Origin: Opitutales bacterium
GTDB lineage: Bacteria; Verrucomicrobiota; Verrucomicrobiia; Opitutales; PNEW01
Direction of reading: 5' to 3'
NCBI GenBank assembly: GCA_965197745.1
Contig: CBDANS010000006.1
Coordinates: forward strand, 608,001 to 672,000
DNA length: 64,000 bases
Under the pieces are notes generated by a model that was given only the letters and a program-made list of their open reading frames with translations, was not told the origin of the DNA and searched no databases. Position numbers and translations under genes: made by a program. This document shows positions 1-64,000 of the stretch, piece after piece. Numbering within the stretch: position 1 is the stretch's first letter; each line of letters opens with the position of its first letter.

Positions 1-265
1 GTTCTTCATCGGCGTTATAGGAATGGATCCCTACATATTGTTTATCTATAAAATCTAAAGAATGAACAACCTTGCTTCTCTCTTCTTTTAATGGGTCTTC
101 ACTCCAGAAGACCCCTAATTCAATGTCTGAATGACCGTCAGCACATCCACGGGCGGAAGATCCTCCTAAAAATACGGCGTCAACTTTACTATTCTCAGCG
201 TAACGTTTGGCAATTTGCTCTGCAATCCGTCGACGCCAAAGACTGTCTTCGCTAATATCATTCAT
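1..265 (-). CDS. nucleotidyltransferase-domain protein (5' part; runs off window)
   Basis: Manual translation from ATG at 265: MNDISEDSLWRRRIAEQIAKRYAENSKVDAVFLGGSSARGCADGHSDIELGVFW; GS..D..SD motif of the Pol-beta NTase fold. Confidence 0.75.
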   Translation of the reverse strand, partial: MNDISEDSLWRRRIAEQIAKRYAENSKVDAVFLGGSSARGCADGHSDIELGVFWSEDPLKEERSKVVHSLDFIDKQYVGIHSYNADEE

Positions 266-277
266 TCTTAGACCATT

Positions 278-1282
278 TTATTCTATATTTTCCAGTTTTC
301 GTAGAACCATTACAATTTCATTATACAACTGATCCCCATCCAACCTCACTAATTGAGCTAAAGGATATTTATTTGCTAACTCCTTCGCAACACGCCACCC
401 TATATAATAACCACTGTTTGTTGGGAATTCAGCATTCGGATTATAGAAAAATTTTCCGATGTCTTCTTCCGAAGTTGCATCAAGATTATTACGGACTTCC
501 TTGGCAAGTATTGGTAAGAGAGGTATGATTTCTTCTTCGAGTGCATGAGCATCTGAAAGAATTTCGCGATCCGATACTTCGGGATTCAAGACCTTACTCA
601 CATATGCGGCAAGACCTTCAGCCCAAACAAGTGTATATAATTCTGGAAATTCATCTTCAAAAAACAATTTCTGTGCTACATCTTTCATCTCTGGGACAAG
701 TTCTAAATGGTATACATGGAATAGCTCATGATGTATAAATGGACCAGTAACCGAACTGTATGACCTTGCAATGGCATCCAACCCTAAAAACAGTGCCATT
801 TTCCCGTTTATGGGCCTCGCCTGTCCCTCAAAAGTGTAGAGTGAAGGCATCAAATATACGGTAGTTCTTCCTTCAAAATCAGGGAAATACTTAAGAAATT
901 GCATCCAGAAAGAGATTAAGTAATGGGGTGTTAGTTCACTACCGTATCGTCGCATTTCCGGTATTATCGGTTGAATACTTTCAAGATAGTTTTCTATTCG
1001 CTCATCACTGATCTCTCCCATCATTTTGCTCTGATACAGTTCTCGATTGGGAATTATGAGTATCTCCCGAAAGAGACTAATTTTTGCACCATCGTCTAAT
1101 CCTTCTGCATTATCCCAAAAATTCCAGAAGTCAGGCATCACATCAATGATCTCAAAAGGGTAGGCAGATGTAAGCGCATCAGTCTTAATGGCGTCAGGTT
1201 GCGAACCAATAAGAGAGTATGGTACCGTTTTGAATGATACGGATATCAAAATCAGACCGAAAAATAGGGTCACTCTTTTCAT
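278..1282 (-). CDS. secreted putative Zn-dependent protease (DUF2268-like)
   Basis: Signal-peptide-like N-terminus, HELFH (HExxH), downstream EGLA, GYYIG. Confidence 0.7.
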   Translation of the reverse strand: MKRVTLFFGLILISVSFKTVPYSLIGSQPDAIKTDALTSAYPFEIIDVMPDFWNFWDNAEGLDDGAKISLFREILIIPNRELYQSKMMGEISDERIENYLESIQPIIPEMRRYGSELTPHYLISFWMQFLKYFPDFEGRTTVYLMPSLYTFEGQARPINGKMALFLGLDAIARSYSSVTGPFIHHELFHVYHLELVPEMKDVAQKLFFEDEFPELYTLVWAEGLAAYVSKVLNPEVSDREILSDAHALEEEIIPLLPILAKEVRNNLDATSEEDIGKFFYNPNAEFPTNSGYYIGWRVAKELANKYPLAQLVRLDGDQLYNEIVMVLRKLENIE

Positions 1283-1309
1283 GACATTAATTGGATGAGG
1301 TCCGGTCTG

Positions 1310-2197
1310 TTATTCTTCTATACCTGTTACCGGAAGCATGTCTTTCATTCCTCCAAGATGCGTCATAAACCACGATAGATCTTTAGTCCGTATACCACCC
1401 AGTACGCATTGAAGTTCAAAAGTACCCGCCCAAAAGCGTGCGCGGTCTTTTGCTTCTAAAAGTTCCGGATAATATTTATTCATTCTCTGAACGAAATTTT
1501 CTCCATAGTAATATAAGATGCAGGCTAAATCTGCCGCAGGGTCCCCCACTCCTGCTGTCCCGAAATCAATAACCCCGTTAATCTGTTTCTTCACTGAATC
1601 ATAAAGGATATGATACGCGCCCATATCGCCGTTAATAAGAGCGGGACGGTATTCCATTGAAATCCTGCCAGTAATAATGGGTTCAAAATGCCTTCTCACC
1701 AATTCCTTAGAGTGGCTCATCATGTGCGGGAAGAGTTGATCTTGAATATCTTCGTATAGTTTAGACCAGACTTCACGGGTTCTATTGACATCTGAAGGTC
1801 CAATTTCATTTTCCGTCCACTTTACTTCCGGGATAGTATGTAAATTTTTAAGGAATTGGGCCAATTGCCGGGCTAAGCTGTCCTGTTCACTATCATTGAG
1901 AATGACGATATCATTTCGCAGCAGGGGTTTTCCGGGAATATAGGGGTAGGAGACAAAATCGTCTTCTCTTACATCAAAATCGGGCACCGTGATCTTAACA
2001 AAGGGTGCGATCAATTTAACAATTTTAATTTCTTGCATGAGTATCTTTGCGTAAGCGCTTTTCTTAGCAAAGCGAAAAACGCGTTCATCGTTTAAGATCA
2101 GAACATCATTAATCAACCCATCCTTATTCTCACGAATATTGTTGATATCAATGTCAGGAAATCGATCTTTGATTCTCTTTAAATAATGCTCATTCAT
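1310..2197 (-). CDS. aminoglycoside phosphotransferase (APH) family kinase
   Basis: VFRF, NGDMGAYHIL catalytic loop, GVIDFG..GDPAAD. Confidence 0.85.
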   Translation of the reverse strand: MNEHYLKRIKDRFPDIDINNIRENKDGLINDVLILNDERVFRFAKKSAYAKILMQEIKIVKLIAPFVKITVPDFDVREDDFVSYPYIPGKPLLRNDIVILNDSEQDSLARQLAQFLKNLHTIPEVKWTENEIGPSDVNRTREVWSKLYEDIQDQLFPHMMSHSKELVRRHFEPIITGRISMEYRPALINGDMGAYHILYDSVKKQINGVIDFGTAGVGDPAADLACILYYYGENFVQRMNKYYPELLEAKDRARFWAGTFELQCVLGGIRTKDLSWFMTHLGGMKDMLPVTGIEE

Positions 2198-2958
2198 GAC
2201 TTTAATGCTTCAAAATAAAAGCGGTGGCTCTGAACATTGAGACTTCTTTTTTCCTGGATCTGCTCATGAATCTTAAATAACCTGTCGCGGTAATTCTCTA
2301 TGGTGAAATCAGGGAATTGCCAGGGAATCATCCTTAAGTAATAAACAATTGCGCCAACATCGAGAAACCGTGTTGTTGGAAATGCTTCACCTTTTTCACC
2401 TATTTCAAAACCTGCAATTTCAATTTCCCTTACCGCATTATCTAAATTCCATTTTTCGAAATTTTTGGTAGGATTATCTTGTAAGAGCTCGTTTAACCTG
2501 AAGTTGTTTTCTCCACCAACTTGTTGCGTTATGAACCGACCCCCACTCTTTAGAATTCGATAAACTTCGTTTGGTGAATACGCTTCATGATGATTTATTA
2601 CTAATCCAAAGTAATTGTCATCAAAAGGTAATGTAAAGTCATCCGTTATCTCAACTACTTGAATACCCAGTGGTTCTAACTTTCTACGAGCAACAGGGAC
2701 ATTGGGTGGGTGCCCTTCTGTGGCAACCGTATTTTTTGGCAAACCACTTATAGTTGCTAAAAACTCACCCCCACCAGTTCCCATGTCCAACAAAGAAATG
2801 TCAGAATTAATTCTATTGGAAACAATCTCACGATAATTCCAGCTAAGATCTTCTTCTTGGAATCGCCCATCCATAAATGAGAAATCCCATCCCGATATCT
2901 CCTGCTTTAAAGCTTCTGATATCAATGATTCGAAAGATAAGTTAAGGGGTGTTGTCAT
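2194..2958 (-). CDS. class I SAM-dependent methyltransferase
   Basis: LLDMGTGGG motif I; LKSGGRFI. Confidence 0.9.
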   Translation of the reverse strand: MTTPLNLSFESLISEALKQEISGWDFSFMDGRFQEEDLSWNYREIVSNRINSDISLLDMGTGGGEFLATISGLPKNTVATEGHPPNVPVARRKLEPLGIQVVEITDDFTLPFDDNYFGLVINHHEAYSPNEVYRILKSGGRFITQQVGGENNFRLNELLQDNPTKNFEKWNLDNAVREIEIAGFEIGEKGEAFPTTRFLDVGAIVYYLRMIPWQFPDFTIENYRDRLFKIHEQIQEKRSLNVQSHRFYFEALKS

Positions 2959-3513
2959 TAGGGGAAATTGAATACAATTTCAAATCATGGAGAACGCCGT
3001 TCCTCTCGCGAGCTTTTTTCAATACCCCTTCATAACACATCCCTGACTTTTCAAGCACCCGGGATGATGCATTGTTGTCCATCATACAAGTTCCTTCAAT
3101 TCGTTTGAGCTTCAAATTAGTGAATCCATAATCGATCACTTTCCGCGTTGCTTCAGTAGCATACCCTACGCTCCAATATTGCCTGGAGATTCCGAATGCA
3201 ATCTCAGCTTTCTTTTGAACAGGATTAAACGAATGAAAAAAGCAGTATCCAATAACTTTTTCAGATTCGATCAAGACTATCGACCAGGAGACAACATCAG
3301 AAAACATTAAAAACGAAATAAATTTATGGGTGTCATCTATAGATTTATGGGTGTTCCAAAAAGTATATTTGTCAGCTCTGAATCCGATGCGAATTCAAAT
3401 ATATCCTGAGCATCCGCGCTGTCTATTTTTCTCAATAGTAACCGGGAGGTTTGAAGTGATTGAATTGCTATTGTCGTAAGCTCTGCTCTTTTGACTTTGT
3501 TATTTTGCCTCAT
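2942..3513 (-). pseudogene. RimJ/RimL-type GNAT acetyltransferase, 1-bp frameshift near 3369
   Basis: ATG at 3513 gives ..QTSRLLLRKIDSADAQDIFEFASD..; one missing A in an A run joins it to ORF 2942..3307 (YWSVGYATEA, NNASSRVLEKSG). Confidence 0.8.
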
Positions 3514-3574
3514 AATTTCCTAAATATAGAGGGAATCAGAGTAATAAATTGACTTCTAAAGTTAAACGGCGCGA

Positions 3575-3883
3575 CTACTTTGCCTGATCACCGAGAAACT
3601 CGCCGTCCAGCCAGCGCCTGCGCCAGCGCAGGACCTTTGTTTCTTTTCTGATACCCGCTTTTTCATAAGGGTCATCGTAGGCAAATTTTTCTGCTTCCTC
3701 TCGTGAATCAGTATCAAGCAATGAGATACCGCCAATTACCGTTGTTTTATCATCTGCCAGGAGCGCACCCGCGGCTAATAACTTCCTTCCAGCTTTACTC
3801 ACATGATCCCTGTGTGCCTCTCTTAAGCTTTCACGGATCTCACTTTTCCCCTCGTGGTCCAGGGCATAAATTAGAAAAGGCAT
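3575..3883 (-). CDS. YciI family protein
   Basis: R..LREAHR, AGALL, DDPY motifs; 102 aa. Confidence 0.85.
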   Translation of the reverse strand: MPFLIYALDHEGKSEIRESLREAHRDHVSKAGRKLLAAGALLADDKTTVIGGISLLDTDSREEAEKFAYDDPYEKAGIRKETKVLRWRRRWLDGEFLGDQAK

Positions 3884-3906
3884 TTATTTATATTTGGTAA
3901 TGATTT

Positions 3907-4377
3907 CTATAATGCGTATGACATTTTAAAATTCAAAAACGCTACATCACAAACAGTCACTGTATTGTCATAAATATAAACAAATCCCTGGCGTTCGAAA
4001 AACGGTCTGGCGGTAATTGATACCTCAGAATATAACTGCTTTATGCATTTATCTCTGGCAACTGATTTTACGTGATTCATCAGCTTAAACATTACTCCCT
4101 GGCCGGCAAAGGATGGCAAAACATAAGTATGGTCTATATGCCCGTCAGGATCCAGCTCGATATATCCGGCTATTACACCCTTGCTATCAAAAACATAAGG
4201 TTGTTTTTCTTCACATCTTTTTCGCCAGCTATCGAGTTCATAATTGTGAGGTGCCCATGCTTCAAGTTGTCTCGAATCATAGTCTTTTGAAGCGAGTTCG
4301 TGGACTGCATCGTGGAAGATTACAGCTATCTGCTTATAATCAGCGCCGTGGCACTTGCGAATCGTTCCATTTATCAT
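3907..4377 (-). CDS. GNAT acetyltransferase (YafP-like)
   Basis: HIDHTYV..FAGQGV, SITARPFFERQGF. Confidence 0.85.
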   Translation of the reverse strand: MINGTIRKCHGADYKQIAVIFHDAVHELASKDYDSRQLEAWAPHNYELDSWRKRCEEKQPYVFDSKGVIAGYIELDPDGHIDHTYVLPSFAGQGVMFKLMNHVKSVARDKCIKQLYSEVSITARPFFERQGFVYIYDNTVTVCDVAFLNFKMSYAL

Positions 4378-4413
4378 ATGACCTGATAGTTGAGGACAGA
4401 CGGTATTGGTGTT

Positions 4414-4809
4414 TTATTTAAGTCTGATCAAGCCCGCTTCGGTATGGCGGAAACCGCAATGCTGATAAAAATCTCTGTATTCAGATTTATAATCGACATG
4501 AATCCATGTCATACCCGCTATTTTTGATTCTTCCACCGCGATCCGAACTAACTCGGTGCCAATTCCCTGCCTCCGGAATGTCGGATCTACGCTGGTATCC
4601 AAAATGAAGGCATGATCGCCCCCATCCCAGGCTACATTAACAAAACCTACAAATTTCTCATCGCTGTAGGCTGCAACGTAAGTCAATGAATGCTTGAGCA
4701 CAGGTTGATAATCCTCAATTTCATCATCGTGTGTATTCCAAACACGATTCATCAGGGCATTAAGTGATTCATTTTGAAGGGGTGGTTTTACCCGGTACTC
4801 AATTTGCAT
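4414..4809 (-). CDS. GNAT acetyltransferase
   Basis: VDPTFRRQGIG acetyl-CoA motif, FYQHCGF. Confidence 0.9.
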   Translation of the reverse strand: MQIEYRVKPPLQNESLNALMNRVWNTHDDEIEDYQPVLKHSLTYVAAYSDEKFVGFVNVAWDGGDHAFILDTSVDPTFRRQGIGTELVRIAVEESKIAGMTWIHVDYKSEYRDFYQHCGFRHTEAGLIRLK

Positions 4810-4810
4810 A

Positions 4811-5593
4811 TTAAGCCTCTACTGAGTTGTCTGGTTCGACCTTTGTTGCCTCTATGAGCAGGAATACGGGAAATTGCTTTATAAATTCAGGATCAATTAG
4901 GTCGGAATTGGCTTGATGCGGCGGTTCGTAGAAAGAGGAGACCATCAATCCCGCATTGCTTAAAGCTGTAAAGTAGGCGGTGAGACTTCTATGATAGTGA
5001 TTGTGTCCGCCAAATGAGTCAATGCGCCAGACATCCGGGTTCAGGTAACCTCTCAGCTTTTTAAAGTATTCTCCTGTCTTTTCATCCCGGTGACTTTTCT
5101 GATTAAAAAAGCAGGGATGAGGCAGACTGATAATGAATTTTCCCGATTTATTCAATACCGAGGATACCGCAGAGAATAGTAATTCAATTTCCAGTATATC
5201 CATGACCACCATGTGAGATATAACAATATCAAACTTGCGCCCAAGGTTTGGCAGCCCTTGCGATAAATCATAAACAACAAAGTCAAGGTCAGGATAAAGA
5301 GATTTGGCTCTTCCGATCAGTATATTCGATCCATCAATTCCGATAACGGACGCACTGCGATCGTGCAGTTCTTTGGTCAGCCAACCCTGCCCGCAACCAA
5401 GATCTAAAACGCTTAGACCGTTCGGATCTCCAATCAACTCCCAAAAACGATCCTTGATCTCAGGAAAACAACGATCTCCCCTGGATTCAATAATTTCAGA
5501 ATAGTGCGATGCGTTCCGATTCCAGTCCTGGATATCTTCGTCCGATTTCATCTCATTGAAAATATCGCCCATCGCCTCACTCGCACAACACAA
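4811..5593 (-). CDS. class I SAM-dependent methyltransferase (true start probably ~5572 or ~5551)
   Basis: VLDLGCGQG, GIDGS, HPCF, YHRSL. Confidence 0.9.
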   Translation of the reverse strand: MCCASEAMGDIFNEMKSDEDIQDWNRNASHYSEIIESRGDRCFPEIKDRFWELIGDPNGLSVLDLGCGQGWLTKELHDRSASVIGIDGSNILIGRAKSLYPDLDFVVYDLSQGLPNLGRKFDIVISHMVVMDILEIELLFSAVSSVLNKSGKFIISLPHPCFFNQKSHRDEKTGEYFKKLRGYLNPDVWRIDSFGGHNHYHRSLTAYFTALSNAGLMVSSFYEPPHQANSDLIDPEFIKQFPVFLLIEATKVEPDNSVEA

Positions 5594-5634
5594 ATTGCGA
5601 GGTAGTAGCGTGGTAATATATTTATAGTTTTGTC

Positions 5635-6495
5635 TTAAAATATATTATAAGCATTAGCTAAACACTGTGTTCTTAAATCGCTATCTTCAGCAAGTTTCAT
5701 CAGCCCATAAAAGGCATAAGGATATTTGAATAAGTGCCCAAGGCCGAGAGAAGAATCATTCATGCGTTGCTCCCAATAGGCTTTCTGCAGCGGGAAAAGT
5801 TCAGATGGTAAATGATCAGATCTCGGTATGTCTCTTTCAGCAGGTCCCATTCGGATACGCCCTATGAACATTCTGAAGGCTGCTTCATCCATCTTTGAAA
5901 AATCTGTGTGTCCCAGTTTCTGCAAGTCCATTATGTGAGCGCGGCTATAAGTAAGGAGATGTCCAGTCCAGCCCTGTCCATGCCCTTTAAATCTTTCGAT
6001 CGACTTAAGGAACTCAATAAGCACAAACTCTGCAGCTTTTGCCGTGATATTTAAATCGGGAATTCCGCTAACATCATCTACTGAAAATTCAGTGACCTGG
6101 AAGGATTCGGCAAGCTTGCACATACCTTTTACCCGTGATGGTGTAATCGTTTCAGGAAGATCCCGAAATGCTTTCAATGCGAGAGTTGGCAGAATGACGT
6201 TGTGACCCACTTGTCGTAGCTTACCGATTTTTTTACTCATCGTTTCGACTACTTGTTCTAGTAAGCTCGGGTCAGATTTCTCTCTGGGAAATGGCTCACA
6301 TAGCTCGGTATGAGCCCAGTGTCTATCAATCATTTTGGCGATAATATCTGATACGCCTTCTTCCACATCGTTCTCCTGGCAAAGGTAATAGGCGGAGATG
6401 ATTGCACCCCCACGATGACCATCTTCAAAGTAATTCATATTGTGGGCGCGACTGAGAGCGTTGAGCCCATGCACTAAATATTGTTCATTAAGCAT
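5635..6495 (-). CDS. hypothetical protein with conserved-looking GH motifs
   Basis: 286-aa ORF co-oriented with the array; four GH dipeptides; family not recognised. Confidence 0.7.
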   Translation of the reverse strand: MLNEQYLVHGLNALSRAHNMNYFEDGHRGGAIISAYYLCQENDVEEGVSDIIAKMIDRHWAHTELCEPFPREKSDPSLLEQVVETMSKKIGKLRQVGHNVILPTLALKAFRDLPETITPSRVKGMCKLAESFQVTEFSVDDVSGIPDLNITAKAAEFVLIEFLKSIERFKGHGQGWTGHLLTYSRAHIMDLQKLGHTDFSKMDEAAFRMFIGRIRMGPAERDIPRSDHLPSELFPLQKAYWEQRMNDSSLGLGHLFKYPYAFYGLMKLAEDSDLRTQCLANAYNIF

Positions 6496-6537
6496 ACGAA
6501 AGACCCCGTAATTGTGTGATTAATTGGACCTTGTTCA

Positions 6538-7131
6538 TTACGTCCAATCCTCATGGGACAGCTTAAACCGCCTGATGCGTTCGTCTATAAACTTCTGCCC
6601 ATACCTACCGTCGTTAATTATACTATCAATTTCATTGAAGCCATTTTTTTCGAGAACCCGACATGAAGCTGGATTGCCCTCCCAGCAACCACTATAAATT
6701 GTTTTAATTGCCAGATTCTCAAAAGCATAAGCAACGGCACAATGGACAGCCCTAGTCGCAACACCTCTGCCCCAGAAAGGCACACCCACCCAGTAATCTA
6801 TCTCGATAGATTGTATATCGAAATCGGGTTCATTTAATCCGATAACGCCGACGAAGTCTCCATTGAGTAAGATCGCTGATGAAAATAGTTTCTTTTGCTC
6901 CCTGGCTTCAATTCTCTGCTTCACAAACAACGCACCGCCATTTTCGGGGTAGGGATTGGGAACGTTACAGGTCTGGGCAAGACGTTCGTCAGAAGCATAT
7001 TTTTGAATATATTCCGCGTCGTCCACCTCGATAGGCCTGATCAATACATCTTGAGCATTCATTTTGTATGAGTGTAATACCAAATCGATGCTAAAAATGG
7101 GTTTGAAGAAAACTTTGAATTTGCAGCGCAA
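6538..7131 (-). CDS. RimJ/RimL-type GNAT acetyltransferase (true start probably ~7062)
   Basis: YWVGVPFWGRGVAT, NPASCRVLEKNGF. Confidence 0.9.
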   Translation of the reverse strand: MRCKFKVFFKPIFSIDLVLHSYKMNAQDVLIRPIEVDDAEYIQKYASDERLAQTCNVPNPYPENGGALFVKQRIEAREQKKLFSSAILLNGDFVGVIGLNEPDFDIQSIEIDYWVGVPFWGRGVATRAVHCAVAYAFENLAIKTIYSGCWEGNPASCRVLEKNGFNEIDSIINDGRYGQKFIDERIRRFKLSHEDWT

Positions 7132-7567
7132 TCGGTGTTGTCACATCAGAGGGCAAAGGGTTATCGACTTTTTCACCCAGTCCGGAAAACACGCGTGGAC
7201 CTATTAGTTTTTCAGGCCAGTCTTTTCCCCTGGCGATTACATGAAAATGAACGTGATGGAATCCCTCCATTTCCGCTAATTGAATTACGTATTCTTTTTC
7301 TGTATCTAATAACGTGTGTAATGCTTCACAAACTGACTTCAGCAACTTACTCAATTCTGAATATTCAACTTCAGACAATTCGTGAAGCGCTTGGCAATGC
7401 CTCTTTAAAACAAGGACTAACCATCCCTTAATGGAAGTAGGATCACCGTGTTCAATAATCCAATGTGATGTCTCAAATATTCTCGGCGCATTGCTTAGAC
7501 TGATCTTACCTTGTAGATTCTTACAGGATTTGCATTGGTCGTCATACTGGGAATTCATAGTGGTCAT
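7091..7567 (-). CDS. HIT family hydrolase
   Basis: CxxC near N-terminus; HHVHFHV histidine triad. Confidence 0.85.
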   Translation of the reverse strand: MTTMNSQYDDQCKSCKNLQGKISLSNAPRIFETSHWIIEHGDPTSIKGWLVLVLKRHCQALHELSEVEYSELSKLLKSVCEALHTLLDTEKEYVIQLAEMEGFHHVHFHVIARGKDWPEKLIGPRVFSGLGEKVDNPLPSDVTTPIALQIQSFLQTHF

Positions 7568-7601
7568 AATTTTATAAATTTATATTTCATGTTCACTGGG
7601 A

Positions 7602-8426
7602 CTAATCCAGCTTCCTGTTTTTATTCATCCAATCTACGGCATAATCGACAATTTTTCTCATTTTGAACATCTTAACCTGAGCGTTTCCGACTACACCCTG
7701 AATTAATTCGGGGTTGCCCTTCTCATAGGCCATACCGATTTCCTCAAAATCATATCCATACCAGTAAATGTCATCGTACCATGTCCACTCAACCCGGTTA
7801 TTCTTTATTAAGGGGGCTCCTCGCTTACATTTTTTCTGCTCGGCAAATTTGCACCGATATTCTGACAGGTGAAAGGCTGTATTGTTACTGTAACCCGTCC
7901 CTATTAGTAGAACAGTGGCGTCCAGATCATAGAGACGAGCCAATGGAGACGTTTCTCCGGCACTCATACTCAGGGAGTGATTATCCGTAATGAAGTTGGC
8001 ATTTTTACCGCGAGCTCCCCAGGAAACAAAAGGGTGATGCGAACGGATCGTTCCTTTCTGATGCATGAAACAGTCAACAATCATCCCCATTTTACGCGCT
8101 GGGGTCATTTCAGGATAGAATGGTGGCATATTCTCTCTTATAGTCTGAATCCAATCCGATGGAACGGCCGGACTGGCCCAATCTTCGGGATCTGATAAAT
8201 CCGCGCTGTGGGTTGGCATAGCAAGGGTCCCCTCCGGCCCCAGGATATTTTCTAATGCTAATATCACAGAGACAGGTCCCCCTACGACATAGCCCATTGA
8301 ACTCAGGGAGGAGTGCACGATCAATGTCATGGCGGATTTTACGCCAAGTTTTTTAAAGTCTTCTGTCAGCGAAGAAATAGTGTGCGGAACTTCCGTTTGC
8401 CCGATTACTTTTATCAACTTTGTCAT
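7602..8426 (-). CDS. AAC(3)/YokD-family aminoglycoside N3-acetyltransferase
   Basis: LIVHSSLSSMGYVVGG, GTLAMPTHS, RSHHP, SPLARLY, NTAFHLSE. Confidence 0.92.
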   Translation of the reverse strand: MTKLIKVIGQTEVPHTISSLTEDFKKLGVKSAMTLIVHSSLSSMGYVVGGPVSVILALENILGPEGTLAMPTHSADLSDPEDWASPAVPSDWIQTIRENMPPFYPEMTPARKMGMIVDCFMHQKGTIRSHHPFVSWGARGKNANFITDNHSLSMSAGETSPLARLYDLDATVLLIGTGYSNNTAFHLSEYRCKFAEQKKCKRGAPLIKNNRVEWTWYDDIYWYGYDFEEIGMAYEKGNPELIQGVVGNAQVKMFKMRKIVDYAVDWMNKNRKLD

Positions 8427-8433
8427 TTTATGA

Positions 8434-9003
8434 TTAGCCAGGGCTTTGGTTATTACTGGTTAATTTAATTATTTCCTCTGTTGTTTCCTCAGGTGTTTTT
8501 CCCTTTGTATGGATTGTTAATTTAGCTAAATCATAGTTGGAATGGTGTTCCAGAAAATGAAGATTAATATTAAATATCCCATCAGAATCCACTTCTATTC
8601 GATCATTTAATGTTTTAAATGACTCAGTCAAATTCGGTGAGGGAAGAAGCAAAATGACATTACGAAAATCTGCCAGGACATCTTTTATTCGCTCAAATAA
8701 TTGATCATTTTCATATACAGAATGGCCACCACCAAAATCAAAAACGCAACTGTCATTATCATTGAGAATCCTTTCAATCGCATACGCTTCAAAAGGTTTC
8801 CAATACCGGTATAGACCATCAAAGAATCCTAGTTTTTCATTAATCGTTTCAGCTAATTTTCGGTCATAGCCAATTTCGTCATAGTACTTCCATCTTAACT
8901 CGTCGACATCACATAGAGTGATATTCAGCTTTTTCGCTATCAATTCTCCCACCGTGCTTTTACCTGTCTGGATGGGGCAAATAAGAACTATTTCGTCACG
9001 CAT
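8434..9003 (-). CDS. shikimate-kinase-like P-loop kinase
   Basis: CPIQTGKST P-loop, DVD, DFGGGH. Confidence 0.75.
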   Translation of the reverse strand: MRDEIVLICPIQTGKSTVGELIAKKLNITLCDVDELRWKYYDEIGYDRKLAETINEKLGFFDGLYRYWKPFEAYAIERILNDNDSCVFDFGGGHSVYENDQLFERIKDVLADFRNVILLLPSPNLTESFKTLNDRIEVDSDGIFNINLHFLEHHSNYDLAKLTIHTKGKTPEETTEEIIKLTSNNQSPG

Positions 9004-9049
9004 TGATTGAAAGGGGTCAGCATTTTATAATCGTTCATTGATCATAGTG

Positions 9050-9601
9050 CTAATGCAAGGGCATGACAAAAGCCAGAAACGGCTTCTTGCGTTCCATCGG
9101 TTCTACGGCAAATCCCATCGAGATCTTCAGTTGCTGGTTCTCGGGATGCTCGTTATTGCTGACGGATCGCACCTGGTAACAGCCAAGCTCCCTTGCCCGC
9201 TTCAGCGTTCGCTCTTGCAGCGCCCTGCCGATGCCTTGGCGTCGATGTGTTTCATTAACGCCAAAGGCAATAATTTTGGCCTCCGTCAGTGTGCGCCCAT
9301 TAAGTTGAACGGGCTCATGGCCACGGTCATGGGGACCAATCTCCCACACCACGAACATGAGAAAACCCACGACTGTGTCATCTTTTAACGCTGCGAGAAA
9401 ATAACGTAAAAATTGTTCAAAGAATGTGTCAAAAGCCCAACCCGTTTGATTCTCTCCAGCGATGGTTTGAACTAAATCGTCCCAACGCGGATGCGCAGGT
9501 GTCCATTCTTCAATTGCTACACTCATATTGATACCAGCTGTATTATGGATTTGTATTAAACATCTGAAAGACCGGGTTCCCACCCGACATCGGCAGCCCA
9601 T
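9050..9601 (-). CDS. GNAT acetyltransferase (true start probably MSVAIEE, ~9526)
   Basis: VNETHRRQGIGRAL. Confidence 0.85.
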   Translation of the reverse strand: MGCRCRVGTRSFRCLIQIHNTAGINMSVAIEEWTPAHPRWDDLVQTIAGENQTGWAFDTFFEQFLRYFLAALKDDTVVGFLMFVVWEIGPHDRGHEPVQLNGRTLTEAKIIAFGVNETHRRQGIGRALQERTLKRARELGCYQVRSVSNNEHPENQQLKISMGFAVEPMERKKPFLAFVMPLH

Positions 9602-10107
9602 CGGTCTGCACGATGCATGATCTCATGGATTATCGGGTCCTTAGCGTCTACGTAGGTTTGTCTTTCGTAACGATACCTTTCAGCCAGTTCCCTTTTCACC
9701 CTTTCATACTTTTCGTGGTCACTTGGGTGTAAACGTATATAATCACGGAACAACAGGGCGAACTGCTGGTGCCAGCTGCCCAGCTTCCTCGTATGAATAT
9801 GCGTTCGTCTCGTTCCGGGTTTCTCCCTGAAATACCGTTTTGTTTTTTCCCCGTTGTTCTTCTTCCAGACATAACCCAGTGATTCCATCGGTATCAAAAA
9901 AGGTTCCACCGGTTCTAGGCTGCAAACAGAGATCTGGATATCGATAATTGGTTTAGCGGCCAGTCCCGGCACCGAAGTGGAGCCAATATGATCAATGCGA
10001 TTGGCCACCTCCCCCAGTGCATTTCTTAGAGCTTTCCCAATGTCTTTAAATTCTTTAGGCCACTCGGGAGAGTAGTCGGAAATTAAAATGGGTTCTACAG
10101 ACTTCAT
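9556..10107 (-). CDS. GrpB/UPF0157 nucleotidyltransferase-like protein
   Basis: IDHIGSTSVPGLAAKPIIDI, FRDY. Confidence 0.93.
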   Translation of the reverse strand: MKSVEPILISDYSPEWPKEFKDIGKALRNALGEVANRIDHIGSTSVPGLAAKPIIDIQISVCSLEPVEPFLIPMESLGYVWKKNNGEKTKRYFREKPGTRRTHIHTRKLGSWHQQFALLFRDYIRLHPSDHEKYERVKRELAERYRYERQTYVDAKDPIIHEIMHRADRWAADVGWEPGLSDV

Positions 10108-10115
10108 TCACTATT

Positions 10116-10505
10116 CTAATAATTACGTATAACCATGCCCACAGAACGCATCATGCCTAAAGATTCGTAGAATGGTTGAACGTCCTTATCGCACATAAGA
10201 TCAATGGCGGGAATATTTTGTAATTTATCCAGCATACTCTTCATCAACATTTTCCCAATCCCCCTTCTTCTATATTGGGGCAATACTTCAAGCAATGGAA
10301 TAAAAGCACTTTGAATATGATCGGTGTTCGCTGTTACGTAACCGACAACTTTATTCTTATCGGTATCTATGGCCATGAACACATAGTCACTGTTCTTAAG
10401 AATTTCTAAATGGGCTTCATTTGAATGTGGTTTAACCCAACCTTCAAAAAAACCTCCCAGCATACCCGGGGTGATGTCCTTTATTGATTCAACATACTTA
10501 ACCAT
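10116..10505 (-). CDS. GNAT acetyltransferase
   Basis: VLPQYRRRGIG, FYESLG; ATG at 10505 (ORF track extends upstream to 10571). Confidence 0.88.
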   Translation of the reverse strand: MVKYVESIKDITPGMLGGFFEGWVKPHSNEAHLEILKNSDYVFMAIDTDKNKVVGYVTANTDHIQSAFIPLLEVLPQYRRRGIGKMLMKSMLDKLQNIPAIDLMCDKDVQPFYESLGMMRSVGMVIRNY

Positions 10506-10574
10506 ATCTACAACTGAATTATCCCTACACGACTTATTCGGCAAGATAGCATTGAGAAGGGGTACCAACAATCC

Positions 10575-11579
10575 TTAATCAGATATGATAGTATTGCGCA
10601 CTCCATCTTCCTCTCTGTATTCCTGTGCAAAATCTGTATCTGGTGGATTTAGTCTTTCCCATTCGATTGTCTTCTCCAACGCCTCTTCTAAACCGATCTT
10701 GTCGAAATAACCCAAATCTTTTCGAATTTTTTCGGAACTCATATCCATATTCTGAGCAAAATTTATATTACTAACCAGATGTGAAGGTAACTGATCTTTT
10801 CCTAGAGTTTTTATCTCACCACACCACCCTACAACCGAAGCAATTTTTTCTACCCAGTCTTTTTCTTTTAGAGAAGATGAATCAGCCACATTGTAAATTT
10901 GACCTCTCGATTTATCATTAATGGCTGCTAAAGCAATGGCCTGTGCTACGTTCCCTACATATCCTCGACAAGTTTTCCACTCAGTTATTCCTTTTTCTAA
11001 CATTATTACGGGTCTTCCATCATCCATTCTTCTCAGGTATGGACTAAGACGGCGCTGGCTATCATGTGGCCCAAAAACCATGGGCATTCTAAGTATAGTT
11101 CCTGAAATTGAATGATGCGATATTACTATCTCTTCTACTGCATTTTTATTATCACCCTGAAGAGGGTTTAAACGTAAGGGCGATTCTTCAGTCAGGGGTG
11201 TATCAATAATATCTGTTAGTTCAGGAGAAGTCACAATTTCAAATGCCCGATAAATATTTCCACTACTGATGGCTACTACTCTATCTACCAAACCCTCTGC
11301 GATTTCCATTAGAGCAGTAGCATGTGCATCTGAATGAGAAATCATATGAATGATAACCTCAGGGGCATAGGATGCAAAATCGCTTTTGAATTTCATTAAT
11401 TCTTCGCGCTCACCGATAATAATTTTAGCCGCACTACTGCTTAAATTATCATGTTTCCCCCTGTGGAATACACATACTTCATGTCCCTGACTGATTAAGA
11501 GCCTGGCAGCGAATGCTCCCATGAAGTTAGTTCCCCCTATAAATAAAATCTTCATTTCCCTAAGGTGTCCCTTCCCCAC
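10575..11579 (-). CDS. NAD-dependent epimerase/dehydratase family protein
   Basis: MKILFIGGTNFMG Rossmann motif, LRMPMVFGPHD, YNVAD. Confidence 0.9.
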   Translation of the reverse strand: MGKGHLREMKILFIGGTNFMGAFAARLLISQGHEVCVFHRGKHDNLSSSAAKIIIGEREELMKFKSDFASYAPEVIIHMISHSDAHATALMEIAEGLVDRVVAISSGNIYRAFEIVTSPELTDIIDTPLTEESPLRLNPLQGDNKNAVEEIVISHHSISGTILRMPMVFGPHDSQRRLSPYLRRMDDGRPVIMLEKGITEWKTCRGYVGNVAQAIALAAINDKSRGQIYNVADSSSLKEKDWVEKIASVVGWCGEIKTLGKDQLPSHLVSNINFAQNMDMSSEKIRKDLGYFDKIGLEEALEKTIEWERLNPPDTDFAQEYREEDGVRNTIISD

Positions 11580-11723
11580 TCACTAGCATTACATATTCTG
11601 CAGGGAGGTGGAGAAAAAACAATTGTCAAAGTGTATTGAACGGAGCAAAATCACTCTGAAGCGACACTGGATGATGACTTTAACGAGTTATAAAGATCAA
11701 AGGGAAAATCCCGACTTACACCT

Positions 11724-13432
11724 ATGAAAAAATATGCATCAGATAGCCACTCTCGCACCCGTATGGCGGCACTCCGCGGGTGTATCTTAAGTTTAGTCGC
11801 GCTCCCTGGCCTGCTCGCGCCCTCGAGCCTGATCTCATCGGAGGAAACCGGGGAAACAACCAAGGCGGGTGAGTTGGCACCAAGGCTGCAGAATCTGGGA
11901 GACTATATCACTATGCCATCACCACGGATGACGAGGGCGCCCAGAAGTACTTCGACCAGGGACTAACGCTGACATACGCATTTAACCACCGGGAGGCAGC
12001 GCGCTCGTTTAAGGAAGTGGCACGGCGCGACCCAGACGCCGCCATAGCCTACTGGGGACACGCTCACGTCCTGGGTCCCAACATTAACATGCCCATGAAT
12101 CCCGATGACGAGTCCCTGGCCTATGCGCTGGTGCAAAAGGCCATGGCCTTGCGCGATAAGGTCTCTCCCAGGGAAGCCGCTTACATCGAGGCCTTGGCGG
12201 AACGCTATTCAGGTAATGCGGAAGATCGAGCTGCGAGGGACCGAGCCTACGCGGAAGCGATGGGTAAACTGCATAGGGCCTACAGGGAGGATCTCGACGT
12301 CGCCACCCTGTATGTCGAGGCATTGATGGACCTCAGTCCATGGGACTACTGGACGCGAGACGGACAACCTCATGAGGAAACAAAAGATATAATTCGAATT
12401 CTTGAGTGGGTGATGGAACAGAATCCCAGACATCCGGGTGCCAATCACTATTACATCCACGCGGTCGAACTCCCCTATCCGGAGCGAGGGGTTGAAGTGG
12501 CTGATCGTTTAGGCACGCTCGTGCCGGGAGCAGGTCACCTGGTACATATGCCTTCGCATATTTTCCGCAGGGTGGGGCGCTACGAAGACGCCTCCAAGGC
12601 CAACCTCGCCGCCATTGAGGTTGACGAGGATTATATTACACAGTGCCAAGCCCAGGGCATCTATCCACTGGCATATTATCCTCACAATATCCACTTTCTC
12701 TGGGACTCCGCGACGATGGAAGGACGACGAGAAGTGGCCGTGGACGACGCACGCAAACTGGCTTCGCGCGTGACACCGGAAATGCTCCAGGCGGTTCCCA
12801 TTCTACGGACATTTATCGTTGTGCCCTTTTACGCCTATGTTCGGTTTGGCCTGTGGGACGAGATCCTGCAAGAACCGAAACCACCCACTGACCAGGGTTT
12901 CCGGACAGGTATCTGGCACTACGCGCGGGGCATCGCCTTCGTCGCCCGCGGGCGCATAGGAAAAGCCGAAGTCGAGTTGAGGCAATTGGCAAAACTGGCG
13001 GAGGATTCGACTCTCGACACGGTACCTCTGTTTTCCAATAACAAAGCTGGTCCGGTGCTCCGTATCGCTCGAGAGGCTTTGGCAGGTGAAATTTCCACCC
13101 ACCGCAGCTCCTACGACAAGGCCATCGCCCACTTACACCGTGCCGTCCTGCTACAGGATGCCCTGGAGTATATCGAGCCACCTGACTGGTACTATCCAAT
13201 GCGCCAGTCCCTCGCGACGGTATTGCTGGAAGCCGGGCGGCCACTGGAAGCCGAGGTCGTCTACTGGCAAGACCTGAAGAAAAATCCGGAGAACGGTTGG
13301 TCTCTATATGGATTGATGAAAGCGCTTCAGGCCCAGGGAAAGACAGACCGGGCGACCGAAATCCAAAAGCGTTTTGAGAAAGCCTGGGCTCTTGCCGATG
13401 GTCCGCCCATGACTTTGCACGCGCCCCAATAA
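11724..13432 (+). pseudogene. secreted TPR-repeat protein, 2-bp frameshift near 11905
   Basis: ORF 11724 has a signal-like segment; removing the AT duplication in GACTATATCAC gives DYHYAITTDD..AQKYFDQGL, continuous with ORF 12017..13432 (HPGANHYYIH, HLVHMPSH); GC-richer than neighbours. Confidence 0.8.
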
Positions 13433-13442
13433 CCTCCACCAC

Positions 13443-14015
13443 TCACTTGCACAATTTATCCTGCTTTAATTTTTCCAGGATATTATCTCTCAATTCTTCC
13501 AGTGATTTACAGCCATCCAGAATTAGATCACTGTGCTCTATATGCCGAAAGTGATTCAGGTATGGAACCCGGGCTTTATTCAAATAATGAACGAGATCTT
13601 TTTTCAAACTAACCATCGTTTCATTAGCGGGGGTTTCTCTTTCACCCAGGTAATTTCTCAGTATTCTTCTTGCCATCGCGACGTCCAATGGTGTGTCAAT
13701 GTAGACTGATAGATCAATGCATTCTCTCATGCGATGGTGTGCACGTCCAAATGGATAATCTAAAATGATATAACTGAAATCTCCTTTCTCGATCTCTTCT
13801 GCAATGGCACTGCTCATTCCCGGACAATCAAACTCGGAGAGATCAGCTCCCCTCATCGTCCATTCGTAATAGTCGTCCGGGTAAATATTGGTGTCATCAA
13901 AATCATCGAAACGGAATAGTTCGGAGGATTGCAGCGATTCATGCAGGAGTTCAGACAGAGCCGTCTTACCCCCACCTGATACCGAGTTGATTGCGATGAC
14001 GTAAGGAGATGGCAT
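13443..14015 (-). CDS. uridine-kinase-like P-loop protein
   Basis: SVSGGGKT, YIDTPLDVAMARR. Confidence 0.8.
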   Translation of the reverse strand: MPSPYVIAINSVSGGGKTALSELLHESLQSSELFRFDDFDDTNIYPDDYYEWTMRGADLSEFDCPGMSSAIAEEIEKGDFSYIILDYPFGRAHHRMRECIDLSVYIDTPLDVAMARRILRNYLGERETPANETMVSLKKDLVHYLNKARVPYLNHFRHIEHSDLILDGCKSLEELRDNILEKLKQDKLCK

Positions 14016-14020
14016 TGTGA

Positions 14021-14509
14021 TCAGGTCATTTGAATTTCCATATAGTCCTCATCTTCGCCAAGAAGCTGGAATCGCTCTTTCAATACGTCAAATGTCTCAT
14101 TAATGATAAGAAAATCACCCCGCAAACGCTGATTCCTTTTTTCGCAGCGCTCCCGAGCACTATCTTCTGAAATGGAAAACGAAAGCAACTTTGGAATTCC
14201 GCCACATTCTTTTACTTTCTTTCGAACCGTATCCCGATAGCTCCGATTCCAGAAACCAAAGTCCAGAACCACATCAATCTGCATAAGAATGAGTTGGTTC
14301 CAATAGCCTTCCATGATCCCCAGGACTGAATCGTAGTACTCTGAAAATTTCTCAGCTGGTGGATTAACACCGAATAATTTAACCATCCATTCGTCCGGTG
14401 AAAAACGGACTGCTTTTTTCTCACGTTCAAGTTTGCATGCATAGGTAGTCTTTCCCGCGCATACGAATCCATAGAGCATGTAAGCGATTGGTTTTTCTTC
14501 TTCAGGCAT
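14021..14509 (-). CDS. small P-loop kinase (AAA_33-like)
   Basis: GFVCAGKTT, SPDEW, DVVLDFGFW. Confidence 0.85.
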   Translation of the reverse strand: MPEEEKPIAYMLYGFVCAGKTTYACKLEREKKAVRFSPDEWMVKLFGVNPPAEKFSEYYDSVLGIMEGYWNQLILMQIDVVLDFGFWNRSYRDTVRKKVKECGGIPKLLSFSISEDSARERCEKRNQRLRGDFLIINETFDVLKERFQLLGEDEDYMEIQMT

Positions 14510-14592
14510 CGTTGCTCATAACCTATCCCCTCCCCGTGTATCTGCACAACGAAAATTGAAATATGACGCAGTGGCTGTAGGGTCACAAGATA

Positions 14593-15552
14593 CTACCAGG
14601 TATATTCTTCTGAAAGTAATCTTCTAGTCCATTCAATCCATCGCGGCTGGTCAGGATGTTTGATCCTGTCCCATTCTCCACCGGCAAAGTGAATGAATAA
14701 ATAAACGGTCCGCAATCTTATGAACCAGGAGAATTCACTTAAGCACTGGTCGTCCAGAGAACATTCCTGGCGGTAGCCATCCATAAACCAGCGCAGAACA
14801 TCCCGTCGGTTTTCTTTGGGGATATGTCTCGACGGCCAGAGCGCAAAAGCAAGATCTGCGATGTACCAATGATAGCACAAATCCGCGAAATCGATGGAAT
14901 GTATCGTTGTGAGGTCGTCTTCTATGAGAAAATTACGAAACCCGTAGTCACCGTGAATCAAACCATAAGACTCTGTATCTTTTGGGAGCAGACTGATGTG
15001 ATCGATAACTTTATTCAATTCATCGACAGCAGCTGGTTCGCTTTTCGGTTCACTCTTTTTTGCATTGTGAATAATTTTATCTTCATCCCAGTGCTCACAA
15101 TTTTCACCGGATGGCTTAAATAGCTTTGACTGTCTGTGAATGCTTCCGAGGGACCTGCCCCAGTTTCGATGGAGATTTTCGTCGAGCTTATCGGTCCTGA
15201 AATTAATGTGACGCCCCGGCATTCTATTGAACGCTGTCACATAAAAGGTAGTGTCGGTATGCCCGACAGCCTCAAATCGCTTTCCTACAGCTGATCGAAT
15301 CGGATAAGCGACAGATACCCCCTTTCCTTTCAAGTACTCGAGGAACTCCAGTTCTCCTTCAATTTTGGATCGGGGTTGTATCTCCCCAGGACTGAAGCGA
15401 AGGAACACCGCTTCCTTCCCCATTTGAGTTTTATAGACCAGGCTTTCACTGTCACCCACATGAGTGGCTTCCTTCCCATGGTTATCCCAACGAGAGAGCG
15501 CTATGTCGAGAAGTCCTTCGCTTTCGATTAATTCAAGGGTCTTATTTCTCAT
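14593..15552 (-). CDS. APH/homoserine kinase type II-like phosphotransferase
   Basis: GLIHGDYGFRNFL, IDF, WYIADLA. Confidence 0.88.
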   Translation of the reverse strand: MRNKTLELIESEGLLDIALSRWDNHGKEATHVGDSESLVYKTQMGKEAVFLRFSPGEIQPRSKIEGELEFLEYLKGKGVSVAYPIRSAVGKRFEAVGHTDTTFYVTAFNRMPGRHINFRTDKLDENLHRNWGRSLGSIHRQSKLFKPSGENCEHWDEDKIIHNAKKSEPKSEPAAVDELNKVIDHISLLPKDTESYGLIHGDYGFRNFLIEDDLTTIHSIDFADLCYHWYIADLAFALWPSRHIPKENRRDVLRWFMDGYRQECSLDDQCLSEFSWFIRLRTVYLFIHFAGGEWDRIKHPDQPRWIEWTRRLLSEEYTW

Positions 15553-15618
15553 TATTTCGATTGGGATTCAATCTTAGAGATCTCCGTTTTGAGGTATCTG
15601 AAGCAACGAAATACTGCT

Positions 15619-16153
15619 TCATAGACTCATTTTAATATCATTAACAAGATCAGTTATTTCAAGGTTGTCTGTAGTATCGATTTGAATTAGTCTTCCTATG
15701 CCGAGTGGACCAAGGCATGCAAGTGAGCGAAAATTTTTGGTTATTTCTTCGTCATCTTTGTCTCCATCGAGGTGACCTGGATGGCGAATTCTCTGAACGA
15801 AACGTTTGGCAGCAATTTCAGGATCACAGGAACAGTATATTTCTATGACTTGATCTGATAGCGACGTGATCCATTTAATTGGAGTCCCAGACTGATCCGG
15901 AAAACTGTCATACCGCCAGAATGATGTAAGAACTGTACCCTTGGAAGTCGATGCAAGTCGCTGAAGGATCTCGTCACTAGCTCTACTCAGACGCCCTCCA
16001 CTCTGCATCTCCAATTCCCAACGAATCAAACAACGATTCAAGAATATCATCTTTATCAAGTAATGGTAAATTGAGCACAGGTGCCAGCTGACTTGCCAAT
16101 GTCGTCTTGCCACTGGCAGGTATTCCCGAGATAACGATAAATGCTTTAGTCAT
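15619..16153 (-). pseudogene. P-loop kinase, frameshift near 15995
   Basis: ATG at 16153: MTKAFIVISGIPASGKTTLA..LLDKDDILE, continuing in the frame of ORF 15619..16113. Confidence 0.8.
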
Positions 16154-16238
16154 TTCGTAGTACAGTTTGAAGCCAATGGTGAAGGTACAGTCCCGAGGCT
16201 ATTGTGGAAGTCTGTGAATGGATCAACCGTCTTGTTCG

Positions 16239-16673
16239 TTATCTCAAATCCTTCTTCAAAAAATGCTTGGTCACTCCGTCTGGAAAACCAGAAACCACTC
16301 CCATCGTTTCGTATCCATATTTGGAATAAAACGCGGGTGATTGAAAACTGTAAGAATTGGTACAGACACTAAAACATCCTTTATTTATCGCTATGCGTTC
16401 AAGCTCAGCGAGCAATTTAGATCCCAGGCCTTTACCCTGTTCTTCTCTATCTACCCAGAGGAATTCCAACTCGAGACCTGCACCCCAGAGCCAGCCGACA
16501 ATACCTGCGATGATGGAGCCATCTTCTTTTTTTATCGTCAACACTATGTCCTCACCATCCGCAATTGATGATTGGGAAACGTTCCAGCTTCCGAGGCCGT
16601 TTCTTATTTGTGAAATAATATTATCAACATTCTCGGTTTCTCTGTGTATGGGGTGATCCATCGTATTGTTCAT
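16239..16673 (-). CDS. GNAT acetyltransferase
   Basis: LWVDREEQGKGLG, SFQSPAFYSKYGY. Confidence 0.9.
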   Translation of the reverse strand: MNNTMDHPIHRETENVDNIISQIRNGLGSWNVSQSSIADGEDIVLTIKKEDGSIIAGIVGWLWGAGLELEFLWVDREEQGKGLGSKLLAELERIAINKGCFSVCTNSYSFQSPAFYSKYGYETMGVVSGFPDGVTKHFLKKDLR

Positions 16674-16759
16674 TGTTTCATTTCCATAGTGGTTGTTTTT
16701 TTAAACTATATCGCCAAACAACATCTAATGATAAAACTCTCAATCCTCTTTTTAGTATA

Positions 16760-17439
16760 TTAATTAAAAGCATCGTATACGGGAAGTTCAAAGTCAGATG
16801 GAAGCCACAGTGAATGCAATCGATCAAGAATTTGTCTTGCAGCTTCACCCAAAGCCTGCATTTCACCACTCTGTTCAGTAGCTTTTAAGTATGATTCAAG
16901 CCATGCGACAAGCTGTTGTCGCAGTGTAGATGGGCCACGCTGATGATCGTTTTCAAGTGCGACTCTCAATCGCACAATAACATGAAAAATATGCCAATGG
17001 GAAAATGCTTCCACCATTGATCTGTTGAAGATCTCATCGTCGGCAATATTTGGGCAATATTCAGATAACTGATCACGATATGCCTGATCCATGCTTGTTA
17101 CCACATCACCGGGCACGCCTTTCATACAACCCCAGGTCATCCGCGCGGGTAATCCTTCCCGAAGACAGTGACGGAAGCCACCGCAATCAAAGTCGAACAT
17201 CCTGAATTTACCTCCTTTTCGGATCATGCCACCCAATCCGTTCTGATCTCCTTGAGACAATGCGAGGAAGGTATTTGGGTATTCTTCGATCGTGTGGGTG
17301 ACACGGGCAATCTCGTCGTCAATTCCACTTGGTGGATCGAATCCCAATTCACGGCACCTTTCGCGATACTTTACAATGACATTTTCAAGCTCTCCCGATT
17401 CGATTTTCTTGCAGCGGGCATCGTCCCAGGGGTGAGTAT
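16760..17439 (-). pseudogene. phosphotransferase-like gene, 5' end lost at the IS3 boundary
   Basis: LSQGDQN..FDFD kinase-like motifs; upstream sequence ends at the IS terminus 17440. Confidence 0.65.
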
Positions 17440-17826
17440 TGATTGGACCCCGTTTTTCGTACCAATTATTAAGTGAGAGAGTTCCCGGGTATTAATGGTT
17501 TTAGGATTGATGTATATGAGAGATCTTGGCGAAGTGAGGGCGTAGCCCGAACGCGGCCAAGATCTGAAAGGAATGTGACAAACTCTTGTGGGCTTTTAAA
17601 GCCTAAACGACTGTGGGGATGATCATGGTTATAGGTCTGGCGCCATTGTTCGATTACAACTTGTGCTTCAGCCACGCTGAGCAACACTTCACGGTTCAAA
17701 CACTCATCGCGTAAGCGGTTGTGAAACGACTCGATGAAACCGTTTTGCCAGGGACTGCCCGGATCGATATATATCGCCTTGATCTTTTTGTCGGACAACG
17801 ACTGCTGCACTTGATGAGCAATGAAT

Positions 17827-17858
17827 GGCTTCGCATGTCGTCGCTTCGCTCCTCGGAA
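17827..17858 (-). repeat. micro-insertion TTCCGAGGAGCGAAGCGACGACATGCGAAGCC in the SDNGS-E-F codon
   Basis: Absent from the homologous site at ~58195-58220; identical to 48610..48641 and 55418..55449. Confidence 0.95.
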
Positions 17859-17986
17859 CACTGCCGTTGTCACTACGGATATAGCTGGGAGCTCCCTCCT
17901 TTTCAATGGCCTCGCTAAGCACAGAGAGGACATCCGATGAGGGGAGTTCACGAGCGACCCGGATATCCAGACATTCACGCGTATAT

Positions 17987-18029
17987 GTCTTCGCTTCGCT
18001 TGAGTGTCGTCGCTTTCAGCTCCTCGGTA
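17987..18029 (-). repeat. micro-insertion TACCGAGGAGCTGAAAGCGACGACACTCAAGCGAAGCGAAGAC in the TLID-E-Y codon
   Basis: Empty allele ATCGATGAATATACG at ~55282-55296 and ~58074-58088. Confidence 0.95.
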
Positions 18030-18854
18030 CATCGATCAGAGTCATCATCTTTAATGGACCGCCATGGTCTGTGCGATCATGGACAAAGTCCCAGGACCAA
18101 AGGTGATTGCGACCGGTTGCTTTAGTAGGCGACCCCGTAGAGACCCCTTGACGGTGTCTACGCTTTTTAGGTGGCTTTACCTGCAACCCTTCTGAACGTC
18201 GTACCGCCTGAACAAACTTCCTGTTTGTTGTCCAGCCTTCCTTTACGAGCAAGGCACGGATGCGCCGGTAACCGTAGCAGGGATGTTCCCAGGACAGGGT
18301 TACAATCCGCTCGGCCAACCGCTGAGCTTTCTTACTGGCCTGCTTGGGCTGGTAGCTGAAAGTTGACCAACTGAGGCTGAGGTAGGAACAAGCCCTTCGC
18401 AACGAGCACAGCCCTCTCTCAGCCGCATCTTTTACTACTCGCTTCTTCTGCTTGGGGCTCACCACTTTTTTGACAGCGTTTCCTCCATTACCTGATTCTT
18501 AAGCATTTGATCAGCGAGCATCTTCTTCAACTCGGTGTTTTCTTTTTCCAGCTCTTTAAATCGCTTCGCATCGGCTAGTTCCAAATTGCCATACTTTTTA
18601 CCCCAGCGATAGAAGGTCTGTTCACTCACGTTGTTGCCTCGGCAGATTTCCTCTACCGTTTTTCCGGTATCGGCTTGCCGCAGTATTGCGATGATCTGTT
18701 CTGTTGTGTATCTTTTTCTTTTCATGAGGTTATCTGTTTATCCCGATAACCTCTCTCTGTTAATGATACCATTTTTGGGGGTCACTCCATCCTAGGCAAC
18801 GGCCCTAACTATTTTGATTCGGCCTTATTTAATGTCCATCCGACGTATGGAAAA

Positions 18855-19280
18855 TTGAATGGAGGTTGGAGGCATTTGGCCAAAGGAAATCTTCACCTCG
18901 CCAAGGAAAAGTTTATAAAGTTATCGGCGAAATCACCGAGTAGCGGACTACCGAATGTAGGAATCAGCCTTGCATCGGCCTTAAGCGAAGACTACATGAC
19001 CGCGGCATACGCGTTACGCCGGGCGTTCGCTTTGGACCCTGTAGGCGCGAGCGATCTACCATCGCGACCAGATCTAAGGAGGAAGGTCCGTGAGCTAACT
19101 AATCATTATCGTGAGATTGTAAACAATGAAGATAATAAAGACGTCGATGCGATATTCATGTATGCAGCGTTGAGTCATTTATTGAATGATTTCGAGTCGG
19201 CGCAAGCCGCAGTTCAAGATGCGATAGCTCGCGGAGATAATTCAACAGGTGCTGAAAATTTGAAAAAGCTTTTGGTATAA
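18855..19280 (+). pseudogene. TPR-like helical protein, probably 5'-truncated by IS3
   Basis: Ala-rich helical repeats; ORF begins 65 nt from the IS end, at a non-ATG codon. Confidence 0.5.
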
Positions 19281-19315
19281 CGCAGTATAGGTTATAGTAG
19301 TTAGTAAACTCAGAT

Positions 19316-19348
19316 AAAAGAGCTGCCTTTGTAAGAGCAGCTCTTTTT
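19316..19348. terminator. bidirectional intrinsic terminator
   Basis: AAAAGAGCTGC-ctttgtaaga-GCAGCTCTTTTT, 36 nt after the stop at 19280. Confidence 0.8.
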
Positions 19349-19421
19349 AATTTAACTACACCGTTAACTCAGAGTTGAAAGGCAACAGCCTTTGAAACAT
19401 TAAAAATATGAGGCCTGACCC

Positions 19422-20994
19422 GAATGGCGTTAAGATAAGGGATAGAATGAGTGCAATAGATGCTTGTACAGGGACCGTTGGAGAGCTACCCTAACGAGCA
19501 TGCAAAAACAAAACTTAACTCGTTATTTTCCAGGATTTAATCAGGTCCTGTTCGGTCGTGCTCCCCGAACAGCCCTTGCACAGATGGAGGGTAAGCTGGT
19601 AGAAATACGGCGGTCAAGTCTTTCCGAGCTATCGGATATCTTCGGGCAGTGGGTGCCGCAAAAGTATTTACACCGGAAGCCTCGAGGGGCTAACAGCCGG
19701 CGGAGATTGTTCAGCCAAAACGTGACCTTCTGGGCATTTTTGTTCCAAGTGCTCTCACCACGGACTGCCTGCCGGGAAGTGGTGCGCAAGCTCCAGAGCT
19801 ATTGCAGCATGAAGGGGCTGAAGTTGGCTAAAGGAACGGCCTCGGCCTACTGTCAGGCGAGGCAACGGCTGTTGGTGCAAGACCTGCACGGGATCCATGA
19901 AGCGATCAGTGAAGAGGTGGCCGGGAGAGTGACCGACGATCAACGGTGGAAAGGTCACGAGGTAAAAGTGGTCGACGGTACGGGTATCGCCACCGCCGAT
20001 ACGCCGTGCTTGCAGAGGTGTTACCCACAGCCTTCGCAGCAACGAAGCGGCTGCGGCTTTCCGGTGATGAAGCTGGTGGGCTGTTTTTCTTTAGCCAGTG
20101 GGGCGCTTTTACACTGGATGGAGTCCTCACTAAGGCATCATGACAGTGTGCTGTTGCGGGGCATGATCGGATTTTTTCAAAAGGGTGATGTGGTCCTTGC
20201 CGACCGGGGATTTTGCTCTTACCTCAATATTGCCCTGCTTAAAGGCCGCGGTGCTGAAGCGGTCATGCGTTTGCATCAGCAACGAAGAAGCGACTTTCGT
20301 CAGGGCAGGTCCTTGGGTAGGTATGACCGGCTGATCATGTGGAAGAAGCCGCAAAATGTCTTCGGCTTCAGTCGCGAGCAGTGGCGGCAAATCCCTGATG
20401 AGATCCCCGTACGGCTGGTGAAGATTTTCATTTTCATCAAAGGTTTCCGCGCCCATAGCGTAGACCTCGTGACTACCTTGAGCGATCCTCACCAATACTC
20501 CCACCACGATCTCGGAGAATTATACTATCGGCGCTGGGCAGTGGAGCTTTACTTTCGCCACATCAAAACCACCATGGGGATGGAGATCCTGCGCTCTCGC
20601 TCGGTCGCTCTCGTGCGCAAAGAGATTGCGATGTTTGCCATCGCCTACAATCTCTCATCCGCGCTCTTTTGCAGCAAGCTGCCAGTGCCTTCCACCGCGA
20701 CCTCTCCCGGCTAAGCTTCAAGGGGGCTGTTGACACCCTCCGCCAATATCAAAGTGCGCTCGCGGCCACCCGGTTTAATCCCAGAGCCCAACGATCTGTC
20801 ATTGACGAGATGATACACCTCATTGCCCTCGAATCGGTCCCCCTACGTCCCTTCCGATACGAACCAAGAGTCCTCAAACGTAGACCTATACCTTTCCAAC
20901 GATTGACTCATCCACGAGCCATGATGACCGTCTCTGCTTCACGAAAAAACAAAGGCTTTTATCATCCTAAACCACCCTTATCTTAACGCCATTC
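19422..20994 (+). mobile_element. IS4-family element, transposase with a 2-bp frameshift near 20652
   Basis: Perfect 20-bp IRs GAATGGCGTTAAGATAAGGG; 11-bp direct repeat AGGCCTGACCC at 19411..19421 and 20995..21005; VVDGT, LADRGF, YYRRWAVELYFRHIK (YREK). Confidence 0.95.
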
Positions 20995-21020
20995 AGGCCT
21001 GACCCTTTATGCTCTGTCCT

Positions 21021-21896
21021 TCAAACAGCGGTGAGCACCGTATTTAATTGTTTTGTGAGATAGGGAGACACCTTCCCCACTTGACTCACCGATTTCAGCA
21101 AAGGGAACGTACTTCCTCCCCAGTCTCCGTTACGGTCAAACACTTGTCTCCCCATGACAACCCCTGATTCATCGATAAAGCCTTTAAGCCGCGCAAGCCC
21201 TTCCTTAATTACTTTCTCAGGCAGGGTTTTTCCCCTTCGCTTGGACCACTCAACAAGATAATATAAACCCCGCAATATATCGTACTCGAAAAAGCGCGGA
21301 AAGAACGGTTTCAGCCATTCCTTGTTGATGACCCTTCCCTCATTCCTGGAGCATACCAGACGATGTTCAATCAGGTAGCGCGCGCCTTCCTCCAGGAATT
21401 TCGCTTCGGCATCGGTGTAGGCGCGATTTGTATTGAAGAGAATGGCTTCCATTGGAGGCAGTGTAGATACAATCGAGCTCTTTCGCGAATTCCCGTAGGC
21501 TGAAGGGGTACAATTCAACCCTCCATCCGGAAGCTGGTGTTTTAGAAACCATTCCCGCATCCAGGGAAGCTCACCATCGACATCACAGCCACAGGCCGAA
21601 AGCATCATGTAAAAAACCCCCAATTCACAGTGACAACAGTCCATCTTAGTCTTATCGGCTTTGCTCTTCGGTGCATCATCATCTGTAATCACGAACTTTG
21701 GCCAGGCCCCCTCTTTAAGCATCGCTAAAGCTTTCTTAGCAACCGGTTCAGGGATTTGCTCGGTTTCCCCCATTTCGTAAAGAGTTACCATGTGCCACCA
21801 CGGCCCTACCCATTTCCTTCTACTCCGGTTGTCCGGCAATGAAAACGTATCCGTTGCCGTGAGTAATTCCATTGAATGCTCGATCGTGTTTGTCAT
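21021..21896 (-). CDS. hypothetical protein with a prenyltransferase/squalene-cyclase-like repeat
   Basis: WFLKHQLPDGGLNC resembles the QxxDGGW repeat; YDILRGL. Confidence 0.65.
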   Translation of the reverse strand: MTNTIEHSMELLTATDTFSLPDNRSRRKWVGPWWHMVTLYEMGETEQIPEPVAKKALAMLKEGAWPKFVITDDDAPKSKADKTKMDCCHCELGVFYMMLSACGCDVDGELPWMREWFLKHQLPDGGLNCTPSAYGNSRKSSIVSTLPPMEAILFNTNRAYTDAEAKFLEEGARYLIEHRLVCSRNEGRVINKEWLKPFFPRFFEYDILRGLYYLVEWSKRRGKTLPEKVIKEGLARLKGFIDESGVVMGRQVFDRNGDWGGSTFPLLKSVSQVGKVSPYLTKQLNTVLTAV

Positions 21897-21977
21897 TCCT
21901 CGAAATTAAAACGGCTTTTGCGAGCGAGTCAAAAAGTTTTGTACCCCGTGGGGGCAGGAGCGAATTAGTCTATAAAT

Positions 21978-23079
21978 TCACTGTCTTTTTCGACCAATGG
22001 ATTTCATGAATTCCATGCACTCAAAGTTCTGAAAGTCTCTCATCACATTTCTGAACTTTGGTTTCCAATAGGTTTCAGGCGCTCCATAGGATTGGTCCCA
22101 GACAGGGACAAAGAGTAGAAAGCATAGCATTAGTCTGTAGTCATCCATTAAATTATCAAGCGAGTATGCGTCGGTTCTACTCGAATCCAGGAAAGAGTAA
22201 TATCTTTTGAGCGAGGCAACGGTGTCTGGATGGTTAACGGGTGGGAAAAACGAAAGCAGATAACCTAAATCAAATGTGGGAAAGTTCGCCGACACTTCCT
22301 GGAAGTCTACGAGCATGGCTATAGTGTTATCGAGCCCTCTTGGAAAGAGGAACTGTCCAATATAGCAATCCCCCTGTGAAAGCGTGATATTCTCCTTATC
22401 AGATATTCTCTCTGCCAGGTAATGCTTCCACAGCGGGGGAAGGAGACTCAAAGATTCTTCGAGTATCTCAATATCCGTACTGGAGTAATGGTCTCCAGCC
22501 TGGGACTTGAAAATCTGATACTCTTTTTTTCTCTTTGTTATGTGTCTCTGGTATGAAGGTTCGCCACTATACTCCCACCGCATGGGAAATGATGCGTACG
22601 AAGAGCCAATACTTGAAGATTCCCACCAGTAGGACTGAAATTCGGCCAGTGCCTTCAGGATACTGTCCCAGGCTCGCGGTTCGACAGGGTGCCTCCCCCT
22701 TGATATTGAGCGCATAGTCTACGGCTGCTTGATGTGTATCTGAAACATCCTGGAGCAAGAGCGCGGTAATCCCCGTCTCCTGATCATATTTTGCGAAGTA
22801 GCAGGTAGGGACCATTTCCAGAATAGTGGCAGGTTTACTGACAACGGAGTAAAATTGAAATTCAAATGAACCATCATGCTCTTTGTTTCTCTTAAAAACC
22901 AGTTTCTCAGGAGCATGGGTGTCGCTCTTGTTCCTGTAGTGAACGGTGATAAAATAAACTTCGGAATTAAAAGCATCGTTTCGCACACTATCAACAGAAT
23001 CAATTGCGCCCATTTGTAGCGCTTCTTCTATAGCGGAAGCCATATCTGAAGGGTCAAGATCTGCTTGTGTCAGATTCAT
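21978..23079 (-). pseudogene. choline/ecdysteroid-kinase-like phosphotransferase, frameshift near 22690
   Basis: ORF 22567..23079 (LLLQDVS) plus ORF 21978..22715 (TLSQGDCYIGQFL, LVDFQ, DLGY). Confidence 0.75.
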
Positions 23080-23130
23080 TACTTTTCCGGAGGTAAAAGT
23101 AAGGCATTATCTCCACTGCCCTGTTGAACC

Positions 23131-23877
23131 TTATTCGGTGATCTCAATCCAGTTGTATATAATACCACTCCCATATCCCAGTTTCCTTGCTAAATATTCT
23201 GAAGCAGCATCCTCAGTATCCCAGTGAGGCTCAATTCCTTTTCCCAGGTAATATAAAATTATACGAGCACCAAGGGCAGTTCCAATGCCACGATTTTGGA
23301 AATCTTGAATTGTGTCTATTTGAAATTGGATCGCAGTCTTCGAATTTATTGCGGTGGCAACACCTCCTACGAGTCGATTCTGGTGAAGCGCGCAAAAACC
23401 AATGCCTTTTTCAAGGAATTCTCCATAAAATGTAAGGTTTGGTGAAACCTCCTTACCTATTCTTTCTTTTTCATCCTTTTCTATTTTTTTGATTTCTACT
23501 CCTTCAGGTAATTCTTCAATGACCTTTCTTAAATTTTCCTCATCTAATTTCCGATGATCAAATGTTTTTCTACTGCGAACAATTTAGAGCCCCTTGTAAA
23601 CAACTTTGACTTTTTTTTCCCAGGATGAATTGCCCATAAAAATGTCGTCCTTTTGAGCTCCTGAAATGATATCAAGTGCGGCATCAGATTCTGAATTTCC
23701 ACCCATTATATTAAATGGACCAATCTTCAATCGAGCAACAGAAGGGTTTGTGTCGATGTCGACATAAGCTTTTCCCTGGAATCCCTGTAATACGGATTCT
23801 ACAAACGATTTGTAAGGGATGTCTTCAGCAAATAAGTTTCTGAGGTACCCAAGACTCTTTCTATTTATTTCTTTCAT
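23131..23877 (-). pseudogene. GNAT acetyltransferase with an in-frame TAA (23584) and a later frameshift
   Basis: Read-through gives ..EELPEGVEIKKI.., then GIGFCA..EDFEIQIDT..FQNRGIG..SLRIFSK-LGY. Confidence 0.7.
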
Positions 23878-23942
23878 TAATCATTGGGGAGGGTTTAAAG
23901 TGAGCAATAAAAAATAGAGTCAAAACTGTTCGGTCGCTGTCT

Positions 23943-24024
23943 GCGCCCCTTCAGGGCGCGATTTTCATTTTTCTTTTTCCAGGGGTTATCACCCCTGGCT
24001 AAAAACCTTCACCCCTTTGGGGTG
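23943..24024. repeat. REP-like triple-hairpin element
   Basis: GCGCCCCTTCAGGGCGC, CCAGGGG-ttatca-CCCCTGG, CACCCC-ttt-GGGGTG. Confidence 0.7.
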
Positions 24025-24229
24025 GATATAGCTATTCAAAAAATTCTGATTTTATACCCCCACTTACTGGTTACTGATCACTATACTATTCAATCGACTA
24101 TCTTCATTTGGCAATCGATATCACCTCATCGGTGCTATGATAAAAGAAATGCCCATTCGTAACGCATTTATTGTTTCTCCCCTCCGGGGCCAATCAAATA
24201 AATTGCTCACTCCTCAGGCATTGAGGTCT

Positions 24230-24907
24230 TTAATAATTTTTCTTACCGGTTATCAGCTTCCTCTTTACTTCGCGTTTTACCCGCGCGGAAGTCACCGATT
24301 CGTTGTCAGCGAGGAATTGTTTAACGGCCTTCCGATCCCACGAAACAAGCATACGTAGGGCCCAGCTGATGGCCTTCTGGACCATTACGCTTTTATCTGA
24401 AACTAGTATCTGACAGATCATTAAAGTACGAGCGCTGTCCCCGTTCCCACCCCTTGACTTGGTGTTGAGGGGGATGGTTGCGACAACCGCAGCTCTCCTC
24501 CACCACTGATCTTTAGATCGGCTCCAGCATCGAATGTTTCCATCCGACAGCTGACCATTTTGCCAGGCCTGTCCCACCAGGGTGCAGCAGAAAAAATCGA
24601 CCCACCCCCAGTTATCGATACCGGCCCCAAGGGTTTCAATTCGTTTGATAGTCAGCGATTCACGGGCTTCGCGATGACCGGCGATTAACTCGTAGGCGAC
24701 GTTCCTGCACACTGCGAGCTTGAGCTTCAACAGCGCCAAGCCAAGCTTACATATAAATTCACCGCTTTCGTCCTTGAGCTTCGACTTATATATTCGCACG
24801 ACCCTATGACGGTCTTTTGTGTATAGCCGTGACCTACGGCTGAATTGACGAAGCGTTTCTCGAATCTCTTTCGCGGTTTTATTAATTTTTAAGGAATCGG
24901 TGGTCAC
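24230..24907 (-). CDS. DNA alkylation repair protein (AlkD-like HEAT repeat)
   Basis: DNWGWVD, WWRRAAVVA, VQKAISWALR. Confidence 0.88.
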   Translation of the reverse strand: MTTDSLKINKTAKEIRETLRQFSRRSRLYTKDRHRVVRIYKSKLKDESGEFICKLGLALLKLKLAVCRNVAYELIAGHREARESLTIKRIETLGAGIDNWGWVDFFCCTLVGQAWQNGQLSDGNIRCWSRSKDQWWRRAAVVATIPLNTKSRGGNGDSARTLMICQILVSDKSVMVQKAISWALRMLVSWDRKAVKQFLADNESVTSARVKREVKRKLITGKKNY

Positions 24908-24973
24908 AGAATAATTTATAAACGGGTCTCATTTTCAAGGTCAATGGTGTCGACTCGCTGTCTAGCGAATCCC

Positions 24974-25774
24974 CTATTTGTGCGTCTCATCAAGGCACGG
25001 CTTTCCCCATAAAACTTGCGTTTTTACCTGGTATCTTAACAAACCATCTTCAACAAAGGGTAGAAGAATTTTCTCCATTTTATGGTCAAATTCTTTTTCT
25101 TTGATTTTTCCCATGCCTTCTACTGAAAGAGACGCTCTCGAGTGTTCCGCATTTATGAATTGGTCCAGGGATTGATTGAAATTGTAAGGTCCCATTGTGC
25201 GATTCCCTGTAAGCTTAAAGCAACCCGAGTTCTCTAAAGCTTTTAGCGCATCAAATGGCACATAATCCTTATATGTTGAATACTCAGCAATCAGGTCATT
25301 CCGGAATTTTCCCCATGGGACATTGCAGGGGCCATCTCCATCCATAATCACCAGGGAACCCGTTGGATGAAGCGCATCTTTGAATTTTTGAAAAACCAGA
25401 TTCAAGTCCATCCAATGCAAACTGGCTCCGATGACAATCAGGCCATAGGGTGGATTGAGCAGGGCTTCTTCAATTTTAGCGTGGATCCAGCAAATTTTAG
25501 GGTTGTCGCCACTTGGCAATGTTCTTCCCAGTCGGATCATTTCTTCCGAAAAATCAACGGCATCGATACGATCAGCTTTTCCTGTTAATAGTCGAGCAAT
25601 TTTACCTGGACCACTTCCCGCATCGAGTACCGATTTCGCATGCTCAGGGATTTTCTCTATTAAAAAATCCATTATCTCTTGATCGTAAGGGGGTCGAAAC
25701 CCATACCGTTCCACAACACTTTTAGATTTGAAGCGAATTGCGTGCTCATGATCTACCGTGTTTACAATAGACAT
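24974..25774 (-). CDS. class I SAM-dependent methyltransferase
   Basis: RPPY, VLDAGSGPG, VDFSEEM, SLHWMD. Confidence 0.9.
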   Translation of the reverse strand: MSIVNTVDHEHAIRFKSKSVVERYGFRPPYDQEIMDFLIEKIPEHAKSVLDAGSGPGKIARLLTGKADRIDAVDFSEEMIRLGRTLPSGDNPKICWIHAKIEEALLNPPYGLIVIGASLHWMDLNLVFQKFKDALHPTGSLVIMDGDGPCNVPWGKFRNDLIAEYSTYKDYVPFDALKALENSGCFKLTGNRTMGPYNFNQSLDQFINAEHSRASLSVEGMGKIKEKEFDHKMEKILLPFVEDGLLRYQVKTQVLWGKPCLDETHK

Positions 25775-25889
25775 GAACTGCTAATCTCTCGTATCACTGA
25801 CCGTTAAAAGCAGATCGTGTAATAAACGACGCTTTTCAATGTCCAAGCGAATATGAATATCAGGTGCCTTATATTTTTCAGTCATAAGA

Positions 25890-26681
25890 TTATATGGCCG
25901 TCGCTTTGAGACTGAAAGTACAGGGGTACAATTCAATTTTATCAAATTGGACATCATAAGGGGTATAACCATTATAAAGATACTGCGGGAATTCATGGAG
26001 GAACTCTATTCTCATGCCAGCTTCGCAAAATGCGGTAATAAGCTCTCCCAAAGTCCAGTGCCATTCGTAGGAAGGGGTCGGTATTTTAAAATCCGGATCA
26101 GTGTAATCACCCATGTTTTCGTACTGCCACACCTTCTTGCGGAAATAACTTCCCTGAATAGTACTGGCGCTTGATGATCCCGCTTCATCAAGCATGACGC
26201 TTCTGAACGGATGCCCGTCATAAATATAGAAAAATCCGTTGTCATTTAATAATTGCCGCGCGGTCTGAGCATACTGCTCAAGGTCCGGAATCCAACAGAG
26301 CACCCCGGTAGATGAAAAAACAATATCATATTTTTTATTCACTATATTCTTTACATCCACAATATCCGCCTCGATAAACTCCGCCCCAATGCCCATTTGT
26401 TCCGCGATCAAGCGTGCGTATTTCAATGATTCGGACGAAATATCTATACCGGTCACCTCAGCCCCGAGCAGTGCCCAGGACAGGGTATCGGTTCCGATAT
26501 GACAGAGCAGATGCACCAGTGATTTGCCCCTGACATCACCGACCTCTTTTTGTAAAAGGTCATTCAATAATGGTTTACCGGCTATCAAGGTGTCCGTATC
26601 ATAATTCTTATAATGGATTTCTGCCAGGCCATCCCATGCCTTTTTATTTGCCTGGGTCATATGCTTCATTGATTGCTCCAC
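25890..26681 (-). CDS. class I SAM-dependent methyltransferase
   Basis: LVHLLCHIGTDTLSWA, GIDIS, GVLCWIPDL, DGHPF. Confidence 0.9.
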   Translation of the reverse strand: MEQSMKHMTQANKKAWDGLAEIHYKNYDTDTLIAGKPLLNDLLQKEVGDVRGKSLVHLLCHIGTDTLSWALLGAEVTGIDISSESLKYARLIAEQMGIGAEFIEADIVDVKNIVNKKYDIVFSSTGVLCWIPDLEQYAQTARQLLNDNGFFYIYDGHPFRSVMLDEAGSSSASTIQGSYFRKKVWQYENMGDYTDPDFKIPTPSYEWHWTLGELITAFCEAGMRIEFLHEFPQYLYNGYTPYDVQFDKIELYPCTFSLKATAI

Positions 26682-26720
26682 GGGATTGGCCTTTGTGTGA
26701 ATATTTTCAACCGATCCTGA

Positions 26721-27089
26721 TCAGGCAGGTTTCCTATAGGCCCGACTGGATATTTGAATAGAATTTTTACCGGGACCTTTCGCGTTTGAAAAAATGTACC
26801 CTTGCACCTGATGAACAGCTCCAAATTTAAGTCCGTTTTTTGCGCATTTATCGCGAAATTTCTCCACATCTTTTATATCGAAGACCAGCTTTACACAGGC
26901 TTGTCCATCCTTTATTCCTTTGCCCGCGGGGTGGATCATCAAACTCGCCCCTCCATGAGCAGGCAGTAGTTCCAGCATGCTGGTACCTTCTTCGACCAGG
27001 GATTTAAAATCGAAGTGCTTTACATAAAAAGCCGCCATCTTTTCGACATTTTTGGCATAAATCATAATCTTATTGATGGCTGGCTTCAT
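26721..27089 (-). CDS. VOC/glyoxalase family protein
   Basis: AAFYVKHF, KLVFDIKDV; 122 aa. Confidence 0.8.
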   Translation of the reverse strand: MKPAINKIMIYAKNVEKMAAFYVKHFDFKSLVEEGTSMLELLPAHGGASLMIHPAGKGIKDGQACVKLVFDIKDVEKFRDKCAKNGLKFGAVHQVQGYIFSNAKGPGKNSIQISSRAYRKPA

Positions 27090-27532
27090 TTTTTTCCCTT
27101 TAGTCGCTTAAATTCTTCATTGAGTGTCTTATTCTGGAACGGAGTAAAAGCCAGCTCCAGTTTCATCCCATCCGGATCCTGGAACCATACTCCGTAGTAT
27201 CCTGGGCTATAGTTCATTTCGCACGGAGCATCCAGAATTTCGGCGCCCATTTTCTTGAGAATATCGTATAGCCTGTCCACGTCTTCCCGTCTTTCGGCGT
27301 TCCAGGCCATGTGGCTGAACCCCGGAGATTCCCTATCGTACTTTTTCCCGTGTCCCGCTTTTCTTGTCCGCACCAAAATCAAGTCGCCTATCCCGATCTT
27401 TTTTCGGTAGAGAATCGATGCCTTCATTCGGTGATGCTTTTCGTATCCAAGAAAATTGCATATGGGGTCATAGAATATTTCTGACTCATCCAGATTCCCG
27501 ACACGAAGCTCAATATGGTTTATGAGTGTCAT
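27086..27532 (-). CDS. VOC/glyoxalase family protein
   Basis: INHIELRV, HMAWNA, YYGVWFQDPDGMKLE. Confidence 0.9.
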   Translation of the reverse strand: MTLINHIELRVGNLDESEIFYDPICNFLGYEKHHRMKASILYRKKIGIGDLILVRTRKAGHGKKYDRESPGFSHMAWNAERREDVDRLYDILKKMGAEILDAPCEMNYSPGYYGVWFQDPDGMKLELAFTPFQNKTLNEEFKRLKGKK

Positions 27533-27544
27533 TGATTCTCCGGA

Positions 27545-27609
27545 TTCTAACGATAGCGGTCAGGCACGAGAGCGCTAGACCGAATTGTCCCCGCACTTTT
27601 GATTCGATT
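27545..27609 (-). repeat. degenerate attC-like site
   Basis: Minus strand: ATCGAAT..GCGG..CCGC..GTTAGAA, between a stop codon and an RBS/ATG about 12 nt downstream. Confidence 0.55.
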
Positions 27610-28128
27610 CTATTTATTCAGCAACTCGGAGATAATGGCATCAACAACCTTCCCCAACTTGCTGAGCATGGCAAACTCCTTATCGACAACCGAGACAAAT
27701 GACTTTGGCGTCATCGGGCGGAAGCATTTCACCGGCTCGAGGGCGTAGCGGGTATTGATTTCGTAACCCTTCTCCTCAAGTATATCGCCACACCGGCGAA
27801 GGAAAGCCTGACTGAAATCCTTCTGCCCGAAACCGGCACGTGACTTTCCCGCCTCGATGTGAAAGACGAAGGGAACCTCGCCTTTCTCATGATAGGATTT
27901 CGCCATCCAGGATTCGAAATGCAGCCCATTTCCTTTCTCGTTAAACCAATTTGACCTGTAGAGTTGAAATCCAGCCCCCTGGGGAGATGTATCATTGGGA
28001 TACAACCCCGCGTTGATTAACCAGGTATTCTGGATAGCCTTGCGTTTTGAAAGTTTCCTTTCAGCTTCCTTGTATCCATCCCCATAGAACCGGTAAATAT
28101 CCGCGGTCTCTTCCTTAACCTTTTTCAT
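27610..28128 (-). CDS. hypothetical protein
   Basis: 172-aa co-oriented ORF with RBS AAAGGAAG. Confidence 0.7.
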   Translation of the reverse strand: MKKVKEETADIYRFYGDGYKEAERKLSKRKAIQNTWLINAGLYPNDTSPQGAGFQLYRSNWFNEKGNGLHFESWMAKSYHEKGEVPFVFHIEAGKSRAGFGQKDFSQAFLRRCGDILEEKGYEINTRYALEPVKCFRPMTPKSFVSVVDKEFAMLSKLGKVVDAIISELLNK

Positions 28129-28293
28129 AGCTTCCTTTCAAAAGAATGGCTGGCAGCGTTTACGCCTCTGCCGATTGGGCATCCTATTCTTGTATGCGGC
28201 AGGATCAAGAGAATTTATAAACGCGCATGCTGAAACCTGTTGGTGTGAACCTGGCAGCGCCATTCTACTGTAATATGTCAACAAGCTCTCTAT

Positions 28294-28992
28294 TTATCCT
28301 TCCCCAAAGATTTCCAGCAACTCAGCTAATTCTTTGATTACCGATACTCTCTCGTCAACTTTGTGATCTTCCGCTATTCGATTAACCCAGATTGCCTCAA
28401 GTCCAACTTCCATTGCTCCTTCTATATCACGTTCATAACTGTCTCCTATCATGAGAGCGATCCGGTTACGATGCAGATCATTGAGGATCGCCTCAAAGTA
28501 ATGTTGATTCGGCTTTTCAAACCCGATCTTTCCCGAGGTATACACCGCTTCAAAATAGCTCAAGATTCCTAACTGGTTTAGAATATCTGAAAGCTCCGGT
28601 ATATGATTGGAAGCTATGACATGAGAATACCCGCATTGCGATAGTTTTTTCAGAATGTCTTCAGCTTATGGTACCAACTGATATCCATGATTAAGTAGTA
28701 TTTCCTCTCGCAAACCCTTGGCAAGTTGGTGCGCTACCGCTTCTGAAACGCCATTCGCTATCATCGCGGACGCGATTTTATAATTTAGAAATTCCCAGTA
28801 ATTCTTACCGTTGAAAAGATCGACGTGCGGTACTTCAGGTGTGTGCCAGGGAAAACCGTAGTCCAGTTCCTGCCGAATGCTATCAATGTCGATGTCTGAG
28901 TAGCCTGAACGGTTGAGAAGCGATCGGGTAGCTCTCGACCATAACCACGGAGCGTCTGCCAGGGTTCCATCAAAATCCCATAAGATATGCAT
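28294..28992 (-). pseudogene. HAD-family hydrolase with an in-frame TAA at 28666
   Basis: WDFDGTL (motif I) and, in the same frame, ASN, EKP, MIGDSYERDIEGA. Confidence 0.85.
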
Positions 28993-29030
28993 TTTTTTTG
29001 CGTGGATCGGTTAGGTCTGTCGTAGCGGGG

Positions 29031-29768
29031 TTAAGCGCAGTCGGGCCGCAGGTCGATGTATCGCTCGCCACGCTCACCGGCCTCGCCCCGCACGAGATAG
29101 ACCGGGATCTTATGCTGGTCCACGTCAACCCACGCGGTATCACTGCTGCAGTAGCGAATCGTATATCCCGCTCGCCTTCGATCGCTGCGGTTCGTTTCGC
29201 TGGAGTGCAGCAAATAAGAATCGTGGATAGACACACTCCCGGCCGTCATCCGGAGGGTGACGGCACCTGCTTCCATCTCAGCGGTTACGATGATCTTTTT
29301 GCTCAGCATATCATGTGTCTCCGACGGTATGGTAGCGTGTTCCCGATACCCCAGGTGCGATCCCGGGATTACCATCATAGCGGAATTTTCGGTGTCGGCA
29401 TCATCGATGGCTAGCCAGACCGAGACAACATCGGTGCCCTGAACACTTGGCCAATAGGGATTGTCCTGGTGCCAGGGAACGGTATCCACGCTGCGCGGCG
29501 GTTTAATGAATACACTGGAGAAAACCAGAACCAGATTAGGACCCAGCACCGATTGTACCGCGTCCAGCAACCGCGGTTGCCGACAGATTTCGAGCCAGCG
29601 CTCATCACGTGAATGCGGTTCATCAAGATAATTGTCATTTCTCAGCATCCCCTTCTCGGTGGCCTCGTTCAGGAGACGCCGATTCGATTCCACTTCCTCC
29701 GGACTGAACACGCCCGGATACAGGCAATACCCTTCTTTAGCGAAACAATCCGGATCATGATTCAGCAC
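29031..29768 (-). CDS. phytanoyl-CoA dioxygenase (PhyH) family
   Basis: WHQD, IPGSH, LLHSS..N.SDRRR. Confidence 0.92.
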   Translation of the reverse strand: MLNHDPDCFAKEGYCLYPGVFSPEEVESNRRLLNEATEKGMLRNDNYLDEPHSRDERWLEICRQPRLLDAVQSVLGPNLVLVFSSVFIKPPRSVDTVPWHQDNPYWPSVQGTDVVSVWLAIDDADTENSAMMVIPGSHLGYREHATIPSETHDMLSKKIIVTAEMEAGAVTLRMTAGSVSIHDSYLLHSSETNRSDRRRAGYTIRYCSSDTAWVDVDQHKIPVYLVRGEAGERGERYIDLRPDCA

Positions 29769-29845
29769 CTACATTTCCTGTCAGCTAGTGGAGTATTGTG
29801 GGATCATTGGTTTTCTCGCCCAGGTGACTTTAATCATTCTGACTT

Positions 29846-31876
29846 CTAAAGATTTTTTTTGAGAAAGTCTTCGATTTTCGCATAAAATTTGAACCGCTTT
29901 TTTTCATCGATAAAGCCATGGCCTTCCCAGTTTTGAAGATATACTTTATGCGGTTTGCCCTCTTTTTTTAATGCCGTGATAAGTCTTTTAGCCTGGAGGG
30001 TATCAACGGTATAGTCGGCTCTGCCATGAATTATTAAAAGGGGTGCCTTAATACGGTCTACAAAATTTATCGGCGAAACTTCGCGAATGGCATCCGTATC
30101 TTTTTGAGGATCACCAAACCAAAGTTTGAGGACATCATAGGCGGACGCTCCAAAGTAGCTTTCTGTCTGCTTTTCTCGCTTTTCTTTATTAAACTGTTCA
30201 ACCCAATCGTAGACCCCCGCGAAAGAAATAGCACATTTATAAAGATCGGGGGTAAAAGTAAGCCCACATAAAGTTATATAGCCACCAAAGCTTGCGCCGT
30301 AGATAGCAATGCGCTCTGGATCTGCGATTTTCACTTTGATAGCCCACCGGACACCATCGGTGATGTCATCTTGTACTTTTTTACCAAATTGACCACGCGC
30401 TGCCTCTCTATAGTATGTCCCGTACCCTGTGGAGCCCCGATAGTTAATTTGCAGAACAGCATAGCCCCGACTTGCCAGAAATTGTACCTCCGAGTTAAAT
30501 CCCCATACATCGCGGTAAAATGGTCCCCCATGAGCCATCACAATCATAGGGAGTGGCCCCTTTTTTTTGCCTGGTGGTAGAGTAACATAGCCATGGATCT
30601 TCATTCCATCCCGTGCTTTAAAAGTGACACTTCGCATCTGGGCCATTTTCAAAGGATCGATCCAGGGTTTTGCTTTAAATATACGCTGAAAGTTACCTGT
30701 ATTAAGATCGTATATATAATAAGATCCTGGATCGCGATCACTGCTCACAAAAATAAGAAAACGGGTTTCCTCCCAATTGACATCTATAATTCAATTAACG
30801 GTATCAGGTAGTGCTTGATCAATACCAAGTTGCAATTGCCTGTAAAAAGGGTCAATCCAGTGCGTCGTTCGCTTTTCCCGGGTATAATGGATGCCAACCA
30901 ATGCTTTTTTCTTTTTAGAGAAAAATAAAGATGCGGGTATTTGATAAATAAAAAATTTTCCTGATGTAACATCATATTCTCTGTCACTAAAAATCAGTTC
31001 TCCGAGTTGCTGATTTTCAAGATCGTAGTTATAGAGTGACAAAACATTATGATTGCGGTTTGTCGCAACGTAGAGGGTTTTACCGCCATATTCAAAAGCG
31101 ACAGGATCCAAATCTGGTGGTAAGGGTAATTTGTCCCATGGAAGATCTTCATTTTTTCGATAAATATATGTTTCATTACCCTCATTAAATGACCTCTTCT
31201 TATAACCAACTCCCATCCTCAAAAATCCTTCTGGATCGCACATCCATGCATCCACATAACCGGGATTTTCTTCTTTGATAGGATAGTAACCACTGCCTGG
31301 AGCCATGGGGCCATGCTGGCGTGCATCTCTCAAGTAATTCATTTGGTGGACATGTGGTTTATGAAATCTCTCGGAAAAAAACTGAATGAGTATTTTATTA
31401 GGTAGGTCGTCTTGCAGGTCTATAACCGATGCATAGTTTTCAATATCAACCAGGGTTCTTATTGGTTTTCCAATGCGATTAACGGAATACAACCCGTAAT
31501 AATACTGGCCCCACTTTGTGACATTAAAAATTAAATTATCGTTATCAGCCCAATAAAACTGCCGAATATGGAGGCCCATCCCTGTTCTTATACCAATAAT
31601 CTTTTTCGTATTCAGATTAAGTGTAAATAACTCATAACTGTCATTTATATAACCAATATATCCGACGTGCTCCCCGTCAGGAGAAAGAGATGCATTTGAG
31701 AAAAGTGTTGCTCTAAAAAAGTTTTCAATCGGCTCGGGTTCTGCTTCGAGGAAAGATATACTGAAAAATACTAAGCCCGAAACGATTACTTTGATCCCAA
31801 AAGTTGCGACTTTAATCATTCTGACTCCCCCAATCTTTTGTTTATACTTAACAAATTCCCAGCGTTTTAGCGGCAC
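29846..31876 (-). pseudogene. S9 prolyl oligopeptidase family, split by one in-frame TGA at 30791
   Basis: Propeller N-terminal part and catalytic part (HGGP, NYRGS, GASFGG, D, EGHGF) are in the same frame. Confidence 0.88.
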
Positions 31877-31900
31877 ATAAAAATATACAATATCTAATAC

Positions 31901-34900
31901 TCACTCGATTGTTATCTCTTCCACCGTAACGGTTAATTCCTCACCATCGGCGTTTACAAATGTGGCGACGATGCTTTGCGTTGGTTGTGCCGTTAGGTCA
32001 GACTTAAAATTGTTCTGCGAAATCAGGGTATCGAATCCAGGTGCTGTCGATCCGCTCGGTGCGATCACGATCGAGGCACCGTTAGACTGAGAAAGATCAC
32101 CCCCCGTGATGCGCATCCCGGGATTACCCGCGGGTATGGTAAAGGACCCATCACTAAATAAAAGGTAGGGGACTGCATCGCCACTGGCATCGATGTCACC
32201 TACGGTTAACCGCACGGCTATCGGGATTCCACTGGCATCAAATCCAATCTTACCTGAACTGCCACTAAATACCGCGTTCGAGAGTTGTACGCCACCCAAG
32301 CCTGTAGAGTTGATCACCTCTACGAGCGTGACATCAGCTTCAGCATCATAGACCTGTCCCTCGGGGAACAATGCCTGGTTCACGGCATTGATCCTTCCCA
32401 CCGTGAAGATACTGAAGAAGGTACTCGCGTCGGCTTCTTCGATCAACACGCTCGGTTTGCCTGTAACATACATTACCTCCTGGTTGTAGCGAGGCGGCGG
32501 GGCGGGGGGCAGGTAGGTGTCCGGATCTAATGTAATCGTAAATGTACCGCTGCCCGAAAATTCTACCTGTACAATGTCCTCGTCTTCATCCATGAACGAG
32601 ACCCGTGTGATCTGCCCTGGCTTGGCCTGAAGTCGGATGGACTCCCCGGTTAACAAGACCTGGTCGAACACGTTCCCGTTAGGATGCTGGATGTCCTCAC
32701 CGGCAATATCTCCCGAGCCGTCAAGCACGAGGGGTAGAGGCGGAGCCGATACGGTAATCACCGCGGTATCACTATTGGTGCTCCCTCCAGCATTGGTTAC
32801 CTCTACCCAGAAGTTGGTGCTATGGGTAAGAGCACTGATGGTGAAAGTGTTGCTCGTAGCACCGGCGATGGGACTGGCGGTATTACCGCTGTTGCCGGTA
32901 TACCATTGGTAGGTGAGATCATCGCCAATTGCTGTCACTGATAGGACAACCGCGGTACCGGACTCTACTTCCTGGCTCGCAGGTTGGGATGTGATCGAGG
33001 GAGTACTGGGACCTTCCCCGTTAATAGAATCGGTAGTGAGACTGAAGACATAAGCTGAGCCGGAATCCTCACCGTTGTCATCGTCTAACCACGCTCCGAC
33101 TACCACGGTGTCACCGCTTATATCTACCGACCCAAAAGAGTTAAAACGCGCGCCATCGCTGGCTAATAGCTTAGTTACTTGGCCCCAGTTGTCAGCACCG
33201 CCTGTGTTGCGCTCAAAAATATAAGCTGAACCGGAATCAGTTCCGTTGTCATTGTCTCCGGTAGCTCCAACCACCACCGAGTCGCCGCTGATTTCGACCC
33301 ACCCCCCAAAAATGTCACCCTCTCCGCCATCGATGGCAAGCAGTTTGGCAACCTGACCCCAGTTGTCAGCACCGCCCGCGTTTCGTTCAAAAATGTAGGC
33401 AGAGCCGGAATCAGTTCCATTGTCATCGTCCAAATCTGCGCCCACGATCAAAGTATCTCCGCTGATCACAACATGATTGCCAAACACGTCTTCTATTGCG
33501 CTGTCATTTGCAGTTAGTTTTGTAATCTGTCCCCAATTGTTATCACCCCCTAAATCGCGTTCAAATACGTAAGCAGAGCCGGAATCGAGGCCGTTGTCAT
33601 CGTCATAGAGAGCACCTACTACTGCCGTGTTGCCGCTGATCGCTACTTCCCAGCCAAATAAGTCACCTTCTGCGCCATCGCTGGCCAATAGCTTAGCGAC
33701 TTGGCCCCAATTATCGATCCCCCCTGGTCGCGTTCAAAAATGTAAGCCGAGCCAGAATCACTGCCTTTGTCATCGTTACTGTCAGCCCCGACTACTAACG
33801 TATTCCCGCTGATCGCAGTGGATTTACCAAACAAGTCACCCGGCGCACCGTCACTGGCAGTTAATTTGGTTAATTCAAGGTCAACTATATTTTCTAATAT
33901 CTCGATCACCAGGTTGTAGGAAGTGCGAGTCGCTCCATTAAAACCTAAGATACGGAGGAAGTAGATCTCACTCGTCCCCACAACCAGAGATATGTGCTCG
34001 TTGTCAGTATCAGTCCCCGAAAAAGTTACCTCGTTTAAGTCCCCATCGTAAAGAAGTAGATCTAAGTCACCTTTTTCCTGGCTGAACAAGATGCTTACAT
34101 TTAGCCTACCCTTTGCGCTTGTTGTGAGGCGGTAGTAATCTTCCTCACCATGAACATGAATCGACAGATCATTCTCTGTATATTCATTAATTATCCCCAG
34201 TTCTGTCGCTGTTTCAAAGCTGTTATTGGGTTCGAATTGATCACCTGAACCTACTAAGTTTACACCAATATCTCCCAATATTGCCAAATCCAGATCTGAT
34301 ATTTTTTCACGTCTATCAGAGAAGGCAAATTGAGCCATTAAATCAGAAAGTAGAACTTCACCAGGACGAGGTGATGAATTCCCAACGTGAGAAATAGATC
34401 CAAAAGTTAAAGGAACCGGTCCACCGTAGACCATCATTGCCATAGGCCCCGTAAAAAAGAAATTTGTCCCATCAAAGTTTATTAACTCGTCATATGTCGT
34501 TATTATGTTGTGAGCAGGGAGTTCGCCAGTGGTTTCATTTATAAAAACTGCAATTCCAAATATATGCCCAAACTCATGCAAGATAGTCGAATAAGCATCA
34601 AATGAGCCAAACGGAATGCTATCCGTGCGTTCAGTAGGATTTGGATCAAACCATAATTCTCCATTGGTTAATGAATTTATACTAATTGTAATAAACCCGT
34701 CTGGTCTAGTTTCATTAAGGTCAATCCCAGTTCTTATTTCAAAGATCGAATTTGGTTCAACATTGATACGCGTGCCATCATTGCGAACAAAAGCGCTATT
34801 GGCAGCACCACCTGTTGCTAACAGGTCTGTCTCAAATTTATTGAATGCAACTTCAATTTCAATTGAGGGTTCCCCTTCAACCTCAAAATACTGAACCCAA

Positions 34901-35097
34901 TCATTCGCAGCAGCTAGAGTATGGGATTCGATAACTGAATAAAATGCAGAAAATTCTGCTCCCGGATCATTAAAGGAGACCGAGAATGTTACCTGTCCTT
35001 TAGCATTTTGAGGAAATGAAATTAATAAGAAAGCTAATGAGCAGATAAAAAGAATACCGGCTAAATGGGCTTTTTTATTATTCTGACAACACCCCAT
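31901..35097 (-). CDS. large secreted protein: HExxH metallopeptidase-like, PPC-like, FG-GAP repeats, Ig and conserved C-terminal domain; 1-bp frameshift near 33720
   Basis: HEFGH; DQFEPNN..DYY; repeated ASDG..D.FG..VAISG.T.VVGA..DD.G.DSGSAY.FER units continue across ORFs 33643..35097 and 31901..33688; ITSQP..YQWY. Confidence 0.85.
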
Positions 35098-35333
35098 CTT
35101 GTCACTCTAGTTATTTCGGTAATGAAGATAATGGGGATGTGTTAAAATGTTTCCATTCTCTATTATTAGAGAACGCATTAAGATTTATTAATGCACCTTC
35201 GAATAAAAAAATAAAGACCCTAACCATACTAACGACTTATATATATTATTAGTATTGCTAAAATGTTAAATTGCAACCCATACTAGATTAACAAACGTTA
35301 AGACATTAAATTTATACTTGAAACGCACATAAA

Positions 35334-35882
35334 ATGAGCCGCTGGTGGGTTGTCATTGTTGTATTATTTTTTGTTGGCACTGTATTGGGGAAAGAAAATG
35401 ACCCACTATTCGATTTAAAAGTGCGCGCTGAAAAAGGAGATGCAGAAGCGCAATATAACCTTGGCGGGTGGTATTTAGAAAGACAGGGAGTAGCTAATTA
35501 TCCGGAAGCTTTCAAATGGATCAATAAAGCAGCTGAACAAGGGCATCCTGGAGCTCAAACTAACCTAGGTTTCATGTACGCCCAGGGTCTCGGAGTAAAA
35601 CGTGATAATATAGAGGCAAGCAACTGGTATAGCCAGTCAGCCGAGCAGGGATTACTTAAAGCACAGTACGGACTTGGTTTAATGTATGCTAACGGCCAAG
35701 GGGTAAAGCAGGATTACATCGAAGCTTATAAGTGGCTACGAATCGCAGCAACAGCGGGAGATAATTCAAGTTCAAGGGTTTTAAGTAACCTTAATTCCTC
35801 TATGACCACATCGCAAATTACCGAAGCTGAACAAAGAGCTGCGACATGGCTGGCTAAACAAAAAAAACAGTCGCTTAAGTAG
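35334..35882 (+). CDS. secreted Sel1-like repeat protein
   Basis: AEKGDAEAQYNLG, AAEQG..AQ..LG.MY..G.GV.QD. Confidence 0.93.
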   Translation: MSRWWVVIVVLFFVGTVLGKENDPLFDLKVRAEKGDAEAQYNLGGWYLERQGVANYPEAFKWINKAAEQGHPGAQTNLGFMYAQGLGVKRDNIEASNWYSQSAEQGLLKAQYGLGLMYANGQGVKQDYIEAYKWLRIAATAGDNSSSRVLSNLNSSMTTSQITEAEQRAATWLAKQKKQSLK

Positions 35883-35912
35883 GAAAACTCCAATTTTTGT
35901 ATTAATTCAAAT

Positions 35913-37291
35913 GTGAACACTATTTTAAGCATGAAACATTGGCTATCGATTATTGTTTTTCTTACTCTGGTCATAGTTGGATGTGGAACAAAGGATGACC
36001 CCTTAAGGGAATTAAAAGCACAAGCAGAAAAGGGTGATGCCGAAGCCCAATTACTCCTGGGATTGAAATATGAATATGGGGATGGCGTAACCAAGAATTA
36101 TCCTGAAGCACTTAAGTGGGTTCGTGCGGCCGCTGAACAAGGATACGTTAAAGCCCAAAACGAACTTGATTTAAAATATTACCTGGGTCGTGGTGTAATG
36201 CTGGATTATGAAAAGGCCGTGATGTGGTATAAAAAGGCAGCCGAACAAGGGTACTCTGAAGCTCAATCCAACCTGGGCGTTATGTATTCCATGGGTGACG
36301 GTGTGAAGCAGGATTACGATGAAGCGAGTAAATGGTATCGCTGGGCGACCGGTCAAGGACCGGTTGAAGATCAGGACGTACTTGATGAGCGTTATGGTAT
36401 TGACCAGGGGGTAGTGCGAAATGATTCCGGGTATGTCAATCAACCCCGTAATTCGGATGATCAGGATTTTGATGAGTTGCTCGAGTCGGCTGAAAGCGGA
36501 AACGCTGTCGCACAATACGATGTTGGAGTAAAGTATTTAAAAGGCCAGGATGTAGATCAGGATTTTACCGAGGCTTTTAACTGGTTTAAAAATCGGCTCG
36601 GTTTAGAGCGGGCCAACCGCTGGTCAGACATGGGATTGAGGACGATGTATATCGGAGATTAACCGAAAAAGGATTCGCACCCGCTCAATTCAATCTCGGA
36701 TTGATGTATGCCAAAGGTCAGGGGGTGGAACAGGATGATGCCATGGCATTTAAATGGATTCAGAAAGCGGCCGAGCAGGAAATCGCTTTACCCCAGTATA
36801 AATATATACTTGGAAACATGTTTTATAGAGGCCAAGGAGTAAAACAAAATTACGCCAAGGCATTAAAGTGGTATCGCAGGGCAGCAGAGCATAGTGACAA
36901 GAGCATATACGACAATGTGTATGAAACAGATTTTACGCAAAATGATGCCAAACTGATCAGGAAGGATCGGAATAAAATAACTGTTAATCGAGGAGACGCC
37001 AGAGCTCAAAATAAACTGGGGGTGATGTATTATAAGGGTCAGGGGACCAGCCAGAATTTTAAAAAGGCCGCAAAGTGGTTTCGCGCCGCAGCTGAACAGG
37101 GGCACGTTGATGCACAATATTTTCTTGGATTAATGTATGATCACGGCCAAGGGGTTGAGAAAGACTTTGATGAAGCACACACGTGGATTCGTAAAGCAGC
37201 CAGGCAAGGACATGAAGCCGCACTGATTTGGACTAACAAGGTAAGTGAACAAAAAGAAGCCCAAACTCAAATGAACATTGAGAACAAGTAA
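35913..37291 (+). CDS. Sel1-like repeat lipoprotein; 1-bp frameshift in the A run at ~36590
   Basis: Lipobox-like IVGC; adding one A joins ORFs 35913..36662 and 36701..37291 with no stop. Confidence 0.85.
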
Positions 37292-37430
37292 CAAAATATA
37301 AGCAAAAAATGGAGCAAAAATCTATAGAGTATAGCAGGTGACCCTGCAGTGATTGCACCGCGTCTGTCTCGAGAAGAGGATGAAGGAGCCGGTGTTACAA
37401 ATAGATAATAGGGGTATGTTACGTTTAATC

Positions 37431-38216
37431 CTAATGAACCAAGAATAATTGATTGCGCACCCCCGATTCCAGGTGTTGGGGACTCGAATAATGAAGGACG
37501 GGGTGCCTGGCCCCCTCAATCGTAACCGGCAATCGCATGGCGTACTCGGCGTAATCCCAACGGTTATAGACGATGTAGGCTTGCCTGAACAGCGCGACCT
37601 CAAGGTCATGTTCGATAGAAAAATCAGGGAGGAGGATGGGCCCGGTATCAATTTGCCAAGTATCGTGTTCGTGCCGCACATTCATCACGGTCACCGGGTA
37701 CTCGGCCACCACTTCCATTTCACTATCGCTCTTCAGGGCCGCAAAACGCGTCCTTCCGAGAATAGTCTTATTCCCGACCATGGCGTCATGGACTTCCTCA
37801 TAGCTTGTCATTTCCACCACATGGTTGAAATGGCGGAGGTAACCCTTCATTTCTGTGATCTTTGATCGTTTACCGTATTGAGATTTTACAGCGTCACCTA
37901 CAGTAAAGACCATTCGTTCAAAGCCGGGAGAATCTTCAAAATGCTTGATGTACATAAATTGCCCTTCATTACAAAAAACAGCGTGAAACTCCGCGGTGGG
38001 TTTATGTATTAAATTTCTTTCCACATACATCTGCTCGGCCGCGCAGGGATGAGTTAAAAAAAACTCCCTGAATTTTTCTCCCGGTCCACGAATTTTACAG
38101 CTGGCATGCAGCGCGCAGCGCGGGGTGTGGTCCATGTCGGGTCGCGTCCATTGAACAAATGAATTGACGTAATCGTAATTCAACAGGGTATCATAACTGG
38201 TGTCGAATGTACCCAT
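37431..38216 (-). CDS. hypothetical protein
   Basis: 261-aa ORF, no recognised motif. Confidence 0.65.
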   Translation of the reverse strand: MGTFDTSYDTLLNYDYVNSFVQWTRPDMDHTPRCALHASCKIRGPGEKFREFFLTHPCAAEQMYVERNLIHKPTAEFHAVFCNEGQFMYIKHFEDSPGFERMVFTVGDAVKSQYGKRSKITEMKGYLRHFNHVVEMTSYEEVHDAMVGNKTILGRTRFAALKSDSEMEVVAEYPVTVMNVRHEHDTWQIDTGPILLPDFSIEHDLEVALFRQAYIVYNRWDYAEYAMRLPVTIEGARHPVLHYSSPQHLESGVRNQLFLVH

Positions 38217-38304
38217 GGTCTTACTCTCTTTTTTGCCCGGTTCAGGATCAGTTAATAATAGAATTTAGGACGATGACGAAGAGATAGACGAATATTATCA
38301 TATG

Positions 38305-39114
38305 TCAGCGAGGATAACCCTGCCACCATACTTCGGTATAGGCGATTTGCAGACCGGACCGTAGCATATTACGAAAACTGGGTGTTCCGAAGTCCGCGGC
38401 ACCAACGATGTACTGGCATCCCATTTCCTCCGCCAGTCTTATGCGCCGATTGATCAGCGCGGCATGACAACCCTTACCTCTAAATGACGGTCGGGTTTGA
38501 GCGCCGGATAAAAGGGCGAACTTATCACTGACATACAGATTTCCCGTCGCTGCCGGTTTCCCCTTCAAGGTCGCGAGATACCAGTGCGTGTCAGGTAAAT
38601 CGAGATATATCCGCAGGCGAGGTTGCAAACGTTTCCACCCTTTTTCAGGAACACCCGAACCTTCAAGGGAGGTTTCAACAGCCCGGTCCAGGGTGTTCAC
38701 ACTGACCCGGTAGACTTTTACCCCGGGCGTTTTCGTTAAACGCGCGCGCGAGGGACGACCAATGAACTTCGTGTGGTACCCCGCAGGTTGTAATCCATGT
38801 TTGAGAAGGTACTGTGAGACTTTATCTGAAAAATCCCGGGGGTTTAAGGTGATCCAAAAATAAGCATTATAACGCTTATAGAAGTTATGGATTCGCGGCA
38901 GACAATCTATGGATTCCGTTCTCAGATTGAAGACGTGATTAAAGTGGGCATCTTCGGGATAGAGAGTAGCGGTAACATCACCGAAAGTCTTAACATGAAT
39001 GTTATAGGGGTTGCCAGGCAAAGCCTCGCAGGCCGTCAGGTAAGAGACATAATCTTCTGTGTAGATCGTGTCGATGGCCCTAAATAACGTATCATTCAAG
39101 ACCACGGTGCTCAT
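38305..39114 (-). CDS. GNAT acetyltransferase (C-terminal domain)
   Basis: TRPSFRGKGCHAALINRR, SFRNMLRSG. Confidence 0.85.
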   Translation of the reverse strand: MSTVVLNDTLFRAIDTIYTEDYVSYLTACEALPGNPYNIHVKTFGDVTATLYPEDAHFNHVFNLRTESIDCLPRIHNFYKRYNAYFWITLNPRDFSDKVSQYLLKHGLQPAGYHTKFIGRPSRARLTKTPGVKVYRVSVNTLDRAVETSLEGSGVPEKGWKRLQPRLRIYLDLPDTHWYLATLKGKPAATGNLYVSDKFALLSGAQTRPSFRGKGCHAALINRRIRLAEEMGCQYIVGAADFGTPSFRNMLRSGLQIAYTEVWWQGYPR

Positions 39115-39253
39115 AATTCATTCATTAATAGGCATACGGTTAATACGGTGCAATATTAATTCATAGAAGGAGCAAAAGAGGTCATGCAGTTTGACTGAGG
39201 CAACCCTTTGGCTTGAGGTCATCAGTAGCTCCTCGCCTGGAATGAAAGATGTC

Positions 39254-39293
39254 CATCCGTCGTCCCGCAAGAGCGGGACTATGGACGACAGGC
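39254..39293 (-). repeat. palindromic mini-element GCCTGTC..CCRTAGTCC-hairpin-GGAC
   Basis: Related copy at 40668..40716. Confidence 0.65.
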
Positions 39294-39502
39294 GGACTCT
39301 GCCCTCAGTATCTTCGTCACCCGCAATTGCGGGTTTCTCGCCATGAACAAGAGAAGGAGGTAACACGGACACGGGCTAACGGCGCTTCCTGATTACCTGA
39401 TATATCTTGCTCACGATCAGCCCGTGCTTAAATAAATAAAAAATAGGGTCGTATAATTCTGGATTAATTACTATATTATACCCTTAACCCAAGGATATTA
39501 TT

Positions 39503-40534
39503 ATGGCTATAAAACAAATTCCAGCACTTGATCAAATACTACAGGAGGGCGTCGATAATCACGCTCAAAACATTTATCTTATTCCCGATGAACCCGTGAC
39601 ATACCGTGTAAGTGGTAAAATCACCCGGTCTGATTCTAAACCCATTACGGCCACGCATATAGAAAGCATTGCCACAGCTGCGGTCGGTGAAGCGGCCATG
39701 GCTTCAATAGGAACGAAATCCAGCGAAGCTCAAACCTTCTGTTCCTTGCCGGGTGATATCGATGGACGGTTGACCGTAGGTCGAGCGGGTGGCGATTACA
39801 CGGTAACGATAGTGACGCATTCCGGATCGCTTCCTTCTCAACAGGACGCGCGAATCCCGGCCGCATTACTCCAGGCAACTGAGAATTCCATGGATGGAAT
39901 CATCATCATCTCGGGGCCGACAGGATCCGCGAAACATACTATTGGAAAATGCCTGCTTGACCACGTCAACGCCACAAAGGGTATACACATTTATACGGTC
40001 GAAGAGGAGACTCTTTTCTTTCGCCTGACTCCCAAAAAATCCATTGTCCAGCAGCGTGAAGTTGGGCTCGATGTTCCGGATATAATTTCCGGCGTCAGAG
40101 CAGCTTTGCCTTTAGACGCTGATATTATATACATTCAATCGGTCAAAACCGCGGATGAAATAGACGTGGCGCTTACCGCTGCTGAAATGGGTTTACTCGT
40201 CATAATCGTAATGCACGGGACATCAGCCCATGACGTCATTCAGGATTTGAATGATTTTCATGACAGCGAAACCCAAAAGATATTTCGTAAACGGTTCGCG
40301 CGCGCCTTACGCGCTATTTCCAATAATCGCCTCATACCGGAAAAAGCGGCAAATAGGAGGACCCCCGACGATGAACTTCGGCGCTCTATAATTAATGGTG
40401 ACGATCTGACTAAACGCACCTCAGCACTCCCGGAGGGCACTCAGAAAATGTCTGACGATATCAATAAATTGCTCGATGAGGGTATTGTTTCCAAAGAAGC
40501 TGCCAGCGAAGTATTAAAAAATATTAAGGAATAG
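39503..40534 (+). CDS. PilT/PilU-like secretion-ATPase homologue with degenerate motifs
   Basis: IISGPTGSAKHT, HIYTVEE, QQREVGLD, AAEMGLLVIIVMH. Confidence 0.8.
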   Translation: MAIKQIPALDQILQEGVDNHAQNIYLIPDEPVTYRVSGKITRSDSKPITATHIESIATAAVGEAAMASIGTKSSEAQTFCSLPGDIDGRLTVGRAGGDYTVTIVTHSGSLPSQQDARIPAALLQATENSMDGIIIISGPTGSAKHTIGKCLLDHVNATKGIHIYTVEEETLFFRLTPKKSIVQQREVGLDVPDIISGVRAALPLDADIIYIQSVKTADEIDVALTAAEMGLLVIIVMHGTSAHDVIQDLNDFHDSETQKIFRKRFARALRAISNNRLIPEKAANRRTPDDELRRSIINGDDLTKRTSALPEGTQKMSDDINKLLDEGIVSKEAASEVLKNIKE

Positions 40535-40539
40535 ATGCG

Positions 40540-40925
40540 GTAACGCGGGGATGCGTTAATGTGTCAATGTGTGTATGTGTAAACGCGGAAATGCTGAGGT
40601 GAAATAATGGTGGGATGCGACGGAGCGCGTTTCATCTATTCATTACCGAACACCTAGCGGCTATGATCTGCCTTTGTCCCGTACCGCAGTCGCGGAAGGA
40701 CTACGGCATGACAGGCATCGCATGGCCCTCCATTATTTTTTATTTATAATATTTCTTTGGTATATAAAATAAAAGATTAAGAAGCGTGCTTGGGACGGCC
40801 CGCTCCACCACTTATTTATATTTATACTATGGTGAGGTGGAACGCGGTGTCCCTACCGCGTTATCGGTTATTCATTAATATATGTAGAGATGCGTGAATG
40901 CGTGAATGTTGTAACGCCATTCGTG
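40540..40925. repeat. cluster of REP-like hairpins and short imperfect tandem repeats
   Basis: GGTGGAACGCGG..CCGCGTT, GGCTATG..CATGGCCCTCC, ATGCGTGAATGCGTGAATG; related GGACGCGACGACGCGCGTCCCTCC at 42378..42401. Confidence 0.6.
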
Positions 40926-40928
40926 CGG

Positions 40929-41267
40929 CTATTCCTTCAGGGCGAGATGAACCATGAGTTTGATCCGGGGATTAACTCCATCGAGCACACAACGCAATCG
41001 CAGCCAGCTTCCAAAATTGTTTAATTCACAGGCATATAGCGTCTCTTCAGAAACAGCTATGGGCTCAGTCTCACCCTTGTCGCACCAGAAGAGGCCGTCG
41101 GGTGAAATCTGAGGAAAAATTTTCATCGTCGGCCCCGCCTCCAGGTCGATTACGCGAACGAACCATGTCACCTCACTCGCCCATCCACATTCATACGGTT
41201 CCGTATCGAAACTTTCCGTATAAGTTTCGTTCTGCTCCAGGGTAGCGGTATGCGAGCGTCTAAGCAT
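40929..41267 (-). CDS. hypothetical protein (DUF6385-like)
   Basis: TEPYECGWASE, QISPDG..WCD, FGSWLR; family recalled from memory. Confidence 0.65.
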   Translation of the reverse strand: MLRRSHTATLEQNETYTESFDTEPYECGWASEVTWFVRVIDLEAGPTMKIFPQISPDGLFWCDKGETEPIAVSEETLYACELNNFGSWLRLRCVLDGVNPRIKLMVHLALKE

Positions 41268-41330
41268 GGTAATCGGGATAAGGGGTAATTACATGAAGTG
41301 AAATTTATTAAAGATCAATGTGCCGGCGAG

Positions 41331-42235
41331 TTACCAGTCCACCGATACGAGCACTGAATCAAAATAAAGGAAATTGCGCACAGGTAAGTGGGTTCTCACG
41401 TCGAAGAAGAAATTGAGGAGACGGTCGCATGAGTAATAAGTCTCATCATAAGCGGGGACCGGAATGTCCCTCAGATCCATCACGCGATCATTTATCTGAA
41501 GCTCGACGTTCCGTCGTTTTTCCAGGTCGAACTGCCAGCGGAGGTAATGCCAGTTTATTTTGGTCGGCACTTCATTATTACAGAGCGCGAAATCACCACC
41601 CAGGACTTCCTTCCAATCATCGGGACTCTGGGCGTGAAGGTCTTTCGGAACAGGAGCGCCATCAATCTGCATTTTCGTGGTAACCTGAACGGATGTCTTG
41701 TAGAACCACTTGCGCACATAGTTACCCTCGGGGTCTGTATTGACATAGCGGAGTGAACAGAAGTAGCGCTTCCCATCGGGGCCTTCGTTTATATCATTGC
41801 CGAGGGTGAAATCACCGAACATCGCCTCGGTTGGATGGTAATTTCCGTCAAACGGTAAGGATCCCTTCAAGGTATCGTCAAGTACCGCTTCTGCTTTATA
41901 AGTGAAATAAGTTTCCAGTTGGACGAGTCTTCGCCTGGCAAAAGTCATCCGTTTGATTAAAACACAGGAGTGGTTGGGCCGCGGCCGTGTGGCTAATTTA
42001 AGAGCGTACTCACCGCCTACACTCCCATGGGTGCCAATGTCAAAAAAGTGCAGTTACTCAACTGTGCCGGTCGCAAGTCGCGAAACATCGGTTTAATATC
42101 ATCGAGACTGTTCTCGTAATTACCGATCAATGTGCACCATCCATTAATTCCCTCATCGAAGTCATCAAAAAAGAGAATCCTTTTAAGCGGATTGTACTTG
42201 CTCAGTCGCGGATCGGCATAGGCGTGACTGTTCAT
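41331..42235 (-). CDS. hypothetical protein (DUF6772-like), 1-bp frameshift in a T run near 42045
   Basis: Adding one T gives CTFFDIGTHGSVGGEYALKLATRP, joining ORFs 42017..42235 and 41331..41948. Confidence 0.7.
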
Positions 42236-42410
42236 ATAAATGAGATTGTTATTTATTCAGTATAATTGTGCAAGCAATTATGCGTGGCTCGCAACCGGAC
42301 ATGTATAATGGGGCTCTCCTTTTGACTTCTGTCACCCCTCTTAAACGCTTACATGCATTTTCACATAAATCCTCGGCGGACGCGACGACGCGCGTCCCTC
42401 CATTATTTTA

Positions 42411-43876
42411 CGCGTTTATAACCTTAACACAAGACAACAACCATTAATTATGAAACATAAGTGGTTAAAAGACTTAGAAACTGTTTCCTGTTTGGCTTTG
42501 GAGTCGGGATTGGTCTTATTATCGAGTTCTACATCCACCAGGAGTCCACAATGATATTGTTTGGCTTTGCAAGTTTGATGCTTTTGTGTGTTCTTTTATG
42601 TGCTATTCCTGAATTAAAAACGTGGCTTTTTGTTTTCAAACAAAACTATGTGATATATGTTTTGAGAGTTGAGAATATTGATGGTCTCGATCACTTTTTT
42701 GCTCGAGATATGCAAGGCGAATTTTTATACGACATTCAATGCTCTACAAAAGATTATAAACGCCCTCCATACGATGTTGGAACTGTAGTATATGTACGTG
42801 GTAAACGTGGCTGTAAGAGGAAAGGAGCTTATCAATTACTCGTTGATTGCTTTGTTACCATACCATGATCAGAAATAGAACGCTTAATGACTCAAAATGA
42901 CAACTAAATCACAGGCGAGGTTTAATGCACTGATCAAAGCAGCGTGCTCTAAAGATTTGCGACCAAATCCCCAAAAATCGCGTTCGGCCAATCCCGACGA
43001 TTGTAGCGATATTCAAACTCCTTCACATATTTCTGGAGATGCTTCTTCGAAACGTGGACGTGCGTCCCGCGTATCGAAAGCTTCAAGCGCGCCCAGAACC
43101 CCTCAATCCCGTTAACATGAATATCTCCCCGACTATATTCGCCATCCCCGTGATTAACAGTTCTATGCCTATAACCAATTTTATTAATCCCATTATAAGA
43201 TCGGAGTTCATCAGTATGCATTATGCTTCCTTGTTTCACGTTTTCTTTAACAATGGGTTGAAGGACGTGTTTGCGAACATTAGGAACAATTTTAGTCATT
43301 ATTTCGCCGTTACGTTCAAGCATCCCAAAGACCACCGTTTTATTAGATGCACCACGTCCACGCTTGCCCCCAGAATGTCTCCCCCAAATATAGATTTCGT
43401 CGGCTTCTACAATACCTTTCAAAGTATTTTCACCGTCAACGTCCGCCATATATTTGCGAATTTCGTGCGCCATACGCCATGCGGTTTTGTATGGCACGTC
43501 AAGTTGCCGACTCAGTTCCATTGCTGCAACACCATGCCGAGAAGTAGAAAACAAATACATGGCGTAGAACCACTTATGGAGAGGAAGGTGGGTATTCCCC
43601 ATAAGTGTTCCAACACATGGGTAAAGATGATGACCACAGTGTTGGCATACATATCCACGATCTCTTGTCATGCGATAAAACTTACTAAAAGCGTCACATT
43701 TTGGGCAGTCAAGCTCTGTGCCACCATAGCGCTCAACCATAATACGTTGCAAACATGCTTCATCGTTAGGGAATTGCTTTTGGAATTCATAGAAACTTTT
43801 CATATTGTCCTTAATTTTGGTTTAATTAAGGGTAAATATAACACACAATTAAACTTGTGTAAAGGTTATAAACGCG
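42411..43876 (-). mobile_element. IS1595-family element with a passenger gene
   Basis: IRs CGCGTTTATAACCTT(A/T)ACACAAG; transposase 42949..43803 with CPKC..CQHC, VEADE, HTDE, HVNGIEGFW, EFEYRYN. Confidence 0.92.
42461..42868 (+). CDS. small membrane protein, IS1595 passenger
   Basis: Two hydrophobic segments; lies inside the IRs; start codon uncertain. Confidence 0.55.
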   Translation: MVKRLRNCFLFGFGVGIGLIIEFYIHQESTMILFGFASLMLLCVLLCAIPELKTWLFVFKQNYVIYVLRVENIDGLDHFFARDMQGEFLYDIQCSTKDYKRPPYDVGTVVYVRGKRGCKRKGAYQLLVDCFVTIP

Positions 43877-44037
43877 TTAAGTAATCCAAGTTGCCACCCC
43901 CGATCGATCTCCGCCTATAGCTCTCTCCTATAATTAAATAATGATTAGGTTGGATTACTAACCAACCCGACAAATAATGCTTCATAAGCACAAATTCCTC
44001 ACCACATCTTTGACATCGCTATAATCGTTATAACAGT

Positions 44038-46269
44038 ATGAAAAGAAAACCTATAAAAATAATTCCGATTCTGATTCTCTTGCTCTATTTCCCGGTGCGC
44101 CTGTCAGCCTTGCCTCAAGACCTCGATACTTTTTTCGATTTCGAAAATGTCATAGGTGAAGAGGGAGAGTTCATAATCGGGGAAGCGCCTTTTACGATCC
44201 GGGTTATTGGCTTCATATTGCAAGATGTAGAAAACCCCTCCCTCACACACTCAGGCACTCGGGCCCTGGTTCTCGACCAGAATGCCCCGGATCATAAAAT
44301 CTTATTTGAACGGGGCGTCAACTTGCTTCAGTTTTACGCCGTCGACACCTTGGGCGGTAGTAGAATCGAGCTCAGGGATCTTAATTTTATAGTATTGTCT
44401 GATCAAGGCGTCGTCAACGGTTTACCGACTACTCCCGGTCTACAAAGTTTCGTCTCTTTCAGTGGAGATATCCAGGATTTAACGGATCTTAATTTTACGA
44501 ATGGGATAAAGGAAATTAAGATCGTCAATCCGGGAGGACAAGTCGCCATCGATGACCTGGGATTTACTTATGTCGAGGGGCCGGCGAATAATACGGTGTT
44601 TGAAGAATTTAGTTATTATACAGAGCGTGCTATCTTTTTACCCCCTGATGGCAGTCGAACTAATTTTACCATAGGTTTTCCGCCTTACACCGCCACCTTT
44701 ACCGGTGGTGTTGTCCCTGGGACGCCCAATTTTGGGCCTTTTAATCACTCGATACCTGGTGGGGGTGCGCATTGGGGAATTATAGCTTCAGAGCTCTCAG
44801 GTCAACCAGTTAAAGAGGTTACCGGAGTGATCGAATTTGAAACCCCGGTTGCTCAAGTACAGTTCTATGCCGCCGTATTTTTCGAAAAAGATGGCTTTAT
44901 CGAAATCTTCGATCCTGAAGGTAACTTGCTCACCTCGACCGACGACGTCGGATTGAATATAAGTATTAACTTTAGTCTACCTTTTACTTATTTCGACTTC
45001 AATGCGGTGGAATTAGGCGCCCCGGGTGGGATTGGCAGTGTCCACTATACGAACCGGACGATCACCTCGACAACGGGAGATGTCGATGGTATCAGTTTGG
45101 ACGACATCGGGTATACCCCGGTCGGTGCTCCCGGAAGTGGTTCCGAGGGACCACCCCCTGTAACCGGTCCCTCTATCACTACCCAACCTGCGAGCCAGGA
45201 AGTGCAGTCTGGTACCGCAGTTGTATTGTCCGTCGCAGCCAGCGGTGACGATCTTACTTACCAGTGGTATACCGGCAACAGCGGTAACATTGCCAGTCCC
45301 GTCGTCGGGGCCACCACCAGTAGCTTAACTACCGGTGCTCTAACAACGAGCACAAACTTCTGGGTGTTGTTAACAAATGCCGGAGGGACCGCCAATAGTG
45401 ATACTGCAGTCATTACCGTTTCAGCCCCCTCTGTCCCTCTCGTCCTCGACGGTTCAGGTGATATAGCAGGAGAGAACATCCAGCATCCCAACGGTAACAT
45501 ATTTGATCAGATTCTGCTTACCGGAGAAAGCATCCGGCTTCAGGCAAGACCGAATCAGATCACACGGGTCTCCTTCATGGACGAAAATGAGGACATTGTG
45601 CAGGTAGAGTTCTCGGGCGCAGGGACCTTTACTGTAATCTTGGACCCGGCCACCTTCCTGCCTCCGGCTCCACCCCTACGCTACAACCAGGCCGTCGAGT
45701 ACGTGACCGGTAAGCCGAGCGTAGTCATCGATGGAGCTGACTCCAGTACCTTCTTCAGTATCTTTACGGTGGGATCGATCAACGCGGTGAACCAGGCGCT
45801 CTTCCCCGAGGGACAGGTTTATGACGCGCAAGCCGACGTCACCTTGGTGGAAGTGATCAACTCCACGGGGATGGGAGGGATACAGTTGTCGAATACTGTC
45901 TTCAGTGGAGACACCGGCAAAGTAGGCGTCGATGCACGCGGAGTACCGATAGCAGTACGCTTAACCGTAGGTGACATCGATGCCAGTGACGATGCAGTAC
46001 CACATTTGCTGTTTGGAGAAGGTTCCTTCACGGTGCCGGCCGGCAACCCCGGGTTGCGGATCACTGGAGGAGACCTGGCACAGACAAATGGAGCTTCGAT
46101 CGTAGTCGCGGAGAGCGGATCGACGACGCGAGAATTTGATACCTTGATTACGCAGAACAATTTTAAATCTGACAACACTCCTCAACCGACTCAAAATATC
46201 AATGCAACCTTCGTTAATGAAGAGGGTGATGAGATCACCATTGCTGTCGATGAGGTAACGATCGAGTGA
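44038..46269 (+). CDS. secreted protein: two related beta-rich domains, Ig and conserved C-terminal domain
   Basis: Signal peptide; repeated QFYA..IDDLGFT / LDDIGYT; C-terminal ~370 aa closely similar to 31901..33000. Confidence 0.88.
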   Translation: MKRKPIKIIPILILLLYFPVRLSALPQDLDTFFDFENVIGEEGEFIIGEAPFTIRVIGFILQDVENPSLTHSGTRALVLDQNAPDHKILFERGVNLLQFYAVDTLGGSRIELRDLNFIVLSDQGVVNGLPTTPGLQSFVSFSGDIQDLTDLNFTNGIKEIKIVNPGGQVAIDDLGFTYVEGPANNTVFEEFSYYTERAIFLPPDGSRTNFTIGFPPYTATFTGGVVPGTPNFGPFNHSIPGGGAHWGIIASELSGQPVKEVTGVIEFETPVAQVQFYAAVFFEKDGFIEIFDPEGNLLTSTDDVGLNISINFSLPFTYFDFNAVELGAPGGIGSVHYTNRTITSTTGDVDGISLDDIGYTPVGAPGSGSEGPPPVTGPSITTQPASQEVQSGTAVVLSVAASGDDLTYQWYTGNSGNIASPVVGATTSSLTTGALTTSTNFWVLLTNAGGTANSDTAVITVSAPSVPLVLDGSGDIAGENIQHPNGNIFDQILLTGESIRLQARPNQITRVSFMDENEDIVQVEFSGAGTFTVILDPATFLPPAPPLRYNQAVEYVTGKPSVVIDGADSSTFFSIFTVGSINAVNQALFPEGQVYDAQADVTLVEVINSTGMGGIQLSNTVFSGDTGKVGVDARGVPIAVRLTVGDIDASDDAVPHLLFGEGSFTVPAGNPGLRITGGDLAQTNGASIVVAESGSTTREFDTLITQNNFKSDNTPQPTQNINATFVNEEGDEITIAVDEVTIE

Positions 46270-46280
46270 GACGATTGTGG

Positions 46281-46343
46281 ATGTCGGTCTTCGCCCTCGG
46301 TACGGAATGCGGAATGAGGGATGTCGCGCTTAGCTCTCGGTAC
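46281..46343 (-). repeat. two TACCGAG-hairpin-CGAC units 40 bp apart within A(A/T)TCCG heptamer repeats
   Basis: GTACCGAGGGCGAAGACCGACAT (46281..46303) and GTACCGAGAGCTAAGCGCGACAT (46321..46343). Confidence 0.85.
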
Positions 46344-46402
46344 GGATTACGGATTGTGTCTAACGGTTATCGAATATAATTCTTATCTTCGTAATTATCC
46401 TC

Positions 46403-46559
46403 TTGTCATTGCGAGGAGCAATGCGACGAAGCTACCGAGCTCAGCGACATCTTCCACTCCAGGAGGATGTCGGTCACGTATTGACAGCCCCCTGGAATAG
46501 AAGATGTCGCGTTTCACGCTCGGTAGCCACAGTCAGCTACGCTTCCTTCGCGATGACAA
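46403..46559. repeat. GTCATTGCGAG..CGC(G/A)ATGAC palindromic element with micro-insertions in both arms
   Basis: Terminal TTGTCATTGCGAGG / CTTCGCGATGACAA; inserts at 46433..46448 and 46506..46525. Confidence 0.8.
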
Positions 46560-46663
46560 ATGGAATCAATCCGCAATTGAGACGGCCTGATTGACACCCA
46601 GAGCGCGGAAGTAATATTCTGATCTGTTCTGAATTGTGCATGTAGCACACTAAACGGGTGCGC

Positions 46664-47716
46664 TCAGGCATATTGCACGAGAATCTCGACATGATCCAGC
46701 CGCGGAGTCACGCAAATCGCCGGGTTGAGGCATTCCACGTCGATCTTCAATTCATTCTGGCCGAGCCTCAAGACATCGGGCGGCACGGGATAAGTCATGC
46801 GGGTAAAATTGTCCATGATAAACTGCGCCCGAGTGCTCCGCGCATCTCCCGGCAATAGCCTTCCGTTAACTGAGACCTCATACTCATCCGGCTGCGTGAA
46901 GTTGTGTACCTGCAAGTGCAAGGTGACTCTCGGCGACAGCGCCCGTTGCCGCGCCGCTTCCAGATCATCGGCAATCCCGAACGGGATGACGTGTGACCCA
47001 ACCGACAGCTCCACAGGGAGCACGATCGCGTCGATACCCCGGTAGATCCTGTGGTTCTGTCCCGATTCAGCGCCCTGGTTTGGCGCGCGCGGATGTGAAT
47101 CGAGATCGTAATCGCAGTTGAGAAAGGCAATTGCGCCCGGATCGTGGATCTCGCGCAGCACACGATAATAATCCGGGTGCAGATCGTCGTACCAGACCGT
47201 CCCTGTTCGCTCGGATTGCGGTGGCGTATCTTTTCCGTGTCCGTAGAGCAAGTGCCCGTAGTTGAACAGTTGCAGACCATGCGCTCCCCGGTGATACATT
47301 AACTTGGCCCAGGCGCGGGTCACTTCCGTCCTTCTCCAGTGGTTCGCGCAGGGGAAAATCCAGCAGTCATGCCCTTCGACCAGTTCCAACCACGGACCGA
47401 GGTCCATATCGAATAACATGTATCCGGCGCCAGGCGCAACGGCGTCGACCAACCCCTCATTTACCCACGTGCGCACGTCCATTCCTCGTTGCCAGCACGT
47501 GTCGATATCTGCCACGACACGCACATGCAGGTACATGGGCCGACCACGTTCGCTGCTCACGCGGTCCAGAATCTCGCGCGTCTGCCGTACCATGTCCGTG
47601 ATAAGCGCAGCGTTTTCCGCCTTGCCGAACTCTTTGAAGTAGCGAGGATCGCGGTCGAAATAAAGCGCGACGCCGTCGTTGTCCCATCGGGTGATGAACT
47701 CCTCGATGATGGCCAT
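46664..47716 (-). pseudogene. glycoside-hydrolase-like TIM-barrel protein, 5' part removed at the IS3 boundary
   Basis: DGVALYFDR, GMDVRTWVNEGLVD, GAHGLQLFNY; the ORF start lies inside the IS left IR. Confidence 0.65.
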
Positions 47717-49034
47717 TGGTCGTGACCACGAAAACTGGTACACTTGAAAAGTTAGTCTGGGTAACCTAGAAAGGACTCAGACAATGAAAGGCAAAAGATA
47801 CACAACTGAAGAGAAAATACGGATGCTGCGGCAGGCGGACAAAGGGAAAACGATCCTGGAAGCATGCCGCGAGAACAACATTAGCGAACAGACTTTCCAC
47901 CGCTGGAAGCGTGAGTTTGGGATGATTGATGTCGACCAGGCCAAGCGGATGAAGGAACTCTTTGAAGGAGAACGCGCGGTTAAAACGGATGCTGGCGGAC
48001 AAGATGCTGGGGATAGAGATCCTGCAGGAGACCCTCGAAAAAAAACTGTAAGCCCTGGGCACAAGCGGCAAGTGGCAGAGAGACTTGTGGCTCGGGGCCA
48101 GTGTTCGATGCGAGCGGGGTGCCGGTACTTTCGGCTGCACCGTTCCACCTATGCGTATAAGGCGAAGCATCCGGATGCCTGGTTAATGAAACTGAAGGCG
48201 GCAGTAAGGCGGTTATCACGGCAATATGCCAGGTGGGGCTATCCGAAGATCACGAAGCTGTTGAAAGACGAAGGCTGGGAGGTGGGTAAACGTCTCGTGC
48301 AAGGTCTACGACGCGAACTGGGCTTGGCGATCCCCCAACGCAAGCCAAGACGTCGGGGCAGGGGTGTTTCCACCGGGCTGCCGACCAAGGCCGAACATCC
48401 CGGCCATGTTTGGACCTGGGATTTTATCCACGATAAGACGGTCCGCGGTGGCAGTTTAAAAATGTTGACCGTGCTCGATGAGTACACCCGCGAGTGTCGA
48501 GTGATCCATGTTGATCGCCATATCAATGCGGAAACGGTGCGCGGTATCATGCAAAAACTGCTTGCCCGTCATGGGCCGCCACAATATATTCGCAGTGACA
48601 ACGGTTCCGTTCCGAGGAGCGAAGCGACGACATGCGAAGCCATTCATTGAAAAGGAATTGAGAGCCTGGCTAACTGCGATGAAAATCAAAACCCTCTATA
48701 TCGAACCAGGAAGCCCTTGGCAGAACGGATACATCGAATCGTTGCATGCCCGTTTTCGCGAGGAGTGTTTAAACCGTGAACAGCTATGGACTTTGACCGA
48801 AGCCCGCGTGGTGATCGAGGACTGGCGCTGGCTTTACAATAATGTCCGACCCCACCGCAGCCTCGGCAATATCACCCCACGGTGCTTCGCTGAAGACATT
48901 AATACCGAAGGCTTGGGCTCCATTCGGGCTACGCCCTCATTGCGCCCAAGCCTTGACTTCCTCTACCAACTTAACTTCAACATTAACCTCTCCAGACTAA
49001 CTCTCTCGGTGGACCAGTTTACGTAACCCGATCA
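47717..49034 (+). mobile_element. IS3-family element, subfamily B (extra T in orfA; micro-insertion in orfB)
   Basis: IRs TGGTCGTGACCACGAAACTGGTACAC / GTGGACCAGTTTACGTAACCCGATCA; WTWDF, SDNGS, PGSPWQNGYIES. Confidence 0.92.
48610..48641 (+). repeat. 32-nt micro-insertion identical to 17827..17858
   Basis: AAC GGT TCC G[insert]A TTC ATT. Confidence 0.95.
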
Positions 49035-49086
49035 GTACTAATATAGGTTGGGACTGATTTTAAAATAAAGTTAATCAATACTGAAA

Positions 49087-49887
49087 ATGATTATCAAAAG
49101 AAAGAATTTCGTATTCGCATCAATAACTTGGACGATCTCCGGTTTATGTCTTTTTACTAATGTTTTTTGTAATCAATTATCAGGAAGCTATGATAAGAAC
49201 TTTGAACCCTTTTTTAATTCTAAAATTAGTGAAATATCAGATTTGAATAAAAAGGAGGAATTAGAGAATCTTTTCAGTCAAATTGTATCATTACGTGACA
49301 TGCTTCGTGGCCGCGGCATAAATGATCGTGGCACTAGCATAAATAATGAATATGAAGATTTAACAGTTAGGCTTTCAGAAAAATTGAAGCAAGCAGTTAG
49401 GCAAACGGATATCCGAGCTGCATCGACATTTCTTTTTGACACAGTCGAAGATAATTACAACCGCCAGGCAGGACTATCTGCACTTCGTGAATATCAAGAA
49501 TTTAAAATCACTGATATTGAGTTACTCAGTAAGTTATATGTATCTTTAGACTACGAGGACAAAAATCACCACTCGGATAGACGATGGGTTGTACCTTCTA
49601 TTGCAAGAGCCCAACTATCACGTTGGATAGAATACGTGCTTGGTTTAGGAAATGTAGACTCTGCTCCAGCAAAAGAGAAGTATTCTAATCCAAGAAAGTG
49701 GTTAATAAGTAACTTGGAATTAGCGAAACAGTTAGATCAGAATAAAGATTTTTTACCTCTTATTGAGAGTAGCCTAGAGGCTGTACAAATAAACTATGGT
49801 ATTATCAATTCTGTTAAAATAAAAAAAGATAATGTTGATCGGACCCCGTTTACTGTACCAGAGCCCGTGTTAGATCCATCAGGATAG
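49087..49887 (+). CDS. AT-rich secreted hypothetical protein, 3' end cut by an IS end at 49836
   Basis: Signal-like N-terminus; last ~17 codons read through IS terminal sequence. Confidence 0.6.
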   Translation: MIIKRKNFVFASITWTISGLCLFTNVFCNQLSGSYDKNFEPFFNSKISEISDLNKKEELENLFSQIVSLRDMLRGRGINDRGTSINNEYEDLTVRLSEKLKQAVRQTDIRAASTFLFDTVEDNYNRQAGLSALREYQEFKITDIELLSKLYVSLDYEDKNHHSDRRWVVPSIARAQLSRWIEYVLGLGNVDSAPAKEKYSNPRKWLISNLELAKQLDQNKDFLPLIESSLEAVQINYGIINSVKIKKDNVDRTPFTVPEPVLDPSG

Positions 49888-50870
49888 TAAGAGTTTTGAT
49901 TTGCTTAGATATGGCTCTCTGGACGTATTCGGCCGGAGGCCGATAGCCCAGAGAACTGTGGAGTCTTTGAGTATTACAATCAAGGCGTCCGGCTTCAGAT
50001 TTTCTATCACATTGGAGTGACCCTAAAAATCGCATCATTTTCAGAGAGAAGTTATGGGGATAGACAGTAAGCTCAATGAAAAGAAAAAGAGAGCCAACAA
50101 ACAGATTATAGCAATACTGGGGCGAGCAGATACAGGAAAGACGGTAGAGGAAGTCTGCTGTGGCAAACAAGGTTAGAGAAAAGATCTTACACTGATTGAA
50201 TCGGGAGTTGATGATGATCGATGGGGACCAGGCCAAGCGGATGATGGATTGGGAAGGGAAAACACACTTGAAGCGAATCCTAACGGATACGATGCCTGGT
50301 GCGGAGATTGTACAAGAGGCGCTGGGCACAAGCAAGAAGCGGTTGAAAAGTTTGTGTCTCGGGATCGCTGTTCGATGCGTGGGGGGGTCAATATTTTCGT
50401 TTTTACCGCTCTGCCTATTCCTATAAGGGGAAGTATCCTTATGCTTGGTTAACAAAGCTGAAAGCAGCGGTGAGATGTTTGTCACGACAATACACTGGAG
50501 ATAAGGCTACATCAAGATCACGAAGCTGTTGCAGGAGGAGGGGGGCGTTAAGGAACCGATGGTGCATGGGCTGCGCTGTCAACTGGGCTTGGCGATTGCG
50601 CTCCATAGACCGAAACATTGATGCAGGGGCACTTCCACTGGCTTGCCAACTGCGACCGAGCATCCCAGCCATCGTCCTTAGTTGGGACTTTATCCACGAC
50701 AAAACGATTCGCGGGGAGCGATCCAAAATAGCTGGCTATCCATAATGAATATACGCGTGAGGTTCTGCTTATCCACGTCGAGCGTCTCATTACCACCATG
50801 AGCGTGCGATCATGCAAAAGCAGATCGACACAGTCACGGGGCTCCATGCTATTATAGCAGCGACAACTCA
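49836..50870. mobile_element. degenerate IS3 fragments (subfamily C right end on minus; A/B mosaic on plus from 50013)
   Basis: Similarity to 57145..57300, 54523..54700 and 47900..48600. Confidence 0.8.
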
Positions 50871-51237
50871 ACGAGCGATAGCGAGAATAACAAACAGATC
50901 TATTGAAGTATTGTACTTGTTGCAACTTGATCTGACAGACACTGCTTGATCAAATCACAACTCGGTCAGGCAAAAACATTTATAGTTTTCTTCTCAACTT
51001 CTAATCAAATAATAAGTTATCGTCGTGGAGTGCCCCAAAAAAATCCACTCGAAAATTCTTGGCCGATTCCTGGCTGAAGATCAGCATAAAAGTATGATTC
51101 CTGCCCATTCCTGCCAAACATTTTGAGGCAAGGTCAGGAAATTAGAGGAAAATATAAATTATTATTGGGTCGTTATTTAAGTGTAACTAATTTTTAATAA
51201 GTATCTTATAAGGCATTATTGAGTCCCGTTCATAGTC

Positions 51238-51537
51238 GGTTTCATCGAGTCGTTTCACACCGTTTACGCGATGAGTGTTTGAACCGTGAAGTGTTGCTCA
51301 GCGTAGCTGAAGCCCAAGTTGTAATCGAACAATGGCGTCATAATTACAATAATGAACATCCCCACACTCGTTTAGGCTTTAAAAGCCCACTAGAGTTTGT
51401 CAGATTCCTTTCCGATCTTGGCCTCGTCGGGCTAGGCCCTCACTTCGCCAAGATCTCTCATATACATCAATCCTAAAACCATTAACACCCCGATACTCTC
51501 TCACTTAAAAATTGGTACGAATAACGGGGTCCGACCA
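51238..51537 (+). mobile_element. IS3 subfamily A right-end fragment
   Basis: RLRDECLNREVLL (empty RDEC site) through the IR ..ACGGGGTCCGACCA. Confidence 0.88.
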
Positions 51538-52449
51538 CTTACCCTCCACAATCATCAAGTCCTCAATGGCGGAGAGAATAACATCCAATTCTCGATGATC
51601 GATTGTATCTAATGGCGATTGAAAATAATTTCGGATCGTCGCACTTCGAATAACGCCGCGACGTCTGAGTACTTCCTTGTAAAGCTGCAACGGGTAGAGA
51701 GATTGCATATTCAGGAGAGGAAGCAAGCGATCGAATAAACGCCGTGCTTTTGCAGCATCACCGCGCTCATAAGTATTCCATATCGCTGCATGCACATCCG
51801 GAATATCGCAAGCCGGCATCGTCCCGCACACTCCCCTGGCCATCTCGTTCATCATGTGCCGGCCGGCCAATCCACCGAATATCCCGTGCAGCTTTTCTTT
51901 ACGCTGAACAAGCTCGAAAAGTTTCGAAACCACATGCGTGCAGAAAAGAGATTCCTCCTTGATATAATGAATATGTTCAATCTCATCGATGAGACGCGCC
52001 ATAAATTCCGGACTCATCGGTGAGCCGACGAAGATGGAGTTTTGAACAATAACGGGAACTTCGGTTGCTGCACCAATGGCTTCAAAATAGCGATATATCC
52101 CCTCACTGTGCAGAGGCTTGATTGGTGGTGACATTGCCATGATCCCATCGGCGCCCAATCCGTTCATCGCCTTCGTCAACTCTGCGGCTGCGTGCGCAGA
52201 CACTCCGCTAGCGACGAGGACTACGGGGATTCGTCCATTCGCCTGTTCACAAACAATGCGGCTGACAAGTAGTCGCTCTTCATCCGAGAGTGCGAAAAAT
52301 TCACTGACATTCGCAGGAACTACCAACCCATGCGCACCCACATCAATGCTAAAATTAACAACCGAGCGAAGAGACTCTTCATCAATACTGCCATCTTCAT
52401 AAAAAGGTGCGACAAGAATAACGTATACACCGCGAAATTTATTTCCCAT
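51505..52449 (-). CDS. dihydrodipicolinate synthase (DapA/NanA) family lyase; C-terminus runs into the IS end
   Basis: GVY..LVAPFYEDGSID, SEFFALSDEER, YIKEES Schiff-base Lys. Confidence 0.88.
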   Translation of the reverse strand: MGNKFRGVYVILVAPFYEDGSIDEESLRSVVNFSIDVGAHGLVVPANVSEFFALSDEERLLVSRIVCEQANGRIPVVLVASGVSAHAAAELTKAMNGLGADGIMAMSPPIKPLHSEGIYRYFEAIGAATEVPVIVQNSIFVGSPMSPEFMARLIDEIEHIHYIKEESLFCTHVVSKLFELVQRKEKLHGIFGGLAGRHMMNEMARGVCGTMPACDIPDVHAAIWNTYERGDAAKARRLFDRLLPLLNMQSLYPLQLYKEVLRRRGVIRSATIRNYFQSPLDTIDHRELDVILSAIEDLMIVEGKWSDPVIRTNF

Positions 52450-52493
52450 ATTATGGACGAGTCAAAAGATCAAAACGTCAAAAAGAATTAACC

Positions 52494-53534
52494 ATGTACA
52501 CTTTAGAAGAAGATCTCCAAGAGATAATTGAACAAAGCCGCGTTGAGCTTGGGTCTTCTGGGATTATAGCTCGTGTGGAGACTGATGACTTTTTCTGGTG
52601 TGGGACATCCGGAATATTAACTTCCACCGACATTGATAGAGGATTCTACATTTGCAGTCTTAGTAAAACATTCACCGCAATTCTGGTAATGAAGCTTCTT
52701 GAAAATGGTAAACTAAAATTAGATGACCGAATTTCAATTTATCTCAATAAGATTAGCCCGTTTCAGAATATTACTATTAGGCAATTGCTAAATCACTCAC
52801 ATCGTATTCCAGATTATACAAGCTTTGATAACTACGAAGATGAAGTAAATAAATCTCCACATAATCCATGGTCGCGGGAATACATCTCTTCAAGAGCGAA
52901 AAAGATCGGCCTTCTGGAATCTTCGGACGGGAACTGGTCGTACTCAAATACTGGATACATGTATTTATATCAAATAATTGAAATTGTCACTGGGCAAAGT
53001 TATGTCGATGCTATTGACGAACTGGTTATCAAGCCACTCGGGTTTCAATACACGTATGTTGCTACTAAGATCGATAAAGGCAAAATTCTGATTCCAGCCT
53101 ATGACCAATATTTCTCTAAATATGAAGGAGACATACGTTGTCAATATCACCCTGACTGGTGTGCTACGGGTGTACTTGTATCAAATGTTAAGGAAGTATG
53201 TTAACTTTACAGAAAACTGTTAGAGGGTTCCATCCTATCAGAAGAGTCAATGCAAGAAGTATTAGAAGGAGTCGAAACACCTTACTGGGTTGGAGGACGA
53301 GAAGCGTTATACAATGGCAAGTTGAGTTATGGCCTTGGCATAAGAATCTGTAGAAAATTCCCTCTTGGTCCCTTTTTTGGTCATGGAGGAGATTGCCCAG
53401 GCTATTCGATTTGGGCTGGATATATAGATATTTCTGGCGGTAAAAATATAACGAGCTGTGTAGTCTGTAATAGCAGCCTTAAATTTCCACCAGCCGAAGT
53501 TTGGATGAAACTGATCAATCGTGTAGTGGAGTAA
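52494..53534 (+). pseudogene. serine hydrolase (beta-lactamase/D-peptidase family) with an in-frame TAA at 53202
   Basis: SLSK (SxxK), LLNH, YSN, HGG all in the same frame. Confidence 0.85.
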
Positions 53535-53643
53535 TAGAGGGAGTGTAAATAGAAATCATATTTTCTTTAACTCTCTCTCAATTATTGAAGCAATACTTTC
53601 AGGTGTTGCTGTAATAGCGACCACCAGTGCATTTTGGGGCTCC

Positions 53644-54159
53644 TCAAGAGTATTGTTTGTTGAGCTCCCAGCCGCCTTTTGTCTTTAGCGTAACCCTGAT
53701 ATTTCCATGTATATCCGTTCGAAAGACTTTGTCTCCCTGTTTCGATCCAGCGCTGCCGGTTTCGTAGAACTCCAAGGCCTTCTCTTCCGGATGACCAAAC
53801 GAGTTGTCTCCGACAGACACGATCGTAACGTCAGGACTGATCTTACGCAGATGATCTAGATAGTAATGTTTCTTGTCTCTTGGATCGTCGAAAAAGGTCA
53901 ACGATCCGTGATGGCTGGCGAGTAGCAGTGACGAACTGAGCGATTCTACATCGTAACTCCTCACTATACTGTACCTCCACGCAACTGCACTTGAATCGCC
54001 GGTGAGCATCATGCTTCCAAGAACTGCACCGTTCGCAGGTCGCCGTTGTTCTACTTTTATAACGATGCTTTGGGCATTCGCATCTGTATCCAAGGCATCA
54101 TTCTTGGAGTTCATTATTCTGAGTCGCGTGTTGCCGAAATCCCAGCGTTTCATTGCCTC
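53644..54159 (-). pseudogene. ComEC/Rec2-like metallo-beta-lactamase-fold protein, 5'-truncated by IS
   Basis: SIVIK, MLTGD, ASHHGS, SVGDNSFGHP, RTDIHGNI. Confidence 0.8.
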
Positions 54160-54522
54160 TGGAGTGACCCCAAAAAATCGTATCACTTACCGTGAGAGGT
54201 TATCGGGATAAACAGATAACCTCAATGAAAAGAAAAAGATACAGAACAGATCATAGCAATACTGCGGCAAGCCGATACAGGCAAGACGGGACAGGAAGTC
54301 TGCCGTGGTAACAACCTAAGCGAACCGCCCTTCTATCGGTGTGGTAAAAAGTCAATCAATTAGGGGTTACCTATAAGTGTGCTTACAGGATGGGTAAACA
54401 AATACGGAAGCTACTTAATGATAATATTGATCCTCTCAATAGTGTAGTTGAACTTGATGAAACCTATTAAGGGGCTAAAGAAAGCAACAAACATTAGCAT
54501 AAAAGGACCCGGTATACACAAG
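54160..54522 (+). mobile_element. IS3 subfamily A left-end fragment followed by an IS1595 transposase remnant
   Basis: TGGAGTGACCCCAAAAAATCGTATCA plus the orfA start; then YKCAYRMGKQIRK..VVELDETY with stops. Confidence 0.8.
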
Positions 54523-55417
54523 TGGTGTGACTCCTAAAAATCGTATCATTTACCGAGAGAGGTTATGGGGATAAACAGATAACCTCAATGAAAAGAAAAC
54601 GATATACAACAGAACAGATCATAGCAATACTCCGGCAGACCGATACGGGCAAGACGGGACAGGAAGTCTGCCGCGGCAACAACCTAAGTGAACAGACCTT
54701 CTATCGCTGGGGCAAAAAGTATGGCAACTTGGAGCTGGCCGATGCTCTAGCGATTTAAAGAACTGGAAAAAGAGAATACCGAGTTGAAGAAGCTGCTCGC
54801 TGATCAAATGCTCAAGAATCAGGTGATGGAGGAAACGCTGTCAAAAAAGTGGTGAGCCCCAAGCAGAAGAAGCTAGCAGTAAAAGGTGCAGTTGAGAAAG
54901 GGCTGTGCTCGTTTTAGAGGGCTTTTGCCTATCTCAGTCTCAGAGTTTTGGTCAACGTTCAGCTACAGGTCTAAGCAGGCCAGCAGGAAAGCTCAGCGGT
55001 TGGCCGAGCGGATTGTAACCCTGTCCTGGGAACATCCCCGCTACGGTTACCGGCGCATCCGTGCCTTGCTGGTGAAGGAAGGTTGGGCGGCGAGCAGGAA
55101 ATTTGTACAGGCAGTGCGACGTTCTTCGGGCTTACAGGTAAAGCCACCGAAAAAGCGTAGACACCGTCAAGGAGTCTCTACAGGGTCGCCTACTAAAGCA
55201 ACCGGTCGCAATCACGTTTGGTCCTGGGACTTTGTCCATGATCGCACAGACAATGGCGGTCCATTAAAGATGATGACTCTGATCGATGAATATACGCGTG
55301 AATGTCTGGATATCCGGGTAGCTCGTCAACTCCCCTCATCGGATGTCCTCTCTGTGCTTAGCGAGGCCATTGAAAAGGAGGGAGCTCCCAGCTATATCCG
55401 CAGTGATAATGGCAGTG

Positions 55418-55449
55418 TTCCGAGGAGCGAAGCGACGACATGCGAAGCC
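55418..55449 (+). repeat. 32-nt micro-insertion identical to 17827..17858
   Basis: AAT GGC AGT G[insert]A TTT ATC. Confidence 0.95.
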
Positions 55450-55571
55450 ATTTATCGCTCATCAAGTACAGCGGTGGTTGCGTGAAAAAAACATCAAGGC
55501 GATATATATCGATCCGGGCAGTCCCTGGCAAAACGGTTTCATCGAGTCGTTTCACAACCGCTTACGCGATG

Positions 55572-55607
55572 TACCGAGGAACGTAGTGACGACATAGCGA
55601 AGCGCTC
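55572..55607 (+). repeat. micro-insertion TACCGAGGAACGTAGTGACGACATAGCGAAGCGCTC in the RLRD-E-C codon
   Basis: Empty allele CGCGATGAGTGTTTG at ~17697-17711 (minus) and ~51267-51281. Confidence 0.95.
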
Positions 55608-55999
55608 ATGTTTGAACCGTGAAGTGTTGCTCAGCGTGGCTGAAGCGCAAGTGCTAATAGAACAATGGCGTCAGACCTATAACAATGAACATCCCCACAG
55701 TCGATTAGGCTTTCAAAGCCCACAAGAGTTTGTCAGATTCCTTTCAGATCTTGGCCGCGTTCGGGCTACGCCCTCACTGCTCCATGATCTCTCATATACA
55801 TCAATCCTAAAACCATTAACACCCGGTAGTTCTCTCACTTAATAATTGGTACGAATAACGGGGTCCGATCACTCTCACTATTCACTTCTAATTATCGTCC
55901 TTTTCCTGAACTTTCTTCACCGACATCAGCCACAGATGGTTGTTGACAAGATTTGGGGATCGGTAACGAACGCCATCCAGGAAATGATTCGGGCGTCGG

Positions 56000-57097
56000 C
56001 TACAGATCCAATCCGATACCAAATATGAACTGGAAATCGTTTTCCTCCGGTTCCTTACCGGTGGCGTCGGGAATAGGATTCGCTGTCCAGTCCCATACAA
56101 AGGAAACATTAAGGTTGAGCCTGTTTGTAATCTCGAACTCGATGCTTGTTATGGAATGTGAAATAACTCCCCCGGAAGCTTCGTCGGCATAGCGTAACTC
56201 ATAGATTCCGTTCAGATCCAGCCATTCTGTGATCTCCGTTACGAAATGGGATCCGACTGAGAACGAGAGCGCCTCATCGCTTGCCTGTTCTCCGACCTGC
56301 ACGGTGGAGAACCGTGTCAATTGATAACTGATTTCTGTCGTGGTATCCCATTCCGTTTTTGAGTTTCTCTTAATGTTGTAGCCGACCCCTGCGCCAAGAG
56401 AATAGCGGTTATCTATGTTTTGAAAGGGATTCGCGAAAGACTCAATGGCGAAGGGGCGAACGAAAAATTTCTTTGTAAAAGAAATATCGAAATATGAATT
56501 AGTGCGATGACTATTGGCCGTTTCTATTCCCTCGGTTTTACTGAAAGTTCCGATGTAATCGAAGTAGAAGCGGTTATTCGCGGTTCGATGCTGGATCGTC
56601 ACCAAGGTATTCCAGTCGGCTTGTTCGGTGTTTCCGCTCCCAATGTTCGCGCCGACGGTGGCTTTTGCGGACCACAAGTCCAGTTTCTTGGGGCTCCCAG
56701 CAGCGATTGAAAAAACGTCTGAGCGATTTATTACTAGGTCTTTCTCCGACTCCGTAACCACGAGTTCATCTCCTTTCATAAAGAGTTTGCCAGTTGCAGT
56801 TTGTCGATCTCCATAACGGACCATTTGCGATCGTGCCGAGTGCATCTGCGCTACATCGTCCCAATCGATGTCGAGGAGGCCGAGTTTGTCGCTGTCAAAC
56901 TCGACGGTGTAATCATACATCTCTTTAATTTCACCCTTTAGCCACTCTCCCGAGGTCAACTGGATCCAGTCGAACTCATCGGGTGGTGGTGGTAGTGGAC
57001 TCCATGCGGCGTAGTTCCCCATTGGAACGCCGAGAGAAAGGAGAGAAATGGAACTGACGAGTCGAATAAGGTACATTTTCTGTCCGAGACTTCTCAT
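56000..57097 (-). CDS. DUF481/YdiY-like outer-membrane beta-barrel protein
   Basis: DWIQLTSGEWLKG, SGNTE, alternating beta-strands, C-terminal FGIGLDL. Confidence 0.8.
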   Translation of the reverse strand: MRSLGQKMYLIRLVSSISLLSLGVPMGNYAAWSPLPPPPDEFDWIQLTSGEWLKGEIKEMYDYTVEFDSDKLGLLDIDWDDVAQMHSARSQMVRYGDRQTATGKLFMKGDELVVTESEKDLVINRSDVFSIAAGSPKKLDLWSAKATVGANIGSGNTEQADWNTLVTIQHRTANNRFYFDYIGTFSKTEGIETANSHRTNSYFDISFTKKFFVRPFAIESFANPFQNIDNRYSLGAGVGYNIKRNSKTEWDTTTEISYQLTRFSTVQVGEQASDEALSFSVGSHFVTEITEWLDLNGIYELRYADEASGGVISHSITSIEFEITNRLNLNVSFVWDWTANPIPDATGKEPEENDFQFIFGIGLDL

Positions 57098-57144
57098 ATG
57101 ATTTGTTAGAAAGGTTGGATTTATCGATTTTTCGATATGTTACG

Positions 57145-58273
57145 TGACCTGCACCCTTATGCTGTACCAGAGTCAGTTTTAAATCCAGCAGGGTGGCAAG
57201 GGTTTTGATTTGCTTAGATATGGCGCTCTGGGCGTATTCGGCCGAAGGCCGATAGCCCAAAGAACAGTGTCGTCTTTGAATATTATAATCAAACCTCCAG
57301 GATTCAAGTTACTCTTTCACTTCAGCTAGCGTACAAAATATCTTGGGGTTAAGAAGTTCATCTTGTAAGCGTCCATTGAAGCTCTCAATATAACCATTTT
57401 CTACGGGTCTGCCTGGCTGGATGAAATACAGATGGATACCTTGGGTGTAAGCCCACTCATCCAATACTTTGCCGGCAAACTCGGGGTCATTATCGACGGT
57501 AATGGTTTGAGCAAGACCGATTCCTTCAGCGGCTTTCGCCAGTGCAACGGTAACTTTACGTCCACCGATGGAGGTATCGGCCAGAAGCAGTGAGCAAGCT
57601 CGGGTATCCTGACCGACAACGTTGAAAATGCGCAAAGGGGTGGCCGTTAGCCAACTGACCTGCTCCCGATTACTGTACCAGAGCCAGTGTTAGATCCGGC
57701 AGAGTGGTAAGGTTTTTGATTTGCTTATCTTAGCCTCAGTGGGACAAGGTTCAGCTACCGGCCCAAGCAGGTCAGTAGGAAAGCTCAGCGATTGGCCGAA
57801 CGGATAGTGACGTTGTCCTGGGAACATCACCGCTACGGTTAGCGGCGCATCCGTGCCTTACTGGTAAAAGAGGGCTGGACAACAAGCAGGAAGTTTGTCC
57901 AGGCAGTACGACGTGCAGAGGGCTTACAGGTAAAGCGAACGAAAAAGCGCAGACCCCGTCAAGGGGTCTCAACATGGCTCCCCACTAAAGCAAAAGGACA
58001 CAATCACGTTTGGTCTTGGGACTTTGTCCATGATCGCACAGACAATGGCGGTCCATTAAAGATGATGACTCTGATCGATGAATATACGCGTAAATGTTTA
58101 AGCCACCGGGTAGATAGACAGCTCACCTCAACCGATGTCCTCTCGCTACTCAGCGAAACCACCGATGAAGAGGGAGTTCCAAGCTATATCCGCAGTGATA
58201 ATGGCAGTGAGTTTATCGCTAATCAAGTAGAGCGGTGGTTGCCCGAAAAAGACATCAAGGCGATCTATATCGA
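57145..58273. mobile_element. nested IS3 fragments (subfamily C on minus, 57145..57730; subfamily A on plus, ~57735..58273)
   Basis: TVDNDPEF..PGRPVENGYIESFNG; two C-type ends at 57145 and 57656; the A fragment has uninterrupted IDEY and SDNGSEF. Confidence 0.85.
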
Positions 58274-58372
58274 CGTGTTTAAGGACAGCCTCCAATATGG
58301 CGCCCGGTTCCCTGTGTTCCAGCCCTATCACAACGGGGTTTTATCGCAGTTGCACAGGACCAGGAACGCCCT

Positions 58373-58891
58373 TCAGTCAAAGAGTTTCTCATCCCCGCTT
58401 GCGGCCGAGTGCGCTTGCGATCCTCCTCTTAGCAATTCCAGGGGTAAAGGGTGATCGTCACTAACGCGGCCCTTTTGGATCGACTCGACATAAGCCTTGC
58501 CCAAGTCGGCCAGTATGAACCAACGCTTGCCGCAAACAACGCTACCCCTGGCCCCCAGGAACTCCCACTTTAAGAATCCCTTGAGTGCCCCCACATGATC
58601 ACCAAACCAGAACAAGAACCCGTTGCCTGCGCTCCGAGAGATGCAAAGCGGATCGTATCCCAACAGGGCATTGAAAACCACACTCGACTCTTTGCCAGAG
58701 ACTTTCATCACGGCTATGCTATCGGGGCCAGGGATCATGCCGATCAGGCCTCCCTTCCTGACGTGTTGGTGCAGTTGGATCAAACTCGGAAGGTATTTCG
58801 AGTCTCCCTTGAAAGGCAGGAATGGGGCAGAGTTTATCCTCAAAAGGTGAACGCCCCTACGGCGGAGTTGAGCTAAAGCGGATGTATTCAT
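58373..58891 (-). CDS. hypothetical protein
   Basis: 172-aa ORF co-oriented with the terminase-like module. Confidence 0.5.
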   Translation of the reverse strand: MNTSALAQLRRRGVHLLRINSAPFLPFKGDSKYLPSLIQLHQHVRKGGLIGMIPGPDSIAVMKVSGKESSVVFNALLGYDPLCISRSAGNGFLFWFGDHVGALKGFLKWEFLGARGSVVCGKRWFILADLGKAYVESIQKGRVSDDHPLPLELLRGGSQAHSAASGDEKLFD

Positions 58892-58926
58892 ACTTTTGAC
58901 AACAGAATTGAGAGGGATTTACCTTA

Positions 58927-59952
58927 TCAGTTGGATTGTAGACTCGGCTCATTTGCGTAATGTGCATTGTGAGGCGTGTTTGCCTGATGCGTGTGATGTG
59001 AAAGGGAGGGGTTTATGCTCCAAACTGAGCTTCCTTTCTGGGACTCTATCCCGGTCGTTTCTCCCGCGATAACGCAGGCCACGACCGCGGCGCGGCGCAG
59101 GTTGTCCGAAATATCATCCCTGAATTCGCCCAGGTACTCACTTCTGGCTGAGTTCTTGTCTTCTCTCAAAGCATCATCAACCACCGATTGGAGCAACGTG
59201 GGGTTCATTGTCCTTGAGGCAGCATTCCAAACCAAAACACCACTTGGTTTATTTTCGAAATGCGAACAGTACTGCTCATAGCACCATCCCTTTTTAGCGT
59301 ATGGACTGGAGATTACGATCATGCGTCCTCCGAGCGTGAAGAGCCCCGGCCGGACTGCTCGGATCAACTCGGTGTCGGATCTGATCTTGGCTTCCTCCTC
59401 CACACCGAAAAAACAAGCCTCATCAATTATTGAGCATACCAAAGTGAATCCCCGAACGGTTCTGAAATCGCCTGCCATGACCCTCACAGAGATGTTGTTT
59501 TTCAGGTCAAATCCGTCTCTTGTCTCCTCCGCAATTTCATTCTTGAGGATGTCGGTTTCAAAGATCGAGCGCAGGTAATTCTTGATGATTCCGGCCTGTG
59601 CCTTGGTCGGGGCTATGATCGGTAAAATCGCTTTCTCACCTTTAGCCAATTTCTCATGATGTCCGGCCAAGGTGGCCTCGTATGCTCCAACAATGGAAAT
59701 GACACGTGACTTCCCTCCTCTTCTACCGATCAGAAACAAAGCTGTTTTAAAACCTCCAGGTTCAAACTGGGGTTTTCGCTCCCAGCCGGTGTAAAGGCGG
59801 ATGAGTTTGGCTTTGTCCTTCGTTGGCTTCATATCCAATCCGCAAAGCACCTGCATGGCGGTCAACCAAGCCTGCCATGAATCCAAATCGCCCAGGAAGG
59901 GTTTAAAAATGTTCTCATCCTCAATGGCCTCGATGATGTTGTTAATCCGCAT
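58927..59952 (-). CDS. terminase large subunit-like ATPase domain (no recognisable nuclease domain)
   Basis: GRRGGKS Walker A, IIAPT..QA, IIDEA Walker B, ISSP coupling motif, MNP, EYLGEF. Confidence 0.8.
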   Translation of the reverse strand: MRINNIIEAIEDENIFKPFLGDLDSWQAWLTAMQVLCGLDMKPTKDKAKLIRLYTGWERKPQFEPGGFKTALFLIGRRGGKSRVISIVGAYEATLAGHHEKLAKGEKAILPIIAPTKAQAGIIKNYLRSIFETDILKNEIAEETRDGFDLKNNISVRVMAGDFRTVRGFTLVCSIIDEACFFGVEEEAKIRSDTELIRAVRPGLFTLGGRMIVISSPYAKKGWCYEQYCSHFENKPSGVLVWNAASRTMNPTLLQSVVDDALREDKNSARSEYLGEFRDDISDNLRRAAVVACVIAGETTGIESQKGSSVWSINPSLSHHTHQANTPHNAHYANEPSLQSN

Positions 59953-60316
59953 TCTGGCAAGCCTTCAAAGTTATTTCAGTGGCTGCCTTATCAAGTCCCA
60001 GCGTCTTGAGAAGCCCTAAGTAAGCATTGACCGCCTGCACATAAGATCCGCTCTCAAGTTCACTCGTCTCAACGGCAATCACTTCCAGCGTTTCGATGTA
60101 GACAGATAGAAATGCAGCACGGTCACAAAGTGATTTTTTCATTACTGACACCGCATTGGAATCACTGACGAATTCTTCATATCGACTCCTAATCGTTCGG
60201 ACCGAAGCCATTCTCAAATCTGCCTGTTTCCATAGCTTAGGCACATAGGTTACTGGCAGCCGTCTCCTTGGTGTGGCTTTGCTTCGCTTCTTCGATTCCT
60301 GTTGTGATTTCTCCAT
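59942..60316 (-). CDS. small helical protein, candidate terminase small subunit
   Basis: Overlaps the start of the TerL-like gene; C-terminal LLKTLGL. Confidence 0.5.
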   Translation of the reverse strand: MEKSQQESKKRSKATPRRRLPVTYVPKLWKQADLRMASVRTIRSRYEEFVSDSNAVSVMKKSLCDRAAFLSVYIETLEVIAVETSELESGSYVQAVNAYLGLLKTLGLDKAATEITLKACQNAD

Positions 60317-60378
60317 AGTTGGCCCTTACGGGCCCCAGGGCGGTGTACCAAAATACCGCCTTTCAGTCACACACCGTT

Positions 60379-60771
60379 TCAACCCTCCTCGTTACAGGAA
60401 TACAAAATACCAGGCCTCTCCGGAGGAGGAGGTTCGGGTTCAAAGACCACCACTTTGAGCTCAGGCCATATCAACTGGAGATGGTCCAACACCAATCCCT
60501 CATTTCCACCTTCTGAAAATACTATAGCAGGATTCCCATAATCCTCTGGAATCATGACATTAAGAGCATCTGCCAATACCTTGTCCGAACTCACCCATTC
60601 CCCCACGGGGTTAAAGGTGATCACCTCATCGCGGATCTTAATTACCAGCACTACTATTCCCTTTCTTTCTGGCCGGGGTTTTCTTAACGAGCCTCGTCCC
60701 TCTGCCGTCCTCAACAAACTGCCTTCCAGCTTTATCTCTTTTTCTTCTAGGCTCTTTAGGCTTGGAAACAC
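60379..60771 (-). CDS. hypothetical protein
   Basis: Co-oriented ORF directly after the resolvase; start uncertain. Confidence 0.4.
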   Translation of the reverse strand: MFPSLKSLEEKEIKLEGSLLRTAEGRGSLRKPRPERKGIVVLVIKIRDEVITFNPVGEWVSSDKVLADALNVMIPEDYGNPAIVFSEGGNEGLVLDHLQLIWPELKVVVFEPEPPPPERPGILYSCNEEG

Positions 60772-60774
60772 GCT

Positions 60775-61428
60775 TCACGATGCATCCCCTTTGATAATCC
60801 ACTTACCCTTGGCAGTACGATTTTCTCGAATCCATGTCGAAAGTGTATTCGGTGAGCAATCGAGTTCCTCAGCAACGCGATATTGTTTCACACCTTGGTC
60901 AATCTTGTCCCGGATCTCATCGCCACGGCCGTTCAAAATCCGACTACCCCTTCTACGACCGAGAACCACGCCATGAGCCTTTCGTGCAGCCAAAGCTTCA
61001 CGCGTTCGCTCACTAATCAAATCACGCTCAATCTCCGCGAGCATCGAGAACATAAAGAAGGTAACCTTAGTCCCTACATCACGCTTGCCGTCCTCCAATA
61101 CCAAACCCTCCTTAATGAAGTGGAGAGATGCCCCACTGTCTTTGACAAAGAACTCAACTAAGCGGCATATCTGACCGACACTCCGGGCAAGCCTCGATAA
61201 TTCACTGAAGATTATCACATCGACCTTACCCTCCCGGACCGCATCCTTTAGAACATCAATACCGCGTTCCTTCTCACCCTTGCGACTACTCACCGTCGTT
61301 TGCACAACGCGGTCTATTTGCCAGCCCTGCTTATTGGCGTATTCATAGATTGAAGCCTTTTGCCCCTGGTAATCCTGGCCCGTTGTCGATACCCGGCAAT
61401 AGCCCCACACGATCTTTTCATCCTTCAT
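60775..61428 (-). CDS. serine recombinase (resolvase/invertase) with C-terminal HTH
   Basis: GYCRVST..Q, ELSRLARS, AEIERDLISERT, LGRR. Confidence 0.95.
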   Translation of the reverse strand: MKDEKIVWGYCRVSTTGQDYQGQKASIYEYANKQGWQIDRVVQTTVSSRKGEKERGIDVLKDAVREGKVDVIIFSELSRLARSVGQICRLVEFFVKDSGASLHFIKEGLVLEDGKRDVGTKVTFFMFSMLAEIERDLISERTREALAARKAHGVVLGRRRGSRILNGRGDEIRDKIDQGVKQYRVAEELDCSPNTLSTWIRENRTAKGKWIIKGDAS

Positions 61429-62176
61429 TTTAATTTTTCCTTATTTTTAAATAATTAGATTTGTGCTTCTTGGTCGTTGTTTTTCAGTCCAGCGATAATC
61501 GCTTCGGTGTATCTGGTTGCGTCTTCTTCTTTGAGGCAACTTAAGCTCTCTACCATCTGGCGGTAGCAAAATCTCAGGTCGGCCCTTATTTCAATTTTTT
61601 CTTCTGCGTATTCGCTTGGGGTTCTCGCTTGTCTTGCTTTTTCTAAAAAGTCTATTTTGGTTTATCCTTTCTTTGAGGCGCATCTGCATGAGCCCTTGTT
61701 TTATCTCATTTCTTAAATAATTGTAGTTCTGCACTGTATTGTGATAAAAATATCAATTAAGTCAACCCTTTAAATCAATTTTTTTTCTATCTAAACGGTC
61801 GTTTATTTGCGTTAAGCACTCGGTGGTAAATCGATGCCCCCGTCGATCCTTTTAAAGCATTCTCGATCCAAACAGGTATTTGGAGTAGCATGGGGTATCC
61901 AAATAATTTCTTTTAAAAAATCAGCCTTTCCTCTGTTTCCTCTAGCTTTTCCTAAAGCTTGGGATCTAGTCCTCCCTACATCAGCCTTTATTCTGGTCCT
62001 ACCTACATGCCCTAATCCATGTGGTGTTATGCTTTCTTCTCGACCAAATCGGTGCTGTTGAAAACTCCCTCCATACGATAGATGAGTCTGTCTTCAATCC
62101 CTTCGGTGCATCATTACCTCAGTTGCTTTGGTGTAAATTATCCTTGGCTTCTGTTGTAACGATAACTCACACCGTT

Positions 62177-62419
62177 TCAACTGACCTCGTCCTCATAATC
62201 CTCTGCTAGCCAAGTTATAAGTTGGCGTGCACCAAATCTGGTCATGTGCGTAACGTGCCTTACATCATCTTCGAGATAATATTCGTCTGCTTTGGCACAG
62301 GTAATTGCTTCATCGAAATCGAACTCATGTTTTTTTAACAATCTCTCAATGTATTCGATTTGTCGTGGTGTTACCTCACGATGCCAGTTCTTTGGCTTTA
62401 GGTTCCAATCCTCATGCAT
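62177..62419 (-). CDS. small hypothetical protein
   Basis: TPRQIEYIERL..ARQLI..L pattern; overlaps the upstream gene's stop codon. Confidence 0.6.
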   Translation of the reverse strand: MHEDWNLKPKNWHREVTPRQIEYIERLLKKHEFDFDEAITCAKADEYYLEDDVRHVTHMTRFGARQLITWLAEDYEDEVS

Positions 62420-62925
62420 TATGTATTGGAAAAAATACGTATTAGAGTTTGTTGATCTTCAGTCAGCATCAATCGTGCTTCCTCCCAATCCACATTTCTG
62501 ATGCTGGTGGGATCTCCCTGTCCTATTTTTGTACCACGGTCACGGAGTTTAAGGATTAATGGTACAGCCTCAAAGAGGTAAACGTCCTCAGTTACGATCC
62601 CATCCTCTGACCCCTTAAGCACCAAATAAAAATCGGGGTAGTTGTCAGCATTGATATCGAGGTAGGTTTTCCTCGGCCCGTACCATTTTACATTCACCGA
62701 TCTGTCCTTGTGCTCCCCCGACTTGAAGCGGCCATCGAAAGCGATGTTGCCGGGTCGCTCTAATGCGATGTCGAATACCACGCAGGCAATAAACTCACCT
62801 ACGCTCCCACGATCAAACTGCCTCCCTATCATCGTTTCAATTTCACCGATTAGCGAGGCCATCCTTTCCAAGTCGTTGAAGCGATTCACCAATCCACTCT
62901 GAAGCAAGTGCGGGATCGTTGACAA
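62419..62925 (-). CDS. hypothetical protein, possible PD-(D/E)xK nuclease fold
   Basis: GSVGEFIA..FDG..VNVKWY. Confidence 0.6.
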   Translation of the reverse strand: MSTIPHLLQSGLVNRFNDLERMASLIGEIETMIGRQFDRGSVGEFIACVVFDIALERPGNIAFDGRFKSGEHKDRSVNVKWYGPRKTYLDINADNYPDFYLVLKGSEDGIVTEDVYLFEAVPLILKLRDRGTKIGQGDPTSIRNVDWEEARLMLTEDQQTLIRIFSNT

Positions 62926-63071
62926 GGGGGAAAATGGTGAGCCCGCAGGATGGCCGAGGATTCATTTTCATCCCCCCCTACCTTTAGCTGACATCGCGAG
63001 AAATTAACCCCACAGTCCTCCAAATTCACGGCATCGTGTCACCGGGTCAGCAGGTTCCGTGGTCTCGACCA

Positions 63072-63171
63072 CCTCACTTCGCCAAGATCTCTCCTATACA
63101 TCAATCCTAAAACCATTAACGCCCGGTTACACTCTCACTTAATTATTGGTACGAATAACGGGGTCCGATCA
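63072..63171 (+). mobile_element. IS3 subfamily A right-end fragment
   Basis: Matches 55772..55871. Confidence 0.88.
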
Positions 63172-63211
63172 TCTGTTCGGTTGTGGATCTTTTTCTTTTC
63201 ATTGAGGTTAT

Positions 63212-64000
63212 TGACCTGTCCCCGTAAAACTGGACCAGGAAAGATTTAGTCTGGCGTGGGTGGAAAACCTAATAAAAATAGGAGAAAGAACCATCCATGA
63301 AAAGCAAAGGTTCACGAGGCGCAGCCGAGAAGGCCTGACAAACGATATAATAAAGAACAAATCATCTATGCCCTAAGGCAGGTTGAAGGTGGTCGAAGGA
63401 TCGCTGAAGTGTGCCGGGAGTTAGGCGTGAGCGAACAGACCTACCACCGTTGGAAGGGTAAATACGCGGGCATGGGAATAAGTGAATTAAGACGGCTGAA
63501 GCAACTTGACGAAGAGAACAGCAGTTTGAAGAAACTGGTAGCTGATCTGAGCCTGGACAAGCACATGCTGCAGGAAGTAATCGCAAAAAAGTTATAAAGC
63601 CAGTGGGCAAGAAGGCGATTGTTGAGTGGTTAGTGGAAGCTTATGCAGTGAGCAAACGCCGGGCGTGCAGGCTGATGCAGTTGTATTGGTCGAGTTATAA
63701 CTATCAGCCGGTGATGAGGGACGAACGCGCGCTGATTGTGCGCATACGAGACCTCGCCGCCGCGCGTGTGCGCTACGGGTATAGGCGAATCACGGTGTTA
63801 TTAAAGCGGGAGGGCTGGTTAAAGCGGGAGGGCTGGTCGGTAGGAAAGAAACGCGTCTATCGGATCTACAAGGCTGAAGGGCTGGAAGTGCGCACGAAGA
63901 AACGTAAGAAGCGTGCCGCGCAAAGGCGGGTCTCACTGCCCGCGGCTTCAGCTGCCCAGGAACGCTGGTCGATGGACTTTATGAGCGATCGGCTGGTCAA
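63212..64000 (+). mobile_element. IS3-family element, subfamily C (partial; orfA carries a 34-nt insertion)
   Basis: Left end TGACCTGTCCCCGTAAAACTGGACCA; orfA ..CRELGVSEQTY..; slippery AAAAAAG at 63585; orfB RYGYRRI, WSMDF. Confidence 0.9.

What the first reader, a model, noticed from the sequence alone, without database searches (positions are those of the whole stretch)
17827..55607. Family of mini-hairpin micro-insertions that repeatedly hit Glu codons beside the IS3 DDE motifs
Seen: five 32-43 nt inserts (17827, 17987, 48610, 55418, 55572) share T(A/T)CCGAGGA-[GCGAAGC, GCTGAAAGC or ACGTAGT]-GACGACA..GCGAAGC..C. Each sits after the G of a Glu codon and is followed by A-T. They occupy three different sites: TLID^EY, SDNGS^EF and RLRD^EC. 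There is no target duplication and a net loss of one target base. Empty alleles of all three sites occur in other copies in the window. Every insert adds a stop or a frameshift, and all three full-length IS3 copies are hit. Established: GCGAAGC-type GNA-loop hairpins are exceptionally stable in ssDNA, and these motifs flank the catalytic residues of IS3 integrase cores. Inference: a tiny non-autonomous element, probably mobilised through ssDNA or RNA by an enzyme outside this window. It either parasitises or silences transposons, or is removed or bypassed during expression. I do not recognise it as a described element.
Basis: partly seen in the sequence, partly recalled or inferred. Interest (0 to 1): 0.92.

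Follow-up and report, generated by a model that had tools for sequence, protein, structure and literature searches.

The report
Mini-hairpin repeats breaking IS3 transposase genes
Tiny 32-43 base hairpin-forming repeats, members of a repeat family found only in Opitutales bacteria, sit at fixed codons inside transposase genes and disable them, while the broken jumping genes keep multiplying with help from intact siblings.

Summary
The genome holds 117 copies (71 type A, 30 B, 13 C, 3 beside tRNA genes). The core CCGAGGA / short stem-loop / GACGACA / GCGAAGC occurs in 31 credible of 401 Opitutales genomes, and in one genome as 81 mostly intergenic copies. It inserts in one orientation at G^AAT, with no target duplication and one A lost. 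The same site occurs as TCG^AAT in T-loops and a D-loop of tRNA gene fragments.

The inserts are not removed from RNA as far as the data reach: contigs from two RNA libraries keep them, and translational bypass fails for type C.

Broken IS copies spread because intact siblings exist. Four or five such copies are 99.5-99.8% identical to filled ones and carry GAG instead of GAA at the site.

The type A insert is 32/32 identical in IS lineages whose flanks are 47-65% identical. It therefore entered them separately, or was passed between them.

My best reading is a REP-like, non-autonomous miniature mobile DNA element that hitchhikes on IS3 elements. The enzyme is unidentified: links to a Y1/HUH gene and to an integrase are weak. 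I rate it a new variant of a known kind, of moderate to high interest.

The parts
17827..17858 (-). Type A mini-insert (32 nt) at SDNGS^EF of IS copy 'IS-A'
   Evidence: frameshift (+31 net)
17987..18029 (-). Type B mini-insert (43 nt) at TLID^EY of IS-A
   Evidence: in frame (+42 net) but contains TGA
48610..48641 (+). Type A mini-insert (32 nt) at SDNGS^EF of IS copy 'IS-B'
55418..55449 (+). Type A mini-insert (32 nt) at SDNGS^EF of IS copy 'IS-C'
55572..55607 (+). Type C mini-insert (36 nt) at RLRD^EC of IS-C
   Evidence: frameshift (+35 net) and TAG
17440..18790 (-). IS3-family copy IS-A (9 copies at 99.5% identity or more in the genome, all with inserts A and B)
47717..49034 (+). IS3-family copy IS-B (15 copies at 99.5% or more, all with insert A). 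Intact siblings elsewhere have HTH_Tnp_1, rve and rve_3 domains
54153..55893 (+). IS3-family copy IS-C with a duplicated 5' part. Site B is empty; sites A and C are filled
55285..55292 (+). Empty site B (GATG|AATA) in IS-C
17701..17708 (-). Empty site C (GATG|AGTG, Glu = GAG) in IS-A
58206..58213 (+). Empty site A (CAGTG|AGTT, Glu = GAG) in a decayed IS copy
46281..46342 (-). Two copies of a related intergenic repeat (TACCGAG..stem-loop..CGACAT), 39 copies in the genome

Best explanation
The inserts are copies of an Opitutales-wide family of miniature hairpin repeats that behave like REP sequences. The architecture is T(T/A)CCGAGGA, a 2-3 bp stem-loop, GACGACA, a variable linker, GCGAAGC, and a short tail ending in C.

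They are, or recently were, mobile as DNA and cannot move by themselves. They enter in one orientation at G^AAT, with no target duplication and with one A lost or replaced by C. The best-matching natural target is TCG^AAT in the T-loop or D-loop of tRNA gene fragments. One relative uses C^AAAA.

Four codon positions of IS3-family transposase genes happen to offer this site, so the transposase is broken there. The broken IS copies still multiply because intact sibling copies, which carry GAG instead of GAA at the site, supply transposase in trans. The insert is also passed between IS copies by recombination, taking 2-3 neighbouring bases with it.

Shown: the anatomy, the target, the distribution, the existence of intact siblings, and retention of the inserts in contigs from RNA libraries.

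Inferred: mobility as DNA, help in trans, and the enzyme. My best guess for the enzyme is a single-strand DNA (HUH/Y1-type) protein acting on the two mini-hairpins, as for REP and IS200/IS605 ends. I give that step about one chance in three.
For: Copy number and types: 118 motif hits in the genome, of which 117 are real: 71 A, 30 B, 13 C and 3 beside tRNA genes.

Distribution:
- Core present in 35 of 401 Opitutales genomes and 20 of 133 genera. The reversed control gave 1 hit in 401 genomes. Four of the 35 are chance coding matches.
- G040 has 81 copies of the 5' module. The nine copies whose surroundings I read are modular arrays outside IS3 and tRNA contexts.
The 6 clear copies were all in Opitutales records. 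A seventh Opitutales-order locus (L052) and seven non-Opitutales loci were chance matches. One Woeseiaceae MAG contig is possibly real.

Structure: the closing pair of the first stem covaries. Of 33 distinct variants, 7 of 7 that start with A end with T. Of 26 that start with G, 25 end with C and 1 with T.

Target:
- Filled versus empty alleles at sites A, B and C.
- T-loop copies after tRNA-Asn, tRNA-Gln and tRNA-Ser.
- A D-loop copy in a duplicated tRNA 5' fragment.
- A fourth IS3 site, PW^QNG.

Empty alleles mostly lack the target:
- Site A: 8 of 10 read GAG, 1 GAA, 1 TAG.
- Site C: 30 of 31 read GAG.
- Site B: all 9 read GAA.

Separate entry into IS lineages: insert A is 32/32 identical between IS lineages whose flanks are 47-65% identical. 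A different variant sits at the same DNG-E^F site in G114 (L124).

Hitchhiking: 9 IS-A and 15 IS-B copies are at least 99.5% identical and lie at different loci.

Intact helper: a 403-aa uninterrupted ORF with HTH_Tnp_1, HTH_21, rve and rve_3. It is 99.5-99.8% identical to filled siblings and differs only at the insert plus 2-3 adjacent bases. The left end is 39/40 identical to that of IS-B.

Retention in RNA libraries: X18 contigs of 725 nt and 258 nt and an X19 contig of 238 nt span inserts B, A and B without a gap. An X18 contig carries a filled site C.

Enzyme hint: a Y1 homologue is present in 23 of the 31 genomes with a credible core, against 78 of 370 without.
Against: - No transposition or excision event was observed. 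Every 'joint' in the laid runs is an ordinary empty allele of another IS copy.
- No enzyme is tied to the element. The genome's only Y1 gene is split into 198-aa and 171-aa frames and is not flanked by the repeat. No core motif lies within 2.5 kb of Y1 genes in G040, G001 or G002. Eight genomes have the core but no Y1 match at E<=1e-20.
- Loss of one target base is not typical of IS200/IS605 or REP systems.
- No intact copy of the IS-A/IS-C lineage was found in this genome. Its 9 near-identical copies therefore lack an obvious helper.
- Only 4 of 18 IS-B copies show a clean 4-nt direct repeat at my boundaries.
- Each insert variant is tied to one site, which simple random insertion from a common pool does not predict.
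- Folding energies are not better than shuffles.
Confidence: 0.6

Rival explanations
1. No dedicated mobility. A handful of old accidents, such as microhomology-mediated template switching at stable hairpins, placed a repeat in an IS copy. Everything since is IS multiplication, gene conversion and recombination between IS copies.
For: - The filled and intact IS-B siblings differ at the insert plus 2-3 adjacent bases that match another filled lineage, the signature of co-conversion.
- A chimeric copy is recombined exactly at the insert (C7:1673773).
- Site A of IS-B (GGTTCCG/AATTC) resembles the flanks of the tRNA-linked copy (GGTTCG/ATCC).
- Loss of one base fits imprecise joining.
- Each variant is tied to one site.
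Against: - The same G^AAT junction recurs in at least ten unrelated contexts in several genera: T-loops, a D-loop, four or five IS3 sites and another IS lineage.
- Insert A is identical in IS lineages whose flanks, at 47-65% identity, are too diverged for ordinary homologous conversion.
- G040 has 81 dispersed copies of the 5' module.
Confidence: 0.2
2. The inserts are removed or skipped during expression, as a mini-intron or by translational bypass like T4 gene 60 or yeast mitochondrial byps. On this reading the IS copies remain functional and the insert acts as a throttle on transposase.
For: - IS copies carrying inserts are the ones that multiplied.
- No intact IS-A/IS-C copy was found.
- The insert is far better conserved than the coding flanks.
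- Read from the sequence: type A offers a take-off CCG and landing CCA that would restore the frame. Type B has AGC-TGA followed by an in-frame AGC.
- Removing the insert minus its last C would leave GCA (Ala) at all three sites.
Against: - Contigs from two RNA libraries keep inserts A, B and C, and no joint lacking only the insert was seen. This is weak evidence: contigs drop rare forms and DNA may contaminate the libraries.
- Type C has no matching landing codon (sequence).
- There was no Rfam match to any ribozyme or intron.
- Intact helper copies exist for IS-B.
- In G040, the nine of its 81 copies that I read lie outside IS3 and tRNA contexts, where removal has no meaning.
Confidence: 0.07
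3. A host-serving or element-serving anti-transposon device. The element is aimed at IS3 catalytic cores to silence them, with GAG alleles as escape mutants in an arms race.
For: - 114 of 117 copies in this genome lie in IS3 transposase genes, at four positions of the catalytic domain.
- IS3-type genes are hit in other genera too (L124, L126, L148).
- 38 of the 41 empty alleles at sites A and C read GAG, which lacks the target.
Against: - The target is equally a tRNA T-loop or D-loop sequence.
- Copy number in IS is inflated by hitchhiking.
- In the nine G040 and five G126 copies I read, the family lies outside IS3 genes.
- All 9 empty alleles at site B keep GAAT and yet are unfilled.
- No guide or enzyme was found.
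Confidence: 0.08
4. Assembly or sequencing artefact.
For: None found.
Against: - Filled forms are present in contigs of four runs from three studies.
- They are also in independently assembled genomes G001, G002, G171 and G114.
- The sequence variants are site-specific.
Confidence: 0.01

Closest known systems
REP / REPIN sequences and their RAYT (TnpA-REP, Y1 HUH) proteins (abstracts of PMC3116915 and PMC8266576 seen in a search listing; passages of PMC6006769 read)
   Same: - Very short hairpin-forming repeats, clade-specific, tens to hundreds of copies.
- Non-autonomous, with a conserved single-stranded motif next to the stem.
- Arrays of modules in some genomes (G040).
- A Y1 gene is more often present in genomes that have the repeat.
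   Different: - In this genome and its relatives the copies lie inside genes, not between them.
- No GTAG-type foot.
- No inverted doublets (REPINs).
- The Y1 gene is not flanked by the repeat and is broken here.
- A defined insertion point with loss of one base.
IS200/IS605 ends and their miniature derivatives (PATEs)
   Same: - No terminal inverted repeats and no target duplication.
- Insertion in one orientation 3' of a short motif.
- A small hairpin near each end.
   Different: - At 31-43 nt in total, far smaller than known functional ends.
- One target base is lost.
- No TnpA or TnpB is linked to it.
Rickettsia palindromic elements (RPE) inserted in protein-coding genes (recalled, not read here)
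   Same: - Palindromic repeats sitting inside open reading frames.
- Types B and the PW^QNG relative add a multiple of three (+42 nt).
   Different: - RPEs are 100-150 bp, in frame and translated within working proteins.
- Here types A and C shift the frame and type B brings a stop.
- The hosts here are transposase genes.
Translational bypass elements: T4 gene 60 gap and 'byps' of Magnusiomyces mitochondria (recalled, not read here)
   Same: - Mobile, hairpin-forming inserts of 27-55 nt inside coding sequence, in one orientation.
- Stop codon early in the insert (types B and C).
   Different: - No consistent take-off and landing pair; type C has none.
- Contigs from RNA libraries say nothing for bypass.
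- Intact helper copies make bypass unnecessary.
IS1397 / ISKpn1 (IS3 family) inserting into REP sequences (recalled)
   Same: A specific relation between IS3-family elements and palindromic repeats.
   Different: The direction is reversed: there the IS lands in the repeat, here the repeat lies in the IS.
T-loop-targeting tyrosine integrases of genomic islands
   Same: - The target is the T-loop sequence.
- tRNA 3' end copies flank the element.
- An integrase element of this genome is inserted at ATCGAATCG inside an IS3 gene.
- The integrase family is enriched in genomes with the core: 11 of 31 against 21 of 370.
   Different: - No duplicated identity segment at the two junctions.
- G040, with 81 copies, has no such integrase at E<=1e-40.

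Membership tests
REP/REPIN-RAYT system | Short imperfect palindromes in high copy, extragenic | tested here: inconclusive
   Short hairpin repeats in high copy: yes. Extragenic: no in this genome, where 114 of 117 lie in IS3 genes. The nine G040 and five G126 copies I read lie outside IS3 genes.
REP/REPIN-RAYT system | Single-copy RAYT gene flanked by the repeats | tested here: not met
   One Y1_Tnp gene is present. It is split into two frames and has no repeat nearby. There is no core within 2.5 kb of Y1 genes in G040, G001 or G002.
REP/REPIN-RAYT system | Inverted doublets (REPIN) and a conserved GTAG-type tetranucleotide | tested here: not met
   Copies are single or in direct arrays. The conserved foot is CCGAGGA.
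IS200/IS605-type miniature element (PATE) | Subterminal hairpins, no inverted repeats, no target duplication, insertion in one orientation 3' of a short motif | tested here: met
   Two mini-hairpins; junctions G|T(T/A)CC...C|AT; always sense relative to the target.
IS200/IS605-type miniature element (PATE) | Seamless insertion (no base lost) and a cognate TnpA(Y1) | tested here: not met
   One A is lost or replaced at sites A, B, C, at PW^QNG, and in three of five tRNA contexts. No cognate TnpA was found.
MITE derived from a DDE transposon | Terminal inverted repeats and target site duplication | tested here: not met
   Neither is present at any junction.
Self-splicing intron or self-cleaving ribozyme | Match to a known catalytic RNA family; removal from RNA | tested here: not met
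   No Rfam match on the inserts at E up to 10, or on tRNA-linked copies. Contigs from RNA libraries keep the inserts (weak evidence).
Translational bypass element (gene 60 / byp type) | Matching take-off and landing codons that restore the frame | tested here: not met
   Possible for A (CCG/CCA) and B (AGC/AGC). There is none for C. Read.
Element integrated by a tyrosine or serine recombinase | Identity (overlap) segment repeated at both junctions | tested here: not met
   No repeated segment at the junctions.
IS3 family (the host elements) | HTH_Tnp_1 plus rve-type DDE integrase core; short target duplication | tested here: met
   Pfam HTH_Tnp_1, HTH_21, rve and rve_3 on the intact 403-aa ORF. 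4-nt direct repeats at 4 of 18 IS-B copies.

The most novel reading that the evidence does not exclude
An ultra-small (31-43 nt) site-specific mobile element whose variants are each matched to one target. It homes into the catalytic core of IS3 transposases and into tRNA-loop-like sites by a mechanism not yet described: nucleic-acid-guided, or using an unknown enzyme that removes one target base. It either acts as a heritable brake on transposons, or is removed conditionally so that it works as a switch on transposase production.
Probability: 0.1. Interest if true: 0.9.

Novelty: new variant of a known kind. Interest (0 to 1): 0.62.

Why it matters
Repeats of the REP type are defined as extragenic, and how they move is still poorly understood. 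Here a family of even smaller hairpin repeats has a readable insertion point: filled and empty alleles sit side by side, the target is G^AAT, and one base is lost. The target is shared by tRNA loops and four codons of IS3 transposases. This gives a rare handle on the insertion chemistry of miniature repeats.

It also shows one mobile element disabling another. The disabled copies survive as trans-mobilised parasites of their intact siblings. GAG alleles look refractory to insertion.

If an enzyme can be matched to the element, the small size of the recognised DNA would interest people who study single-strand DNA transposases. If the inserts turn out to be removed during expression, it would be a new kind of bacterial gene interruption.

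Tried and rejected
- Known RNA families. Rfam at permissive thresholds on the IS inserts and on tRNA-linked copies gave only tRNAs, one group II intron nearby and noise. A hammerhead-like reading of CCGAGGA / stem / GAC was considered and dropped: the core differs at invariant positions (recalled consensus) and Rfam gave no hit.
- Minimum-energy folding as RNA or DNA. It was not better than shuffles for the inserts. tRNA-linked copies with their flanks fold somewhat better (z -2.3 and -3.2 in 2 of 3).
- A hairpin at the empty target sites. Only site A falls in a weak loop; sites B and C do not.
- Translational bypass. It is possible for A and B but fails for C (sequence).
- Laying reads. No joint lacks just the insert. 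The joints seen carry AG, A or 8 other letters and equal empty alleles of other IS copies.
- A larger autonomous element with split ends. Half-motif scans of the genome found only decayed copies and a second repeat family.
- Viral contigs. There were 4 hits, all chance matches in high-GC coding DNA.
I read 15 of them.
- Y1 and integrase co-occurrence.
- Orientation of the related intergenic repeat against GC skew. 22 of 34 agree, which is inconclusive.
- A shuffle control for the first stem was uninformative, because most variants are GC..GC. The A..T versus G..C covariation is the usable signal.
- My first motif screen for intact transposases missed the intact IS-B-type ORF because of a too narrow pattern. 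This was corrected.
- Literature. Four searches found no description of such inserts. Supplements were not consulted.

Full report
**The observation**

- 17827-17858 (minus strand, 32 nt).
- 17987-18029 (minus strand, 43 nt).
- 48610-48641 (32 nt).
- 55418-55449 (32 nt).
- 55572-55607 (36 nt).

They lie in three IS3-family copies, which I call IS-A (17440-18790, minus), IS-B (47717-49034) and IS-C (54153-55893). They interrupt TLID/EY (type B), SDNGS/EF (type A, three times) and RLRD/EC (type C). Type B is in frame (+42 net) but brings a TGA. Type A (+31) and type C (+35) shift the frame.

Empty alleles of all three sites are in the window: 55288|55289, 17705|17704 and 58209|58210.

The shared architecture is T(T/A)CCGAGGA, a 2-3 bp stem with a 3-6 nt loop, GACGACA, a linker of 1-5 nt, GCGAAGC, and a tail of 1-6 nt ending in C.

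**How common it is**

A regular expression for the core finds 118 places in the 4.45-Mb genome. One is a chance match. The other 117 sort into 71 type A, 30 type B, 13 type C and 3 copies that are not in an IS. The stricter pattern gives 104 hits against 0 for its reversed control.

The family is not private to this genome:
- 35 of 401 sampled genomes of the same order have the pattern, in 20 of 133 genera. The reversed control gave 1 hit in 401 genomes.
- Four of the 35 are chance matches in coding DNA, leaving 31.
- Record titles from the all-bacteria scan name the order as Opitutales (Verrucomicrobiota).
- Of the 15 loci I read, the 6 clear copies were all in Opitutales records. A seventh Opitutales-order locus (L052) and seven non-Opitutales loci were chance matches. 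One Woeseiaceae MAG contig is doubtful.
- Viral contigs gave 4 chance matches only.
- In genome G040 the 5' module occurs 81 times. The nine copies I read sit in arrays of similar modules, outside IS3 and tRNA contexts.
- This genome also holds 39 copies of a related intergenic repeat (TACCGAG, stem-loop, CGACAT). Two of them are in the window at 46281-46342.

So the inserts belong to a clade-wide family of REP-like mini-hairpin repeats.

**Structure**

Among 33 distinct versions of the first stem-loop, all 7 that begin with A end with T. Of the 26 that begin with G, 25 end with C and 1 with T. This is covariation at the closing pair, though the sequences are related to one another.

Nearest-neighbour folding, as DNA or RNA, does not score the inserts better than shuffles. 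The exceptional stability of GCGAAGC-type DNA hairpins is recalled from the literature and was not tested. No Rfam family matches.

**The target**

The three non-IS copies lie just downstream of tRNA-Asn and tRNA-Gln genes. They sit inside a second copy of the tRNA's T-loop-to-CCA end, and are inserted at GGTTCG^(A)ATCC.

The same arrangement occurs in other genera, sometimes in tandem units of 110 or 123 nt, after tRNA-Ser and other tRNAs. In G126 a duplicated 5' fragment of a tRNA carries the element in its D-loop at GTCG^(A)ATGC. The intact tRNA 130 nt downstream shows the empty sequence.

In the IS genes the sites read TCCG^AATTC, CAGTG^AATTC, CGATG^AATAT and CGATG^AATGT. A relative with a different interior sits at a fourth site, PW^QNG (TGGC^AAAAC). 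It is filled in 13 copies, with a net +42 nt in frame and no stop.

Everywhere the element has the same orientation relative to the target and there is no target duplication. In this genome the filled allele reads G[...C]AT where the empty allele reads GAAT, so one A is lost or replaced by the terminal C. In G035 and G071 the AAT is kept.

**Filled and empty alleles (with type counts)**

| Site | Filled | Empty | Codon in empty alleles |
|---|---|---|---|
| A | 71 | 10 | 8 GAG, 1 GAA, 1 decayed TAG |
| C | 13 | 31 | 30 GAG |
| B | 30 | 9 | all GAA |

At sites A and C the empty copies are therefore mostly those that lack the GAAT target. Site B does not follow this rule.

**Do the inserts have to be removed for the IS to work?**

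This was the most exciting option, and the evidence is against it.

First, intact helpers exist. A 403-aa uninterrupted ORF with HTH_Tnp_1, HTH_21, rve and rve_3 domains is present at C4:136926-138137, with three or four sister copies. It is 99.5-99.8% identical to a group of filled copies. One search counts 12 copies that carry a one-base variant of the insert; one search aligned two of them. The intact and filled copies differ only by the insert and 2-3 bases next to it. Its left end is 39/40 identical to that of the main IS-B group.

Second, contigs from two metatranscriptome libraries keep the inserts. An X18 contig of 725 nt spans insert B, one of 258 nt spans insert A, and an X19 contig of 238 nt spans insert B, all without gaps. 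An X18 contig also carries a filled site C. Every joint seen carries the extra letters of an ordinary empty allele. This evidence is weak, because contigs drop rare forms and DNA can be present in RNA libraries.

Third, a bypass reading works on paper for A (CCG to CCA) and B (AGC-TGA to AGC), but type C has no landing codon.

**How the copy number arose**

Nine IS-A and 15 IS-B copies are at least 99.5% identical, inserts included, and lie at different loci. Four of 18 IS-B copies show a clean 4-nt direct repeat at my boundaries. Two others share a left or right flank with another copy, which points to recombination between IS copies. A chimeric copy joins an IS-C-type left flank to an IS-B-type right flank exactly at the insert.

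Most of the 114 IS-borne copies are therefore passengers of IS multiplication and recombination.

The element still entered IS genes more than once, or was passed between lineages by something other than ordinary homology:
- Insert A is 32/32 identical in lineages whose 120-nt flanks are 47-50% (left) and 64-65% (right) identical.
- A different variant occupies the same DNG-E^F site in an unrelated IS of G114.
- Type C sits in the same codon of a roughly 25% diverged IS in G171.

No intact IS-A/IS-C copy was found here. That leaves its recent burst without an obvious helper.

**The enzyme**

I could not identify it.
- The genome has one Y1 (IS200-like) gene. It is split into 198-aa and 171-aa frames and has no repeat beside it.
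- Y1 homologues occur in 23 of the 31 genomes with a credible core, against 78 of 370 others. Eight genomes have the core without the Y1 gene.
- No core lies within 2.5 kb of Y1 genes in G040, G001 or G002.
- Passages of PMC6006769 say that Y1 proteins with a DnaA-like tail (their subclass 2.1) had no REP-like sequences detected nearby. The assignment of this protein to that subclass is my guess.
- A family of 429-aa tyrosine integrases is also enriched: 11 of 31 against 21 of 370.
- However, the mini-inserts show no repeated identity segment at their junctions, and G040 has no such integrase at E<=1e-40.
- Orientation of the related intergenic repeat against GC skew (22 of 34) says nothing firm.

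**Verdict**

The finding is real and larger than described. The inserts are members of an Opitutales-specific family of miniature hairpin repeats with a defined, orientation-specific insertion point at G^AAT. That target is shared by tRNA loop sequences and four codons of IS3 transposases. They disable the transposase and then ride along as the disabled IS copies are mobilised by intact siblings and shuffled by recombination.

In behaviour the family is closest to REP sequences and to IS200/IS605-type ends. It fails the membership tests of both: it is intragenic, has no flanking RAYT and loses one base.

I found no description in four literature searches. The insertion chemistry and the enzyme remain open. 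RNA-level removal is unlikely but not excluded.

Noticed in passing
window 46281-46342 (-), and 39 copies genome-wide: A second, intergenic repeat family (TACCGAG(G), GNA-type stem-loop, CGACAT). It is usually flanked by CAATCG-like simple repeats and often lies near another inverted repeat (TTGTCATTGCGAGGA...). It may be the strand-locked cassette-junction repeat noted earlier in this genome.
   Followed up: partly
G000 C4:157692, C5:25792, C7:161075 and 10 more (not in the window): A fourth IS3 site, PW^QNG, carries a related insert with a net +42 nt, in frame and without a stop (it reads LPSEATPQRA.ARIT). It could be tolerated in the protein, as Rickettsia palindromic elements are.
   Followed up: partly
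G000 C7:1066385 (L152): An element encoding a 429-aa tyrosine integrase is inserted in an IS-B-type transposase gene at ATCGAATCG|TT, in the IES motif with the catalytic Glu. This is a T-loop-like sequence. The other end of the element was not found.
   Followed up: partly
L001 1965-2030, L002 1962-2030, L146: A conserved stretch (TTCGACGYGCT ... CTTGCTCATGRCAGG) directly follows the CCA end of tRNA genes in distant genera and precedes the tRNA-linked copies. Its role is unknown; it may be an element end or a small RNA.
   Followed up: no
L165 (G126:C1:2039900-2040800) 420-560: A tRNA promoter and the first 22 nt of the tRNA are duplicated 130 nt upstream of the real gene. The duplicate carries the mini-element in its D-loop.
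   Followed up: partly
G000 C7:1673773 and IS-B copies C5:498537, C7:2135712 and C7:1484485: There are chimeric IS copies and copies that share one flank with another copy. This indicates frequent recombination between IS copies, or mis-joins in the assembly.
   Followed up: no
L154 (G000 C6:161880-165206): The only Y1 (IS200-like) gene of the genome is split into overlapping 198-aa and 171-aa frames. Homologues in relatives are 300-350 aa, and G040 has a 1.33-kb multi-copy element carrying it.
   Followed up: partly
L128 (G281:C14) 2082-2415: A group II intron (Rfam D1-D4, E 9e-22) lies about 600 nt from a copy of the mini-element.
   Followed up: no
window 47784-48650 and L150 3427-4638: In the IS-B lineage the whole transposase is one open frame. 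The leucine-zipper-like stretch (LKENARLKRMLADKMLGIEILQETLEKKL) is readable only in another frame, between two stops. This is an unusual layout for an IS3 member.
   Followed up: no

Follow-up and report, generated by a model that had tools for sequence, protein, structure and literature searches.

An intergenic palindrome in the genome of an Opitutales bacterium carries in each of its two arms a short segment built around a hairpin, and such segments are very probably small non-autonomous insertion modules, a reading of the sequences that rests on comparing paralogues, strains and contigs. The palindrome lies in the window, by which is meant the whole 64,000-nt stretch of DNA that was analysed, at positions 608001-672000 of contig C6 of genome G000 (a 4.45-Mb assembly in 7 contigs). 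The window palindrome is, on balance, probably an ordinary copy of a REP/BIME-like intergenic palindrome, each arm of which has been hit independently by the micro-insertion module. The modules belong, apparently, to an undescribed family and would be among the smallest insertion-prone pieces of DNA known. None of the titles listed for the motifs GTCATTGCGAG and CGACATCTTCCA concerns bacterial repeats, and the papers found on palindromic or mobile repeats of Opitutales, judged by titles and the opening parts of abstracts, describe no such repeat.

The limits of the module are seen by setting filled arms beside empty ones. Empty arms read ..G(A/C)(A/G)GC AATCCAGG, for example GAAGC-AA-TCCAGG; filled arms read ..GC TACCGAG-hairpin-CGACATCTTCCA-N-TCCAGG, that is, GC-[TACCGAG, hairpin, CGACATC, YNYCA]-N-TCCAGG. 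The module accordingly has the plan 5'-TACC-GA-[variable hairpin]-GA-CAT-[4 nt or second mini-hairpin]-CA-3' and encodes nothing; simple forms measure 24-35 nt and composite, two-hairpin forms 33-44 nt. In the window palindrome the letters quoted in the first-pass annotation are present as given: TACCGAGCTCAGCGACATC stands after GAAGC in the left arm, at 46433-46451, and TACCGAGCGTGAAACGCGACATC after GTGGC in the right arm, read on the minus strand at 46525-46503. The minimal unit that it had proposed, TACCGAG-hairpin-CGAC, is too short, in that the unit continues through CGACATC and a 5-nt tail ending in CA. The pattern TACCGAG-N(3-14)-GACATC occurs four times in the window, always within 46280-46525, against 0.02 occurrences expected, and none of 100 shuffles reaches four. 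Genome G000 contains 92 TACCGAG..GACATC units and 116 exact GTCATTGCGAG heads; a single exact head is present in the window, where the head of the right arm has diverged. The coordinates of the palindrome, of the units in the window, and of the related inserts in insertion sequences (IS) are collected in Table 1.

Table 1. Palindrome, micro-elements and composite IS inserts in the window, with the four polymorphic sites of the IS3-family element
Feature	Position	Strand	Remarks
Host element, imperfect palindrome, 153 nt	46405..46557	.	left arm begins GTCATTGCGAG; right arm (minus strand) begins GTCATCGCGAAGG
Central hairpin of palindrome	46464..46490	.	family-typical centre, not an inserted unit
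Left-arm micro-element TACCGAGCTCAGCGACATCTTCCA	46433..46456	+	24 nt; 7-nt hairpin GC-TCA-GC; odd junction base 46457 (C)
Right-arm micro-element TACCGAGCGTGAAACGCGACATCTTCTA	46498..46525	-	28 nt; 11-nt hairpin GCGT-GAA-ACGC; odd junction base 46497
Micro-element in short AATCCGN/ATTCCGC heptamer array downstream of gene ending 46269	46315..46342	-	11-nt hairpin, tail CCTCA
Micro-element after ORF 44038-46269	46275..46302	-	11-nt hairpin, atypical tail CACAA
Composite member, 44 nt, two hairpins	17986..18029	-	site 1, OrfB of IS copy 17440-18789; replaces AA; in-frame TGA
Composite member, 33 nt, TTCCGAG start	17826..17858	-	site 2, IS copy 17440-18789; replaces AG; net 31 nt, frame shifted
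Composite member, 33 nt	48610..48642	+	site 2 of another IS3-family copy; AG-bearing contigs in X8 and X17
Composite member, 33 nt	55418..55450	+	site 2, IS copy ~54523-55878
Composite member, 37 nt	55572..55608	+	site 4, IS copy ~54523-55878; replaces AG; net 35 nt; in-frame TAG (own reading)
IS site 1, empty form GATG-AA-TATAC			insert of 44 nt replaces AA; net +42
IS site 2, empty form AGTG-AG-TTCA			insert of 33 nt replaces AG; net +31
IS site 3, empty form CTGGC-AA-AACGG			insert of 44 nt replaces AA; net +42
IS site 4, empty form GATG-AG-TGTTTG			insert of 37 nt replaces AG; net +35

The palindrome is situated between convergent open reading frames at 44038-46269 (+) and 46664-47743 (-), and the hairpin core at 46280-46302 starts 10 nt past the stop codon of the former. 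With both arms empty, palindromes of this kind are 101-105 nt long, against 153 nt for the doubly filled copy in the window. Folding it as single-stranded DNA, a check proposed with the first-pass annotation, gave one long hairpin (-46 kcal/mol, z -9.0), and so did folding as RNA (-87.2 kcal/mol, z -10.7); in the whole-palindrome fold the left-arm and right-arm units pair with each other. The stretch at 46467-46485, initially taken for a partial third unit, is part of the ordinary central hairpin, which has some 8-12 letters in common with the 3' half of the unit and is found also in palindromes with both arms empty. The arms themselves follow the plan ..TTGC-GA-hairpin-GA-AGCAA.., so that a GA-hairpin-GA core is common to arm and module, and both draw on a common pool of hairpins, for example those of the type TCCCGC..GCGGGA.

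Several features of the surroundings may be recorded here. The open reading frame at 44038-46269 has an Ig-like domain, Ig_7, as its sole Pfam match, and the 359-aa frame at 46664-47743 is without a Pfam family. The C-terminal ~1.1 kb of the former (window 45168-46270 (+), and again at 31901-33002 (-)) belongs to a gene-end family, for which the genome has some hundred or more paralogous matches at about 70-80% identity, many of which are followed by a GTCATTGCGAG palindrome. The segment 45900-46700 of the window recurs in reverse orientation at C7:1685122-1685922 of G000 as an 801-bp segmental duplication with 99.5% identity, spanning the gene end, both upstream units and the entire palindrome; a further paralogue of the palindrome, 78% similar, lies at C6:717363-717580. 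The stretch from about 46629 to 47720 has two copies in the related genome G002, at 96-97% identity and in unrelated surroundings, and is therefore probably an unclassified insertion sequence adjoining the palindrome. An orthologous empty site was sought in genomes G001 and G002 and none was obtained, as the right flank of the palindrome is a mobile element that is present elsewhere in G002.

Under looser matching, 158 arms are recognisable in G000, of which 93 are empty and 65 filled. The first-pass annotation had regarded the extra segments as insertions and had named, as the contrary case, that every genomic copy might contain them; these counts agree with insertion. The view that the segments are integral and ancestral, and that the "empty" forms are deletions, is close to refuted: filled arms are common, and the doubly filled palindrome has been copied as such between the window and C7, but the number of empty arms, the presence of one and the same unit in unrelated sequence contexts, and the coding state of empty IS sites (below) all speak against it. 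The commonest unit, with hairpin GCGCAGC and 13 copies, stands behind 13 distinct arm sequences out of 13. Two paralogous loci, L003 and L004, differ by a 27-nt gap and a change of AAT to ATT in an intergenic stretch that is otherwise almost identical; a second near-identical pair (C6:595857 and C6:596296) differs essentially by the unit; and for 20 of the 92 units a paralogous site of empty-like form exists. At the arm junction the additional base is T in 34 cases, C in 5 and A in 5. The proposal that each insert replaces one A of AAT is wrong: the arm junction has one base too many, and the IS sites lose two bases, AA or AG.

The presence of a unit in each arm of the window palindrome had been described as a symmetrical invasion. 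Among 48 inverted arm pairs, 18 are empty on both sides, 25 are filled in a single arm and 5 in both, against 19.4, 22.2 and 6.4 expected under independence, and the two units in the window belong to different hairpin classes (7-nt and 11-nt). Since double filling is no commoner than chance and the hairpins differ, the symmetry is attributed to chance and not to a process; three of the five doubly filled pairs, moreover, look like one lineage. Copying of one arm onto the other with the palindrome as template was considered, and is ruled out by the differing hairpins and the independent filling. The hairpin classes are distributed unevenly between targets: the 7-nt class is found 23 times in arms and twice elsewhere, and the 11-nt class 9 times in arms and 33 times elsewhere.

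The flanks and ends of the module are fixed, and the hairpin is variable, with compensatory changes. Two or more terminal Watson-Crick pairs are present in 76 of 105 TACCGA..GACATC stretches, compared to about 10 in shuffles, and four or more in 34, compared to 0.4. Hairpins of 7, 11 and 18 nt dominate. Pairing is seen in 97 of 120 cells of the 11-nt class, against 78.7 in column shuffles (none of 1000 shuffles reaches the observed value), and three of the four pairs show double changes, such as G-C to C-G or A-T. Most loops are triloops, G-N-A or A-A-A, with a closing C-G pair, and GA..GA flanks the stem on both sides; a G-N-A triloop on a C-G pair is typical of very stable mini-hairpins of single-stranded DNA. 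An 8-nt class has GTAA or ATAA tetraloops. Stem mismatches, in our own tally of the pair tables, comprise seven G.T and seven A.C, and with the two equally frequent neither strand looks like RNA. A search of Rfam 15 returned no RNA family (best match mir-878, 25.8 bits against a cut-off of 80), and a search for terminators and promoters found nothing beyond chance.

The same module is found in coding sequence. An alignment of 34 full-length copies of an IS3-family element, with one window copy at 17440-18789 and a second at ~54523-55878, revealed four sites in OrfB that are polymorphic for an insert (Table 1). All four inserts start with T(A/T)CCGAG and end with CA, and those at sites 1, 2 and 4 are composite, consisting of a first hairpin, GACAT (GACAC at site 1), a second mini-hairpin and CA. 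In our own reading of the frame, empty sites 1, 2 and 4 preserve a transposase Glu codon, GAA or GAG, whereas the filled forms introduce an in-frame TGA at site 1 and a frameshift at sites 2 and 4, which is hard to reconcile with the segments being ancestral. OrfB of the window copy at 17440-18789 is split across three frames. All 34 copies carry at least two micro-inserts that break OrfB, and none is free of inserts. About nine of these IS3-family copies, though located at different sites and with a broken OrfB, share at least 99.5% identity; this implies either mobilisation in trans or the existence of intact copies beyond this assembly. Another IS, of ~1.58 kb (window 19422-21003), has 11 further copies at about 99.2-99.7% identity, which indicates a heavy load of recently active IS in this genome.

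It had been suggested that the IS inserts derive from, or share machinery with, the palindrome family, and that the host's own sequence at 46411-46429 nearly matches their core. That likeness is confirmed, with 16 of 19 positions identical in our count, and the arm and IS inserts are indeed of one family, with the T(A/T)CCGAG start, the GACAT core and the CA end. Descent of the IS inserts from the palindrome family does not follow: the common plan of arm and module, taken with the 16 identical positions, points to an architecture in common rather than to descent.

Metagenomic data bear on the filled and empty states directly. Logan contigs of four public runs (contigs, not raw reads) were compared with window 46001-56000. 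A joint that skips the 33 nt at 48610-48642 (ends TT..CA), with AG between, is present in DNA run X8 and RNA run X17; one that skips the 33 nt at 55418-55450, again with AG between, is present in RNA run X17; and joints that skip the 37 nt at 55572-55608 (ends TA..CA), likewise with AG, are present in DNA runs X3 and X8. These AG-bearing joints confirm the replacement of two bases and show that the empty forms exist as DNA. They lend no support to RNA splicing or ribosomal bypass of the IS inserts, as the 33-nt skip seen in X17 occurs also in DNA run X8 and the 37-nt skip occurs in DNA runs only. A contig of X3 (record 17) covers 46001-46690 with five differing letters and no gaps, so that a palindrome with both arms filled exists in a further data set. 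A contig of X8 connects 46313 with 46602, and in X3 two contigs connect 46432 with 46526; these joints may represent empty forms, other centres or paralogues. An RNA-library contig spans 46506-46702, for which carry-over of DNA is possible. Short tandem arrays near the palindrome, at 46314 and 46566, also vary between samples: DNA run X8 lacks 7 nt, and 13 nt (CAATCCGCAATCG) are added in DNA run X8 and RNA run X19.

Beyond the arms, the module is found in tandem heptamer arrays (AATCCGC, AATCGNC and AACCCTG types), in a GCCAC..AAAGGCAC repeat and in IS3 elements. One of the latter contexts is a 1.34-kb IS3-type element (C6:552736-554071, locus L001, and six paralogues), in which a simple unit of the 8-nt hairpin class sits in seven copies directly beside an A8 frameshift (slippery) run; empty copies of this element have AG or CG in place of the unit. 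Outside the arms and this A8-run context, 43 units have distinct flanks. Their preceding base is G in 26 and C in 12 (38 of 43), their following base is A or T in 40, the C of the tail is present in 38 and the final A in 40. Entry is in one orientation relative to the target, after G or C and before A/T-rich sequence. There is no target duplication, and in arms and IS sites one or two target bases are displaced. The preferred targets are repeated, dispensable DNA: arms, heptamer arrays and, within IS3 transposase genes, a small number of fixed positions.

How the module enters these targets may be considered under three heads. An enzyme-driven DNA route, relying on a putative trans-acting enzyme, is tentatively ranked as the most likely. 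Such an enzyme would be encoded elsewhere in these genomes, would recognise the hairpin with its tandem G.A base together with the conserved single-stranded flanks, and would cut and join the module as DNA. A link to RAYT was examined as a candidate and is ruled out: the one Y1 (IS200/RAYT-type) transposase match in G000 (Y1_Tnp, 46 bits) has no unit within its locus, and this Y1 family is found also in relatives that lack the module. No long or autonomous version was found in G000, where there are only three candidate pairs of units, one consisting of separate units around an ordinary gene and two being without the ..CA tail; nor does a transposase lie between paired units. The orientation of units shows no bias with respect to GC skew (15/7 against 13/10, p = 0.54), which argues against a single-strand mechanism on the lagging strand, where a bias might be visible. 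The non-uniform junction, with two bases replaced at IS sites and an extra base in arms, also counts against the enzyme-driven reading.

That non-uniformity is more readily accommodated by a process without a dedicated enzyme, in which templated repair, copy-choice or gene conversion would draw on an ectopic donor through a few bases of homology; this is ranked second, and we consider it rather unlikely. Insertion and the adjacent base change (AAT to ATT, AG to CA) occur as one event, and a base change next to an insertion is a signature of templated mutagenesis. The one-base difference of the junction between contexts, the way in which hairpin classes track target types, and the multi-copy nature of most targets, in which conversion is easy, are in the same direction. 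Against it, the module begins without exception at precisely the T of TACCGAG and ends almost always in CA (38 and 40 of 43), and these ends remain constant in targets as devoid of common homology as IS coding sites, heptamers and arms. It would have to account, too, for 19 flank letters kept across several families of the order, and for at least 43 distinct non-arm flanks, each of which needs an original entry.

Third, the hairpin and flanks of a transcribed copy might serve for its recognition, after which it would be reverse-transcribed and placed into a nick. This RNA route is ranked last of the three and appears improbable. Units do lie in transcribed 3' regions, with the RNA-library contig noted above and its possible DNA carry-over as a case in point; the stems are kept by compensatory change, and the tetraloops of the 8-nt class would suit an RNA. 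Triloops dominate, however, the mismatches reveal no RNA-type wobble on either strand, and there is none of the poly-A or 3' heterogeneity typical of retro-copies. Entry of the module as DNA, by the hand of an enzyme acting in trans, thus retains first place.

The unit with the ..CA tail was detected in 29 of 201 Opitutales genomes, a reversed-pattern control giving zero in all but one genome, with 79 copies in G000, 113 in G001, 125 in G002, and 38, 113 and 61 in the other richest genomes. The nested form is present in 3 of 41 relatives. Outside the order, a search of 124 genomes of the class and phylum produced one single-copy match. Among the matches listed, it is MAGs of Opitutales and Puniceicoccaceae that make up the named records with several copies, and most of the others are single, mostly coding, stem-less matches; in the other named genomes the unit is again found in arms and short tandem arrays. 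A search for carriage by phage yielded two matches in viral contigs, both without a stem.

On the best reading of these comparisons, the nearest known kind would be the SDR family of Nostocaceae; the module seems to resemble SDRs and REP/BIME mosaics while being a member of neither. The SDRs that Elhai et al. are said to have described in 2008 (SDR4-6) are reportedly dispersed modules of 21-27 nt with fixed flanks and a variable hairpin, which reportedly nest in other repeats, MITEs and heptamer arrays. We know of no enzyme assigned to them. The Opitutales module is likewise gene-less, of tens of bases, with fixed TACCGAG and CGACATC..CA around a covarying hairpin, and it too is nested in other repeats, with precise entry and no target duplication. 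It differs in its occurrence in Verrucomicrobiota, in displacing one or two target bases, in having composite two-hairpin forms of up to 44 nt, above the reported SDR size, and in repeatedly hitting IS3 transposase genes. Its sequence is presumably unrelated to that of SDRs. SDR5 is reported to insert precisely between nucleotides 3 and 4 of HIP1, and SDRs are reported to be absent outside Nostocaceae; given the Opitutales host, the module is not filed as an SDR.

Mobile GC clusters of yeast mitochondria and the "byp" elements invade genes and other repeats as hairpin inserts some tens of bases in size, byps being skipped by the ribosome. The module resembles them in size, in its hairpin and in entering genes and other repeats, but it gives no sign of removal or bypass, and its empty forms exist as DNA. 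Rickettsia palindromic elements (RPEs) exceed the module in length, and functional genes that contain them are read through them in frame; the module, in contrast, adds a net 42, 31, 42 and 35 nt at the four IS sites, two of which are out of frame, with an in-frame stop at site 1, so that the IS genes are broken. RPEs are described as small palindromic repeats within protein-coding genes (PMC3733652). Unlike MITEs, the module has ends, TACCGAG and ..CA, that are not inverted repeats, produces no duplication and has no long parent. It is distinguished from palindrome elements derived from IS200/IS605 by the 4 nt upstream of it, which vary and are biased only at position -1 (G 26, C 12 of 43), and by its single hairpin in the simple form, where those elements enter 3' of an invariant tetra- or pentanucleotide and have hairpins at both ends.

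REP, BIME and REPIN sequences are characterised as short stem-loops, conserved in a tag and with alternative, compensating stems, which form mosaics and inverted dimers (Bertels & Rainey 2011, PMC3116915; Di Nocera et al. 2013, PMC3733652), and REP-type repeats are there noted inside small palindromes and even open reading frames (PMC3733652). The host palindrome behaves like a heterodimeric BIME. The defining feature of REPs is a GTAG or CGTC tetranucleotide directly abutting the stem (PMC3733652), and Opitutus terrae is reported to have GTAG repeats in abundance, with many located within genes. Neither tetranucleotide abuts the stem of the module, the flanks of which are ..CCGA and GACATC; for GTAG to arise on its opposite strand the target has to contribute a C, and the tetranucleotide is then 4 nt away from the stem. 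Nor is a RAYT gene flanked by units of the module, as in a REPtron. In contrast to REPINs, the modules act as singletons, the arms being filled independently and with partner hairpins of different classes, and there is no inverted doublet; their entry is also defined, with displacement of bases of the target. The kind of element is one known from cyanobacteria, and the Opitutales family of micro-insertions is, apparently, unpublished.

The family bears on how gene-less DNA of tens of bases spreads, which has been a question since the cyanobacterial SDRs, and it offers for that purpose many natural filled and empty pairs, sharp ends and a base-displacing junction. Its patchy spread over about 200 sequenced relatives makes a co-occurrence search for the enzyme feasible. 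It is possible, though at this stage speculative, that the module is the substrate of a DNA-joining enzyme of an undescribed kind, restricted in the genomes searched to Opitutales, which would paste pieces as small as 24 nt and remove two target bases. If so, this would be a transposition chemistry without target duplication or terminal inverted repeats, and the module would be the smallest mobile DNA with defined ends known. Whatever its route, the module reshapes the genome, breaking IS3 transposase genes at fixed spots and lengthening the hairpins behind genes; it affects annotation through spurious open reading frames and frameshifted transposases, and possibly the activity of the IS as well. 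In its preference for IS3 transposase genes, a module moved by such an enzyme would act on other mobile elements as a parasite or as a brake.

Follow-up and report, generated by a model that had tools for sequence, protein, structure and literature searches.

An identical 32-nt sequence that breaks the transposase genes of two divergent IS3 lineages in an Opitutales genome is probably the body of a 33-nt non-coding micro-element, which would have been inserted site-specifically as a discrete unit and which would belong to a family of 33-46-nt elements restricted to the Opitutales. Within the window (the whole 64,000-nt stretch of DNA that was analysed, C6:608001-672000 of a 4.45-Mb genome in 7 contigs that is 92% complete) the 32-mer (TTCCGAGGAGCGAAGCGACGACATGCGAAGCC) occurs three times, at 48610-48641 (+), 55418-55449 (+) and 17827-17858 (-), each time with 0 mismatches, and in 0 of 100 dinucleotide-preserving shuffles was a window match to it obtained. 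The IS3-family elements of the window and the micro-elements that they carry, the latter designated by type, are the following:

47717..49034 (+), IS3-family element of lineage B, 1318 nt, TG...CA ends, orfB broken by a type-1 micro-element
48610..48642 (+), type-1 micro-element in the B copy, 33 nt, TTCC...GCCA, delimited by alignment of filled and empty copies
54523..55871 (+), IS3-family element of lineage A2, 1349 nt, broken by type-1 and type-3 micro-elements
55418..55450 (+), type-1 micro-element in the A2 copy, at the same codon
55572..55608 (+), type-3 micro-element in the A2 copy, 37 nt, TACCGAGGAACGTAGTGACGACA...CTCA
17440..18789 (-), IS3-family element of lineage A1, 1350 nt, broken by type-1 and type-2 micro-elements
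17826..17858 (-), type-1 micro-element in the A1 copy, at the same codon
17986..18029 (-), type-2 micro-element in the A1 copy, 44 nt, TACCGAGGAGCTGAAAGCGACGACACTCAAGCGAAGCGAAGACA
58209..58212 (+), empty type-1 site (G AG T) in a decayed fragment of the A lineage

The insert and its IS3 hosts

The host elements were assigned to the IS3 family from a run of six to eight A at the end of orfA, TG...CA ends and 4-bp target duplications. The motifs W-D-F, SDNGxEF and IES...R, which we take to be the rve-type DDE core motifs of the IS3 transposase, can be read directly in the host IS3 sequences, and a Pfam match to rve/rve_3 was obtained only for a neighbouring fragment (57309-57635). The type-1 site is presumably the Glu codon directly after the second catalytic Asp motif (SDNGxEF). 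In the B copy, the type-1 element (the 32-mer plus A) stands in place of the AR of the Glu codon that follows S-D-N-G-S, a net gain of 31 nt. In this copy, frame 0 opens at the orfA start and is closed by a TGA 7 nt beyond the insert (ORF 47784-48650), whereas the C-terminal part of orfB is encoded in a different frame (48508-49026). A TTT-for-GA change at 47961-47963 of the same copy joins the orfA frame to the orfB frame.

The initial annotation had placed one identical 32-mer at the homologous codon of IS3 subfamilies A and B, which the three exact copies in the window confirm, and the flanks are those that it gave (GGTTCCG, insert, ATTCATTGAA in B; GGCAGTG, insert, ATT(C/T)AT(T/C)GCT in A). 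It was also right that an A fragment near 58200 carries no insert, since positions 58200-58212 of the window read GGCAGT GAG TTT ATC, and that A and B have diverged widely: the 150-aa N-terminal part of OrfB is 49% identical between them over 132 aa. Nucleotide similarity between A and B (blastn) is confined to about 180-200 nt around the insert, at 73-76%, a value that is raised by the insert itself. The TTCCG TTCCG repeat that had been remarked on upstream in B is present in the sequence, but it is a chance product of the Gly-Ser codons GGT TCC plus G rather than a target duplication, since no repeat of this kind exists in the A lineage.

Filled and empty sites and the replacement rule

The 29-nt core of type 1 was found in 73 copies in the genome at up to 3 mismatches (52 of them exact; 0 for the reversed-pattern control), and all 73 are placed after the S-D-N-G-x codons of IS3 orfB, with GGCAGT, GGTTCC, GGATCG, GGTTCG or GGTTGC to their left. 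A tblastn survey of the genome returned 95 orfB sites of the type-1 kind, 72 of which are filled by a strict pattern, and empty sites with an intact Glu codon were found in both the A and the B lineages of this same genome. Lineage B' comprises 13 copies with about 7 variable positions in about 1300 nt, nine of them filled and four empty; the empties read GGTTCC GAG TTT ATT and the filled copies GGTTCC G[TTCC...GCC]A TTC ATT, a difference of G[33 nt]TTC versus G[AG]TTT. Empty copies of the A lineage read GAATTC, GAGTTC or GAGTTT, the last of these at 58209-58214 in the window. From the filled and empty copies in lineages B' and A it follows that the type-1 unit is 33 nt long (TTCC...GCCA) and replaces the AR of a Glu codon that stands before T (GAR followed by T), with a net gain of 31 nt and a frameshift.

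The other types found in orfB obey the same rule, in that an AA or AG dinucleotide is swapped for the element in one orientation and without target duplication. At three of the four orfB sites the dinucleotide belongs to a Glu codon that stands before T (G-AR-T); the remaining site is C-AA-A. Type 2 takes the place of AA in the Glu codon of L-I-D-E-Y (net gain 42 nt, including an in-frame TGA; 30 filled junctions genome-wide), type 3 the AG of the Glu codon in R-L-R-D-E-C (net +35; 7 filled junctions genome-wide), and type 5, at 44 nt, an AA at the orfB site TGG C[AA]AA (P-W-Q-N; net +42), where 11 of its 12 core matches are found. When neighbouring megablast alignments were chained, 92 sites emerged at which a copy has a surplus of 15-70 nt over a paralogue, a count biased to IS3 in a genome whose repeats are mostly IS3; 84 of these surpluses include the core motif, and type 5 accounts for 6 others. 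Type 4 lies within palindromes in which the T-arm of a tRNA is repeated in inverted form ahead of the acceptor 3' strand and CCA. These palindromes are located directly downstream of tRNA-Asn and tRNA-Gln, and like contexts occur in two other genomes (G033 and G070).

All types share a common plan of T(T/A)CCGAGGA, a hairpin, GACGACA, a linker, GCGAAGC, a tail and CA, with a total length of 33-46 nt. Members of the CCGAGGA...GAYGACA pattern in the window's genome lie inside IS3 orfB in 117 of 121 cases, as single units in the sense orientation.

Folding of the elements and a possible role in RNA

In 19 of the 25 distinct variants, at least 2 bp can form between the two ends of the stretch bounded by CCGAGGA and GAYGACA. 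In 1000 shuffles the number of variants that do so averages 3.4 and never exceeds 10, and in the real elements GC...GC is exchanged for AC...GT, a covariation that preserves the hairpin. Nearest-neighbour DNA folding gave -1.6 kcal/mol for type 1 (z +1.19; 189 of 200 shuffles fold as well), and types 1, 2 and 4 fold no better than shuffles in such thermodynamic predictions. Folding was weakly better than in shuffles for type 3 (z -1.37) and for the whole tRNA-linked palindrome (z -1.58). The argument for a hairpin is thus one from 2-3-bp stems and covariation only. In DNA, GCGAAGC may fold into a mini-hairpin of exceptional stability, and tandem sheared pairs may arise from GA...GA.

A conserved core with a covarying hairpin between GA...GA may resemble ribozyme cores in outline, and the family is also found within tRNA T-arm-like hairpins beside tRNA genes. 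Both would be in keeping with a very small intron-like or self-cleaving element whose excision or processing from the transcript leaves the filled genes working. We consider this extremely unlikely, given that the AR is missing from the DNA, so that no contiguous deletion from the transcript restores the Glu codon. In addition, RNA-library contigs that lack the insert carry an untemplated AG, which identifies them as the empty allele and not as a splice product. The filled form is present among these sequences too (they are contigs and not raw reads, and may include DNA carry-over), and no splice-like joint was found in the RNA-library contigs, uncovered bins being uninformative. Searches of Rfam gave no family match at E up to 5 over positions 47600-56000 of the window and none at E up to 1 at the tRNA-linked loci, which also speaks against such an RNA.

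Insertion, common ancestry or conversion between lineages

Site-directed insertion in place of common ancestry, the reading put forward in the initial annotation, is borne out by the empty sites in both lineages, by the sharp A/B boundaries and by the orfB tree. The sequence shared by A and B ends at most 1 nt to the left and at most 8 nt to the right of the insert (3 nt in A2): the bases on the left stay lineage-specific (TTCC in B versus CAGT in A), and on the right A and B have just ATTCATTG in common, reduced to ATT for A2. Because the shared segment stops so near the insert, there is neither a co-conversion tract, the search for which had been proposed as a check, nor an ordinary A/B crossover. 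On the orfB tree (85 copies with at least 45% tblastn identity to an A or B query, insert columns masked, the other 10 of the 95 sites dropped) the filled or empty state of type 1 changes 8 times, with 6 of the changes forced by well-supported branches, which is the outcome of the comparison of transposase phylogeny and insert presence that had been proposed; on the same 85-copy tree the state of type 2 changes 5 times and that of type 3 changes 4 times. Among the B' copies, insert state and the orfA TTT/GA polymorphism occur in all four combinations, and because of this, part of the 8 changes on the tree is gene conversion within lineages and independent insertions can be counted only as one per deep lineage.

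The description of the insertion as recent holds only in a relative sense. Two species from a different genus of the same family likewise carry the identical insert at this codon, within flanks of the A, B and C types (12 copies in G032 and 14 in G060), so that either the colonisation is not very recent or IS copies move between genera. In comparisons of these with the nearest copies in the window's genome, the flanks are 85-99% identical (at least 90% in 13 of 14 comparisons) and the insert differs by 0-1 nt; judged from these alignments, the insert is conserved across genera no better than its flanks, and selection on it is neither shown nor needed.

It may be asked whether a single original insertion was spread over the IS3 copies, including the step between A and B, by ordinary gene conversion or crossover. 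Conversion clearly occurs, as is seen from the combinations of B' state with TTT/GA among near-identical copies; the filled B' copies carry TTC after the insert, like lineage B, and the B' empties TTT, and A/B chimeras joined at the insert exist. A homology-anchored tract would nevertheless have carried the lineage-specific flank bases along with it, and nucleotide homology between A and B can be detected over no more than about 180 nt around the site. Moreover, three further types follow the AR-replacement rule at three other codons, which a single accident does not explain. For the A/B step conversion is already disfavoured on these grounds, and as an account of the whole pattern we regard it as unlikely. 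Still less probable, in our view, is that the insert was present in the A/B ancestor and was kept as a working part of IS3 (a recoding, bypass or regulatory signal), with the empties representing losses. The predominance of filled copies in the A/B clade (72 of the 85 orfB copies on the tree, only 13 being otherwise), the fact that filled copies have multiplied and the failure to find an intact A-lineage orfB in this 92%-complete genome would be in line with a working part. But the Glu codon of the empties is a clean GAA or GAG, and any loss would need to have restored it precisely, uninterrupted transposase frames are seen in empties only, and the insert splits orfB over two frames and brings a stop 7 nt downstream. 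The insert is also 100% identical where the proteins are 49% identical, which excludes inheritance from an A/B ancestor unless constraint was strong, and the lack of any better preservation than that of the flanks across genera argues against such constraint.

An origin in assembly or polishing, by which a collapsed repeat would have been copied into unrelated IS copies, is the least credible of the alternatives and has a negligible probability, even though highly repeated IS copies are prone to misassembly. Contigs from runs of other studies join the insert to A-type flanks (X15, X10; with loose ends at 48609), and a single X15 contig (record 14) bridges the insert in a B-type copy, which disposes of the concern about polishing raised in the initial annotation; the same arrangement is found in two other genomes. 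Site-specific insertion of a discrete micro-element therefore remains our preferred reading.

Consequences for the IS3 copies

The only uninterrupted transposase frames in the genome are those of the 4 empty B' copies, two of which have orfA/orfB and two a fused 403-aa frame, and no intact orfB of the A lineage was found in the 92%-complete assembly. Target duplications of 4 bp surround 5 of 24 full-length filled B copies and 6 of 19 full-length filled A copies. The suggestion that filled copies had transposed with complementation in trans is upheld, because these copies bear fresh 4-bp target duplications while intact frames exist only among the empties. The identical inserts also serve as portable homology that produces A/B chimeras and deletions. 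One such chimera (C7:1673777) is of lineage A upstream and B downstream, two loci in G032 (L157 and L162) have B upstream and A downstream, and at C6:1393328 type 1 is joined to type 3 with loss of the stretch between the two inserts.

Distribution

A degenerate pattern for the family matched 19 of 201 Opitutales genomes, from 10 of 104 genera, with 0 matches to the reversed-pattern control everywhere. Exact type 1 was seen, among the matches listed, only in the family to which the window's organism belongs. In the scan of named genomes, 7 of the 116 matches listed have the GT(A/T) prefix plus a hairpin (L054, L080 twice, L083 and L152 twice), and the bona fide carriers at three of these loci, those other than L152, are Pelagicoccus mobilis, a Puniceicoccaceae MAG and a Coraliomargaritaceae MAG, all three of them Opitutales. 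The named-genome matches listed are mostly chance matches in high-GC genomes and say little on distribution outside the order.

A possible mechanism and candidate enzymes

Our data show discrete elements that enter a few exact sites in a single orientation, each replacing AA or AG without a target duplication; the type-1 element shifts the frame and truncates the transposase. The sites are conserved codons, and for this reason one and the same element has entered IS3 lineages with only 49% protein identity. Once filled, IS copies are non-autonomous but go on multiplying as passengers with the transposase of the few intact empty copies, and the elements spread mainly by hitch-hiking on IS3. As the elements encode nothing, they would have to be inserted by an enzyme acting in trans, whether this belongs to the host or is itself mobile.

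Our guess is that such an enzyme may act on a folded single strand, in the manner of REP/RAYT systems or of the 'peel and paste' of IS200/IS605. To our knowledge, no chemistry other than this 'peel and paste' is well understood by which single-stranded units of so small a size are moved. In detail, the replacement of 2 nt contradicts single-strand chemistry of the REP/RAYT or IS200/IS605 kind, as the HUH single-strand transposition that we know of inserts without loss of target bases. The genome has one match to Y1_Tnp, in a single RAYT-like gene that scores 66.6 bits against the NF047646 cut-off of 80 and encodes a protein of 198 aa, compared with about 330 aa in relatives. No family motif was found within the 3.3-kb locus of this gene, and a REPtron layout was rejected for it on account of the lack of a flanking motif; in another genome (G038), no listed Y1 gene is located within about 10 kb of a listed element. 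RAYT-like homologues are present in 15 of the 19 motif-bearing genomes versus 44 of the 182 others, counts that include kin and are not independent. The RAYT-like gene and this co-occurrence lend weak support to the guess of a single-strand enzyme.

Two other kinds of enzyme were considered. Target-primed reverse transcription can delete 2 bp of its target, and it was rejected as a source of the inserts with 0 matches to PF00078 in the window's genome (92% complete). Tyrosine integrases are represented by 14 matches in the genome; the one integrase element that was traced inside an IS3 copy (C7:1066519) was rejected, being placed at the I-E-S codons (ATCGAATCG, T-loop-like) and not at a micro-element site, with an end that has no family motif. 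Inspection by eye for base-pairing or similarity between the variable tails of the elements and the target flanks revealed nothing convincing.

Comparison with known small repeats

The family belongs with the REP/SDR kind of micro-repeat, although the evidence for site specificity at the level of the codon is unusually clean. Like REPs and REPINs, which are associated with RAYTs, the elements are non-coding repeats (20-45 nt in that group) with a short stem-loop and conserved unpaired tags, present in tens to hundreds of copies, that encode no protein and cause no target duplication, and the genome has one single-copy RAYT-like gene. The accessible part of one survey describes REP superfamilies tagged with GTAG and with CGTC and reports GTAG REPs inside genes of Opitutus terrae, a member of the same order (Di Nocera et al., 2013; PMC3733652). 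The elements described here have a 5' end of GT(A/T)C and, on the reverse strand, TGTCGTC adjoining the hairpin of 2-3 bp. REPs are recognised by a palindrome with a stem of about 6-9 bp or more and a GTAG or CGTC terminal tag, whereas the stems here reach 2-3 bp in 19 of 25 variants. REPs are also characteristically extragenic and arranged in inverted doublets (REPINs), while 117 of the 121 members in this genome are intragenic single units and the RAYT-like gene is unflanked. Unlike REPs, the elements are almost confined to the transposase genes of IS3, where they occupy four exact codons, always point the same way and replace 2 nt.

The SDR1-8 repeats of heterocystous cyanobacteria, which Elhai and co-workers are said to have described in 2008, are reportedly mobile repeats of 21-27 nt with a predicted hairpin, often nested in other repeats. 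They come from another phylum and have another sequence. The present family differs further in its greater length (33-46 nt) and modular build, and its clean pairs of filled and empty sites set the AR-replacement rule and the codon-level site specificity. With IS200/IS605 elements and PATEs, the family has in common a hairpin and strand- or orientation-specific insertion without target duplication. Those elements insert 3' of one fixed tetra- or pentanucleotide, and no target bases are lost; here the left flanks end in ...CCG, ...GTG, ...ATG, ...TCG or ...GGC, so that the element is preceded by G or C, and AA or AG is replaced at the four orfB sites. Rickettsia palindromic elements (RPEs; 100-150 nt) and other intragenic REPs are likewise small repeats within protein-coding genes, but RPEs are in frame and tolerated in the protein, whereas the elements described here break the frame or bring a stop. 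A classification as MITEs does not suit them either, as T(T/A)CC... at one end and ...CA at the other do not make up inverted repeats and the pairs of filled and empty sites show no duplication.

There is also a resemblance to the CGTC repeats of the NTS/dRS3 type, which are cut by Ssn single-strand nucleases (PMC11893778). As far as the accessible part of that source goes, NTS repeats are short hairpin repeats with a CGTC tag that are recognised as single-stranded DNA by a small host enzyme, and the reverse strand of the elements here reads TGTCGTC and then the hairpin. In the same part of the source, NTS differ from our elements in having a stem of 8-9 bp (ATTCCCGCG...), in being extragenic and in acting as a cleavage target that modulates transformation, not as an inserted unit (PMC11893778). 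Our literature searches brought up no account of elements like these, either from IS3 genes or from Verrucomicrobiota.

Implications

We put forward, as a speculation that is more probably wrong than right, that the micro-elements may be a dedicated hyperparasite of IS3 or a host-side system for its taming, in which an enzyme would read the codons of the DDE core and the look-alike tRNA T-loop and would swap a dinucleotide for a folded single-strand cassette of 33-46 nt. If this were true, the transposase would be knocked out and most IS copies made non-autonomous, with truncated and possibly inhibitory proteins as products, and the portable homology would reshuffle IS lineages. It would also amount to a new insertion chemistry, in which a dinucleotide is exchanged for a unit of less than 50 nt, and to a new layer of parasitism on bacterial transposons.

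How REP-like and other repeats of less than 50 nt move is a long-standing question, for which clean filled and empty sites are rare. The genome studied here supplies dozens of exact filled/empty pairs at four codons, which lead to a simple, testable rule (T(T/A)CC...CA in exchange for AA or AG, in one orientation and without duplication); the donor is likewise defined, as is the target, which is a fragment of IS3 orfB. The pairs also document a parasite-on-parasite dynamic in which 72 of 85 IS3 transposase genes of the A/B clade have been knocked out at one codon and the broken copies still spread in trans, and in which identical inserts fuse IS lineages that are otherwise non-homologous. This has a bearing on the damping of IS bursts in symbiont genomes and on the annotation of 'pseudogenised' transposases.

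Micro-elements beside tRNA genes and related modules

Micro-elements, the short non-coding inserts found at exact codons of IS3 orfB, also occur in G000, the genome that contains the window, within units located 3' of tRNA-Asn and tRNA-Gln:

C6:355520-355700 (locus L009, 723-900), tRNA-linked units
C5:236520-236610 (locus L010, 728-812), tRNA-linked units

In each unit the T-arm of the tRNA concerned is repeated in inverted orientation, with the micro-element at the T-loop position, and is followed by the 3' strand of the acceptor stem and then CCA. The unit stems match the T-stem of the adjacent tRNA, being GCAGG/CCTGC in one case versus CTAGG/CCTAG in the other, and similar tandem units are present in two further Opitutales genomes (G033 and G070). 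A T-loop-like sequence, ATCGAATCG, is the insertion point, at the I-E-S codons of orfB, of an element carrying a tyrosine integrase gene in the IS3 copy C7_1066519m:

C7:1066100-1066250, locus of the tyrosine integrase element insertion

A shorter relative of ~23-24 nt, GTACCGAGGA CGAAG TCCGACAT, lies in intergenic regions of G000 amid heptamer-like repeats (..CAATCG..), with example sites at:

C6:1235010
C6:1383123
C6:810740
C7:386789
C4:194702

In the Opitutales genome G038, micro-element modules are joined in series within a MITE-like composite repeat of ~150 nt (loci L028, L031 and L033-L036), in the order GTTCCGAGGGAGCGAAAGC.., TACCGAGGAGCGGATGCGACGACACC.. and GTTTCGAGC..GCGACACC...

Other features of the window and the orfA-orfB fusion

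A candidate gene remnant, probably a truncated gene, lies between the B and A2 copies:

52494-53204 (+), gene remnant candidate

A short IS3 orfA-like piece (54300-54480; ctgccgtggtaacaacctaagcgaac...) immediately precedes the A2 copy, which places the A2 element in or beside older IS3 remains.

Near the orfA 3' end of the B copy, TTT replaces GA (47961-47963), and the change recurs at the equivalent position in other copies of the IS3 lineages B and B'. Both forms are present within B and likewise within B', and both were found in public-run contigs. The fused orfA-orfB frame is 403 aa in two of the empty B' copies (empty copies being those with an intact Glu codon). Since the replacement adds a net one base, the orfA frame continues directly into orfB, without a programmed -1 frameshift.
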